Source: Saccostrea echinata (lineage: Eukaryota). Taken from it: a stretch of DNA of 64,000 nt. The stretch spans positions 10,602,001-10,666,000 of the forward strand of contig NW_026889764.1 in the NCBI RefSeq assembly GCF_033153115.1, in the 5' to 3' direction. The translations under genes and the position numbers were made by a program. Below the pieces are notes generated by a model. That model was not told the DNA's origin. It did not search any database and saw only the letters and a list, made by a program, of their open reading frames with translations. Shown here piece after piece: positions 1 to 64,000 of this stretch. Numbering within the stretch: position 1 is the first letter of the stretch; every line of letters begins with the position of its first letter.

Positions 1-1700
1 ATCAACTGGGAGAGAAATACCCCATATGCAGGTGATAAGGTTATATTGCTACAGTTGAAGATTGAAGAATTGAAATCATCACGTTTATCATAAAGCTTTG
101 ATGTTTGGTTACCATTAAAGTCTTTTTCTAGTAAAATATCCAAATATGAAACAGATGTGTCAGACTCTGTGGTATCTTTTATTTCAAGCTCACTGGGATA
201 TATCGAGTAGACATAGGAATGGAAGTAATTATTGTTAATTGATAATACTTTGTCGATACATCTAAATGTCGAGTTGAAGGCCACAGCAAGTGTTTTCTCC
301 TTCTCATGTAGAGGTTTTTTAATAAATTCTGCTTCATATGAGTGCAAAAATAGGTCTGATAATAAGGGGTTGAAATTGATACCCATGGATGGGAATTCCA
401 ACAGACTGATGAAAGACATGATCTCCAAAAAATACATAGCTTACGTCAATCAGAAACCCAAGCATCTTTTTAATATCAACTTTAGTGTACTTGTGTGTAC
501 AATCAGAATGAATTTTTTAACAAAATAATTTTGCAAATGACCAATGACAAGGTAAGTATATTTACGAGTTCCATTTTTATTAAAAAATCAACTGTCTATG
601 ATGTCAAAAAGCCTGAACTTTAATTTATCGTTAAAAATGGTTTTATAAAGTGTTGAAAAGTCGTACGTTTTGATGTTATTGATTTGGTAAAATTTTGTTA
701 TTTCAAATTTTATTATAAGGTTTTAAGTATCCACATCTGATTTACACCACTTCTCCAATATACTGTTGCACAGTACTCCTAAAGTTTCTCCTTCACTACT
801 GTAAATATTTCAGTGAGGAGAAAAGAAAGATGCTTGGTAGAACATTTACTGGAACCCGCTATGTATCTATGTAAGGATTTTTAGGGAGTTTTGGAATCCA
901 GCATATGTATGATAATTCAAATTCATTTTGATTATTGCGAATTTTAAAAATATTTAAAACTGACATATGGTTCCGAAGAATTTCTTCCTTAGAAAGGGAG
1001 CTATCGGTATAAGTTGATTACCACTTTCAGAATTAAATCCCAGTTCCTCTAAAATACAATTCAAATAATTAGCCTTACAAAGACGTTGTTACCTGTCTTA
1101 TCAGCTGGTACAAGTACATACTGATCGTGTAATCTATCTAATTCTTGTTTCACTTCTGCATTATCAAAGACGGAAGGATAGATGGTTTCATATTGCCCCT
1201 CAATCGCTTATTGCGCGAATGCAACATCCATCTGTTACATTTAATCCATTCTGACAAAGTATCAAAGTCATCTTTTCTCATATTTGGTCCATCGTCTTGC
1301 GTAATCTTTGACTGAATTCATAATATATATGAAATTATGATGCCAGTTGAATGATAGGGTTTCCTTAACTTTGGCCCTCTTATAATAAGTGATTTAAGAT
1401 CCCCATTTTTAACTATATTTACTTCACCAGTAATGACATGTCCAGTAGGACTATAGTTGAAGGATCAAGAAGAACATGAACACGTCGGAGGATTATGTTT
1501 CTGATGCTCGATATCTAGGCACTGTAGAGTTTTTATATAATCAAACAGTTTGGAAGCAATTGTCGATGTATATTTGTAAGAACTACAAGGTGTGGACTTC
1601 AACTTGAAATATGCTGGAATACAAGACTGAACCTTTTTATGATTAAGAATACTAATATTAACCGCGTCAATTCCTTTGATTGTATATTGAAGTTTAAGGA
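1..1700 (-). mobile_element. Decayed Penelope-like retroelement (RT) fragment
   Basis: Minus strand carries degraded RT motifs (GIPMG at ~380-400, SYEAEFI, ELEIKDTT) homologous to the copies at 17.9-19.2 kb and 31-34 kb; many stops; boundaries approximate. Confidence 0.7.
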
Positions 1701-1729
1701 ACAAACGGATTGATTTAGCGGTATTTACT

Positions 1730-2450
1730 TTTGCGAAACGTGGCGGTTTCTATGTGACTTCACATCCTCTACCAGGCACTCTATTGATGAGGTTAAAAGC
1801 TAGGTGGAGCCAAGGGAAGGGAAAATATGCTCCAACAAGGATATTAAGCAAAGAGAATTGCTGATTATGACCTTTTGTCTAGAAAATTGATTCAAGGTCA
1901 CTACACATCCTCTAAGCACAGGCGCTCTGTGGGAAAAGTATGAAACCAAATTTGCCAAAGGGAGAGAAGACATGCCTTACACAAGAATTTTTCCTCAGAG
2001 AGGGTTCTCGACCCTGACTTTTCATCTCGAAAATTGGCTCAAGGTCATTACACATCCTCTAATCATATGCACTTTATGGAAACCAGGAAAGAAAACATGC
2101 GCTACAGAAGGATTTTACACAGAAAGATTTTTCGACATTGACCTTTCATCTAGAAAGTTGGTTCAGGGTCACTGATTTTCCTTTACCTACGAGCATTACA
2201 TGTATATGAATGATGTTTGAGCAGGACTGGCAGGACTGAGCGAGAGTATATGCATCGGACAAGGATTTTACATAAAAAGGTTAACGCCTTTAACCTTGAT
2301 CTAAAAAATTGGTTCATGGTCACTGCACACCCTCTACCCATGGACACTCTATGAAGAAATTTGAGTTTGACTGGGCCAAGAGGAGAGAATTATGTTACTG
2401 CCAAAATAGGTAGGACAGATAGACGGACAGACATTACCTGTAAAGCGGGG
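1730..2450 (+). repeat. Degraded satellite-bearing Helentron/HINE-like element
   Basis: About 5 diverged ~130-150 bp units (gacctt..tctagaaaattg..tcaaggtcac..cacatcctcta) followed by a gacagatagacggacagac microsatellite; same layout as the element at 51-52.4 kb. Confidence 0.55.
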
Positions 2451-3459
2451 ACTTACCTCCGAGGTGATTTGACCAAACAAAAAACAAGCTATTCTTTAAT
2501 ATTTTTCCCCGCATAAGACAAAAACATTTACATTGTTATATCATTTGAAGTGCCAAACAACACAATCTAATAAATTTCAAAATTATACTTCATTTGTTCT
2601 ACACTCAATTTTTTGATATATTTTCATGGAGCATTCTGTAAACTTTACTTACCTGCAGTAGTACGATGACAAGTAACTACGATACACAGAAGGAAAAGTC
2701 CTATGAAAAAGTGTTTTGTAAATTAATGCTCATATCACGTTTACAGTGAGATAGGACTAAATACTTGTTAATGTTGTTAACTTACCAGAAATGTAAAACA
2801 TTTCTAACTTTGCACTAAGATTACCAATGTTAGACGAATTCTTATTTCTAAGTATGTAGGTCCTCATTGTCTTATCAGTAATGATAACAAATATTATCTT
2901 TAACTGAGTGTAAATAATAATTATATGACAATATAAAATATTAAGTTTAACACAGTGTATGGAAATATCTTACTCAAAAATGCCAAGTTCATTGTTTTTG
3001 GGTATCAGTAATCAATATCTGATAATTGAAAAGTTTCCACTTAGAAATGGCGTGAGTGGGAATTGCAGTAAGTGCTGTACGTTCAAATTTTAGATAAAAA
3101 ATTTAAACAAACAAAAAACAACAAAGGACAATAAGAAATAAAATTCTTAATTTAAAAAAAATAGATAAAGTCGCGAAATCTATTTACATCAACTTTGATG
3201 GCTTTGAATTGCTATTGGGTTATAGAGATAGTACACTCCTATATATGAAAATGTGGTACATTTAAAGTCTAAAAGGCTTACGAAATGTTAAAAAATGGTT
3301 TTTTAAATATAAATAAAAGTGCTTTACCCCCCCCCCCCCATTAAAAAAACGTCATGAAATACATGTGAAACAAATTGACTTTTTTAGCAAAATTTGATAA
3401 AAGTTAACATCTATCGACGCTTTATAATAATAATGCATATTTGTCTTTTTCTTTAAAGA

Positions 3460-4590
3460 AATAGGAAGATAACGAACAGTAAACAAGCTAAATACAAGTT
3501 AAATTGTGAGCGTAGCAAACAATGACCTATAAAACATCATTTGGGATCAGGTGTCATGGAGGAGGAAGCATCCCCTGTCGACCGGGGTATCGACCATACA
3601 ATTTTTTTGTCAATAGCTTGCCTCATTTTAGAAATTCGTACGATGGCAAGCTCATACATATCAAATAACTGGGAGACATCAACTCCATATGCAGGTGATA
3701 ATGGTATATTGCTACATAAATAAGGGAAGTTGACGATAGAAGATATCGTTAAGTTTATTTGTTAGTTTGCCATTAATACATTTCTCTAGTAAAATATCCA
3801 AATATGAAACAGACTCTGTGGTATCTTTTATTTCAAGTTCAAATTGATATATCGAATAAACCTAGGAATGAAAATTAATATTGTTAATCAATATAACGTA
3901 TATCTAAATGTCAAATTGAAGGTCACAGGCCACAGCAGGAGATATTCGCTTCATGTAGAAGTTTTTGAATACATTCTGCTTCATATGAATACCAAAACAG
4001 GTCAGCTTAATTTAATACCCATGGGAATTCAAACAGATTGCTAGAAAAACTGGATTCCAAAACTACATAGATATTGTCAATATGAAACTCAAGCATCTTT
4101 TCAATTTTAGAGAGGTTTAGCAAACTCACATTATTTTTCTTGTTTACCAATGCATAATCTCTGCGTGTACTTGTAAGTGTTTTAATGTAGAAGTCTTTAG
4201 CATAAAAATATTAGAAAACACATGAAATTCAAAATGTATGTCAATGTTTAAAATAAATGTATGCATATGTTTATAAGAAAAAACTTATGTCCATTGAAAT
4301 AAAACAAATCAGGAGCAGAGCAAACTCGGACCTGTAAAAACACCTAAAAAAAAATAACAGCAGATAAGGAAATAAAAGCAACAAGTTTGGACTAACGAGT
4401 ACTCGGACATCTACCCGTCCATAGCGAAACTGATCACGCAATGGACAGATTTCCGAGGAGGAATCCCCTAAGAGTTCTATTTTCATTGAAAAAACAATTG
4501 TCTATGAAGTCAAAAAGCCATGTTTTAATGTATCATGGGGAATGATTGTATAAAGTGTTGAAAAACCATACGTATTAATATGAAGAATAC
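3460..4590 (-). mobile_element. Decayed Penelope-like fragments
   Basis: Similar to 1-700 and 17.9-18.9 kb (GIPMG at ~4015-4030, tagtaaaatatccaaatatgaaacaga block, family 3' tail sequence). Confidence 0.65.
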
Positions 4591-4650
4591 TTTCCCAATA
4601 TTAGCATTTTAATAGCAGATATTTACAATTATCTGGTTTTGACCTTATCC

Positions 4651-7389
4651 TACGGAAGCCCAATAGTGCAAACCAAAAATAAATAATGAAAACGAAATTA
4701 TCAAATAAAGAAAACGAATTTATTAAATAAAAAAACGAAATTATTAAATAAAGAAAACGAAATTATTAAATAAAAAACTGAAACTAAAATACGGAATTTA
4801 TAGTTGTGCATGGTAAGGGCCTGTACCCATGAATCATTCCGTTCTACATGCATGACCTGATTTTGTTTCGATTTAAAACAGGTGTCCAATTTGCATTTAC
4901 ACTCAGCTATTCCCATATCGATAACATAACCAGTTGGAGTAGACAATCACAATACATGAATAGGGGAGAATTTTACCTTTGGTTATCCAATATGCTTAGA
5001 TCTATGTTCTTGTCCTATGATTAATTGTCTGACGTCATGGCGTCAGACAGTACTAGATTTAGCCAAGGCTTGTTGGTCAAGTCGTTCAAAAGAATTATTG
5101 CGATAACTCGATCTTGGAAACTTCATTCTATCTTAACTATCAGTTTGAGAGCATAGGGATTAATGGAAACATGATAAACATCCAAACAAACCAAAGCATT
5201 GGAGCTAATTATTATCACATTAATATACATTACACATTACATAACATTTGTCCATATTCTTATGGATCACAATCATTCATGTATACCGTCCAGCAAAACA
5301 GTAGCTAGAAGTGAAGCTGGTCAGGACAACAAGTACTTGCCGAAAATCCTTATCAGATTAACTAATAGATGTTTATTTTCAATGCATACAGTCTTTCTAC
5401 CTTTAGAATTACACATATTTCTAACTTTGCAGACGTTTGCTCATTTATAACAAGTTTATGATTAAAAAAATATAATTTTTCCCACTGTTCCCCAACTGAT
5501 GTTTAGATTTTTAATATGTGTTATAACTTTTTCTTTGAAAAGCACCGGTTATATTTATGTATCTAGGAAAAGGTCAGTCGGAAGAAATTTCACGTGGAGG
5601 GAGTGCACATGCAACCAAAATAAAATTCGGAGGGTGGGGGGGGGGCACTATCAAGGAAACAATTCCTTATCAAGCAAGAAATTTATCACGAATTTCATAC
5701 GTTATTATTTACATGACTTATGGGAAACAAGCATTACGTAGCAAAGGTGTTTTTACAGCATATAATTATATATCAACAAAAATAAAGGGAGAGGGGGGAT
5801 TTCCGAGTCCTCCTTTTCTCCCCGGTTCCTACAGCCATGAAAAAAAGAAAAGTACAAATAATACAGTATATATAGAATAAATTCATAACCGAGTTTAACT
5901 TCAAGTTGATGCCACTGGATTGAACTTTTCTTGTTTCTTAGCAAAATAATTTATTTCTGGACTCAGAATTATATTGATTACGTTGGGTTCAAATTTTCTT
6001 AATTCTTCGTATAATAATAAATTTTGTTCACGTCAGACAAGCTTTTAAGAAAGCTAATACTTGTATGAACTTATGTTCTTACATTAACATGATTAATATG
6101 AACTTTGACCAGTCTGATGAATTGGCCAGTGATGACAAGTTTACGTTAACATTAGCTTTCTTAAGTCCTCAGCTCAGAAGGTCTAATTATCAGGATACAA
6201 TGAATCTGGACATGAAACATCAAAGAGATTATGCTAATAAATTGCACAAATATTTAAGATATACATGTCTGTTAAGATTCCGTTGTTTACAACTGCTGAA
6301 CTTTATAACATTTAGGAAATTCCCTTGGCTATACATCATTTTTCAATTATCGCACAGTACAAAAATGCTGTAAAATGATACGTTACCGATCGGATTTTGC
6401 GGGTTTCTTTGACATTATAAAAAATTGTTTAAAGAGAGCAAGTGCAAAAATTAAACAAGTCAAAGTGGTTACAATGAGTAGATTTTACTGATTGCTTACT
6501 TTATTAAAAATTAAGCAAAACACTTCTAATTTCTTGGTCATTTTATCAAGGCATAATTAAAAGTGATGCACTGACTATTTGTTCTCACATATTCTAAATC
6601 TCAATCTTTTAATTCTCAATCTGTATTTATAAGTCAGTGATAGTTGTGATCACACAATGCACACACTTGCATAACAAATCCCACAAAGTATTCAAATCAT
6701 TCTCTTTATTGTTTCAACAACCTTAGATTTATGGGTACACCGATAGGGCGCTAGGCTTAGTTCGGGGGGAATTCAGCAATACAATGCTTAAGTCTTGACC
6801 TTTCAGCGATTCATGAGCTCTTTTGGAATGTCATTAATAAGCAGAAACATCTATCTTCGCTACGTCAAGGCTAACAGGCTCAAACTTTCACGTTGTGGGG
6901 ATGCGACACAGCATCAAATTCCCGTAAACAAAATTGAACAGTTATGAATCATTTACTTCAAAAATGCGAATTATAGGCTGTGGGCACATAATGTTTTTCT
7001 ACGTTTGTCAATTTGACATTTATCTAAGTTTTTTCTTAATTTTTTCATTTCCTCCACACTTGTTTTAATGTCGAAACAAAATCAGGTCTATAGAATTATT
7101 GAGTGATGCTTTATAACACGTGCGCTTTATGGAATGATTCATGTGTTCAGGCCCTTAACATGCGCATCTATAAATTCCGTATTTTAGTTTCATTTTTTTT
7201 TATTTAATAATTTCGTTTTTAATCTAATAATTTCGTTTTCTTTATTTAATAATTTCGTTTTCTTCATTTAATTATTTCGTTTTTTATATTTAATAATTTC
7301 GTTTTTTATTTAATAATTTCGTTTTCTTTATATAATAATTTCATTTTTTTATTTTTTATTTTTTTGGTTTGCACGTTTGGGCTTACGTA
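4651..7389. repeat. Inverted repeat pair (4651-4885 / 7055-7389) of a non-autonomous DNA transposon family with internal ~21-bp tandem units
   Basis: TA|CGGAAGCCCAA at the left, TTGGGCTTACG|TA at the right; both arms contain (aaaacgaaattattaaataaag)n and gacctgattttgtttcga. Could be the TIRs of one element or two partial copies. Confidence 0.6.
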
Positions 7390-7944
7390 TTCCCCGTAAA
7401 TGCCCACATATATTACGCGCAAACCAATCGCAAATTCTTTCTGGAATTCATGTAAGCAAAAAATTCAATCCATCCCTCCACACCCTTAAATTGTAATTAG
7501 TATCCATTTCATTCATTATATCTTGTTTCTGCTGTTCTTTTCATGTATTTTTCGCATTTATGTTGTCAAGAAAATTGCTAACCATGGAAACAATTGTCAT
7601 ATCCATACCACATTTGCAGTGCTGTCATCCGAATTTTGCTTAATCCTGCCCCGGGATCTGTTTTCTTCCAGGTCTGTGGCCAATAATTAGGCTTACTTTA
7701 ATTGACACATTGATGGAATGCATTGAGTGATTAAAAACTTACTAATGGAATTCAACTGATGCTGCTTATTGGACTTCTAATTGTATATACCTTGTTCTGT
7801 TGTATTCCTTGAACGCAAACCTTAAATGCGATTAAACTTTACTCTTGAAGAATTTTCTGTTTTATTCGATTAATCGCGAAAAATTTATCCTTACAATATT
7901 ATGAAGATTGCAATTATGAAAAAATAATCGGAAAGTTTATATTC

Positions 7945-8080
7945 AGTTACTTTCAAAGTTAAGAATCGGATCATGCTGATTAAGGCTTGAACTTGAACTT
8001 CATCCACAATACTTTTTTTCTTCTAGTCTGCATAGAGTCTGACATGAAGAATAAGGAGACGACGTACTCCAATCGCATCT
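7945..8080 (-). pseudogene. Relic exon 3 of a stefin-like cystatin (copy Z)
   Basis: Translates IGVRRLLILHVRLYAD*KKKSIVDEVQ then, after a frameshift, NQHDPILNF; matches gene A exon 3 (FIHVRIYADLNNRSRVDGVKFANQYDPILFF); TAG at 8025-8023. Confidence 0.7.
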
Positions 8081-9525
8081 TTAAAAATAATAACAAGGTC
8101 AACCTGTGGTAAACTTTTATGCGTAAACTGTAAAGTTAATGAAATACTGTAAATCGCTAATTTTCGGGGATGGGGGTGTAAATTTTCTATGTTTTCGTGG
8201 TATGAAGAGATCCACAAATTTATATGTCCTCCACGAAATGTTAAGTTTCAAATATTGACAACTCAATGATTCTTCAACCACGAATTCAAATATCCACGAA
8301 CCAATTACAATTACAATTGTAAAATATTTTTTTCACAATTGGAATTTCATTTTTTTTTAATACGAGTACTTTCGTCGATTAATTTGGACCGTGGTTCTGT
8401 TTTTAACCCCTGCTGTTTGTCTATAAGTCTGACTGCATAATATCTCAAAATGTTGCAAAAGATTTTAATAAAAAATCGGAAAAGACATATTATAAGAAGA
8501 AATACAATCAATCATATTTTTAGAAATACGGAGTAAAGACAAGATATTGCTTGTTTTGTTTTCCTTTTTTCTGGACATTTGTTTTCTAAAGATAACGGTG
8601 TGCCTTTAGACAAGGAGGAATCATTAAAATTACAGTAACGACCAACGACAGGTGCCTTACCCGCCTTTTTTACAACCCTATTGACAGCGGGTTTTTTTTA
8701 ATATATAAAGGACTTTTGCAGCTCAAGGACTTCGTGCAACACAGCTTTCTAGCAGAACTATTTATTTTCAATAGGTCATGACTTTGCTGCCTGTCGTAAA
8801 AACATGTTTCAAATATATGTAACAGACTGAAGTGATTTATCAACTTTATTATCCACAATTCAGACTAATGTTATGTTCGTTTTAGTGGTTATGTACATAT
8901 GATGTTATTCTTATAATTACCTCCAACGACGAACCTCGAAAAAAAAAATCATCATTTCAGTCATGTTTAGTTGTCATTTTGTCTATCCAAGACATATTAA
9001 TTTTTAAATGAATTTCAGTAGTATTTTAATTCATACATTTATTTTCTTTATAAAATCTGGTCCACTTTGACAGACTGATATATTGGTTTGTTTTATTTTT
9101 TTCAGAGACAATACACAAACTAGTATTTTATATATATTTAAGATTGTTAATAACTACTAGGTAGGGCGAAGTACTATAAAATGTTTTTTGCAAAAAAAAT
9201 ACCTTATGCTTAGATATTTTATTAGCTATTCTGAAAGATTTTATTAAGGTTAAGAGTTGATATTGGTTAAAAATTAACGAGAATATTGTGTTTACACATG
9301 TATTTCTTCTTTTCATACTTCCTCAGAAATACTAGTAACATGTTTTTTGGAGGATGGAATTATATCTTTTAATCTAAAAAAAAAAATCTTATGATAATGT
9401 ATTTATTTGTAATATGCAATTTCCTTTCTTCTCATAATAATTGGCATTTGAATGAATAATGAACTCAACCTTAGTTTTGTGAACATTGCACTTTTGACTT
9501 ATTCTTTTGTCGTATATAAAGTTCT

Positions 9526-9647
9526 ATGAGTCACTTTTTCATTTCGTAGAATCATCATTTAATGATTAATATCTACAAAAATTCAATGAGTCACTTTTTC
9601 ATTTCGTAGAATCATCATTTAATGATTAATATCTACAAAAATTCAAT
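9526..9647. repeat. Direct tandem duplication of ~60 bp
   Basis: atgagtcactttttcatttcgtagaatcatcatttaatgattaatatctacaaaaattca twice in a row. Confidence 0.9.
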
Positions 9648-10432
9648 TTCTGGTTCATTCGATATACATAAACAACATATTACTTTAGGTTCAATTCATC
9701 TTTGTTGATTATACAATTCGAAGCTAAATAAGATGTTTCAATAATGATTTTCATTTTTTGGAATGGATTGGTTTCACTTTTCCCTTTTCCTATTATGTTT
9801 GAAATACCACATTAATTTGAAATGTATTTGACATTTCAAGAAAAGTCTTAATACAAATATGATACGAAAATCTTTATGTGCCATGAGACAACCAATTTTC
9901 AATGAGATTTTAAGATGCATGTTTCATCAAAATTAGTTTTGTGCATTAAACACTTAAATTTATTATGAACGCTTTTTATTTCAATTTTAAGGGAAAGAAA
10001 GAAAAGATTAGATTTGCAGGCAGACACTGTTTGAGATGTGCATCAAGGGTGATTTTCCCAGTAATCTTTTAGTTTTGCTGGATATCCCCATATCGATAAA
10101 GACAAGTAAATTTATTACGTAATTGATTAGATTTCCAAATTTAAGGATTAGCTTTCATTATTATTATGAAGAAAACTATGTAAAGATGCACACTATTTAT
10201 GGATGTTTGAAACTATAATACGTTCAGTAGATTTAATTCACATTGAATATTAGTAATAAATCTGTAAAACCCAATAGTGATTTTAAATCCAATTAGCACA
10301 TTATACATTATACAGGTAATTATCATTACAATGACATGTTACAAGTAAGCTAAACAAATGTTACAAACAACAGAAGCAATAGTCTATCATTAATGGGTCT
10401 CTCTTCCTCAGATTTGAAAAAAAGGAAACAAT

Positions 10433-10437
<5 letters not shown>

Positions 10438-10472
<35 letters not shown>
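10438..10472. repeat. (GA)n microsatellite
   Basis: Direct reading. Confidence 0.95.
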
Positions 10473-10478
<6 letters not shown>

Positions 10479-10519
10479 GGGGGGGACTCCTGTTTAATTA
10501 TTGTGTTTTGAAAAATATC

Positions 10520-12775
10520 AAAATTTTATCATATGTAACAATGGCAATAAATATAATCTTATTTTACTTAAAAAGTTTAAATAATATTTATATCATTGAA
10601 CAAAGCATGCAAAGTAATGTACATGAATTTTTGTGTGAACTTTTTGCACTAAAAAAAGTATCATATTTGGGGTATGAAAAAATCTAAATAGGCAACACAG
10701 TATTTCCTGTATCAAACTTTTCATGACTTATGTGCTGATCGGTTGGAAGTATCATGAAGTTTAAAATGATGAAAGAAAAACTTGGTGTCAGAATATGTTA
10801 TTTTCAGGCAAAACAGTGTAATTTTATCTTGACCTCTTTAATATATCTTCATTTCTTGGCAAAGACTGTTGACTGAATGTGTAAAATTTGTTCTAAAGAT
10901 ATAAATTGAGACCGACCTATATTTAATATTCCTAGCATAAATTTTTGAGCAGTTTTTAAATTGAATGTTGTTTAACAAGGTTGGATCCTGATATTTAAAG
11001 TCTTGAATTTTTTTTTGTCAAGCATTTTTAGTTTCTACACACATAGCTTAATTAAAAATCAAAACCAAAAATGGGGATCAATATGCTTCTTTTGGCGCTA
11101 CCGAACAATTAATATGACCTTTTTGCACTGAAATTTGTGTCTTATTCAAAAATCACATGTCGACGTTTTCCCTCAAGTGTTTTTATCCAAATAAATCATG
11201 GGACAAAATAAATTATAAGTCTATTTAAAAAAAGACATAATGAAATTGTGACTAAGAAAAGGTTTCAAATTGCTTCGCATAATCAATTATTTGACCTTTC
11301 TGCACTCACAAAATGTGATTTTTCTGGCATTAGAAATTTAACAAGCAAGAAAATTATTTTAAAGTCTTAATCTTTTGCTGAAATTATGCAAATCGATCAA
11401 AGTAATATATTCAGAAAAGAAAAACAAAAGTGGGGGTCTATAATGTAAATTTTTAGATATTACTAAAAAAGTGTTAATTTTATGTTAAAATTGGCTCTGG
11501 ACTTTCAGAATATATGTACTTGTCACAATAAAATGTAAGAATTCATAAGAAATAATTTAATAGATATTTCAAAGCCAGCATAAAACATTTCACTGGGGAA
11601 AAAACAGCTCTGTCTGCAACAACATGGAAAAATAGGAATATAAACTTAACACGTACTGTATATATATTTCAAAAGGGAAAATTGATCATTTTCTTCCAAA
11701 AAAACCTTCCGCCACAAAATATAGTTCCTTGCTTAATCCTACTTGGATGAAATTTAATCGCGGTTTTTTCATTGGATATAGTTTAATTTGCATTGTAGAA
11801 TCCAATGTTAGAACTTAAAAATGATGCAGAATTTTAGAAGTAAAGATCCAGATCAAATTCTGCTCAAAAGCTCAGGATCGAACCTCCTTAATTTGCATTG
11901 TTTAATTCAAATATGCTATAAAATTTGAGTTGCAATAAATAGTTTTGAAGTTAGAGGTTCTGACTGAACTTTTCTTAAAAGCTGACGAGCGACATACCTT
12001 AATTGAATTATTAAGGTATGTCACTCGTCAGCTTTTTAGAAAAGTTCAGTCAGATCCTTTAACTTCAAAACTATTTATTACAATTCAAGTTTCATAACAT
12101 ATTTAAATTAAACAATGCAAATTATTCAACATTCAATTAAAAAAACTGCTCAGAAATTCCTAAAGAAGCAAGATTTATGAGGGATTATTTCTTGTGGCGG
12201 CAGGATATTTAGAAGAAAATTCTTCAAATCTACACATTTGTTAAATTTAAAATCTTGGAACTTTAGCCCCACATATTTTAACTTAGAGAATATTTTCCGT
12301 TATGATATGCTAGGAATATTAAATATAGGTCTCAATTTATATATTTAGAACAAATTTTACACATTCACTCAACAGACTTTGCCAAGAAATGAAGATATAT
12401 TAACGAAGTCAAGATAAAATCTACACCGTTTTTTTGCCTGAATATCGCACATTTTGACCAATATCTCGAAATTTACACCACTAACCCCAACTTTTTCTTT
12501 CATTATTTTTAACAACCCGATACTTCCAACCGATCAGCACTTAAGTCATAAAAAGTTTGATACAAGAAAATATTTTATTGCCTACTTAGATTTTTTATAC
12601 CCCAAATGTGATACTTTTTACGTGCAAAAAGGTCACACAATAATTAATGCGCATTAATTTTCATGAATTGTTCAATGATAAATATTATTCAAACTATATT
12701 ACGTAAAATAGGATTCAAACTATATTACGTAAAATAGGATTATATTTATTGCAATAATTACATGTGATAAAATAT
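10520..12775. mobile_element. Foldback-like non-autonomous DNA element(s) with long inverted repeats
   Basis: 10520-10940 is the reverse complement of ~12307-12775; internal ~230-bp imperfect palindrome 11889-12123 centred near 12005. Confidence 0.7.
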
Positions 12776-14154
12776 GATAAAGATAAAAGTGATTAACCAA
12801 AGAGTTACAATTTAAGTGCAAAAAAGTCAACTTAATTGTACCGTAGCTCAGTAAGATTCACACTGACCCCCCATTTTCTTTGCAATTTTGAGTCATGCTA
12901 TATGAGTACTTATCTAAAATATACTTCTCAAAAAATCCTTGATATAACTAATTTCACGAGTGACATTACTTAAATAATTGTTAAAAACATTGACATTACG
13001 TTACGTTAGCTTACATGTCTTCAAGTCTAAGAAATGTTTGATAACTTATTGTTTGCCTTGTGGCGAAAAAAATAATATGGAATGTGAAATATGACACACA
13101 TGCAGAGCTCGAAAAAATAATGAAGGAGGACACTGCTCACAAACACAGCTCTTACTGCCCTTTAATGTTGTATATTACAACTTTGAATCTAGCAACAGCT
13201 GACTCGGACTTTTAATCCTATGGGACGGGTGCTTCTTTCTTCCAATGAGGTGCTTCTCAGTTTTTAGACCATTTAACCAATTGCAAGAGCCGTGAAATCT
13301 ATATTTCTTAACATAGACTATTGATTCAGTATAATAACATAAATAGAGATATAGAAGAATATTCTTAAAGATTTAAAATGTTTACACGATATAAATCAAC
13401 CAACCTCATTCAGGGATCTACGTAACAGATTCATTGGACATGGCATCAAAATCTTTCGGTAAATGATTTATTTTTAATATGTTTTCGGTGCGACCGATGA
13501 GGTTGACTTCATTTACTGGATGCATACCATCAAAAACCATCGTAGGTTTTGATCCGCTTCTTTAAACAACAAGACCCAGTCTAAACTCTGTCATCAAATG
13601 ACTAGTTTCACCTCTATAACGGAGTCTTAATTGAGCAAAACTTTTAACGAAAGGCACTGTTCTGAATAGTAGATAAAATTATTTTTAAGTTTTCTTTAAG
13701 CTCTCTGTAAAGATTAAAATCCACACGATTTATCTAACCAAGGTACTGCTAAAATCGCCATTGTAGTTGGATTTGTGGTAGCAAAAGAATTTTGGGAAGG
13801 TTTCGCACAAAAATTTTGCCTAAAGTATACATATATTAGCTTAAATTTCCTCTTTACTCACACGTTAGTCTTTAGAGCTCGCTGCGCTCGCTTTAAACAT
13901 TGGAATAATTTGTTTTGGAGATGTTCAGAAGTAAAGAAGATTATTTAAGAACACATCAAGGTTGGAGGTTTGCCCCTCACATCTTGAAAACTCTAATTTT
14001 TTTTTTTGGCTATATAGAACTATAAAAATATTTGATTGTTTAAGAATGGAGCTATATGACACTTAGAAAAATACAACACACAATCCCCAATGTTTGTACA
14101 TTAATTTATTTCAATTCTATATTTTTTTTGTTATATACGTCGTCCTTTGAATCT

Positions 14155-15344
14155 CTAGAAGAAAAGAATTGGGTCATACTGATTGGCGAATTTAACTCCG
14201 TCCACTCTGCTCCTATTGTTTAAGTCAGCATAGATTCTGACGTGTATGAACTGGGGTCGATGGCCTCCTCCTATTTTTACCTGATTAACAAAGAATTTTT
14301 GACGGAGATTAAATATAATGATGAATGTTCGAGAAATATGTAATAAATCGATATTTCTGGTATTTATTTATCATCTATTTGAAGTTTTGTCTATCTATAT
14401 TCAAATAATCATTTCATAAGGATTCCTAAGATTTATTATCAATTTTAATGGTAGTAATCATGCACTTAAACAACCAAGATACTTGAAACCATTTTTATCA
14501 GAATTTAGAATAAGTTATATAGTATTTATTTAAAGAAAACTCATGCTTTTCAAAGGTATGGATTAGTATCAAAGAAATTCTTTCATTTTGAATAGATTTT
14601 CATCCTGTTTAGAATTAATACCTTGATAAAGTAGTTAGTTCCTGCGACCAGCTGTTCTCTAAATACCAAAGCTTTCATTCGTCCAATTGGTTCCAGTATA
14701 TCTGGAGGAAGCTTTCGAATAATTGCGTTACGATTCTGAAATGTATCAATTCTCAGTAGTAAGTTTCTCTCATATTTTCTTACAGTTTTACCGTGTAGTC
14801 AATTAAATGGACAAATTAAAATATTTTTTTCTGATTTTTTTACTTGCAACATAGTACCTTTAAGTAATAAGTTATATATTTTAGCTTAGTTTTTGGGATT
14901 GTCTATCTGCTACACAGTGTAATAAGATTCAGTTTAAATTAATGGTTATAATGGATCTTCATGTTTTTGCTTTTACAGTTCATAAGTTGTGACCAACAAT
15001 CAATTATAATTAATCAAAGAAATGTAAACATTTAGAAGACTATAGATTGATGAGTTTCAATTCTAAAATGAACATTTTTGCTTTATATAAATATCATTTC
15101 CTAACCAAATTTTACGGAAAAAATTATAAAGGTTTTTTTATTTAATTGATCGACTACACAAAATGCTGCAATGTCTCTTGTACACTTTTTGAATTTAACT
15201 TACCGCTTGTACCAAAGCCTGTACCCCAGGTGTTGCAAATTGTTGTTCTCCTAGACCCCCTGTTTTAAAACCTCTTATGACGTATTAAGTCTCTAAAAAG
15301 ACAACCAAAATAAGGCTCAACGAAAAAATGTGCAATCGTTTCAT
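14155..15344 (-). pseudogene. Stefin-like cystatin A with signal-peptide-like leader; premature stop in exon 1
   Basis: Exons 15344-15204, 14735-14622, 14280-14155, GT-AG, phase 0. MKRLHIFSLSLILVVFLET*YVIRGFKTGGLGEQQFATPGVQALVQA/NRNAIIRKLPPDILEPIGRMKALVFREQLVAGTNYFIK/VKIGGGHRPQFIHVRIYADLNNRSRVDGVKFANQYDPILFF; TAA at 15287-15285. Confidence 0.85.
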
Positions 15345-16375
15345 CGTGAACAAATTGTTGACAGGAATGATGTTAAGACAGCTTCTCGGCTCTATTTATA
15401 TCACCTGTTTGATGTCCACATGTTGCAAATTTAGGGTAATTTTGCATTTAGCTCATCTGAATTAGAAATTTTTTATTCAAATTTGTTCCCCGATCTCTGT
15501 TTCATATGTAAGTCCAGTATCTCGAAGAATGATTCTTAAAACTTCACTTTCCTCTTTTGAAGAAACGACTCCAGTCGTAAAAATACATGCCACACAACAT
15601 TATGTTTAAAATGGAAATCGCATAAAAGAATGTCTACATGTGTTTGTATATAAAAAAGAGAGAAATATACATTAGATAAGACAAAGACATCGTCCTCAGG
15701 AGCAATAGCATTGGATCCTGTATCCAATGAAATGTTTCATAGATAAAATGTTTTAAAAAATCTAATATGGTGTTGTTTTATTTTTTATAAAGATGAGTTC
15801 TTACATACTTGTTAAGATCATTTTCTCTGCCCAATTCTCTTATAGAGTTTTGATTTGATGATAAGGATGAGAAAATACTTTGACTCAAATAGGTTTTGAA
15901 AATAAGTATCAGCGTCTCACCTTGTCATTCAGATGATTGATTAAAGTGAAAATTACATGTAATAGTTAAAGTATTTGGTGCTTAAATATTGATTATTTGT
16001 TTTATTTGTTAAAACTTGTTTCTAGCAAGAGTACCCAGGAAAAAAAACTTATAAAGCATATATATAATGGGGCCGACCATTTTGTATATTTTTTAAAAAA
16101 ATATTTACTGTACACAAATCTGCATGAATATAAGGGTGTGTCTCTGATGTAGCAGCAATTACTTTCGAATAGAAATCAACATCAATCTTCTCTTGAGGTC
16201 ATTCCTTATGAACCTTTAAATAAAGCAAAACAACCTTAGGGTATCACAAAAGTTCAGGTCACGAATTAATAATCATCAATATGGTTTGCAAGAGGGATCA
16301 AGATCACCTGTTACAAATTACACAAACATTCGGCTATTATTAATTACATTGGTCAGTATATCATAAAGACCAATA

Positions 16376-17423
16376 ATGGTGAACCTCAAGGGTTGCCTCT
16401 TTTTGTTCCTTTCTTTAGCAGGTTTTGTCGATTCTGCAGTCTATGGTGGTTATGGTCCCGAAGTTCCTGCTACCCCAAATATACAGACATTGGTAAACAA
16501 GGTAAATTTGGTCGCTTATTTATCATTTTCTGACGTTGGACAAACATGTAAATGTAAGATTCTTTGCAGAACATTTTGCTTAATATTCAATGCACCGTTT
16601 CGAATTTTAATCGTCTTTAATGATATGAAATGTATGACCTGAATATTTCCAAAATATCGATTTTATTTTTCAGGTTGGATATTTTTAATTTAAGAAATAT
16701 TTGTAAATATCTGATATGTTATACGCTGATCAATCAATATTATTTATCAAAATACTTCAGCACTATGGAGACATCTACAGACTTCTACCACTTGGATACT
16801 ACCAAACAGTACCCGTGACGCCATCTCTAAAAGCATATAGTTATCGCATGCAGATCGTGGCAGGGACCAACTACCTGATAAAGGTCTTTAAATAATTAAA
16901 ATTTAATAGATTACAAGATCTTAATTGATTTTGACAAATATAATTTGCTCGGTTTGTTTACAGAAGAATAACCAATGATAAATAATGTTTGTTCATACTC
17001 CGCTACTGGTGAAACCAGACAATAGGTTTCCTCTCCGTCCGTCCGTCTATCTGTGTGTCTTGCCTGTATTTCAGTCAGTTTGCCACCGCTTGTTTTTCAC
17101 TACGTTTTCTTTCTAAAAGCTTGCGTTTATTGGGCTGATCTTTATTGTAATAGTCTATTTTAATGATTAAATATCCCAATTTTTCCGCTTTATTTATATT
17201 TGATATTATTGCCTCAGGGAACTCAGTTTTGTTCGCATGTATGTAATACTATTTTTGTTGAATTTTTGTTTTTAATTGTTTTATAAGGAATGTGCTAGAA
17301 AGCATATTATTAATTCAAATACGTTTATTTTTGTAGATAAATACGGGCTATAACCGATTCATATATGTTACAATTTACAAGGACCTGTCCAACAACTCGA
17401 GAGTGACCAACATAAGTTTTTGA
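16376..17423 (+). CDS. Predicted secreted stefin-like cystatin B, 111 aa, C-terminally short
   Basis: Exons 16376-16501, 16761-16883, 17337-17423. MVNLKGCLFLFLSLAGFVDSAVYGGYGPEVPATPNIQTLVNK/HYGDIYRLLPLGYYQTVPVTPSLKAYSYRMQIVAGTNYLIK/INTGYNRFIYVTIYKDLSNNSRVTNISF. Confidence 0.85.
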
Positions 17424-17879
17424 AAGATAAGACTGTAGTTTTCAGTACAGGGAAATTTCAAGTTATTGAAAAATAATTTGAAAACAAATCTACGCATATG
17501 CATGTTTATTGGTGAAACATTTCGTCATTGTCTTATATGTATCTTACCTTAAATACTACAAAAAAACCGACTGATTTTTTTATGTCAAAGAAATTGTTAA
17601 AATAAAATGATTGATGAAAGCTAAAAGAAATTAAGTACTTCTGTGTTTTGACGCTTAAATAAGCAAAAAAAAAAAAATCCCTAAAAAGAATAAGATAAAG
17701 TCTCCTATCCTTTTGTATAAATCCGAAGAAACAGACAACATGTTAGAGAGACTCATACAGAAGTAAAGAGTCTCTTGGAATTTTGTTTCTACAGTGTGCG
17801 CAATGAGAAAATTTATATTAATAAACACCTCTTTAGCTTAACCTAACAGATAATCATATTTCTTTTTATATTCATAAAA

Positions 17880-19150
17880 TGTCAAGATAACAAACAGTAA
17901 TCGTACTCAGATGTCCATGTAGGCAATTCAAATTGTAAGGAGCAAAGCCAAGATGGACCTCTGAAAACAGAGGTGGGAATTGGTGGCATGGAGGATTACA
18001 GTGTAAACATTCCTTGTAGACCGAACACACTCGAAGTCTATGCTAGGGTAAACGGAAAAATCCGTGGACAATTCAGTGTAAAAATTATGGTCTAAATATT
18101 TCTAAGATAAAAGTCAGTCAACATTCGACTTAACGCTAGATTGTATATGCTAAAAATGCCATAGAATTTGCGAAATATTTACCTTTCACGAGATTGTTGA
18201 TATCCATGTATCATCAACTTATTTTTCAATAGCTTTTAGAAATTCTTTGTTCGTGGAACATGCTCTTGAGTATCGAATCAAGTGGGAGATATAAACTCCA
18301 TATGCAGGTGATAATGGTATATTGATTCATAAATAAAGGATGTTGACGATAGAAAAGTTGGTCTACACATATTTCATAAAGTTTAGCTTTTAGTTTGCCT
18401 TCAATGTCTTTCTCTAATAAAATATCCAAATATGAATCATGTGTCAGATTCTGTGGTGTCTTTTCTTTCTAGTTCAAAGGGACATATTGAATCAATGTAA
18501 GAATGAAAATAAATATTGTCAATTGATAAAACGTCGTCGATATATCTAATTTTTTTTTTTTTCATGTAGGCGTTTTTGAATAAATTTTCTTCATATGAAT
18601 ACAAAAACAGGTCGGCTAATAACGGGGCACAATTATTAATCATGGAAATTCTAGCACATTTTTGGAAGACCTGGTCTCCAAAAACTAGATAGATACTGTC
18701 AAAGAGAAACTCAAGCATTTTGTTTATATAAACCTCTGGAACTTGTGTATAGAATCAGCATGTTTTTTTTAACAAAATAAGTTAGCAGATGAAGATTTAC
18801 GACTGGTTTTAATTTTTACTGAAATCGTCTATGATGTCAAAAAGCATGGTCTTTAATTTATCGTGTTGAATGGTTGTAGAAAGTGCTGAAATTCATACGT
18901 TTTGATTTTATTAATTTTAGTGAGATTGCTAATTTTCTGAAAATTCGTTGGAAGTTTGAAGCATTCACATCTGATTAAAACCACTTCTCGAATATGTTGT
19001 TGTTCAATACTAGTACTCCTGAAGTTTTTTCCTTCACTGCTATTCATATTATATGAGGAATAAAGAAAAATCTTGATAGAACATTTACTAGAACCCTCTA
19101 TGTATCCTCGTAAAGATTTTTTATGAAGTTTAGGAATCTACTATGTAGGT
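17880..19150 (-). mobile_element. Decayed Penelope-like retroelement (RT)
   Basis: ORF pieces NCAPLLADLFLYSYE..RYIDDVLSIDN..ELERKDTTES and DILLEKDIEGKLKAKLY; frameshifted. Confidence 0.8.
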
Positions 19151-19295
19151 GTGGCATTCGTGTCGCCATTATTAACGTCTGTTTTCTCTGAAAATTCACG
19201 ACAATGTTATTTTTCTTATGATATTGAAAAGATAATAAAACCATAGTTTTAAATTTCTATAAATTTATTACATTAAAACATGGCGGTTCTGGTCA

Positions 19296-19944
19296 TTAGA
19301 AGTATACGATTGGGTCATACTGAGCCACAACTTTGACATCCTCCACCTTACTACGATTATTCAGACCTGTGTATATCTTCACATGTAAGTACCGAGGGCG
19401 AGTACCTTGCATTTTTACCTGAAAAAGCAAATGATTACCTGAGTTAAAAATTTGTTTTAAGAGCATGAAATTCATGTAACTCAACGAAAATTCTTTAGTT
19501 TTCTTGCTGCATATTCTGATAAATTTAAATTTTCTAGATGTTTACATACCTTGATAAAGTAGTTTGTTTCTCTCACAACCTGCTTTCTAAACACTTGAGC
19601 CTTCAAAGGTCCGAAAGGTCCGTTCATATACGATGGTAATTTACGGATAATGGCGTCCCTATTCTATAAGAAGATGATATTGACGACTTTGAAAAAATTA
19701 TTTTCTCAGTTCATTCAACTATATACATGTAATTTAACTTATGAATATAATATCAAAAGATTATATTATATCAGAATAAAAGGGGAAAAGTGAAATTAAT
19801 TGCGTCTATTTAGCATACCTTTTGAACGAGGGCCTGTTCGCCGGGCCCTGCATACTCCTGTGGACCGAGACCTCCGGGAGTGCAGTATGTCTCAGTGATG
19901 ATCGCCAAGAGGAGACCAAGAGCAAATACGGAAAAAACGTTCAT
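19296..19944 (-). CDS. Predicted secreted stefin-like cystatin C, 120 aa, atypical QVVRE loop
   Basis: Exons 19944-19819, 19663-19550, 19418-19296. MNVFSVFALGLLLAIITETYCTPGGLGPQEYAGPGEQALVQK/NRDAIIRKLPSYMNGPFGPLKAQVFRKQVVRETNYFIK/VKMQGTRPRYLHVKIYTGLNNRSKVEDVKVVAQYDPIVYF. Confidence 0.9.
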
Positions 19945-19991
19945 GATGCTTCTTTTATTTGGTAGTGAGGATTTTTCTGTGGTCAGCACTA

Positions 19992-20030
19992 CTTTTATAG
20001 CACCTAGCCTTTGTCCCACATGTTACAAAT
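19992..20030 (-). promoter_or_regulatory. TATA box and conserved upstream motif of gene C
   Basis: TATAAAAG on the minus strand ~50 nt upstream of the ATG; equivalent TATA in A, F and H; ATGTTRCAAAT conserved in A, C and F. Confidence 0.55.
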
Positions 20031-21189
20031 ATACACCCCTGTCATCATAACTTTTAAATTCGTTCCACGTAAGCTAATGTTTATTACTGTATACGTGTAC
20101 GTCATGTTGGTCGAGTTGTTGTATGTAATTATTATAATTAATCAATCTTTAATCCACATATTTCTGCATGAACTTTTCACCGATTGTTGAATGAGAATAT
20201 TTTAACTTTGTTTTGGAAGACAGATAATTCCACAGATCTAAATTTATAAAATTTCGTGAAACATGTTTCATTCATGATCATTCTATTCACAGAAAAATGT
20301 AGTAGAAAAATATAAATTTATTCATGGTATGTATGAAAGTGAATACAGGAAATAAATATTTCATAATATAAAATATATTTCGTATTAAGATAAAATGATA
20401 ATAAAACTAGTGAATTTATTAAAATTTTATATAGTTAATACTCGACTAAATTTCAAATAGATTGAATTGAGGATTATTTTGTAAACCTTAAATGTGTGTG
20501 TAAATGTATGTTATGCATTTACCGTCTGCCTTTACAAATTCCAGAGCTGTATTTTTATGATAAGTTTGTGAGTGAAGTATTGAAACAGTGTTTATACTAA
20601 ATAGGAAATTCATCGGATGGTTGGAAGGGGATTAGGAAATCCGTATCTTCTGGGAATCAGAGGTATAAAATTATATTTTAAAATAATGTAACCAAAAAAA
20701 AAAAAAAAAAAAGGTTCCTGCACCCCTTCTACCGGGAATCAAAATATTGAAATTTTCAATTTAATTCTTTTGAATATTTATGGTTATTATACTAATTTAG
20801 TTTTAATTATATTTATCTGTATGTCTAATGCTACAGAATAAATAAAAAAAGACATTTGAAATGTAAATGTGTAAATATCGATATATTTCACTTTCTTTTT
20901 ATTCTATTAACTAAATTTTTGATGTCGGTTCCAATGTATGGTTAAAAGTAAATGATAAAATACATGAAATGAAAAAGACCTGTTCTCCGAAGACTACATA
21001 ATTTTAATTTATCGTGAGGAGTGGTTGTATAAAGTGTAGAAAAGTAGTATGTTTTGATGTTACTGACTTGTGGAGAAAAATGGAGATTTTAAATTTTCTG
21101 AAAGTTTGTCGGAGTTTTTGAGAATCCACACCTGATTACATCTCATATAGAATATGCAGTAGCACATTACGTCTGAAGTTTGAAGAAAT

Positions 21190-21556
21190 ATCTCGCGTTA
21201 TATGTATGAAATGCAAAACATCGGGTAAGGTTTCGTGCGAATTTGTGGAATAATTATTTTTCTGACCGGACATTGGGATTCTAGCAGCACCTTTTAGACA
21301 TAAGAGATGTTTTTCAGCTATATTATTTACTCCAAGAAATTATTAAACCCCGGGGTAGTGTTGTTCTGTTTACTTTTTCAATATGGATTATTTTTCTATT
21401 AATAGCAGTCACGTGATGACGTCGTGGTGGTGTACGTCTTGGTCTCAGGCACACTCTGTTGTCTATACGCAATAGTTAATAATAGTTGAAGTTTTATCGT
21501 CGGCTTTGATAAATTATCCCGAGAAAAGATTTGAATGCGTCCTTAACATACCCGCG
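21190..21556. mobile_element. Partial copy of the TA-TSD DNA element at 23419-24411
   Basis: Colinear with ~24010-24411 and ends in ccttaacatacccgcg (the TIR). Confidence 0.7.
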
Positions 21557-21771
21557 ATACCATGCAACAAACTATTAAAAGTTAATCACAAGCAATAAGT
21601 CATATATTGCCCTACCATCCCAAACCTGTTGGTACATGCTAGAAGTCAAAAACCTAATCAAAAGCACCAGTAACATCTGGTCTGTAATGACTAATCTATC
21701 AGGGAACTTCACATGTATTTAAATCGGCGATTCGTGTATATCAGGAGAGTATTTTCAATTATATAATCAAG

Positions 21772-23038
21772 ATGGCAATTCGTGTCACAGTGGTTCTCAC
21801 TTTGGTGTGTTTGGCGGTCATCAGTGTGAATGCGTTTCGTCGTCCCGGAGGACTAAGTAGAACAAAACCTGCAACCCCAGAAATCCAGGGACTTGTTAAT
21901 TCCGTAAGTAAAAATAACATGATCAATAATTAATATTTGAATCAATCTCTAAGCAAGCTATCCAAATGTCGTAATGTAAAATGGTTATCGGCTAAGACAG
22001 CCACTTCTTGGATTCGTTCATCAACCTATAGGATACTATAATACTACTTTACAGAAATATTATTTCTGCATCAGGAGTACAAATATATTGGACTACGTTC
22101 TAAGTTTCAGCAGGTTCCACGACTTTAACGTAGCTCTAAAAATGGGTAAAAATTGATGCAAAATTTTCAAAAGATAAGATGCTTTGAGAAATATTTGCGT
22201 TTTAAGTACGTTATTTTGCGTGAAAATAAAACGATTAAGTAAAAATAGATATCGTTTATAAAGAACATGTTTTAAAGGGAAAAATCAATTTTACAAAAGT
22301 GTTGAAGAATAAGAACTGGTTGATTATATTATTTGAAATTATCATGTAAAATCATCACTTTTCTCCTTTGACCATGTGTAACATAGAAAAAAAAATGTTT
22401 GCGAGGATAATCACATATAGAATCTTTTTGTAAAATATTTTTTTTCAATTATTTAATCATTGTAAACGAAAAAAAAAAGTATATTATTAAATTGATCACA
22501 TGCAGGTGCGAGGGCAAATAATCAGTAAGCTCCCCCTAGGATACGACAGAGAACAATACTTACCATTGACAGCTCGTTCATACAAAGAGCAGATCGTCTC
22601 CGGCAAAAACTATTTCATCAAGGTAAAATCAATGCTTACATATTATGCATAATAAAATGAATTTATATAATTCATATTTTAAACTTCTGCATTTCGAATC
22701 ACATATACCTTATTTTTTTTAACATGGATGTCTCAAAAAGAAAAATCTTTGAATTCATGGAATTGTGGCTTAGTGTACAATGAGTTGCATACAGTAATAT
22801 AAATATATATGCAGACATTTTTTGTACATTGTAAAAAGCACCATTTATTTATATTTAAATTCATTTATTATCAAATGAATTCGAGAACTCATATTTGTAT
22901 ATTTGTTTTAAATTGCAGATTCAGACAGGACCAATGAGATATATTCATGTAAGAATATACAAACCACTGATTGGTTTTACTTCCGTGCACAGTGTCCAGT
23001 TGCAGAAATCCCTCTTGGATCCGATCGAATATTTTTAA
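21772..23038 (+). CDS. Predicted secreted stefin-like cystatin D, 122 aa, basic
   Basis: Exons 21772-21903, 22506-22622, 22919-23038. MAIRVTVVLTLVCLAVISVNAFRRPGGLSRTKPATPEIQGLVNS/VRGQIISKLPLGYDREQYLPLTARSYKEQIVSGKNYFIK/IQTGPMRYIHVRIYKPLIGFTSVHSVQLQKSLLDPIEYF. Confidence 0.92.
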
Positions 23039-23138
23039 ATACGTTAAATAGCAAACGCTTTTTGTATTATCAAAATTAAAGCACTTTAAAGTAAATACAT
23101 GTTTTCCTAACATTAAGGACCCTCTATGCACTAAAAGA

Positions 23139-24495
23139 TTGATTGATTGATTGATTGTATGTATGTATGTTGTTTTACGTCCCATTTGAGAATTTTTCAC
23201 TCATATAGAGACGTCACCATATACCGGTGAAGGGCTTCAAAATTGACCTTTACTCGGCACTCAGGGCCATTGAGCAGTGAGGGATCTTTCCAACTCCTGC
23301 CGTGACAAGGGGCCTCGGTTTTTACATGTAAGGTCTCATCCGAAGGACCCGCTACTTTCACTTCAGAGTGCCGAGCTCATGGCGAAGGAACATTTGCTAC
23401 CCATTTTTTATCGACTTACGCGGGTATGTTAAGGCTACACCCAGATATATCCTACTTCCCTTCACAATATGACGTCATAGTAAGCTGTATGACGTGAACT
23501 ATAGAAATAATGATTTCTTAATATCTATCTTTAAAGTTTAATTTCAGGTCCAAGAAAAGAATGGAATCATTCAAAACATAACATAAACTAAATCTTGTCG
23601 TTTTTGGGTGGTATAAATAGCTAATTATTTAGCACGGGGGTTAAATACCAAACCCATGACGTCATAAATATTGATCAAATATTTGCCGAGTGAAATGAGA
23701 ATTCATGTAAACAAATATATGAAATGGGAGTTTTAAGGCATATACCATGAATGTTATGTGTGATTCATAAGGAATTAAAGATTAAGAATCAGGTACGCTG
23801 ATATATTCTTATCATGTTTTCTTATAATGAACATAGTCAGTGCTTTGAAATCCCGATCAGCTGTTCCTCTGTCGTTCTATAACAACAAAGATGCAAAAGT
23901 TCAACACTACGCCGCATACTTTGAAATATAATTTTTGTTTGTATCGAAAGCTTGTATTCTATAGTACTTGGAAAGTGCTGCTAGAATCGTGTGGTTAACA
24001 TGAATTGATAAAAATTCCTTGATCGTATGTATAAAATGTAAAAATTTTGGTAAGGTTTCATGCGAAACTTTGGAATATTTTTTTCTGTGTCACGAGAGTA
24101 GGATTCTAGCAGCACTTTTCATGGCCCAGTGATGTTTTTACATAATTATTTTCACTAAAAGAAATGAATTATCTCCGGGGTAGTGTTGAACTTTTCACTT
24201 TTTCATTAAGGCAATTTTTCTATTTATAGACGTCACGTGATGACGTCGTAGTGGAGTGCTTCTTTTAGCCTAAGACTCAATGACGTCTATACAATGGATA
24301 ATAATAGTAAATGTTTTATCTATGGTTTTTCCGACTTATCAATGTTACATTTTACGAAAAAAGTCTAAATTCGCCGAAATATGATCTGGGTACTGCCTTA
24401 ACATACCTGCGTAGGTCAGTCGCGGCCGAGACTCGAACTCACGATCTCCCGATCACGGAGCGAGCGCTCTACCGACTGAGCTACCGTGAACGGTC
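23139..24495 (-). mobile_element. tRNA-derived SINE interrupted by a DNA element
   Basis: tRNA-like head (A/B boxes) at 24420-24495, body and (caat)n/(cata)n tail at 23139-23416; 12-bp TSD TGCACTAAAAGA at 23127-23138 and 24496-24507. Confidence 0.85.
23419..24411. mobile_element. Non-autonomous DNA transposon with TA TSD (Tc1/mariner-like)
   Basis: TIRs CGCGGGTATGTTAAGGC / GCCTTAACATACCTGCG flanked by TA on both sides. Confidence 0.8.
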
Positions 24496-26298
24496 TGCAC
24501 TAAAAGAAAAGATATTTTAGGATATTGAGAAATTTATAGTGTGTAAATATTCAGCTTATCTATAACATTTTGAACATAGGGTACCTTGCATTTAGCCCCA
24601 GGAAAAATGTTCAAAAAGAATGAAGTATTGATGAACAGAAATAACTGTTATTTACTTACTGGACAAAATACCTGCAAATGAAGTGTTCAATCTATTTAAC
24701 TTGGCCTATCAAAATGTTATGAATGCTTGATTTGATCACAAAATAAGTAATACACTGTACATTTGTATTTATTTTATTCTAAATAAAAGGGCAGATTACT
24801 CGATCTACATAAAAATACCAAAAATTAGAACTATTTAGTGTGCAGTGTATAGAGGCTCTAAACTACTCAGCTGTTACACGAAAAAAATAAGTGTCATTAG
24901 ATTGAGGTCACCAATTTGTAAAGAGAGGATGTTTGTTATTTTTTGCACGTTAACTTACGAAATGTCTAAAATAATCCCTACTATTACAACAGCTTGAACA
25001 AATAATTCGTCGTGAAAAATTAAATTAATAAATTTTATAAATATCACATATGATTTTCAAAAATGAAGACACTAAGGTAAAACTCGATTTGAAAACATCA
25101 GAAATTTGATAAAAATGTTAAATGATTATGTTTTAACTTTAGAAAGTAACACATGACTGTTAAAACACCCCCGTCCCGGCCATTCAATTGCAGCATGCAA
25201 GTCTGCAATAGACAACAGTTGCAGCTTGATTTCAACGATGTAATAGGTTCATCAATCTTGAGATCTGAGGGAAAGAAATATTCTTTGCCATTTTTAAATG
25301 CCTGTTTTTCAGAGATGAGGTCGAATTTTCTCTAGCCAAGCGCAGTGTAGTAACCCTTGGACTTCCGGTTCAAGGACTGTCATTCATGCTAATGATACCT
25401 AAGAGCCTGTTGAGGCGTGCTGTGGGTCATATTTGCATCTGCAACTCTCCATCACCTTTATTTTGAGATATTTAGAGCAATGGAAATGCGTAATTAAGTC
25501 ATTTTCAGGAAGCCTTGGCATCGCTTATGGAAAAGAAAGAGGAATTTATTTTTCGAAACATTGCTGCATTACGTATGATGAACAGATACAAATCCTTAAA
25601 ACCCCATATTTTTGCCAAATGTTTTGTTAAACATTCAATTTTTGATTTCTGTTAAGCAGACTCAAACTTAACTTCCGGTAATGGTGTGAAAATCATTCAA
25701 CCATTAAATTACTGATATTTACAAAGCTGAAGATGTCCTTACTTTTCAGATACAAAATTATATCCTATACATTTATGTAATATTTCCCCCTAAAATATGA
25801 TGTTGCGTTTCTTTTGCGTTTCAGCATATATGTTACGGTGGTAAAGAGATAAGGATGATTTAAAGAACTATAATTATTTTGTAGAGTACGTCAACTTTAC
25901 AAATGAAAAAGAACAAAACTGTTGCGATAAACAGTAATGAAACAAATAAACAAACATTTTGACCCATATTTGTCTTATTTCAAAAATCTAAGTATTAAGT
26001 CTTTTTCACACAATACTGTTACATGTAGCTAAGTTCATAATCGAAATAAGTACTTTCAAAGTAAGATATGTTTCAATTTCTGTTCATACAGACTGTTCAC
26101 CTCGAAAACGTTTTTTTTTTTTTTTTTTGTCATAAAGCTAACTTATGATAAAATAACCATTTAAAGACCATATATTAAAAATGTATATTTCCGTGCTGAG
26201 CGAGTTAATAGGATCAAAACTGTAAAAAACTTTAATTGAGAGAAATAGAAGTTCAAAATTTAAACCTTTTAATAGATTGTTGTTTTCAATCCTGTTCG

Positions 26299-26592
26299 GT
26301 CGCCCACGTGGCGCAGTGGTTAGAGCGTCTGCTCTAGATTCGCGGAGTAAGGTGTTGATCCTCACCTCGCGGGTTCGAATCTACTGCGGGACGTGGAGAC
26401 CAGTCCTTCGGATGAGATATATAAACCGAGGTCCCGTGTCGCAGTGGGTATTGGCACGAAAAAGATCCCTCATTGCTCAATTGCCCTGAGTGCCGAGTAA
26501 AGGTTAAAATCGGCAAGTTGTGGAGTCTCCATATGAGTGAAAAATTCTCGAGAGGGACGTTAAATAACATACAAACAAACATACAAACAAAA
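26299..26592 (+). mobile_element. Full-length tRNA-derived SINE
   Basis: A box tggcgcagtggttagagc, B box gggttcgaatc, (caaa)n tail; 12-bp TSD CAATCCTGTTCG at 26287-26298 and 26593-26604. Confidence 0.9.
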
Positions 26593-28195
26593 CAATCCTG
26601 TTCGAAAATTTAAAAAAAAGTAACCGTCAAATAAAATATGTTGAAGTGTTTATGAATTTAAGGAAAAACTCCACAATGTTTAAAAAGAACTGTATTTTTT
26701 GAATGCTTTGTTTCACATGGTTATTTTGCGATATCGTTCTTACACAAATATACAGATAATGTATTTGTGTAGGTGTAATTAATTTGTAGTGATTAATATA
26801 ATGTAAAAGATGTTTAACAGTTTCGAAATTGACCAAGTTAAATCCACAATGCAGTTAAACGAAATATATACCAAATGTTGCTACATTTATTGTAAGCGTT
26901 AGAGTCAGTACAATATGCGTCAATATATAAAGTAAAAGGTATAACAAAACGGGTTTTTGAATTTATCTTGCCATGGGTCAGACAAAACGCATGTTGTCCT
27001 TGAACACATTTAATAAATGTACATGTATAATAATGACTGCACATCACATTTCATTTTGGGGAAGATGGACTTAAAACTATCTGAACGGTGAATTAAAATT
27101 AAAAAAAAAACAGATGAATAAAATACTTTTGAAATATGATTTCTAGTACACCTAAAATATATACGTCTGTATGATTTTTGTATACAATATACAACTGTAA
27201 ATTCCTTATACAAAAGAAATGATAATTATTGTTTTGTTTTCCTTTAAATGCTTAAAGCTATATATGGCATAACTGAGCTAAAAAAATGATAAAACGAGAT
27301 TGATAGTAGATATACATGATATAATGTTATTTACGTTCAAATTAAAATTTTCGCCGTTTTTGAACTTGAATAACCTCACGTTTCTATAATTAAATTGACT
27401 TTAAATGTGTCTTTTATCTAAATGTGGAAAATAAATCGGTTATTATTTTAATTCTTTGATGTCTTTGAAACGCGATTGATTTAAATTGTGTAATTTACAG
27501 AAAAGTCCTATCTTTATATAAAGTAATAAATCAAATAAAAAGGCATTTTTAATTTTGGTTATCTGAACAAAAATAAGCCACATATGACTTTAAAAAAGAT
27601 TAACTCCATTGACTTTAATATACATTTGGTCAATTGATTCACAACAAACTTCGTCTTGCGCAAGGGAAAGTTTTGTTACTTTTAAGGAACTGAGCGCTAC
27701 TTGTAAATGTACATTAACCCTTACTTATTACTTCATAAACAATGGAAGATGACGAGAAAAAGTTGGGTTACTCCGTTGATCATGCAGTTTACTTATTAGT
27801 TGGCCATTATCTTCTATAGTCAGTGAAAAGGTCTGCTCTTTGATTTATTGTGAGGAATGGTTAAATAAAGCGTTAAAAAGTCATATGATTTAATGGTATT
27901 GATTTTTGAAAGTTTTGAGATTTGAAATTTTCCACAAAAAATGTTTCGGTGGTTTTTTTTTCAGAATCTACATTTGATTTACACCACTCCTTATAGTACA
28001 ATTCGTCTGAAGTTTCTCCTTCCAAACAAAAAGATAAATTATGCCTTCCCACTGCATTATCCGGCCTGTTTAGCACCTAATTTAATTAGTAATCACTAGT
28101 AACAGCTGGAAATGTAATGACCAATCAACGGATATAGAATACATATAAGAAAGTGGGTCATAACTATAATGAACCTTAATTTCTATTTAATCAGG

Positions 28196-29378
28196 ATGGC
28201 AAATCGTGTAGCAGTGGCTTTCATTTTAGCTTGTATTGCTTTCATAAGTGCAAATGCTGTTATTCGACGTGTCGGAGGAATAGGTAGAACAAAACCTGCA
28301 ACTCCAGAAATCCAACAACTTGTGAATTCCGTAAGTAAAAATTAAATAAATTTTCAAAAGTTCAAGTATTGCTCAAAGTTTTTGTTTTATGTCAAATTTT
28401 TCTTACTTCTGAGGCACGTAAGTGTTTACAGAGAGACTACTGACACAAAACACTTTTAGTTCGTTGTCTACCCGGAAGATTTTCAATTTTTTCCCTGCGT
28501 CACAGTTACAAAGGCACAAGATATATTAAAAAATTGTTACCTTGAGTAAATTTCTGCACACATTAATTTTAGCTCTGAATATTTAGATTCGCTAATAAAA
28601 ATACTTCATTAAGACAGGATTTTTCTCTTTTATGGTATCCATGATTTTCCTCTCAGTTTAGAATATTTTTATCATATGTCCTTTCTTTGCATCAGCATGA
28701 AGCAATTAAATAAACAGTTGGTGTATGTAATGATTTAAAGGCATTTCTTCTACAAAGTGTCCAAAAATTACCACAGAAACAAAAAGTACATGTATCTGTT
28801 AACGGGTCGCCTTACAATACTTATCACAAACCAATTTTGTTAGGTACTAAGTATTTATCGAACTTCTCGTATGCAGGTACGATGGCAAATAATCAGTCAA
28901 CTTCCCCTAGGATACAACAGAGGGCAATACCTACCACTAATAGCTCGTTCATACAAAGAGCAGGTAGTCTCCGGCAAAAACTATTTCATTAAGGTAAATA
29001 TTGACTTAAATGCAAATATGAAGTGAATAATGATAATAATATTTTTTTCACTTTCTGTCATTTTGTTTCACTACTGAAACAGTGTGAGTTTTCTCATAGA
29101 CTTAAATGGGGCTGTGTCTTTTAGTGTTGTGTTGCATGCAGCGCCCAAAAAGCAGAAAATTTTGTATGAAAAATTCATACATGCTATTCCATATTGAGAT
29201 ATGTCAGATATCGAATGAATTATGGATCTAATATGTGAACATTTTTTCTAAATAACAGGTTCAAACAGGACTCATGAGGTATATTCACGTTCGAATATAT
29301 AGGAAATGGAATGGATTCACTTCTGTGCATGGTGTCCAGTTGCAAAAATCCCTCTGGGACCCGATCGAATATTTTTAA
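28196..29378 (+). CDS. Predicted secreted stefin-like cystatin E, 123 aa, strongly basic
   Basis: Exons 28196-28330, 28877-28993, 29259-29378. MANRVAVAFILACIAFISANAVIRRVGGIGRTKPATPEIQQLVNS/VRWQIISQLPLGYNRGQYLPLIARSYKEQVVSGKNYFIK/VQTGLMRYIHVRIYRKWNGFTSVHGVQLQKSLWDPIEYF. Confidence 0.92.
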
Positions 29379-29402
29379 ATATATATATGTAAATGGAAGT
29401 TG

Positions 29403-29441
<39 letters not shown>

Positions 29442-30645
29442 GTAAAATCAAAATTAAATTAATTTTAAACAAATATTAGATAGTTTATGTGTTGTTCTAA
29501 TAATAATAACTCCTCCTTTTACATGAATTGCTAGAAATTGAAACAATATCAATTATTAAAGATAGGATGTGTGTTGTTTTCTATTTTGCTCAATTGCTTT
29601 AAAAACCTCATAATTACACCGTCATGAACAAATGATGCGGGAGAGATTTAAATTATATATGTGACGGGTATCAATTAGTTGAGAACGGCATCATAAATGA
29701 CCTCATCACGAAACTTCTTGCCTTGATCATACATAATATACAATAAAACAAACATGCTGAGCTTTTCCCTTGTCATATATACAAAGCTAATTTAAGAACT
29801 GGTATTCATTATAAGGACAGAAACAGAATATGCAAATTTTGAAGCCCTTAATCTTTTACATGTTGCTACTAGAGATTTAACAAATTTGGGCATACTTAAC
29901 CCTTTTACTACCAGAGAATTTACAAACTTTTCTGAAAGGTTAGATCTTCAAAGCAAAAAAAAAAAAAAAAAATTCCAAAACGTGGTTTTCAATTTTGTTC
30001 CAAGTAATGCAAACAAATTTCTTCCCAGCTTTCTAATAGTAAGCATTTTTTTCAAATTGCATCTCCTAAAATTTTCACCCGATTTCAATTAATCTTGGTA
30101 CACAAATAGACAACACCAAGATAATATTTCTAATAATTCATTTTACTAAAATATTTACAATTATTTTCATTTCAATGAAAGGTTATGCCAAAAATACGCA
30201 AAAAATTGATATTCCGAGAAGATCGTTTTAAAGCACTAATTTTTCAACAAAATTGTTCGGATTTCAACAAAACTTTTAACACAAGTTTACTATATACAAT
30301 GGTAAGCATTACGATTACACTGAACAACATAGCAGTGGGTAGTAGAATAAAATATTAACATTTACACAATATTTCCTTTATATTTCCTTGTACAGGCTCG
30401 GATCTGTTATAATTATGGTTATTACAAATCATAGGCTTATTAAACCGCCACGTTTTACAGAAGAAAATACTGCTCAAACAACCCGTTTGTTCCTTAAACT
30501 TCAATTTGCCAACAAATTAAAGGAATTGACGCAGTTTATTAATAATATACGTAATAAATCACAAAAGGGACCAGTCTTATATTCCACTATATTTCAATTT
30601 GAAGTTCACACCTTGTATTTTTCAAAAACAATCATCCAAAAAAAA

Positions 30646-30927
30646 AGTGGTTAGAGCGTCTGCTCTAGAGTCGCGAAGTAAGGAGTTGATCCATACGTCG
30701 CGGGTTCGAATCCCACTGTGGGACGTGGAGACCGGTCCTTCGGATGAGACCGTATAAACCGAGGTCCCTTGTCGCAGTAGGTGCTGGCACGAAAAAGATC
30801 CCTCACTGCTCAATGGCCGAAAGTGCCGAGTATAGGACAAAATTTGCAGCTCTCCACCGGCAAGTGGTGGCGTCTCCATATGAGTGAAAAATTCTCGAGA
30901 GGGACGTTAAACAACAAACAAACAAAC
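30646..30927 (+). mobile_element. tRNA-derived SINE, 5'-truncated
   Basis: Same family as 26299-26592; flanking duplication aaaacaatcatc. Confidence 0.85.
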
Positions 30928-30949
30928 AAAACAATCATCGATTATTGCT

Positions 30950-33945
30950 TCTAAACTTTTTAATTACAAAAAACTCTACAGTGCTTAGATATTGGAACAT
31001 CTGAAACATAATCCTCCAATGTGATCATGTTCTTCACCCTACTACTATAGCCTTGCCGGATACGTCATTACTGGTGACGTTAATAGTTAATAATGAGGAT
31101 TTTCAATCACTTATTTTGAAAGAGCCAAAATTTAGGGATCCCCGATCTTTCAAATGGTGACATAATTTCATAAATATTACGAATTCTGTGGAAGGTGATA
31201 GGCCAAACATGTAAAAGCCTTGACACTTTGTTAGGATGGACTAAATGTATCAGATGGACGTTGAAATCACGCATTAAGAGATATAATCAATAATTTCAAT
31301 ACGTAAGATTTTTCAACACTTTATACAGCCATTCCCCACGAAAAATTTAAGTCCAGGCTTTCTGACATCATAGACAGCTGCTTTTTCAATAAAAATGGAA
31401 CTCGTTTATTTACTTTTCTTAAGCTTGTCATTGGTAACTTCCAAAAATTATTTCGTAAAAAAACATTCCGATTTGACACACAAGCAGGCTTCTCCATAAG
31501 CCTTTTAACGTGGCGGCCCCGCCACAATCAAATTTTGTAGAGACACGGTTAAAAAATCAGCACCATAGTTCCTCCACAGTTAAAATATATGCGTCACAGT
31601 AAGATCGTCGTTGTCAGTATGATGAATACATAAATTTATAAATCAAATGAACCTCAATGAATTATGTACCGTTTTTCAGTTTCTAATGCTAAACTGTTAA
31701 ATTTACTCTAATTGTTTGGCTTGCACCATTATCTTCTAGACCTCCCTGGACACATGAATGAAAAGAGACAATCAATTTTTTTCACGCTTGACAATAATTA
31801 CAAATGAAATTTTAAATATCAATTAATTCATGCTTTAATAGTTCTGCAGATAAACACGTCTCTAAAATTGCATCGGCACTGCGACTCAAAACAATGCGCG
31901 TGTATCATTACTAATCATGTATTTTTTAATGTTGAAAAATTAGCAAAATGATTTTATGACTCGAAACTACTTAAATGTTTTTTTAATTTACAAATATCAA
32001 GATAGTTCAGTCTTTAGATCAATAGTTATCGCGAATGTGTGACCTACCAGAATTTCCTTTGTCCTTTAATGCACACTGTAGGTGAATAATTTACCTTTTG
32101 TAAACAAAGTTATTTTTTTAATTAGGGTTAAATGCATAAATTTTGTTATTACTGGGACTATTAATTTCAGATTTTATGAGCTAATATTTGTTTATTACTT
32201 GAAAAAGACGTTAATGGTAATCTAACTACCAAGCTTTATGATAAACGTGATGACTTTAACTTTTCAATCGTCAACTTCCTTTGCTTATGCAGCGATGTAC
32301 CTTCGTCACCTGCATACGGGGTTTATATCTCTCAGTTGATTCGATACGCAAGAGCATGCTCTAAGTATGTACAATTTCTAAAACGAGGTAAATTATTGAC
32401 AAACAAGTTGATGAAACAAGAATATCAGCAGTATTGTTTAAAGTCATCATTTCGAAAGTTCTATGGTCGATACAATGATCTTGTCAGCAAATACAATATT
32501 TCATTAAGTCAAATGCTGACGTTTTTCATACTAATTGTTAGGCCATTATTAACACACTGAATTGTCGGATTTTTCCGTTATTTCCCGATCATGACAAAGA
32601 GCACACGGCGTGTGTGACCGGTCTGCATGGGATGCTCACTCCTCCATGGCACCTGATTCCACCTCTGATGTTTTAGAGGTCCGTGTTTGCTCTACTTCTA
32701 TTTTGTATTGTTTAATGGACTTTTGAGCTTGAATACTGTTCGTTATCTCCATATATTTCATTCACAAGTACGTATGTGATTTTTTAAGGGGGGGGGGGTC
32801 TTTTTCACAGTATGAATATATTTTGGAAAGAACATAATTTTTGTTTTACACTATGTTTAATCTATATCGTTTAATTGTTTTTATTTTTGAATTTATTAAT
32901 CATTTTGCCAATTAATTAATGCATTTTTGTATTAAACTATTGTTTCATAGGGGCTGTGAGTTCAATTTGTTTTGGGGTTCCTTCGCGAATTAGGTCGCGC
33001 AAATGACCGCGAATATAAGCACTTCGCATAAGTTTTACGCCACAATTAAATTTGAAATGATGGAAAACCCTGCACAAGTACATGTACTCCGAAGTTGATT
33101 TTGAAAAAGATGCTTGAGTTACTGATTGACAATATCTATTTAGTTCTTGGAGATCAAGTCTTCCAACAATCTGTCGGAACTCCCATGGGTACCAATTGCA
33201 CCCCTTAATTATCGGATCTATTTTTATATTCATATGTAGCAGAATTATTGCAAAAAGTTCTACATGAGAAGAAAAAAAACACTTGCTGTTGCCAACTCGA
33301 CATTTAGATATATCGACGACGTTTTATCAATTAAAAATAGTAGCGTCCATTCATATGTAGACTCCATATATCCCAGTGAACTTGAAATAAAAGACACCAC
33401 AGAGTCTGACACATCTGTTTCATAACTGGATATTTTACAAAAAAAAATTCTTAATGGTAACCGTCAACTTCCCTTATTTATGTAGCAATATACCCTTATC
33501 ACCTACTTACTGAGTTTATCTCCCAGTTGATTCGATACACAAGAGCATGTTCTACGTACGAACAATTTCTTAAAGGAGGCAATCTATTGACAAGTTGATG
33601 AAACAAGGCTATCAACAGTCTCAATTTGCAGGTTCTTTGGTCGATACAATGACCCTGTCAGCAAATACATTCTATCATTAAATCGAAAGCTGACTGACCT
33701 TTTTCATACTAATTGTTAGGTCATTTTTTTACACACTGAATTGGATACGGAATTTTTTTTTCGTTTGCCTGATCAAAACGAGAAGTACACGGCGGGTGTG
33801 AACGGTCGACCGGGGATGCTTACTGCTTCATGACACCTAGTCCCACTTCTGATGGTTTTAGAGGTCCATGGTTTCTCTGCTCCCGATTTGTATTCTTTCA
33901 ATGGACTTTTGAGCTTGAATATTGTTCGTTATCTCCATATTTCAC
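30950..33945 (+). mobile_element. Decayed Penelope-like retroelement split by an insertion
   Basis: DFSTLYTAIPHEKFKSRL at ~31310-31360 resumes after 33072 with GTPMGTNC and RYIDDVLSI, then the family 3' tail. Confidence 0.8.
31485..33072. mobile_element. Non-autonomous hAT-like element with 6-bp TSD, containing a Penelope 3' fragment (~32200-32765)
   Basis: Ends CAGGCTTCTCCAT / ATGGAAAACCCTG; CACAAG duplicated at 31479-31484 and 33073-33078. Confidence 0.7.
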
Positions 33946-35384
33946 AGTAAAAGTCAGTTATAAAGAAACTCGCTTATAAGGAAGACTAGATAATTATTTG
34001 TTTTACGAATCCCTTAGAAGACTTTTCATTATGTTCCTAATAGGGATATAAAGAATCTCGTTCATAATGAAAGAAATTCCTTGTGACGTCTTTATAATCG
34101 AGTTTTACTATATACCTCTGAGCTATACAATCTTGTGATATATATTTAAAAAACAAAGGGGAAAGACTAGTTCTATACATAATAAAAATTACTTGGTTGA
34201 CTAAATTTTACTATTGTTAACTAGTTTATTAATCGTAATAAAATTTCGCGAATCAGAATTCATTGTTAATTTTTTGCTAATCGTGAATCAGAAGAGTGCA
34301 AACTTATGTATGTTTTTTTTTACATTAAAGAATAAGCTTGTAAATCTTTAAATGAGTGAATAATGAGACCTGTAACACTCAAAATCATGTTAAAGAAATA
34401 TAATTAAAGCATAGCATGACACTGTTAAGATTGAGTGTCCATCCTAGATAGGGTTGGATACCGTTAAGGATGAAACGGTACCATCCCATACCGGTATTTT
34501 TGAAACGATACGGTATTTTTAACGATACGGTACTTGTCCTTGATGAATGAGAATAAGGGTTGATTTCATAACAAATATGCTTTCACCAATCATCAACCTT
34601 TCAATGTTATAACCTAAAATGAGCTTATAAACTATGTTTATATTTCAACCTTTTAATAAATGACCAACAAAACAAATAAATTGAATCTCAAACAAATTAA
34701 TTTGAATAGATACATAATCACAAGTATACACAACTTTCGTGGTTGCTAGGACCCATTTTGTTTGGTCGCAATAAACAACGAAACATTAGAACATGGATAG
34801 AAATGCACATCACATTTTTGCGACATTTTGCCTTTTTAATTTACATTTATGTACAATTGCCAATGCAAATTCAGTTTGATAAAAATAACTAATCTGTGGA
34901 ACTTCTCATTCTTTAACATTTCCGTGTACTGTCATGAACCCAACTCACAGTTATTGTACTATCGCAGAATTTTGAGAAACCGCCTTCACTCTCCATTTTC
35001 ATAAACAACAAAACACTTAGGTATGTTGCACTTTGCCACTAATGTGACTTTAATTATAGAAATTACTTGTAATTAATTATGTAATAATTGGTCAAGAAAT
35101 CCATAAAATTATTAATTAACTTCTTATTATCTATATCAAAAATTCACAACAGAATGAAGTCGAATTATGAATATGATTGATATGTAAACAGTGATTACCT
35201 AATATGTGGCGTAATTGATTACATAATATATAAAACCTTCTTGTGGTCTGAAACCGCCATGTACTTGATTAAATTTATACTTTAAATTAAATTTAATCAA
35301 GTTCAGACCCCAAGAAAAAGGAAGCCGAAAAGGGGGCAAAGTGCAGTTATACCTGTCAAAATAAAGTAATTTTAAGTCAGCGGA

Positions 35385-35670
35385 GATAAACATATGCCCT
35401 GCTTGTCCTTTTGAAAAGTTTGTACGTTCCACACATATGAACCAGTAGGAATAAACATATGTCCTACTATGTACCCAATGAAACCAAGAGCCATAAATGT
35501 ACAGCAAGATGAAAAATTCCAAGTCAGAGATAAACATATGCCCTGCTTGTCATTCATAAAAGTAAGTCTACTCATGTCTGTTTGTTAGTAGAACTACTGC
35601 TACCTAGGGAATAAATATGCCACAAGTGGACTGCTTATTAAATCCAAATCAGGGATAAACATATGCCCTG
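35385..35670. repeat. Dispersed short repeats in the retroelement 3' region
   Basis: gataaacatatgccctg(cttgtc)-like motif about 5 times. Confidence 0.7.
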
Positions 35671-35951
35671 GACTGAACATGTCACGAAAAGTTTATTCAC
35701 AGACACTGATATTAACTTTGGTAAATTATGTCCGACGACATCGTATAAACACGTGTTCTTGCCTAGGTTGAACGTTTGTCACACTGCTATGCACGCATAA
35801 TGAAGTGTTTTCATTTAATATATCATTATAAAAATACATATTTTTAAAAACAGATGCTGTTCAAAATTGTCACCAAATGTTGTATGCATCAGAAATTAAA
35901 AGGTTATCTCCCTTGAAATGTCCAGGGTTGGTAATTTCCCCTTAACGCCAA

Positions 35952-37758
35952 TCAAGATGGAAAAGGCGGAAGAGGAGGTATCTCTACTGGATGTCTGTCT
36001 GCCCAAGTAGCCAGTTCCAAGAATTGCTGTACCTTGGAACGAGAAAGATAGTCACATAGCAAATTTTCTTTGCTTGACAAATGTATTGCTCTAAAGTAAA
36101 TATTAAATTCTAGACAGGTTAGCACCAGTTTCCTCAACAAAAACATTATGTGTTTATCCTTAGCTGTTTGCTTATTGATCACATGAACCAGTGCATGATT
36201 GTCAGTGTTAAACAAAATACATTTATTAGCAAGGTATTTTGACCACGTTTGCACAGCAAGTACTATAGGATAAAATTCCAAAATAGCAATATTCTGGTAT
36301 CTCCAATTAATATCCCAATTTCCTTGAAACCACTGACTACCAAGCACTGCAGAATATCCAATAGACCCTGATGCATCAGTATACAACTTTATTTCAGTAG
36401 AATTTAACCACCTATCGGGCAAAAACATGGTAGATCCATTGTAATTTGAAAGAAAACTCAGCCAAACATTTAGATCTTCTTTACTTCCTTTGTCATTCTA
36501 ATTTTATAGTATTGTTTTTTAATTCCAATAGTCAAGTCTATCAGTCTCCTAAGAAAAGACCTACCGGGCAATACTACATTACATGCAAAATTCAATAAAC
36601 CTATCAGTGACTGCAATTCCTTGAATGTCAATTTTTGTTGTTGTAAACTTGATTCAATTTTCGTAACACACTTAAGGATCTTATCATCTGGAAGCCTAGA
36701 TTCCATTTTAACTGAATCCAATTCATATCCCAAGTAAGTTATGATCTGGCTGGGTCCACATGTTTTTTCAAGTGATATTGGGACCCCTATATCCATCAAC
36801 ATATCGAGGAATGCCTTCAACTGTTTAACACATTCAGTAGTGATTTATTAATGATTATAAAATCGTCTAAAACATGGGATATGCAAGATATTTTCAGTTT
36901 ATTCTGAGCTATCCATTGTAATGCTGTTGAAAATCTTTCAAAAATTCTACAAGAAGAACTAAGACCAAATTGCAAGCAGGAGTCCACATAATATTTGTTA
37001 TTCCACTTGAAACCTAAGTACTTAAATTGTGATTGATGCATGTTGATAATTCTAAAAGCCGATTTTATATCTGTCTTGCAGCAGTATGCACCTTTTCCAC
37101 AATTTTTTATTAATTGAATAGCATCTGAAACCGATGAGTATTGAACAAATGACTCATCCGGTGGAATCCCATCATTGATGGACTTGTTTTCTGGATATGA
37201 TAGATGATGAATCATTCTGTATTCCCCAGGTTCTATCTTTTCAACTAAGCCTAATGGAGAGCATTGTAAATCAGGTATTGGTTTGATTTCAAAAGGTCCA
37301 TAAACCCTCCCAGCCAAAATTTCCTTTTGTATCTTACTAGATATAACCTGTGGGTTTTGGAAAGCAGAATTTAAATTCTTTGATTCAATACCAGGGCATT
37401 CACCCACAAAACCCAACGAAAACCCATTAGAGAAACCATTTATTAGATATTTGGATTCATCTTCATCATATCCAGCTAACCATTTTGCCAATCTACTTAC
37501 TTTTACTGGTGTCATTCCTTTGTTTGGAAGGGTTGGTAAATTCTTTGTTATTTTTATTTGTTTGGGTGTAGAATTTTCTAAGGAAACGAAAGGGCTGCTG
37601 TGTTTGTTTGTTACAGTGATTAAATGGGTGGTTGCTGCCACAGTTGTAACACATATGTTGGAAACGAGAGGATAGACCTGCACGACACTGCTTACCTGCA
37701 TGAAAATTGAAACAAGCCCCTTTTGGGATGGGCCCTGACGTTGCGTCTTTATTTTCAC
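35952..37758 (-). pseudogene. RT-RNase H (pol) of a DIRS/Ngaro-type tyrosine-recombinase retrotransposon, frameshifted
   Basis: TPVKV..YLINGFSNGF, YRMIHHLSYP, KTDIKSAFR, LQFGLSSS, HVLDDF, LQSLIGLLNFAC, LYTDASG, IAILEFYPI, TDNHALV; split over three frames (breaks near 36820 and 36470). Confidence 0.88.
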
Positions 37759-38573
37759 TACTTACTTTTGTCAATAGATCAGTTTTGAGTCTAGCATTTA
37801 CATACAATTCCATGTGAACATCACCCCATGCAACCTGTCCTTGAGACACAAGCTGTCTAAATTCTGCATCGTAATTTTTCCAATTACCTTTGGCATCAGC
37901 AATATCTCTCACTGCCTCTAAATGCTTGGCTAATTTTGACTGCTGTTCAGGGTATTTTATACAATATATTGCTGCATACCTGTTCCAAGCTGTAATCCAG
38001 TCATGCATAGAGGAAACATTTGACTTGTTTTCGGCATCGTTCTCAACCTGGTGAATGGTTAACTTCCCCTGAGTATCACTATTTTCTACTTGCAAAGAGA
38101 ACTTACCCTTCTTCTGTTTTTCCTTTGATAAAAGTTTAACAAAATCAATGCACTGATTAGACCATATCTTAGCCTTGATTTGGTCAGACACCAGAGCTTC
38201 TATTGGCACTGCTGTGCTGACAAATCCTGTTTGTCCCCTACCTTTATTTGACTCAGTGGCCTCGGGCAATACACTAGATTGAGCATTTACAGTGACACTA
38301 CTATCTGAGATGGCAATCTGTGGAGATGCTTGCACATTACTATTGTCTATACTCCCCTGATTATTCAAATTCGATGATCTAGTGTTGACAACTTCATTAA
38401 TAAGTGTTGTTATTGAAGCCGTAACCCTATCAGTGACATGCAGTTTTGGTGATTTCTTCCACCACATCATCAGGTACCGAGATCTGGTCTGCTACCAACC
38501 GTCTTTTCTTTCCTTGTCGGGAAGTAGTGGGTGGAACCGCTCGTGCCCTACTTGACTGTCTCTTTGGAGGCAT
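37493..38573 (-). pseudogene. gag-like ORF of the DIRS/Ngaro-type element
   Basis: MPPKRQ start at 38573, frameshift near 38440; IKAKIWSNQCIDF, W..YDAEFRQ and a C-terminal Cys/His finger region (CFNFH..C..H.CYNCGSNH...HC) overlapping pol. Confidence 0.8.
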
Positions 38574-38854
38574 TGTATATATACTGAAAATATATACTTC
38601 TAATTCTTTAGTGATGCTGTAAAAAGAATTACTTTTTGTCAATAAAAGGTAAGAGATATGATGAGATCTATATTTTCTAGAGATTTGTCATGTAAACAAC
38701 AACAAATAGATAAATACATGTATCTTAAATCCGTATTTTCTTTTTTTTTTTTTTTTTTTTTTTAATTTTGTCAAATACTAAACATATCCGAATAAGGCAG
38801 TTACCCTCTTAAGTAATGCTGATTTCCAAAAGTAAAATCTCACCATAGAATGTT

Positions 38855-39485
38855 TAATATCTTGTCCTCAGGAAACACAAACAACTTGTGTTGATCCTTA
38901 TGAGGAAAACCTCAAGAGAGGAGTTTTAACACAATATTGTCCTCAGGAAACACAAACAACTTGTGTTGATCCCAATGAGGAAAACCTCGATAGAGGAATT
39001 TGTAATATTTTCCTCAGGAAACACAAACAACTTGTGTTGATCCTAATGACGAAAACCTCAGTAGAGGAGTTTGTAATATTGTCCTCAGGAAACACAAACA
39101 ACTTGTGTTGATCCTTATGAGGAAAACCTCGAGAGAGGAGTTTTAATCAATATTGTCCTCGGGAAACACAAACCACTTGTGTTGATCCCAATGAGGAAAA
39201 CCTCAATAGAGGAGTTTGTAATATTGTCCTCAGGAAACACAAACAACTTGTGTTGATCCTAATGAGGAAAACCTCAACAGAGGAGTTTGTAATATTGTCC
39301 TCAGGAAACACAAACAACTTGTGTTGATCCTTATGAGGAAAACCTCGAGAGAGGAGTTTTAATCAATATTGTCCTCGGGAAACACAAACCACTTGTGTTG
39401 ATCCCAATGAGGAAAACCTCAATAGAGGAGTTTGTAATATTGTCCGCAGGAAACACAAAAAACTTGTGTTGATGCAAATGAGGTA
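38855..39485. repeat. Nine 71-75 bp tandem units with trimeric higher-order structure
   Basis: Unit starts near 38864, 38939, 39010, 39081, 39155, 39226, 39297, 39371 and 39442. Confidence 0.95.
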
Positions 39486-39697
39486 AAATAAATAAGAAAT
39501 AAAAAATAAATAAATAATAAATTTGAATAGATCAATCAATAACTTACTAAATAAGTAAACAAATTAATTTATTAATTGAATAAGTAAATTGAATAAGAAC
39601 ACATTTCCACACGGAAATGAGAGAATCTTGATTATCAGAAACAAGCAAAGTTATAATCAATTTCAGAACTGGATCATCTTATCAAACAAAAATTTCA

Positions 39698-39738
<41 letters not shown>

Positions 39739-39934
39739 TTTTTAATACATGTACGTCTAGTATACATATTAACTGGTATGTAAATTTATATATATATATC
39801 TATACATTTTGTTTGTTTTTTTTTTTTTTTTTTGGTTTTTGTTTGTTTGTTTGTTTTTTTTTTTGTTTTTTTTGTTTTTTTTTTTTTTTGTTTTTTATAT
39901 AAATCATTATTATTTCTGCATTTTGCATTTCTAA

Positions 39935-42900
39935 CAGTGATTTTTCTACACCCAATTTGGGTCCGAATATCGGCCCTTTCCCCTAGGAAAAATTTCCGAT
40001 TTTTCCCAATTTGAGTTGTTTTTTTTTCCCCAATAAAAATTGAGTAAAATATTTTCGTTGTTGTTCTTATTTACTTGATTTTTTTTCGTACGACTTATCT
40101 AAAATTGAACGCAATGAATCTCCGTCATTCAGACTCTTCCATCCATACTGAAAAAACAGGTGCTGTATGTTGCGTCTGAAAGACCAAGACAACACGGCAT
40201 GGTTCGGGGGAAAATCTGAAATCATGTCGCATAATGCAAAATATTATGTTAAAAGACTTCGCAAGAAGGATACAACTGGACTGACGAAAATATCTAAGTT
40301 TTTTGTAAGTCCAAATACAAGCAGAGGTATAAATGATCCAAGTACAAGTAGTCAGTTAACGAGTACAAGCGATTGGTGTGTCGAGGATTCTACACACGCG
40401 CACGACGAATCAGAAACAGCTTGTAGCAAAGAACACATAAAAAAAACCTGAAGTAAGTTCGAGCAATATCATGTCTGCCGTCGCAGCTAGCAAAAGTCAA
40501 GGTGATCAGTCATCTCCCAGAAAAAAACTTGAAGTAAGTTCGAGCAATGTCATGTCTTCCGTCGCAGCTAGCAAAAGTCAAGGTGATCAGTCATCTTCAA
40601 GCCTGAAATTTGATGATTGTGAAGGTAAATTGAAGCAATTTGACCAGAGAAAGTTTTATTCACATAAGTATGAAAGTCAATACACATGGTTGTATTATTC
40701 AAATGTGAAAGGAGGGTATTTGTGTAAATACTGTGAACTTTTCTCAGACTCTGTGACTACTGATTTGGATAAGCCATTCATTAATAAAGGTGCAGCTCTT
40801 GGTACACACCCTACAAGAGTTTTAGAAAAACATGAAGGAAGTAAGAAGCATAAATTTTCTGTTCAAAGATATACATGCTCACGAGGCAATGTAAATGTTT
40901 ACAAACAAGTACAAATGGCATTCAGTGATAATGTAGAAAAAGAAGATAAAAGAAACAGAGCTGTTGTTAAGAAGATTTTCCAGTGTGTGGATTTTCTAGT
41001 GAGGCAGAAGTGGGCAGTCTCTGAAAATACTGAGAAATTAGTCAGATTTGTTGCCAGCATGGGGGACAGCGACCTGAAGCCTCATTGTGACAGTAGTTCA
41101 AAAAAAACATCATACTTGTCTTCTCATAGTGTTACACAAATGGTTCAGTGTATTTCAGATTTTCATGAAAGAGAACTCTTGTCTGAAATGAGAGATAAAG
41201 AATTTTCATTGTTGGCTGACGAAAGTACTGACATAGCCAATAGGAGCCAGTTGTGTGTAATGGCTAGGTATGGAAATTCAGATGGCGAAATTGCAACACA
41301 TTTTTTAGGTTTTGTCAATCTAACAAAAGGCACAGCTGAAGCCATAATGGAGGCAATTAAATCATTTCTACTTGCCAAAAACATAGACATGGCCAAAATC
41401 AGGTTCATTGCCTTAGACGGTTGCAACACAATGAGTGGAGAGCATAAAGGTATCAAAATTAAAAGAATAGTCTTCTTTCAAATGCTACATGTACTTGTAA
41501 ATTAGTTTATATTTATTGCAATCTAGACACTGTACATAACATTGTTCTCATTAATTTATATTTAATATTATTAGTAAAGGGTTAGTGAAAGAATCAACAG
41601 TTCCTGACTTGACTTCATGACACAATGACATAAATTAGTTACAATTTTCCGCTGATTTTTTTTCAGGACTGCAGAGACGAATCAGACACGAAAGTCCATT
41701 CGCACTGTTTGTTAACTGTCGAAATCATCGCCTAGCCTTGTGCTTAGTCCATCTTATCAAAAGATATCCAGTACTTCAAGAAATTGATTCCACACTACTG
41801 GCACTATGGAAGCTATTTGAGTTTTCACCATAGAAGCTGGCTGTTTTCAAACATATTCAATCTGTCTATGGGAAGGAACCACTTACTATTCTTCGTGCAG
41901 CTACTACCAGATGGTTGTCTCATCTTCATGCATCTTCCAGATTTATTTCAAGGTACACTTTTTCCTCAGTTTATCAATAATTTAGCCTCATCAGACAGTC
42001 TTCAAAAGTTTGATTTCAATACAAGGTGCATTATTTTTTTTTATGAAATTCAGATACAACTGTATACTTGATACACTTGATGCACTATATGAAGATAAAA
42101 AAGACCCAGAGGTATATGGCATCAGGGCATCTATAACAAAGAAAAGTTTACTGGCAGGTATCTTACTCCTATGTGACATTTTGAAACCAGTACACATGCT
42201 TTCCCTCTATCTTCAACATGAAGACATAAATTTTACCATGCTTCCCATCCATGTCAAAGAAACCATTGACTCACTTCATCTACTGGTTGAAAACTACCAG
42301 AGAAATCAGTTAAATGACACAGAGTACCAGAAATGTGGTGAGCTGTTCCTAGAAGTGGATGACAGAACCAACCTTGCAAGGAGAATGAGAGCTGCAGCAG
42401 CAAATGAATTAACACCAGAATCCTTTCTTGAACAAACAGGTATTTTTATTTAAATCCTAATAAAAACTTTTATTTACAATTTCTATGATTGCCAGGTTAG
42501 GATTTTTATACTTAGTTTTATCATTTGATTTCATTTTATCATTTAATTTTATCATTGTAGGAATTCCACTGATCTATGATCTGATACAGGAAATTGAGGA
42601 TGCTTTCTGTACAGGATCTGCTGTCCTTCCATCATTTGGTATACTGGATCCACATAATCTACCAGACACTGTGCAGGAACTTTTGGATTACAATCAGGTA
42701 TAGCCATTAATTTATCATTGTAACCATCCAGGTAATAAAATGGGTTTTATTGCCTCATAGCATGATATTAATTTGAGAAATACTTTAAAAAATAGTTTCA
42801 TTTTTTTGTTAAACTTTGAGTTTTTTTCCAGGAGAGCATAAACAGGTTAGTTGAGTTTTATGGAACTGCAAAAGACGACACATTCCTTGGACACAGAGTC

Positions 42901-43978
42901 CAGGTTCGAGCACAGTTTGACCCTGTGGCCCTCAGGACAGAGCTTGAAAATTTTAAGCGACACCTTTTCATTTTGAGGTAACTTTCAATGCACTGCATGC
43001 AGTTATTGTTCATAATTGTTATAATTTTACTCTTGATTTTTTAACATTTGTTTTCATTCTACTGTTTATTCTAACCCCAGTTGTGAATTTGGAATTTTGG
43101 AATGTTATTTTTTCTGTGTTCTTTTTTCAATGTTTAGTTACTATAGTACTGGCAGAGAAATTGAGCAAGTGGACTCAAAGGTAATAATGGTAATATGTAT
43201 TTATATAAATATTTATTGAAAATCTTTGAAATCAAAATACTAATAAACTTGATATATAATTAATTATTTGCTGATGAATTAATAAATCAATTGTCAAATG
43301 TAAATTTATTTCATTTAAAAAAAGCAAAGAGGAAAATTAAATAATTGGAAAATTTACATGATGACAAGTATTTTTGATCTGATATTATGAATTATCATTT
43401 CTTATTGCCAAATGTATATTTAATTTTTGTGATTGGTTTGAATGAGAAATATCAGCAATATGATTTTTTTTTTCAGGAGAAGAGGATGCACAACTATTCA
43501 AAGCGTATACAGGGAGTTTTGTCAGGATGATGTCTTGAGAGACTGCTTTCCTCTGATATATCATCTGTATTACCTGGCTTTGATTATTCCATCGTCAACA
43601 GCTGTGGTAGAAAGGGGATTTTCGCTTTTGTCAAATATTATCACCAAAAAAAGAAACAGGCTCACTGAACAAAACACAGATGCATTAATGAGGATTTGTC
43701 ACCGGAACAAAGAGTTATGCGATGAAAATTTAGAGAAACTTGTTGACAACTTCAAAGGACTAAGAAAAAGAAAATTACAAATGTAGAATTGTGTGTGATG
43801 AAAATTTTTTATAGCAAATTTATTAAATAGTTATGAAATCTCTTGTACATATTATATATTACACTTATTAAGGTTTAAAAACAATACCATTGATTTTTCC
43901 CAATTTGGTGAAAATGTCGATGATTTTTCCCAAATGTAAAGGTCCAGGCCCCATTTGAAAAATGTAGAAAAATCACTG
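39935..43978 (+). mobile_element. hAT-superfamily DNA transposon with 5-bp TSD (hAT5-like)
   Basis: Perfect 16-bp TIRs CAGTGATTTTTCTACA / TGTAGAAAAATCACTG; TCTAA at 39930-39934 and 43979-43983; encloses a transposase gene. Confidence 0.9.
40224..43786 (+). pseudogene. Multi-exon hAT transposase, inactivated
   Basis: TTF-type Zn finger (WL..CKYC..H....H), LADESTD, ALDGCNTM, CRNHRLAL, TTRWLS and PSSTAVVERGFS..KKRNRL. Approximate exons 40224-41449, 41667-41952, 42054-42439, 42561-42697, 42832-42977, 43477-43786. +1 frameshift in an A-run near 40445 and in-frame TAG at 41831-41833. Confidence 0.88.
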
Positions 43979-46375
43979 TCTAATCTATATCGGACAAAAG
44001 TTGAAACCTTGTACACTTTAAATAGCATAGGAATGGCTTCAGCTGTCCAAAATGATTCATCACTTCCGCAGTTACAGCAGTGAGGTCATGTTGACCTACA
44101 CGTATAAAACATACGGGGCCACAAAGGCTTCAACATAGATTATCGAAAACAGACGCCGTCTAATAGAAATTCTTTATTACCAAATTAAATTTAACTAAGT
44201 CATTGTTCGTGAAAGCAAAATAAATTAATTATTTAAGAATGAAAACATAATATTAACGTTTCCTACAGTCAGACTTCCCATCGCTACTATAATGGCGATT
44301 ATCGGTCTTTTTTTTTTTTTTTTTTTTTTTTAAATATTCTACAGCATCGAGTTGTCCCCGTATGCATATAGTATACAAAATAACAATGGCATTGGATAGC
44401 AATTATTAATATCAGTAACATAGCAAAATATTACGTACTTAATCTTTGAAAGATTGTTAGACAAATAAAACAATTAAATTGTATGAGGAAAAAACAAAAG
44501 TGTTACCTTACCGCTTAAAATAATTTGAAGCTATCCAACACACATGTACTTTTCACGGCGTCCTAAAAGAAACCGAAAAACGACGCTATCTGGACGACCG
44601 GGTCCAGATTTTTGCCGCGCATGATTTTCATTGGGCATTTACTAAATGTTTTCATTTCCAAGAATCACTTGCATTTGCCTCTCCTAATTTGGACACGCCA
44701 CAAACTTCCAAGAATAATGCAAGCGCGATAACTCTGATTATACGCAGAGCATTCCAATGTACATAAAATTTTTTAAGTAAAACTTAAAATTCATTTATTA
44801 TCAGTTTTTATTAATTAAGTTAAAACACGATTAATTTTAATGTATTTAAATTTTTTTTAATAAAAGAGAAATACGTACTGAAAGTCGAAAGCAAGTGTCG
44901 TACTAGGCATCCATTTCGTTAATTAGCCTACCCTTTCAATGTGCGGAGAATTCTATTTTAGCGAGTTTTAAGTCATTTTGAATGAATTAAAATGTTTCTA
45001 AGATTAAGAAATAGTACCGTTATTAGTACCGGTATTAAATGAAACGGTATTTTACCGGTATTTTTGAAGTAACTATTCGGTACGGTATTGGTACCGAGTA
45101 CCGGTATCCAACCCTATTCCTAGACTACTCATCCGATTGTTTGTGGGGGTTTCACAAGATTGGCAATGCATTTTGGGATGGGGAGGGGAAAAAGAATCTA
45201 TCACACCGCAAGAGAATAACAATCAACATTATTTGCATTCTTTGGTTGATCGAAAGTGTGGGATGTATTGTGAGATGCAAGCATACTGAAAACAAACTTT
45301 TATTCACGTGCGACAAATATCCGCAAGTTTCGCGACCTATACCTATACAACTCATGAATATTAATCGCTGCAAGCCATTTATTTTGCTTTGTATTTGTAG
45401 AGAATGTTTCCTCAGTCGCGAAAATTAATTGCCGCAGATTGATTTAGAACTGATGAATTGCGAATAAAAGATGACGCGAATAATAGTTGGTTAACAGTAC
45501 AATAGCTCATACAAATTAGGCATTCTCCGAACATGCTGGTTTTTCTGTATATCTTTTGAAGATCAACAGGACTTCATTTTTCTTTTTTGTCATTTTCTGA
45601 CACAGATTGAAATATGTAAATGGGGAAATAACTCTGAGAACAAAAACATAACAAATTTTTGTTGGTGTGACCATCGTCAATGAGTATAAGTACAGGTATC
45701 TCCCAAACAGGGAATTTCAAAAACGAAAACTGATACCCACTAATATATATGAAACCAACTGAACAGTAGGTGTACAATGTTCTATTTTGGGGACCATATC
45801 CCACACTAAGAATGGCAGTACTCTCGTAACATATATCTGTTAACTCATGCTCAGTTTGTTAAAATTCCCAGGATGAAACTCTGCCATTCAGTTCACTGAA
45901 AGGTGACTGAAAGTCTACTGAAAGGTGACTGAATGGTTGAGCTCTGCCATTCAGTGACCTTTCCAGACTTTTCAGTTACCATTCAGTTGACTGTATGGTG
46001 TAGGTTCATTCTGTAATATATTTTCATTAAACAGTTAAGCATTTATTTGTGGAAATCAATTTATAATTAACACCTGTCGTGAACAGATATCAATGACTAT
46101 TTCATTAACTGAATAATCCTTTGTGATTTTACTGTATGGAATTGTTAAATCTGTTGTCTGCATTGTGTTACACCATTTCTTTTATATGACGTCTCCTCTT
46201 TTGAATAATAACCACTTCCCCACTTTATCTATATTTTAATTTATACAAAATGTTTTCAGGTTAATTACTGAACATAGAATAGTTCATTACATTGACAAGG
46301 TAATAAAAGAACAATAGATTTTCAGTTATAATTTTTTATTACATTAATATTCTTCATGGTAACGACTTCAATTTT

Positions 46376-47355
46376 TTAAAAGTATTCGATTGGATCGTAC
46401 TGAGCCACGAATTTCACATCCTTCACTTTACTCTGATTGTTCAGACCAGTGTATATTTTCACGTGTAAGTAGCGTGGTTGAGCACCTTGCATTTTTACCT
46501 GTAACAATATCGAAGTATAATATGAAATAAATGATTTGTAAAAAAAGATCTAATAATAAAAATAAAACTGAAAAGTTTGTTTTACATTTTGTTTTATAAT
46601 TCTACCTTTTTATGATGTTACCTTGATAAAATAGTTTGTTCCTTTCACGACCTGCTTTTTAAACACCAGGGCCTTCAAAGGTCCAAAAGGCCCCTCCATG
46701 AAAGATGGTAATCTTCGAATAATGGCGTCCCTGTTCTAAAATAATTGTATTCATTTCCTTAAATATCACAATCATTTGAAGAATTATTTTCGGAAAAAAT
46801 TAGTTAAATAAAGAAAAATTAAAATACCGTTAAGCGGGTAATTTTAGCATAGGAAATACTTGGTGAGTTCGATGTCCAAAAAAAGTAATTAATAATTTTG
46901 GCTTTATTTATTTATTTATATATTTATTTTTGGTGCATTTTCAATTTAAAATAAATATATGATTATTATTATTTTAGTTCATTCAAATTAGCAACAAACC
47001 ATCTTTTGGTAATATCACGTATTTATTTATGGTCATTGATTACACAAAACAGATAAGATGCGTTGAATTCAATAATAACCCTTCAGTCAATCTTATGGAA
47101 ATTTTGGTGCTTTAATTTTAAAAGAATCTTCTTTAATCCGCCAAAAAAAATCACAGCTTGCAAAACTTATCCTATGTACGGTGTAAAAATAAAAACGAAG
47201 AGTAAAAATTATCGCATTCTCTTGCATACCTTTTGAACAAGGGCTTGTTCGCCAGGTCCTGCATACTCCTGTGGACCGAGACCTCCGGGAGTGCAGTATG
47301 TCTCAGTGATGATCGCCAAGAGGAGACCAAGAGCAAATACTGAAAGCCCGTTCAT
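46376..47355 (-). CDS. Predicted secreted stefin-like cystatin F, 120 aa
   Basis: Exons 47355-47230, 46735-46622, 46498-46376. MNGLSVFALGLLLAIITETYCTPGGLGPQEYAGPGEQALVQK/NRDAIIRRLPSFMEGPFGPLKALVFKKQVVKGTNYFIK/VKMQGAQPRYLHVKIYTGLNNQSKVKDVKFVAQYDPIEYF. Confidence 0.92.
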
Positions 47356-49521
47356 GATGCTGTTTCGGTTTTTGGAAGTGAGGATTTCTTGTGCTTACCA
47401 TGACTTTTATAGCATATAGCCCTTTGCCCAAATGTTGCAAATGTACACTCCTGCCATAACTGAAAGTACTGTTTCACGTAGGTTAATGGTGTAAACATGG
47501 CACACAATGTGTTGTTTCTGTTCATTATTGTATCTGTGTACGTCATGTTTGTCAAGTTATCGTAATTGATAATTATGAGGTATTAATTTGCTATTAAAAT
47601 TGATTTGCATTTACCTTTTATCAATTGTTTAATGAGTATTATCCAAAATTATTAAAATCTGATTTGTTTTAGAAAAAAATTAGAAAATTATTTAGCATTC
47701 AGATATATGTCAAAAAGGTTCAGTTCTTTCCTTCATAAAAAAATAATACCTAAACCCTTTTAAAAAATCAACCAATTTTTATTATGTTCAGTATTCAAAT
47801 AAAAAATAGTAAATAAAGTGTATAATTTGTACCCGGTTTATACCTTTGGGGAATAATATATTGTACATGGGTGAGTTTTTATCAACTACTAGTAATGTAC
47901 GACATATGTTATAGTTTGATACTAAGCTGTGATTTGAAAATAAGCCGATCTTGAAAAGAAGCCCCCAATTTCTTATCAACATGTAAAGACAGATGCGGCT
48001 GATTTTCAAGGTTTAAGGGTAGTTATACCTTATTGTTCAGTAAAATGAAAGCAAAACAATATAGTCACTTTTCCCCATTTTAATATTAGACAATAGCTTC
48101 GTTACAACTGAAGGGCCGGTATTATAGAAATCTAAATAATAATACTTGTGAATTTCTTATATTTTGATATGATTTTTCTCTGACATTGAAAGTAAATTTC
48201 TAAGAAACTTTACAGAGAATTGTATTTCATTTAAAATATTTGAATCTGCATTATCTTTTGCCAAACATGAATGATTCAACAACATACAGTTTATATTTAA
48301 GAAAGCACTCGTACACAATATAGAATAGATCATTGGTGGTTTTAAGCAAAGAAACAGTTTGTTTTTCTGTTATTTCTTGATTTATCGTAAAGCAAAGAAG
48401 ATAATTAAGTGCATATCATTATTTGGTTCTATTCTACTTAATTGAAATTCATTTGTTTGATATTAATTTGTTATATTTTGTTTATTTTGACACAGTTTTA
48501 ATAAAAGCAAAATGCGTAACTGAATAAAAATCAATCATCATTAAATGCAATAAGAATTATGTTTTTGTATTCCTTAGATAATGTTTTTCATTTCTATTAC
48601 GACCTTTTTTTTGGTTGATGAGAAATCAGCTTTTCTGAAACATTTCAGCTTTTCTGAAACATTTCTTTTGTACAGTACCTGCATCAACAAAAGCCGGCTC
48701 TACATTTTTTGATAGGTGTAACAGATTCTAATTTTCTATTCCTAAATTTGCTAGGGAGGAAAGTCTCTTTCCTTACAAATATATAACTGATTTGGTAGTA
48801 AATTTCTGTTAAACATATCAATCGATTTTTGTAATAAATAATTTCATTAGTTTCCAATAGTAAGGTAATCAACAGAAAAGGTACATTTTGTCGAATTCTA
48901 GGAAGAATATGCTAAGTAGTAGTCATCCTTAATCTTAATCAAATATACATATTTACAAAAACTCCTTCTCAACAAAACTTTTTTGTTTTACAACAAGTTT
49001 CTCCAATTGAAAATAGGTCTGTAAATCGTTTTTACATACGTGTGCATAAGAAGAAGGAAACAATTCATATTGTAAGACATTCATGATAATTGTTTGATAT
49101 TTGGGACTTCATAAAGCATTTCATTTATACTTTTTATAAGGAAGAAATGCTGCATGGTATCATTAAACTTAATGTGTCAGTGTAAACTTTAATACAACAA
49201 AAGAATAAAAACATGGTAACTTCTGAATGCCATTTTTGGACTGTAACACTGCTATACAAAAAGAGAATTTAATAAAATATTTTCATACTTAGTTTAAATA
49301 AAATGACAAAAAACTAAACTTTGTACAATAATGATGAAAACTGAAAATATCTATATCACCTGTTTATTAGTGGCTAGAGGCCAAATTTTTAATTACTTTT
49401 AGGAGCATGCTGCTCTAATAATGTATTTAACAGCTGCGACGTTTTCAAACAATCTTCCCATTGTTTTCACCAGTATATAAACACTCAATTTCTAGCATTG
49501 ATACTGATATTCTAAATCACA

Positions 49522-50331
49522 ATGAAGGTCTCTGTTGCAATTATTTTCAGTTTAGCGGTCACTGCTGTGTTTCTTGTGAATGCTACATCTATTGCTGGAG
49601 GACTTGGTAAAGCCAAACTCGCCACTCCAGAAATCCAACAACTTGTTGATTCTGTAAGTATGGCATATATACTGTAGTATATTTCATGTTTATAATATTG
49701 ATTTTCAGGAAAAGCCCCTCGGTATCTATTCTAACGATCATCTTTGAAAAATAATGAAATTAAATCATATGTACTGTGCACTGAATTTTTACTGCAACAA
49801 GTAACCAGTTTTTGAATAAATATCTAATGTATATATCACAATTAATGATACAGGTGCGCGATGATATAATCAGCCATCTTCCTATTGGATACGACAGAGA
49901 AATGCCGCTGCCACTTAAAGCTCGTTTTTACAGGGAACAAGTGGTCGCTGGCACGAACTATTTTATCAAGGTACAGATTTTAAAAATCTATTACAAACCT
50001 TAAATGCCAATCATATTTCATGTACATTATTTTCATATTTTTGCTCTCTTTGTTGCATATACTGTGTTTGAAATTTGAAAAGTTTTCTTTTCTGTGTAAA
50101 TATCGATTTTAATCTAATAATTTGCATTTATATATTTGTTTTTCAAGTAACATTTGTTATTAATATCAACAGTTTGTAACATTTAATAGTTTATTCTTCT
50201 ATCAATTACAGATTCAAACAGGCCCCTTAAGGTTTATCCACGTTAGAATTTATGAAAATCTTGATGGAGTCGCTTCTGTAACCGGTATCCAGCTTCAAAA
50301 ATCCATTAGAGATCCGATTGAATACTTTTAA
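49522..50331 (+). CDS. Predicted secreted stefin-like cystatin G, 122 aa
   Basis: Exons 49522-49653, 49854-49970, 50212-50331. MKVSVAIIFSLAVTAVFLVNATSIAGGLGKAKLATPEIQQLVDS/VRDDIISHLPIGYDREMPLPLKARFYREQVVAGTNYFIK/IQTGPLRFIHVRIYENLDGVASVTGIQLQKSIRDPIEYF; TATATAAA at ~49474; AATAAA at ~50408. Confidence 0.93.
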
Positions 50332-51063
50332 AACTGTCGTGATATTACTAAATAGTCTTTTGATATGGATATTTTTAAATGATTTGATTTCTTGCTATAA
50401 AGTAAACGAATAAAGTTTAGAAAAAGAGTTTAAGGAAAAAAATTACTTTTTTTACTTCACATGATATAACACCTAAATTTCAAAAGTTATAAGATGATAG
50501 CGGATATTGCGGTTTCACAACATCATCCAAATACTGAAATAAATGAATTTCATGACATCAATATTATTGTTTGTACATTGTATTTCCGACATTGCCTGTT
50601 GAAATAAAATATTTGCAAGTAATCCATGTGACTTAATTCCAAACAAAAGCTAAAAGGCTCAATTTTCAAATTCTACCAATAACTTTGTAGATAAAGGTAA
50701 AAAAAATATTATTGATCTTATGAAACTGTCATGTTTCCTGGTATTGAATGCATCATTAAATGCTACATTGAATGCGAAAATATTTTATGCTCATTTTTAA
50801 TAAATCATCGATTATCGATGTTTTCCAAAGAATCTGTGATTTAAGAATTAATATTCTAAGAAGTTTCCTCACAAAAAATGAGGTATATAACCAGGTATTG
50901 GTGTAAGATTCCAGGAGATGGCATTTCCTACATAATCCTATTGTGAATCTCTTGAATGGCTGATATTACAGATTTTCAGTACATAATTTCTAAAACATTT
51001 TGGATGTGATTTAGAAATCATAAGTTAGTTTTAGGGATGAATATGTTTGGTATAAAACGAAGG

Positions 51064-51098
<35 letters not shown>

Positions 51099-52308
51099 CA
51101 CATTGGCTAGGCAAAAGCACAATCAGTATTGAAAAGACCGGGGGGGGGGGGGGGAGGGGGGCTTGAATTTTAAACTACCTGATGATGCTTCCATGTCAAT
51201 ATAACAAATGGCTTTGTTGTACTTGAGAAGATTTTTTAAAAAAAAATCCCATATATTCCTTTGTAAAAATTTGATCCCTCATTGTGGCTCCTCCCTATCC
51301 CAGGGGTCATCATTTGAACAAACTTGAATCTACACTACCTGAGGATGCTTCCATATCAATATGACTAAATATAGCTTTTCTGTTCTTGAGAAGAAATATT
51401 TTTTTCTATATGTTCTTATGTAAAACTTTCCATCCCCCATTGGGCCCCATCCTACCCCTGGGGGTCATCATTTAACAAAATTGAATCTACACTACCTGAG
51501 GATGCTTCCATATCAATATGACTAAACATAGCTTTTCTGTTCTTGAGAAGAAATATTTTTTCTATATGTTCTTATGTAAACATTCCATCCCCCATTGGGC
51601 CCCATCCTACCCCTGGGGGTCATCATTTAACAAAATTGAATCTACACTACCTGAGGATGCTTCCATATCAATATGACTAAACATAGCTTTTCTGTTCTTC
51701 AGAAGAAGATATTTTCCTTTATATTTCTATATAAAACTTTGATCCTCCATTGCAGCCCCGCCCTACCCCCGGGGGTCATTATTTGAACAAATTTGAATCT
51801 ACACTACCTGAGGATGCTTCCATATAAATATGACTCATCATAGCTTTGCTGTTCTTGAGAAGAAGATTTTTAAAGATTTTTCCTATATATTTCTATGTAA
51901 AACTTTGATCCTCCATTGTGGCCCCACCCTACCCCCGGGGGTCATGATTTGAACAAACTTGAATCTACACTACCTGAGGATGCTTCTATATAAATATGAC
52001 TCATCATGGCTTTGCTGTTCTTGAGAAGAAGATTTTTAAAGATTTTTCCTATATATTTCTATGTAAAAATTTGATCCTCCATTGCAGCCCCGCCCTACCC
52101 CCGGGGGTCATGATTTGAACAAACTTGAATGTACACTACCTAAGGATGCTTCCACATGAGTTTCATCTTTCCTGGCCCTATGGTTCTTGAGAAGAAGATT
52201 TTTAAATGATGCCATTATTTTTTTTCAGTAATTCCTAATTATCTCCCCTTGAAAGAGGGTGTGGTCCTTCATTTGAACAAATTTGAATCCCCTTTACCCA
52301 AGGATACT

Positions 52309-52388
<80 letters not shown>

Positions 52389-52408
52389 AGACGGACGCCG
52401 GACAAAAT

Positions 52409-52455
<47 letters not shown>
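51064..52455 (+). mobile_element. Satellite-bearing non-autonomous Helentron/HINE (Cg170/CvA-like)
   Basis: Starts aacaagaggcccatgggccac with subTIR gctcacctgagc; about 7 units of 156-166 bp (gaatctacactacctgaggatgcttcc); acagacagacgg microsatellite; ends agctcacttgagct..gctcaggtgagctaaaaa. Confidence 0.85.
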
Positions 52456-52456
<1 letters not shown>

Positions 52457-53927
52457 GACGTTCTTAGAACGTGTTGTCAGTCCTTAAGGATTGCAATGAA
52501 TCCAATATTTGTTTATTGCTTTATGCCAGTTGCAACAAACTTGCTTTTTATTTTGTAAAATGGAAGGGAAAATAAATACTGTTTCTATGTTTGTATAAGT
52601 AAAATGAATAAGTTAAGCCACATAATAAAATAAAATTTTCTTTCAAGACTTCACAGTTATGTTTCATAAAGCCTTAAATATGTGTGGGTTTATAAAAGGC
52701 GAATTACAAAAAGTGAAAAATATGAACATCATAAAAAATGTACAATTTCTTCAATATTTTAGAAAATTTATATTTGCCTTAAAATCCACAAAGAAATACA
52801 AATCCATGCATTGATAATTTTTTGTTTGTGATACAAATTTAAAAAAGGAAAAAAAAGAACAATTATGATTAAATCAATTCAGATGAAAATCTCTAGTAAT
52901 CAAAAAAATACTTTATCATTGATATTTTCATAGAAATTGAAATGCTAGTTATTCTGTCTGTGGGAAAAACACTGTCATTTGGAATACAGAATCTTCACTC
53001 GTAATTTACATGTATTTACAGTCAAAGTGTGTTACAAGTTTAGACTGATAGAGTACACAAGTGAAGACTAGGATGTCAATGGAACTGTTCAAATTCTAAT
53101 TGATATTGAGATGCAAAATCGAGTCCCTTTCAATAAAAATGTAAAATAAGTTTATGTAAAAAGGTTGCGTTTTCATTATTATTTCCATTAACAAATTTGA
53201 AACGTCTACGAGTGTTGTTCGGTAAAAACATGGACAAGTCATCTATAGTGAAAAGTGCTCTGAGTATATGTCTAAAATTTGTAGACCTCCACCTGCAAGT
53301 GATGGCGTCTCAATATGAGTGAAAATTCTCGAAAGGGACGTTAAACAAACAAACGCTATTGCCAGTAACTGTTTGTCCGTAATATGCTTTGTTCATTTAG
53401 GGGGCTGGATGCCAAATTTTTGAATTAAAAATCGCCCATGCATTTGTATGAAATAAAGATTTACTTTTATATTTTTTTATCTTCTGTTACTGGTTTAAGT
53501 CTGTTTAGGCGTCATTAGGAATTTATATAAAACTGTAATGAAGGAATTCTTCTCCGGTGCTCCGTAACGTTATGAAACGGAACATTTTGTCGTCTGAAGC
53601 GTTTACCTCTTTCCATTTAAGATTCTTAAAAAACTACCAAGATTCTATATATGAAATTATTTTTTCCATTCTACATTCAGCAATTTAATGGACCATTTTC
53701 TTTGCCAAGTGTCTTGTTGAAAGAATTATTATATATTTTCTTTCTGATTTTTCATTTAAGTTTTCAATCCTCTTCATTTATTAAATGTTTTCATTTAATA
53801 AACGTTTATTCTAATAAATCTCAGAATATTCAATTATTATTTATATAAACAAGCTTTTAACAACAGTAATCATTCACTTCAATTTATTCATTACACTAAT
53901 AATGTACATTTTTCCAACTCTTGGTCA

Positions 53928-54584
53928 TTAGAAGTATTCGATTGGATCGTACTGTGCCACAAATATGACATCTTCCACTTTACTTCGATTGTTTAAACCA
54001 GTGTATATTTTCACATGTAAGTATCGGGGCTGAATACCTTGCATTTTTACCTGAAAAATACAATAAATTGACTAATGATGTGTTAAAAGACCTTTTTACA
54101 AGGAATCGTACAACTAATTTATTTTTTTTAAGTTTTGTTAATTTATTTCTGAGTTACACTGGGATACCTTTATGAAATAGTTGGTTCCTTTCACGACCTG
54201 CTTTTTAAACACCAGAGCCTTTAAAGGTCCAAAAGGTCCCTCCATGAAAGATGGTAATCTACGGATAATGGCGTCCCTGTTCTGTAATGAGTTATATTCT
54301 TACATCATTCTAATATCAATATAATTCAAAGATTTAACTTCTAGTTAAATTTATTTAATATTCATATTTAAGTAAACTATCAAATTACGAAATAAAAGGA
54401 AAATCAAGAAATACAAAAATTAAAAAAAAGGTGGACTCCATTACGTTATCTTTCATACCTCTTCCACCAGGGCCTGTTCTCCGGGTCCTGCGAACTCCTG
54501 TGGGCCAAGACCCCCAGGAGTGCAATATGTCTCAGTGATGATCGCCAAGAGGAGACCAAAAGCAAATACAGAAATTCCGTTCAT
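53928..54584 (-). CDS. Predicted secreted stefin-like cystatin H, 120 aa
   Basis: Exons 54584-54459, 54281-54168, 54050-53928. MNGISVFAFGLLLAIITETYCTPGGLGPQEFAGPGEQALVEE/NRDAIIRRLPSFMEGPFGPLKALVFKKQVVKGTNYFIK/VKMQGIQPRYLHVKIYTGLNNRSKVEDVIFVAQYDPIEYF. Confidence 0.92.
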
Positions 54585-55112
54585 AATGCTGATTCGGTTT
54601 TCGGTAGTGAAGTTTTGTTGTGTTCCCCATGACTTTTATATCATATAGCGCATTGCCCAATATGTCACTGGTAAACCCCACTGTCACGACCACGTCAGAT
54701 GATTATGATGCAATCATCGCACGCAATATGTTGTGGCTGTTAATTATTTTATCAATTAAACAGCTGTATATATAAAATGATTAGAATTTTTCAGAAAAAA
54801 CATATATTTTGTATGTCTATTAAAATGCATTCAAAGAAGCAAATTTTGAAAGTAAACACTACATTTTTAAAATGATGTGTAAGGCCCTGTTTGTGGAGGA
54901 ACCTAATTACTGCATTCTGTTAATCAAGGAAACATTTATGGTAGTATATTTTTAATGATGAAGTTAGTAAAAGTTAGGTAACTTTTATGTGTACAATTAA
55001 TGACTTTTGTTATGGGATTAAGGAAATTAGTCCTTGTAGAAAAAAATATAACTTTTTTCCCTAGAAAAGAGTATTATTTTATTTTATTTAATAAATCTTA
55101 ATCTATGACAGT

Positions 55113-55208
55113 CAATCTCATTAAAATCAGATATCTTAGATTCGCGCCATTTAAACTCTTCTTAAGCAGAGTGTAAACGGCGCGGATCTAAGAAGTCTAA
55201 TTAGATTG
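55113..55208. mobile_element. ~96-bp hairpin MITE (Mutator-like TSD)
   Basis: Palindromic CAATCT..AGATTG; flanked by (c/t)tatgacagt on both sides. Confidence 0.6.
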
Positions 55209-55242
55209 TTATGACAGTGTACGTATAAAATATGATTGTATG

Positions 55243-55245
<3 letters not shown>

Positions 55246-55305
<60 letters not shown>
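55246..55305. repeat. (TA)n microsatellite
   Basis: Direct reading. Confidence 0.95.
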
Positions 55306-55308
<3 letters not shown>

Positions 55309-56897
55309 CAGTAATACTCAGTTTCGATTTTTTTTATATATATTACAATTTAAACATCTGAATAGTATAATTACGTCATAAACGTATCGATTTACAATTA
55401 TTTGAATTTATAATCTTGAGTTATCTTCTATGACATTGGTTTATTCATCGTAAATATTAACTTTCGGCAGAGACTGAATGGATCTAGAAGTTACACATGT
55501 ACAATGATACTGTTTAATCAACAAAAAACCTACAATCTTCTTCGTCCCTGAAGTGTAGATAAAAATAACACTAGTGGTTAACCTTCATGATGGCCGGGCA
55601 TTTGTCATGTTTATAATGTCAATGACGCCGCTATCAAAATACAAAGACATAAATTAATGTAATGGTACATCTGATATACATTTTCATATTTTTAGTTACA
55701 AAAAACAAATAAATGAGGCACCCCTACCCCTTGTTCCTCTCGCTGTGTTGCCCTGTCTTTGTGCTGAAGTGATCTTACCTGAACTTTGGGATCGAAATCG
55801 AATATTTTACAGTTATTCGCATATCAGTACCTCAAAACGTACTTTAAAATTCTTTTCAAAACATGAATTACGAGTATTTAAGTTTGAAATAAATAATAGA
55901 TGTTTCAAAGAGCAAGTAACAAGTTTTGCTCCTCTCTAAATAGTTGTTCCATTTTTTAGATTACCTGTAAGATGGTTATTTCTGATTGCCTAGGTACATA
56001 CATGTATTTAATGCATAAACATATAAGTCTATCTTTTATTGCAAATTATTGACTCCCCCACTTTCACTAGACACAGCATTTGTCGGACTTTCGTTCATTA
56101 GTTAATTTCTTTTATTATTTGTTAGATGTTGGTTAGAAGGTAAAAATAAACATGCGAATATCGTATATTGTTGCTATATTTTTTCTAGATTTTTCAATAT
56201 GGCAATTATCAATAAATAACTTGCAATTGGTTCAAATTGGTTCAAAATTGGCTGATTATGAAGACTTTGTCAAATAAAAATCAAGCTTATTCCTAATATT
56301 CAACTTGATTGACAATTCTGAAATCAAATAATAAATTATATTTGTGATATTTTTTTGAAATTCTTATTTTTATGGCATTATTTATAGATCATTTTCAAAA
56401 TCAAAAGTTTGAACAGAATAAGATATACAGTGCAAAAGTTAACTTAAGAAAAAAATTATAGTTTTCTCAGACTAACACGTGCACACAGAAGGACATGCAG
56501 ACACCAAACTTTTGATCAATTTTTGTTTTGTTTGTTTTTTGAACATATCTTATTGACAATATCTCAACGAAATTGGACACAAGTTCCGAAAACTTCGGTC
56601 GCCCTCTCCTCAAGTTCAACATACAATACAAAAACATTATGACGTGGACCTTAAGTTTTCTGGGGCATAGAGTAAATTGTTTATTAACGACCTGTTTATT
56701 GAAGGCTAGAGGCAAAGTATTTAATTGCCAATTTTAGGAATATGCAGTTCTATATTTAATTAATTTCAGAAACATGCTGCTCTAATAATTTATATGAACA
56801 GCTGGGGCGTTCTAAACAATCTGCCCACTGTTTCACATGTATATATAAACAATCAGTGACACTGTTTGTATTACAGATATTCTTCTTCTAAATCATA

Positions 56898-57441
56898 ATG
56901 AAGGCTTTTGTTGCAGTTATTCTCAGTTTATCGGCTTCTGCCGTATTCTTTGTGAATGCTACTGATAAACCTGTCGTTGGAGGACTTGGTAAAGCTAAAC
57001 TTGCCACAAAAGAAATCCAGGAACTTGTTGACTCTGTAAGTAAGGAAAAATAGACGCTTAGCTTTCAATATTTCAAAGTTATCATTTCTTAGGAAAACAA
57101 ACTTGACACCACATGCATTCTCTAAAACAATAGATTCTATTTTATAGAACTTTTTAAGGAAAGAAAGAAAAAACAGTTCGTAACTTGTTTTGATTTTTAC
57201 TGTAACAAATACCAGTTTTCGTATAAATACTATTTACTGTATTTTCACAATTAATGATACAGGTGCGCGATGATATAATCAGCAATCTTCCTATTGGATA
57301 CGACAGAGAGATGCCGCTGCCACTTAAAGCACGCTTCTACAGGGAACAAGTGGTCGCTGGCACGAACTATTTTATCAAGGTACAAAGATTAACAAAATCT
57401 TCATCTTTTACAAAACAATTATGTCAAAAATGCATGACTTA

Positions 57442-57479
<38 letters not shown>

Positions 57480-57757
57480 TAAATTGCCCTCTTTGTAATT
57501 AATTTTGCCAACTAGAAGTTTTTGTCATTTCAATTTATTCATACTCTTTGTAAACGTTTGTCAAGCATCATTTATTATTTGAAGCATTTTTTAAAAATTA
57601 TATTATTTCAATATTTTTATTTTCTTATCAATTTCAGATTCAAACAGGCCCACTGAGGTTTATCCACGTTAGAATATTTAAAGATCTCCAGGGTGTCGCT
57701 TCTGTTTCCGGTGTCCAGATCAACAAGCTCCTCAGAGACCCACTTGAATATTTCTAA
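56898..57757 (+). CDS. Predicted secreted stefin-like cystatin I, 124 aa
   Basis: Exons 56898-57035, 57263-57379, 57638-57757. MKAFVAVILSLSASAVFFVNATDKPVVGGLGKAKLATKEIQELVDS/VRDDIISNLPIGYDREMPLPLKARFYREQVVAGTNYFIK/IQTGPLRFIHVRIFKDLQGVASVSGVQINKLLRDPLEYF; (CT)n in intron 2. Confidence 0.93.
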
Positions 57758-58624
57758 AGCAACTTTAAATGCTTTATCAAATGTTCATAGACATCTTGAT
57801 ACAGTGTTATTATTTCAAAGTCTTTTGATTTTTATCTATTGTCCATTGACTTTTATAATAATTTTTGGAACACTGAATTTAAATTTTTTTGTCAGTAATT
57901 ATTGTTATTCATTTCTGAGAGTTTCTCATAAACAGAGTATGAACAGAGATGAGAAGGTATTTCTTTTAAAAGTATTAGTCATACGAAAATATATTGTTGA
58001 TACTTTTAAATTATTTGAGAACATCGGTAGAGTACAATAAAACAAAAGAATCAGGGGTTTTTTTCTCTCCTTTTCTTAGGCGTATAAATCTGTGACGGTA
58101 AAGATCGGGCTTAAAATTAATGTTAAACAAGAATCTTCTTAGCACTGCACTGTTAAATATACTTTTATTTTAATATTATAGTAACCTAGCATTAAATATT
58201 GATAGGTTAATAATCGCTCGAGTGAGTAAATAAAAATCAAATGTGAAAATGCCAGTCAAATTGCTCACTCTTTTTATATTAATCGTAACGAAGGCATCAC
58301 GAGGGTGGCTTCGGCTGATCAGTGAAGAAACCATTTAGATAAACATGAGATACTCGGAGCTCTTCGCACAGCTCACATCTCACACACGTACATATGGAAG
58401 GCCAAAATGAATTGAAGATAGGTGCAATTGAATTAAAGATAGGTCTAAATGAATTAAAGATAGGTGTAAATAATTATACTTATCTCTAAATAATTTGATT
58501 TGAAGATGGGTACAATTGAAACATCCATAAAGGATTTGAAGATAGGTACAATTCAATTATACCTAGGTTCAATTCGTTTTGTGTTATTGAAAATAATGAA
58601 AGCTCCCTCTAACAGCGTCTTGAT

Positions 58625-58847
58625 CATGGCGTATAAACCTAGGTCCCGTGTTGCAGTAAGTGCTGGCACGAAGAAGATCCCTCACTTCTCAATTGCCCTA
58701 AGTGCCGAATGAGGTCTAAACATCCTCACAACGTCAAGGGTCCTGAGTCAACACGTTGCCGTTGGACCCCTGACGTTTTGAGGATGAGGTCTAAAATTTG
58801 CATCCCTCTACCTGCAAGTGGTGGTGTCTCAATATGATCGAAAAAAT

Positions 58848-58884
<37 letters not shown>
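58625..58884 (+). mobile_element. SINE 3' portion with a 66-bp MITE inserted (58721-58786)
   Basis: SINE body as at 26420-26560; MITE arms CATCCTCA.AACGTCA.GGGTCC / GGACCC.TGACGTT.TGAGGATG; 9-bp TSD AGGTCTAAA. Confidence 0.8.
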
Positions 58885-58885
<1 letters not shown>

Positions 58886-61361
58886 ACTATTGCCAGTAAC
58901 TGTTTGTCCGTACTATGTTTTGTTCATTTAGGGGACTGGATGCCAAATAATCTCTAAATAATTTAGAGCAAATTCGTTCATTGGTCTTTCGAGTATGTCT
59001 ATCTCGTGCATTTCTTTATTCGTTTAAAACTGGTTGTACAGTATATTCTGTGCGAGGTCACAAGTTTGACATCTGAATATATGTATTACACAAAAGGAAA
59101 ATTTCTTATTCTTTCACAACAATTTTGTCACGGCAATTTGTGCTGGCATCAATTCTTTAAACGAGAATAAAAGGGCATTTAAGGAAGCTCTAAACACTAA
59201 TGAAAAAATGTTGGGGTTTTTTTACATTGAGACAATTTTATTGTTTAAAGATGTATATTTTGAGCCTATCTAGTTCGTTTGCAACATAGGGTACCTGCCA
59301 TATTAGTCCAGGAAAAATGTAAAAAGAGAATGAAGTATAAGTAAACAAAAATCAATGTTGTTTATTTACAGTGCATGCAAAAAAGTTTTCAATTACTTTA
59401 TTTTCATCTAATATAATGTTAGGAATACTTTAGTCTGTTTCGAATTCTGTTATTTACAGTATATTTCAGTTAATTCCTTTTTACCTCAAAGGGCAGATCA
59501 CTCCAACTGCATAAAACAACCATAGAGTAAGCACTTTTTAGTGAGCAGTGTTCAGAGCTTCCTTAAAGAGATCATTATTTAAATTATGGATATGTTGAAT
59601 TGAAGAAATCGCTAATTTCAAAATAGTTGTTCTCTCTCTAAAAGAGATATTTCGAGCATTAATTGAATTGATGATATAATAAATTGAATTGATGATATCA
59701 TTAATTAAATTAGTGAAAGCAATGATTTAATAATTGCGCGCATCAATGAATTGATTGGAGCAATAATTGTATTAATGCGCTAATCATATGATTCTCTCTT
59801 TAATTCAATTGATTCGCGCCTATCAATTAATTTTTTGCTCTCATTGATCTTTTATGTTAAAATCGAGAGCAACATAGCAGTCCCATTTGTTTCCAAAAAA
59901 AATATGATAGAGAACATGTTAAGGTGTAAAACACTTGTTATTCATCTCAATGATAAAAAATTTTAAACCATTATAATTTAATTCTGGTTATAATGCGGTA
60001 TTTGATTGGATGAAAAAAATACTTAATATCGTATAAAGAGGGTTGCCTACGTCACAATGACATGCGTCAAAAACGTATCGATCCGCTTGACGTTACATTT
60101 TAATTTTGTACAATTTGAAGTCACTTTTTAAGGACAGTCATCTTTTTCCTTACACTAAATGAACGAAAATCAAATTATAAGCAATGAAATTAATACTTAC
60201 AGCTACCCAATTTATACGGTATAATGGGGTTGGAACAGATTACGCTTTAATTTTTTAAACTGCATTGCGGTTTATAAAGCGTAAACTGCCCCAATCCACT
60301 TTACACCGTATAAATTGGGTAGCTATTAAATTCATTCTTTAAATAAAAAAAAATATAAACTATAAATGCAAGTAGTAAAATTATTGCGCAACAGTGGTCT
60401 CCCAGTCACAATATTGTTGCAATATACAACTACAGATTTGACAATGCGATGGAATACAGCATCAATCTTCGTTTGAAACAAAAGTGGCGCATATTTTTTT
60501 TTTAAAATTGACAGATTCAAAAGATTGTTCATTGAAAGTTTGATGGAAGGAGGGGAAGTGGATGTTGCTCTTTCGTCAGAAAAATTCCCGTGGCAGCACT
60601 CCGAGTAAATACAAATTTTAAAATAAATTGCTGTTAAAAAAGCCATTTTTTCAATTCAGCAAATTAATTGTTCACATGTACCATATATTTAAGATGGTTT
60701 TGAGTGAATAAATGAACTTGAACAATAATTCAGAATTACAGATATCATTCATTACATGAAGAGATATTCAATTGAATTTTTGAGCGCATCCAATTGATTG
60801 ATTATAGTTGTATCTTCAAATTATTCAAGATATCGTCAATAATCTGAGTTTATATTAAATTGCTGCTCCATATGTAAATTAGCATTTTTCTTCTGTAATG
60901 TCCAATGGAAATTTCTACCCATATACATGTATGTTACAGTAGTACAATTATTTAAATTTTATTACAATTAGAACATTGCTGCAGGTATTTTACTCAAAAT
61001 ACCTTTTATCTATAATTTCCATTTACCATATGGATATTTTTATTTCAATGCTATTTATTTAAGCTACACGTCTGTACTTTGGCAATGGTTCTAATATCCC
61101 ATAATGACCTGTTCATTCTGTGACATTATAAAGTCCAGCAGTTCCAGCTGACATGTGCCATACATTGGAAACTAGTGTAATTGTCACTGTGACTAATTGG
61201 TGTCAGACAGAAGGACAGATACACTCTTGTGTAGCAGGTGTAATGGTAATTATCAAACATACACCTTATATTCATATGTGTAATGAATTTGATAAATTAC
61301 ATCATTTGATTGTATAAATAGTCAAAATGTCCTGTTCATTCTTCACAAATCCGCTATCATC

Positions 61362-62294
61362 ATGAATTCAGCTTTGGTTCTTTTCTTTGCTGTAATTTCT
61401 GTTTTTGTGTCTGTCCATGGAGATGAGGATCCCGTTCTTGGAGGGCTAGGACCCACTAAATTTGCCACCGATGAAGTACAGGATCTCATAGATTTGGTAA
61501 ATATTTTCATGTATCCATCGCTCGATTAATGAAAAAAATCTAGCTTAAGAATGTAATTAAAAAAATATATAAAATGTTATATATAATGTCCATCATCATT
61601 CTCTTTACTCACATAAAATTTTGCCTTGGTGATAATGATTTTTCAAACAAAATCTAAACTGTAATTCAATTGCAGACAATTATATTATACCTTATGGGCA
61701 AAATTTTTGTTTTCTACCAAGTTTTTAAGGGTACAGTAATAATAATTTATCTCAGTCAGAGTTATCTCTCTTATCAGAGGGTCAATGAACCTTAAGTATG
61801 AATTTACTTTCTTATTTTCACTTTCAGTTACGAGATGACATTATAAGCCAGCTTCCTATTGGATACGATCGCGAGGAACCACTTCCTGAGTTTACAGCCC
61901 GTCTGTACAGAGAACAGATTGTAGCTGGAACAAACTTCTTTGTCAAAGTATGTGTATATGACCTGATTTCAACCTTTTTAGACTAGGATATATATCAATA
62001 AAACGAATTTCGTTTTCAATAAGTATGAAATACAAAATACCAAAATACAAGTACATATTTAATGGTTGAAAAGTCATCTGCTCATTTGTATGTTATATAT
62101 CAATAATGAATTGATTACTACTAATGAGAAACGCCAATGACAATATATAACAAATGACAATTCTTTATTTGCAGGTTGAGACTGGGCCACTCCGATTTAT
62201 TCACGTCAGGATATACGTTGATCTATCTGGGGATGCCTCAGTTGATGGAGTCCAGGTTGGAAAAACCATGGGAGACCCCCTGGAGTATTTTTAG
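61362..62294 (+). CDS. Predicted secreted stefin-like cystatin J, 124 aa, strongly acidic
   Basis: Exons 61362-61496, 61828-61947, 62175-62294. MNSALVLFFAVISVFVSVHGDEDPVLGGLGPTKFATDEVQDLIDL/LRDDIISQLPIGYDREEPLPEFTARLYREQIVAGTNFFVK/VETGPLRFIHVRIYVDLSGDASVDGVQVGKTMGDPLEYF; TATAAATA at ~61313. Confidence 0.93.
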
Positions 62295-63440
62295 AATAGG
62301 ATGTGTATATTTAATATACAATGTATACAATATTTTTACAGAATTCCATTAAATAACATGTGACTTTTAAAAATGTTTATATTGTTATGTCTAAAGTAAA
62401 AAAAAAAGTGAAACTGATTTTAATACAAGAATTTTACAGAATTCCATTAAATAACATGTGACTTTTTAAAAATGTTTAGACTTTTATGTCTTTGCAACAT
62501 AAAAAAAGAGATGAAACTGATTTTAATACTTATTTTTTTACAATATATATTATTAATATCAATTTTTTCTCGCCACATTTAAACTTCTATATTGTTAATT
62601 AATAAATACTTTGCTTAACTGCTCAACAACGTTTCCAGACGATTGAGCATCAATCCCCTCAAGGCATATTTATCTGTTGTAACAACATTCATAAAATCAT
62701 TTATCTCCATGCCCATCTATTGAAACCTACATCAATATATTTTACATCTGTCAGTTTTTCACTCTGCTTATTTGCTGTCCCTCTATGTTTCATTTTTTTT
62801 TAAATAAATAATAACTAATTACTAATAAAAAAAAATAATAATAATTGGCTTCCTGTCTTAGCAATCGTAAACCAACTGCTATAGGACAGACTCTACAATA
62901 GAACTCGTCCCTCCGAGTCTATTAGCCGCCAATCTTTTGATTAATTAGGAAACAGCATTCATTGTTTTACTTGGACATGTATATACTACTGGAAAGACCC
63001 TAGGAAAAGTAGTTCTAGCTACTATCTATGGACTACAGCTAATTCCTCTAATTGAGGAACCCGTAGTGCCGCTTACTCAACTTACTCTCGTATTTAATTA
63101 TAGAGCCCTTAATGCCGTATATCCAATCAATAGCCTGTTCCACAGAGCAATGAGAGGACGACGAATAGTAAAACATTTATCTGTATTAATTATATCACCT
63201 TTTCATTTCTCGATTTTTTTAAGAAAAGTTTCCACGTACTTCCATAATCACACAATGCAGAGACTGATATAAAAAATTCCATCGCTAGACCAATCGTAAT
63301 ATATGCTGGTTGATAAGGGGAGCCATAAATTTCGGACAAGTGTCTTGCAGTCATTTGATAAGTGAAATTTATAATTTCGTAATCTGTAATTATGTACCAT
63401 CTGCTGCTATCTGTGTCATAGTCGGGCTTAGTGTCACATT

Positions 63441-63712
63441 ATGCTTATCATCATGAAGGATAACACGTTTCTGATTCCAACACTCTTGCTCTGTTTGTCT
63501 GTCTGTAGTTTTTACGTGGTACATGGAGCTTGGTTAGGACAGACGAAACCCGCCACTTTCCCGGTGAAAAAGATGGTTGAAGTGGTAAGAATTTTTGCGT
63601 TTCTGTTTTTCGAGCAGGAAAAATTATAAGCCATGACAAATGCCTTTATCATACATGCATGTACTATATTCATCATCAGTATATATTAGCAATTTGCAGG
63701 TACGTAGTATCA
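63441..63712 (+). CDS. Stefin-like cystatin K, partial (exon 1 and start of a probably interrupted exon 2)
   Basis: Exon 1 63441 (or 63453)-63584, (MLII)MKDNTFLIPTLLLCLSVCSFYVVHGAWLGQTKPATFPVKKMVEV|gtaaga; acceptor tttgcag then VRSI at 63700, then repeat sequence. Confidence 0.65.
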
Positions 63713-64000
63713 AGGGTGGGGGTCGGCCGGTGTAACGACGAAAAATGACCCCCGTAGAATATTGACCGGGGGATCAAATTTCTTCGTAGAAAAATGACCC
63801 CCCCGGTCAATTTTCTACGGCAAGTAGGGTCATTTTTCGACCGTAGAAAACCCTTCCAGGCCGGTAATTCTACGACTCCACACACGTTGAAAAATGACCC
63901 CCATAGAAATCTGACCCCCTACTTTTTCACTATATTTTATAATTAAACCTTTAGAAATGAGGTGTGAAATGCGTTAATCCGATGTTGGGGAGGGTCGGTG
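63713..64000. mobile_element. End of a DNA-transposon-like repeat with subterminal gaaaaatgacccc units
   Basis: Multiple direct and inverted cgtagaaaaatgacccc / gggtcatttttc motifs; abrupt GC shift; runs toward the window end. Confidence 0.6.

What the first reader, a model, noticed from the sequence alone, without database searches (positions are those of the whole stretch)
14155..63712. Cluster of at least 11 signal-peptide-bearing, disulfide-free stefin-type cystatin genes
Seen: 10 complete three-exon models (9 intact) plus partial K and relic Z. Each has a ~20-aa hydrophobic leader, GG, QxVxG-xNYFIK, HVxIY and DPxxYF, and no Cys pair in the mature part. Established: type-1 cystatins (stefins, MEROPS I25A) are normally cytosolic and leaderless; human CSTB has phase-0 introns after codons 22 and 56 (..TNYFIK|V), the positions matched here. 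Secreted cystatins are usually type 2 with disulfides, although leader-bearing stefins are known in some trematodes. Inference: a lineage-specific battery of secreted stefins against extracellular papain-family proteases (mucus, haemolymph or shell defence). It is nearly invisible in the ORF track.
Basis: partly seen in the sequence, partly recalled or inferred. Interest (0 to 1): 0.78.

Follow-up and report, generated by a model that had tools for sequence, protein, structure and literature searches.

The report
Oyster cluster of leader-bearing stefin genes
This oyster carries eleven neighbouring copies of a normally single, cell-internal protease-inhibitor gene (stefin), each with an added export leader; the genes are real and conserved across oysters but are already in public annotation.

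Summary
The window is Saccostrea echinata chromosome DNA. It carries ten three-exon stefin-type cystatin genes (A-J) plus exon 1 of an eleventh (K), whose other exons lie 6.8 kb past the window end.

- All introns are GT-AG, phase 0, at the same two places as in this genome's own leaderless stefin on another contig.
- Each exon 1 is about 20-25 codons longer than in that gene, and the extra stretch is a hydrophobic leader.
- From the GG onward, none of the ten scored genes (A-J) has a cysteine.
- Whole-length RefSeq products match human cystatin A at E 3.6e-15 and a type-2 cystatin only at 0.29.
- Paralogues show dN/dS 0.05-0.25 at dS about 0.5-0.7, so they are old, constrained genes.

- A has a stop in its leader.
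- B lacks the C-terminal motif, and so does its Crassostrea orthologue.
- C and K lack QxVxG.
- Relic Z was not found.

Novelty is limited. Six models equal RefSeq "cystatin-A-like" proteins exactly, and orthologues exist in five other oysters. A separate leader-bearing oyster stefin (CgCytA) and a shell-matrix "cystatin A2" are in print. Secretion and targets remain inferred: no RNA run was listed and no SignalP was available.

The scan has two related notes: one on this same stretch, and one on a stefin paralogue elsewhere in this genome.

The parts
14155..15344 (-). Gene A (beta subfamily). Exons 15344-15204, 14735-14622, 14280-14158, plus stop codon. The leader exon is broken by an in-frame TAA at 15287-15285.
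   Evidence: RefSeq XP_061179463.1 (P0149) holds exons 2 and 3 but uses another, leaderless first exon at 16824-16777 on the minus strand. The S. cucullata orthologue P0150 has an intact leader.
16376..17423 (+). Gene B (gamma type). Exons 16376-16501, 16761-16883, 17337-17420. It has NYLIK, ends early without the C-terminal motif, and carries two NxS sequons in exon 3.
   Evidence: The Crassostrea angulata protein P0028 (XP_052679202.1) ends at the same place.
19296..19944 (-). Gene C (beta). Exons 19944-19819, 19663-19550, 19418-19299. It has QVVRE in place of QxVxG.
   Evidence: Exact tiling on XP_061179232.1 (P0146, 'uncharacterized protein'). dN/dS 0.13 against F.
21772..23038 (+). Gene D (alpha). 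Exons 21772-21903, 22506-22622, 22919-23035.
   Evidence: dN/dS 0.22 against E.
28196..29378 (+). Gene E (alpha). Exons 28196-28330, 28877-28993, 29259-29375. It has Trp where the others have Leu in the second loop.
   Evidence: The S. cucullata relative P0137 has the same Trp.
46376..47355 (-). Gene F (beta). Exons 47355-47230, 46735-46622, 46498-46379.
   Evidence: Exact tiling on XP_061179234.1 (P0143). Pfam PF00031 22.6 bits, cut-off 22.2.
49522..50331 (+). Gene G (alpha). Exons 49522-49653, 49854-49970, 50212-50328.
   Evidence: Exact tiling on XP_061179006.1 (P0131). PF00031 27.1 bits. PDB cystatin A 3.6e-15.
53928..54584 (-). Gene H (beta). Exons 54584-54459, 54281-54168, 54050-53931.
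   Evidence: Exact tiling on XP_061179235.1 (P0154). dN/dS 0.06 against F.
56898..57757 (+). Gene I (alpha). Exons 56898-57035, 57263-57379, 57638-57754.
   Evidence: Exact tiling on XP_061179007.1 (P0129). dN/dS 0.25 against G.
61362..62294 (+). Gene J (alpha, divergent). Exons 61362-61496, 61828-61947, 62175-62291. It has NFFVK.
   Evidence: Exact tiling on XP_061179236.1 (P0156).
63453..63584 (+). Gene K, exon 1 only (leader, no GG). Exons 2 and 3 lie outside the window at G000:C15:10672399-10672518 and 10672612-10672728. It has QVDFG and ends EPIQAF.
   Evidence: The Ostrea edulis K-like protein is P0032.

Best explanation
This is an old, oyster-specific expansion of the stefin (type-1 cystatin) lineage. 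An ancestral copy of the leaderless three-exon stefin gene gained about 20-25 extra codons at the 5' end of exon 1. These encode an ER signal sequence, and the gene then multiplied into a cluster.

Shown: gene structure, type-1 identity, the N-terminal extension, purifying selection, and conservation in six oyster species.

Inferred: the leader is cleaved a few residues before the GG. That would leave a mature N-terminal 'trunk' about as long as in cytosolic stefins. The roughly 100-residue, cysteine-free protein would then travel the secretory pathway. It would block papain-family cysteine proteases with the usual three-part wedge: the N-terminal Gly, the QxVxG hairpin and the second hairpin.

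The cluster holds distinct conserved types:
- alpha (D, E, G, I, J).
- beta (A, C, F, H), with a conserved NxS sequon in the second hairpin.
- a C-terminally shortened type (B).
- a type with all contact motifs degenerate (K).

This suggests a division of labour, and for B, C and K perhaps altered or lost inhibition.
For: - Structure: ten models with GT-AG phase-0 introns, at the same places as the genome's canonical stefin with exons of 22/34/41 codons.
- Independent models: 6 of 10 models tile exactly on RefSeq proteins.
- Type 1: the exon-2 profile against PDB gives stefin B/A at 1e-8 to 1e-7 and cystatin C at 0.1. The exon-3 profile hits two stefin-type chains at their C-termini. Whole-length G gives cystatin A 3.6e-15 over residues 24-118 against 2-94. 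PF00031 is above cut-off for G and F.
- Leader: the best 10-residue hydropathy is 2.46-3.21 in all ten exon-1 peptides A-J, against 0.37-1.03 in five leaderless controls. Each of A-J has a small-residue (-3,-1) site 3-7 residues before GG.
- No Cys from GG on in 10 of 10.
- Constraint: dN/dS is 0.06 (F-H), 0.13 (C-F), 0.11 (C-H), 0.25 (G-I) and 0.22 (D-E), at dS 0.47-0.69.
- Conservation: named relatives were found only in S. cucullata, C. gigas, C. angulata, C. virginica and O. edulis. In the tree, the 24 oyster cluster-type rows form one group (92/88) and beta has 100/96 support.
- Core promoters: a TATA-like box sits at -55/-56 in all four beta genes and at -48 to -58 in G, I and J.
- Extracellular type-1 cystatins in C. 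gigas: shell water-soluble matrix (PMC3361287, passages read).
Against: - No signal-peptide predictor, structure prediction or RNA evidence could be obtained. Cleavage, secretion and expression in this species are therefore inferred.
- A signal sequence shows ER entry, not release from the cell.
- Several genes depart from the inhibitor pattern: C (QVVRE) and K (QVDFG, no GG) lack the QxVxG contact motif, B lacks the C-terminal motif, and A's leader exon is broken.
- The NxS sequon of beta and B lies in the second binding loop. If used, it could hinder protease binding.
- Pfam scores are near or under the cut-off for some members (C 16.6, B-like 20.1).
- The published extracellular oyster stefins may belong to other paralogues. 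CgCytA's orthologue lies on contig 12, outside this cluster.
Confidence: 0.75

Rival explanations
1. The proteins enter the ER but act inside the cell. They would be sorted to lysosomes or haemocyte granules to hold the oyster's own cathepsins in check, and would not be released as an extracellular defence.
For: A leader shows only ER entry. A tick paper cites knock-down of the related CgCytA as raising bacterial clearance, which points to regulation of endogenous proteolysis (PMC10808623, passage read).
Against: I noticed no obvious retention or sorting motif, but ran no dedicated scan for one. The proteins end in the usual stefin C-terminus. A type-1 cystatin was found in C. gigas shell matrix. 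This rival is not exclusive of secretion.
Confidence: 0.3
2. Part of the family has left protease inhibition for another extracellular role, such as matrix component, microbe binding or opsonin. This applies especially to B, C, K and the sequon-bearing beta type.
For: C and K lack QxVxG, and K also lacks GG. B lacks the C-terminal motif, and this is conserved in C. angulata. There is a conserved NxS in the second loop. C is nevertheless under constraint (dN/dS 0.11-0.13).
Against: 9 of 11 genes keep QxVxG and 10 of 11 keep GG. Exon 2 is the most conserved exon (dN 0-0.01 for F-H and G-I).
Confidence: 0.2
3. The genes are type-2 cystatins that lost their disulfides.
For: They have a leader, as type-2 cystatins do. 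Gene E has Trp in the second loop.
Against: PDB: cystatin A 3.6e-15 against cystatin D 0.29. They have the stefin C-terminal motif and stefin length. The intron places are those of the genome's own stefin. No type-2 sequence was available for a joint tree.
Confidence: 0.02
4. The array is decaying pseudogenes, or the leader is an annotation artefact.
For: A is broken. No RNA run was listed.
Against: Nine ORFs are intact with canonical splice sites. dN/dS is 0.05-0.25 at dS about 0.5-0.7. Leader-bearing orthologues occur in five other oysters. No in-frame Met lies between the leader and GG.
Confidence: 0.03

Closest known systems
Classical stefins (cystatin A/B, MEROPS I25A)
   Same: Single ~100-residue domain, N-terminal GG, QxVxG, second loop with Leu, and a C-terminal D-P-[IL]-x-[YF]-F ending. 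No disulfides. Introns at the same two places as this oyster's own leaderless stefin. Best PDB matches are cystatin A/B.
   Different: They carry an N-terminal hydrophobic leader of about 20 residues and 4-5 extra codons in exon 2. There are eleven clustered copies, whereas Kordis & Turk 2009 (PMC2784779, passages read) state that stefins stay single or few-copy and that nearly all metazoan stefins lack a signal peptide.
Cystatin-like stefins (CyL-stefins; FhCyLS-2 of Fasciola hepatica; Busa et al. 2023, PMC9986714; abstract, section 10 and passages read)
   Same: A stefin-type sequence with an obligatory signal peptide; secreted in the fluke.
   Different: CyL-stefins are defined as lacking the C-terminal D/E-x-L-x-Y/H-F motif and typically have two disulfides. 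That paper finds them only in foodborne flukes and myxozoans. The oyster genes keep the motif (9 of 11) and have no Cys. They match cystatin A at 3.6e-15, while 6i1m is not among matches up to E 1 and Smolstatin scores 0.09.
CgCytA, 'cystatin A' of Crassostrea gigas (AXU25928.1 = P0121; Mao et al. 2018, Fish Shellfish Immunol 75:190; paper not held, seen only as citations)
   Same: An oyster stefin with a hydrophobic leader, GG, QVVAG, a DEITYF ending, and Cys only in the leader.
   Different: It is a different lineage. Its orthologue here is a single three-exon gene at G000:C12:12346894-12348118, not in this cluster. In the tree it falls on the side of the canonical stefins. That it was found in plasma is my recollection, not a call.
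'Cystatin A2' of the C. gigas shell water-soluble matrix (Oliveira et al. 2012, PMC3361287; passages read)
   Same: A type-1 cystatin with QxVxG found outside cells in an oyster.
   Different: It was identified from ESTs that I could not see, so which paralogue it is remains unknown. The paper does not mention a signal peptide (0 occurrences). The spot was about 22 kDa.

Membership tests
Type-1 cystatins / stefins (I25A) | Cystatin domain (PF00031), single, about 100 residues | tested here: met
   On RefSeq products: G 27.1 and F 22.6 bits (cut-off 22.2); C 16.6 and the B-like protein 20.1 are under it. Single exons alone score 13.9-19 bits, under the cut-off.
Type-1 cystatins / stefins (I25A) | Closer in sequence to stefins than to type-2 cystatins | tested here: met
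   cystatin A 3.6e-15, stefin B 2e-11, cystatin D 0.29; stefins 1e-8 to 1e-7, cystatin C about 0.1.
Type-1 cystatins / stefins (I25A) | N-terminal Gly and QxVxG hairpin | tested here: met
   GG in 10 of 11 genes (not K). QxVxG in 9 of 11 (not C or K)..
Type-1 cystatins / stefins (I25A) | No disulfide bridges | tested here: met
   0 Cys from GG on in 10 of 10 genes; K was not scored.
Type-1 cystatins / stefins (I25A) | C-terminal motif D/E-x-L-x-Y/H-F (as worded in PMC9986714) | tested here: met
   D-P-[IL]-x-[YF]-F at the very end in 9 of 11 genes, with Ile for Leu in 7. B lacks it and K has EPIQAF.
Type-1 cystatins / stefins (I25A) | No signal peptide; cytosolic | tested here: not met
   All ten scored exon-1 peptides (A-J) have a hydrophobic N-terminal extension absent from five leaderless controls. 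K's leader was read by eye only. This is a heuristic, not SignalP.
Type-1 cystatins / stefins (I25A) | Stefin gene structure (two phase-0 introns, after codons 22 and 56 of the leaderless gene) | tested here: met
   (canonical gene, exons of 22/34/41 codons) compared. Exon 2 ends at stefin B residue 56.
Cystatin-like stefins (CyL-stefins) | Obligatory signal peptide | tested here: inconclusive
   A leader is present by heuristic. No predictor and no N-terminal sequencing were available.
Cystatin-like stefins (CyL-stefins) | Lacks the classical C-terminal motif | tested here: not met
   The motif is kept in 9 of 11 genes.
Cystatin-like stefins (CyL-stefins) | Typically two disulfides; groups with FhCyLS-2 and the myxozoan proteins | tested here: not met
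   No Cys. 6i1m is absent from matches up to E 1 and Smolstatin scores 0.09.
Type-2 cystatins (I25B) | Two C-terminal disulfides, PW in the second loop, central insert | tested here: not met
   No Cys. Leu, not Trp, in the second loop in 9 of 10 genes. Length and alignment are those of stefin A without an insert.

The most novel reading that the evidence does not exclude
Oysters have turned the stefin lineage, elsewhere single-copy and cytosolic, into their main secreted cysteine-protease-inhibitor system.

The system would have four anciently separated types:
- alpha.
- beta, with an N-glycan site in the second binding loop.
- a type without the last strand (B).
- a type with all contact motifs lost (K).

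Alpha and beta genes are kept head-to-head and may act as a co-expressed pair. The family may stand in for type-2 cystatins, the kind of functional take-over that Kordis & Turk predicted where one lineage is lost.
Probability: 0.2. Interest if true: 0.6.

Novelty: new member of a known kind. Interest (0 to 1): 0.42.

Why it matters
Textbook and review statements say that stefins are leaderless, cytosolic and single or few-copy in animals (PMC2784779, PMC9986714). The only named signal-bearing group, the CyL-stefins, is defined by loss of the C-terminal motif and is restricted to parasites.

A free-living mollusc with eleven clustered, constrained, leader-bearing stefins that keep the classical motifs shows a different route. 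Here signal gain happened on an otherwise classical stefin and was followed by birth-and-death expansion.

For oyster biology, this gives a defined gene set to look for in plasma, mucus and shell proteomes. It can also be tested against the cysteine proteases of oyster parasites and against the oyster's own cathepsins. The gain is modest because the genes are already in RefSeq and one related oyster protein has been studied.

Tried and rejected
RNA support: the look-up of sequencing runs on 46300-50400 listed no run, so read laying could not be called.

Conservation of the head-to-head pairs elsewhere is therefore untested. I have only same-contig lengths and neighbouring accession numbers.

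Type-2 cystatins in this genome: PF00031 over the whole genome gave only the canonical stefin exon (1 match among 12 candidates scored). It did not even ring on the cluster exons, so it is too insensitive to show that type-2 genes are absent. I had no tool-given type-2 sequence to search with.

Haemolymph proteomics of Saccostrea glomerata (PMC11480171, PMC11750097; passages read) report a 'cystatin B-like' 11-kDa protein matched to a C. gigas entry, alongside ribosomal and muscle proteins. I take this as the canonical stefin and not as evidence for this cluster. Their spreadsheets are supplements and were not seen.

Positive selection: rejected for whole genes (dN/dS 0.25 or less). No per-site test was done.

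D aligns only with E, while C aligns with F and H, and dS is 0.51 for C-F against 1.5 for D-G. The C/D pair is therefore not a simple copy of F/G.

Literature: I found no paper describing this cluster or oyster leader-bearing stefins as a family. Subscription journals are mostly not held. Mao et al. 2018 could not be read. Supplements that may bear on the claim were not seen: taxon lists of Busa 2023 (Fig. S3, File S1) and Kordis & Turk 2009 additional file 9.

The third homologous-protein search, both protein-atlas runs and one paper search were left unused.

Full report
WHAT IS THERE

Reading the DNA around them gave ten three-exon models, A to J. Every intron is GT..AG and phase 0. Introns are 117-602 nt and exons 126-141 / 114-123 / 117-123 nt.

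Profiles built from the ten exon-2 and ten exon-3 peptides (A1, A2) were scanned over every stop-to-stop fragment of the window. They find exactly those ten exons of each kind and nothing else significant.

An eleventh gene, K, has its leader exon at 63453-63584. Its exons 2 and 3, intact and with normal splice sites, lie 6.8 kb further on, outside the window. The space between E (29 kb) and F (46 kb) holds retroelement and transposase fragments.

JOINED STEP LEFT OUT

Exon peptides were searched one by one or as exon alignments. All whole-length comparisons used database proteins that the tools returned.

ORGANISM AND EXISTING ANNOTATION

The exon-2 profile, run against 1.84 billion representatives, gave 115 proteins at E 0.001 or better. 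Those matching the whole exon, where a source names them, are all from oysters.

Two word searches with returned proteins gave 15 of 31 and 12 of 22 candidates. Among them are RefSeq proteins of Saccostrea echinata. The three exon peptides of C, F, G, H, I and J tile these proteins exactly and completely (6 of 10 models; accession numbers).

NCBI's pipeline already models these genes with my exon borders, mostly as 'cystatin-A-like'.

- A is annotated with another, leaderless first exon, because its leader exon has an in-frame stop.
- For B, D and E no S. echinata protein was among my hits. That does not show they are unannotated.

TYPE 1, NOT TYPE 2

Exon 2 alone matches stefin B residues 21-56. 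The exon-2 profile gives stefins at 1e-8 to 1e-7 and cystatin C at about 0.1. The exon-3 profile matches the C-terminal ends of two stefin-type chains.

The RefSeq product of G matches cystatin A at 3.6e-15 over residues 24-118 against 2-94. The segment around GG and the following helix is nearly the same as in the human protein. The best type-2 match is cystatin D at 0.29. PF00031 is above its cut-off for G and F, and below it for C and for the B-like protein.

THE LEADERLESS PARENT FORM

The exon-2 profile finds 12 places in the 923-Mb genome: eleven in this cluster and one on contig 12. That one is a leaderless stefin starting MMCGG, with exons of 22, 34 and 41 codons and phase-0 introns.

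The cluster genes have their introns at the homologous places. They carry 20-25 more codons at the start of exon 1 and 4-5 more in exon 2. The simplest origin of the leader is a 5' extension of exon 1; this is inference.

LEADERS

No predictor was available. By a simple heuristic, all ten exon-1 peptides A-J have:
- an uncharged run of 13-27 residues;
- a best 10-residue hydropathy of 2.46-3.21 (five leaderless controls: 0.37-1.03);
- a small-residue (-3,-1) site 3-7 residues before GG.

Cleavage there would give a mature N-terminus about as long as in cytosolic stefins. From GG onward there is no Cys in any of the ten. K's row in that call was mis-framed and is void. K's exon 1, read, also begins with a hydrophobic stretch but has no GG.

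FUNCTIONAL CONSTRAINT AND AGE

Paralogues are 70-77% identical in DNA, introns included.

| Pair | dN/dS |
|---|---|
| F-H | 0.06 |
| C-F | 0.13 |
| C-H | 0.11 |
| G-I | 0.25 |
| D-E | 0.22 |

These values are at dS 0.47-0.69; more distant pairs are saturated. Exon 2 is the most constrained.

In a tree of 35 database proteins, the 24 oyster cluster-type rows form one group (92/88). Beta is monophyletic (100/96). G and I each pair with S. cucullata orthologues. Crassostrea and Ostrea sequences sit inside alpha and beta. The types therefore predate the split of these genera. The tree is midpoint-rooted, holds no type-2 sequence, and rests on about 126 columns.

VARIANTS

- A is broken in the leader.
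- B ends 11 codons early. The C. angulata protein P0028 ends at the same place, so this looks like a conserved short form, though only one full-length orthologue was seen.
- C has QVVRE yet is constrained.
- K lacks GG and QxVxG and ends EPIQAF. An O. edulis K-like protein exists (P0032).
- Beta genes and B carry an NxS sequon in the second hairpin. It is also present in the beta proteins of four other oysters.

ARRANGEMENT

The order along the window is A(-) B(+) C(-) D(+) E(+) ... F(-) G(+) H(-) I(+) J(+) K(+). That gives four head-to-head pairs, with 1.0-2.3 kb between the start codons.

- F/G and H/I are copies of one two-gene unit of about 7.4 kb.
- The other pairs do not share that simple history.
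- Each gene has its own TATA-like box about 50-58 nt before the ATG in 7 of 11 genes. The position is identical (-55/-56) in the four beta genes. In AT-rich DNA such matches are common; it is the fixed position that counts.

WHAT IS KNOWN

- Busa et al. 2023 define CyL-stefins. They have a signal peptide, no classical C-terminal motif and usually disulfides, and occur only in flukes and myxozoans. The oyster genes fail two of these features.
- Kordis & Turk 2009 state that stefins stay single or few-copy and that a gained signal peptide is seen in a few protists and is absent from nearly all metazoan stefins.
- CgCytA of C. gigas (P0121) is a leader-bearing stefin. Its orthologue here is on contig 12 and it is a separate branch. 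The paper was not held.
- Oliveira et al. 2012 found a 'cystatin A2' in C. gigas shell matrix.
- Leader-like N-termini also occur on stefin-like database proteins of a tardigrade, a bryozoan and a shark.

VERDICT

This is a real, conserved, oyster-wide family of leader-bearing classical stefins. It is correctly read by the first stage but already annotated, and it is partly foreshadowed in print. I file it as a new member of a known kind. Interest is moderate, mainly for cystatin evolution and oyster immunity.

Noticed in passing
L012 (G000:C12:18049937-18052981), exons at L012 664-729, 1444-1545, 1677-1799: The genome's canonical leaderless stefin (starts MMCGG). Exons are 22/34/41 codons with phase-0 introns. 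It is the only exon-2-like match outside the cluster at E 0.01 or better.
   Followed up: yes
L014/L015/L019 (G000:C12:12346894-12348118, minus strand): Three-exon orthologue of the C. gigas leader-bearing stefin CgCytA, on a different contig from the cluster. The exon-2 match was reported with one TAG inside, which I did not examine. It may be the paralogue of the scan's note s1-810103.
   Followed up: partly
window 35952-38470 (minus strand) and 40471-41505 (plus strand): Retroelement ORF fragments (RT_RNaseH 26.2 bits; RVT_1 27.3 bits, under its cut-off) and a DUF4371 / zinc-finger ORF typical of domesticated or decayed transposases. They fill the gap between genes E and F.
   Followed up: partly
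window 38862-39488 and 51251-52206: Two tandem arrays: periods 71/145/216 nt (88-96% matches) and 166 nt (about 5.7 copies, 89%). The second lies between G and H.
   Followed up: no
window 63700-63940 (intron 1 of K): Several copies, in both orientations, of a short motif of the form 'gaaaaatgaccccc...tagaa' begin right after the exon-2-like 'ttgcag gtacgt' site. This looks like an inserted repeat element that lengthened K's first intron to 6.8 kb.
   Followed up: no
window 16777-16824 (minus strand): RefSeq's model of gene A takes its first coding exon from here, antisense to exon 2 of gene B. This is probably a work-around for the stop in A's real leader exon.
   Followed up: partly
proteins P0002 (196 aa, C. 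gigas K1R803) and P0124 (203 aa, C. angulata): Two-domain alpha-type stefin models. They are either fused neighbours or a real tandem-domain protein of about 22 kDa, the size of the shell-matrix 'cystatin A2' spot in PMC3361287.
   Followed up: no
protein P0001 (1411 aa, 12 matched stretches) and other multi-stretch hits: Very long proteins with up to 12 stefin-like repeats head the representative search. Their source was not looked up.
   Followed up: no
window 1-900, 3600-4100, 17880-19140, 32180-33940: Dispersed repeat family at 68-82% identity, with copies on both strands. One copy lies between B and C.
   Followed up: no
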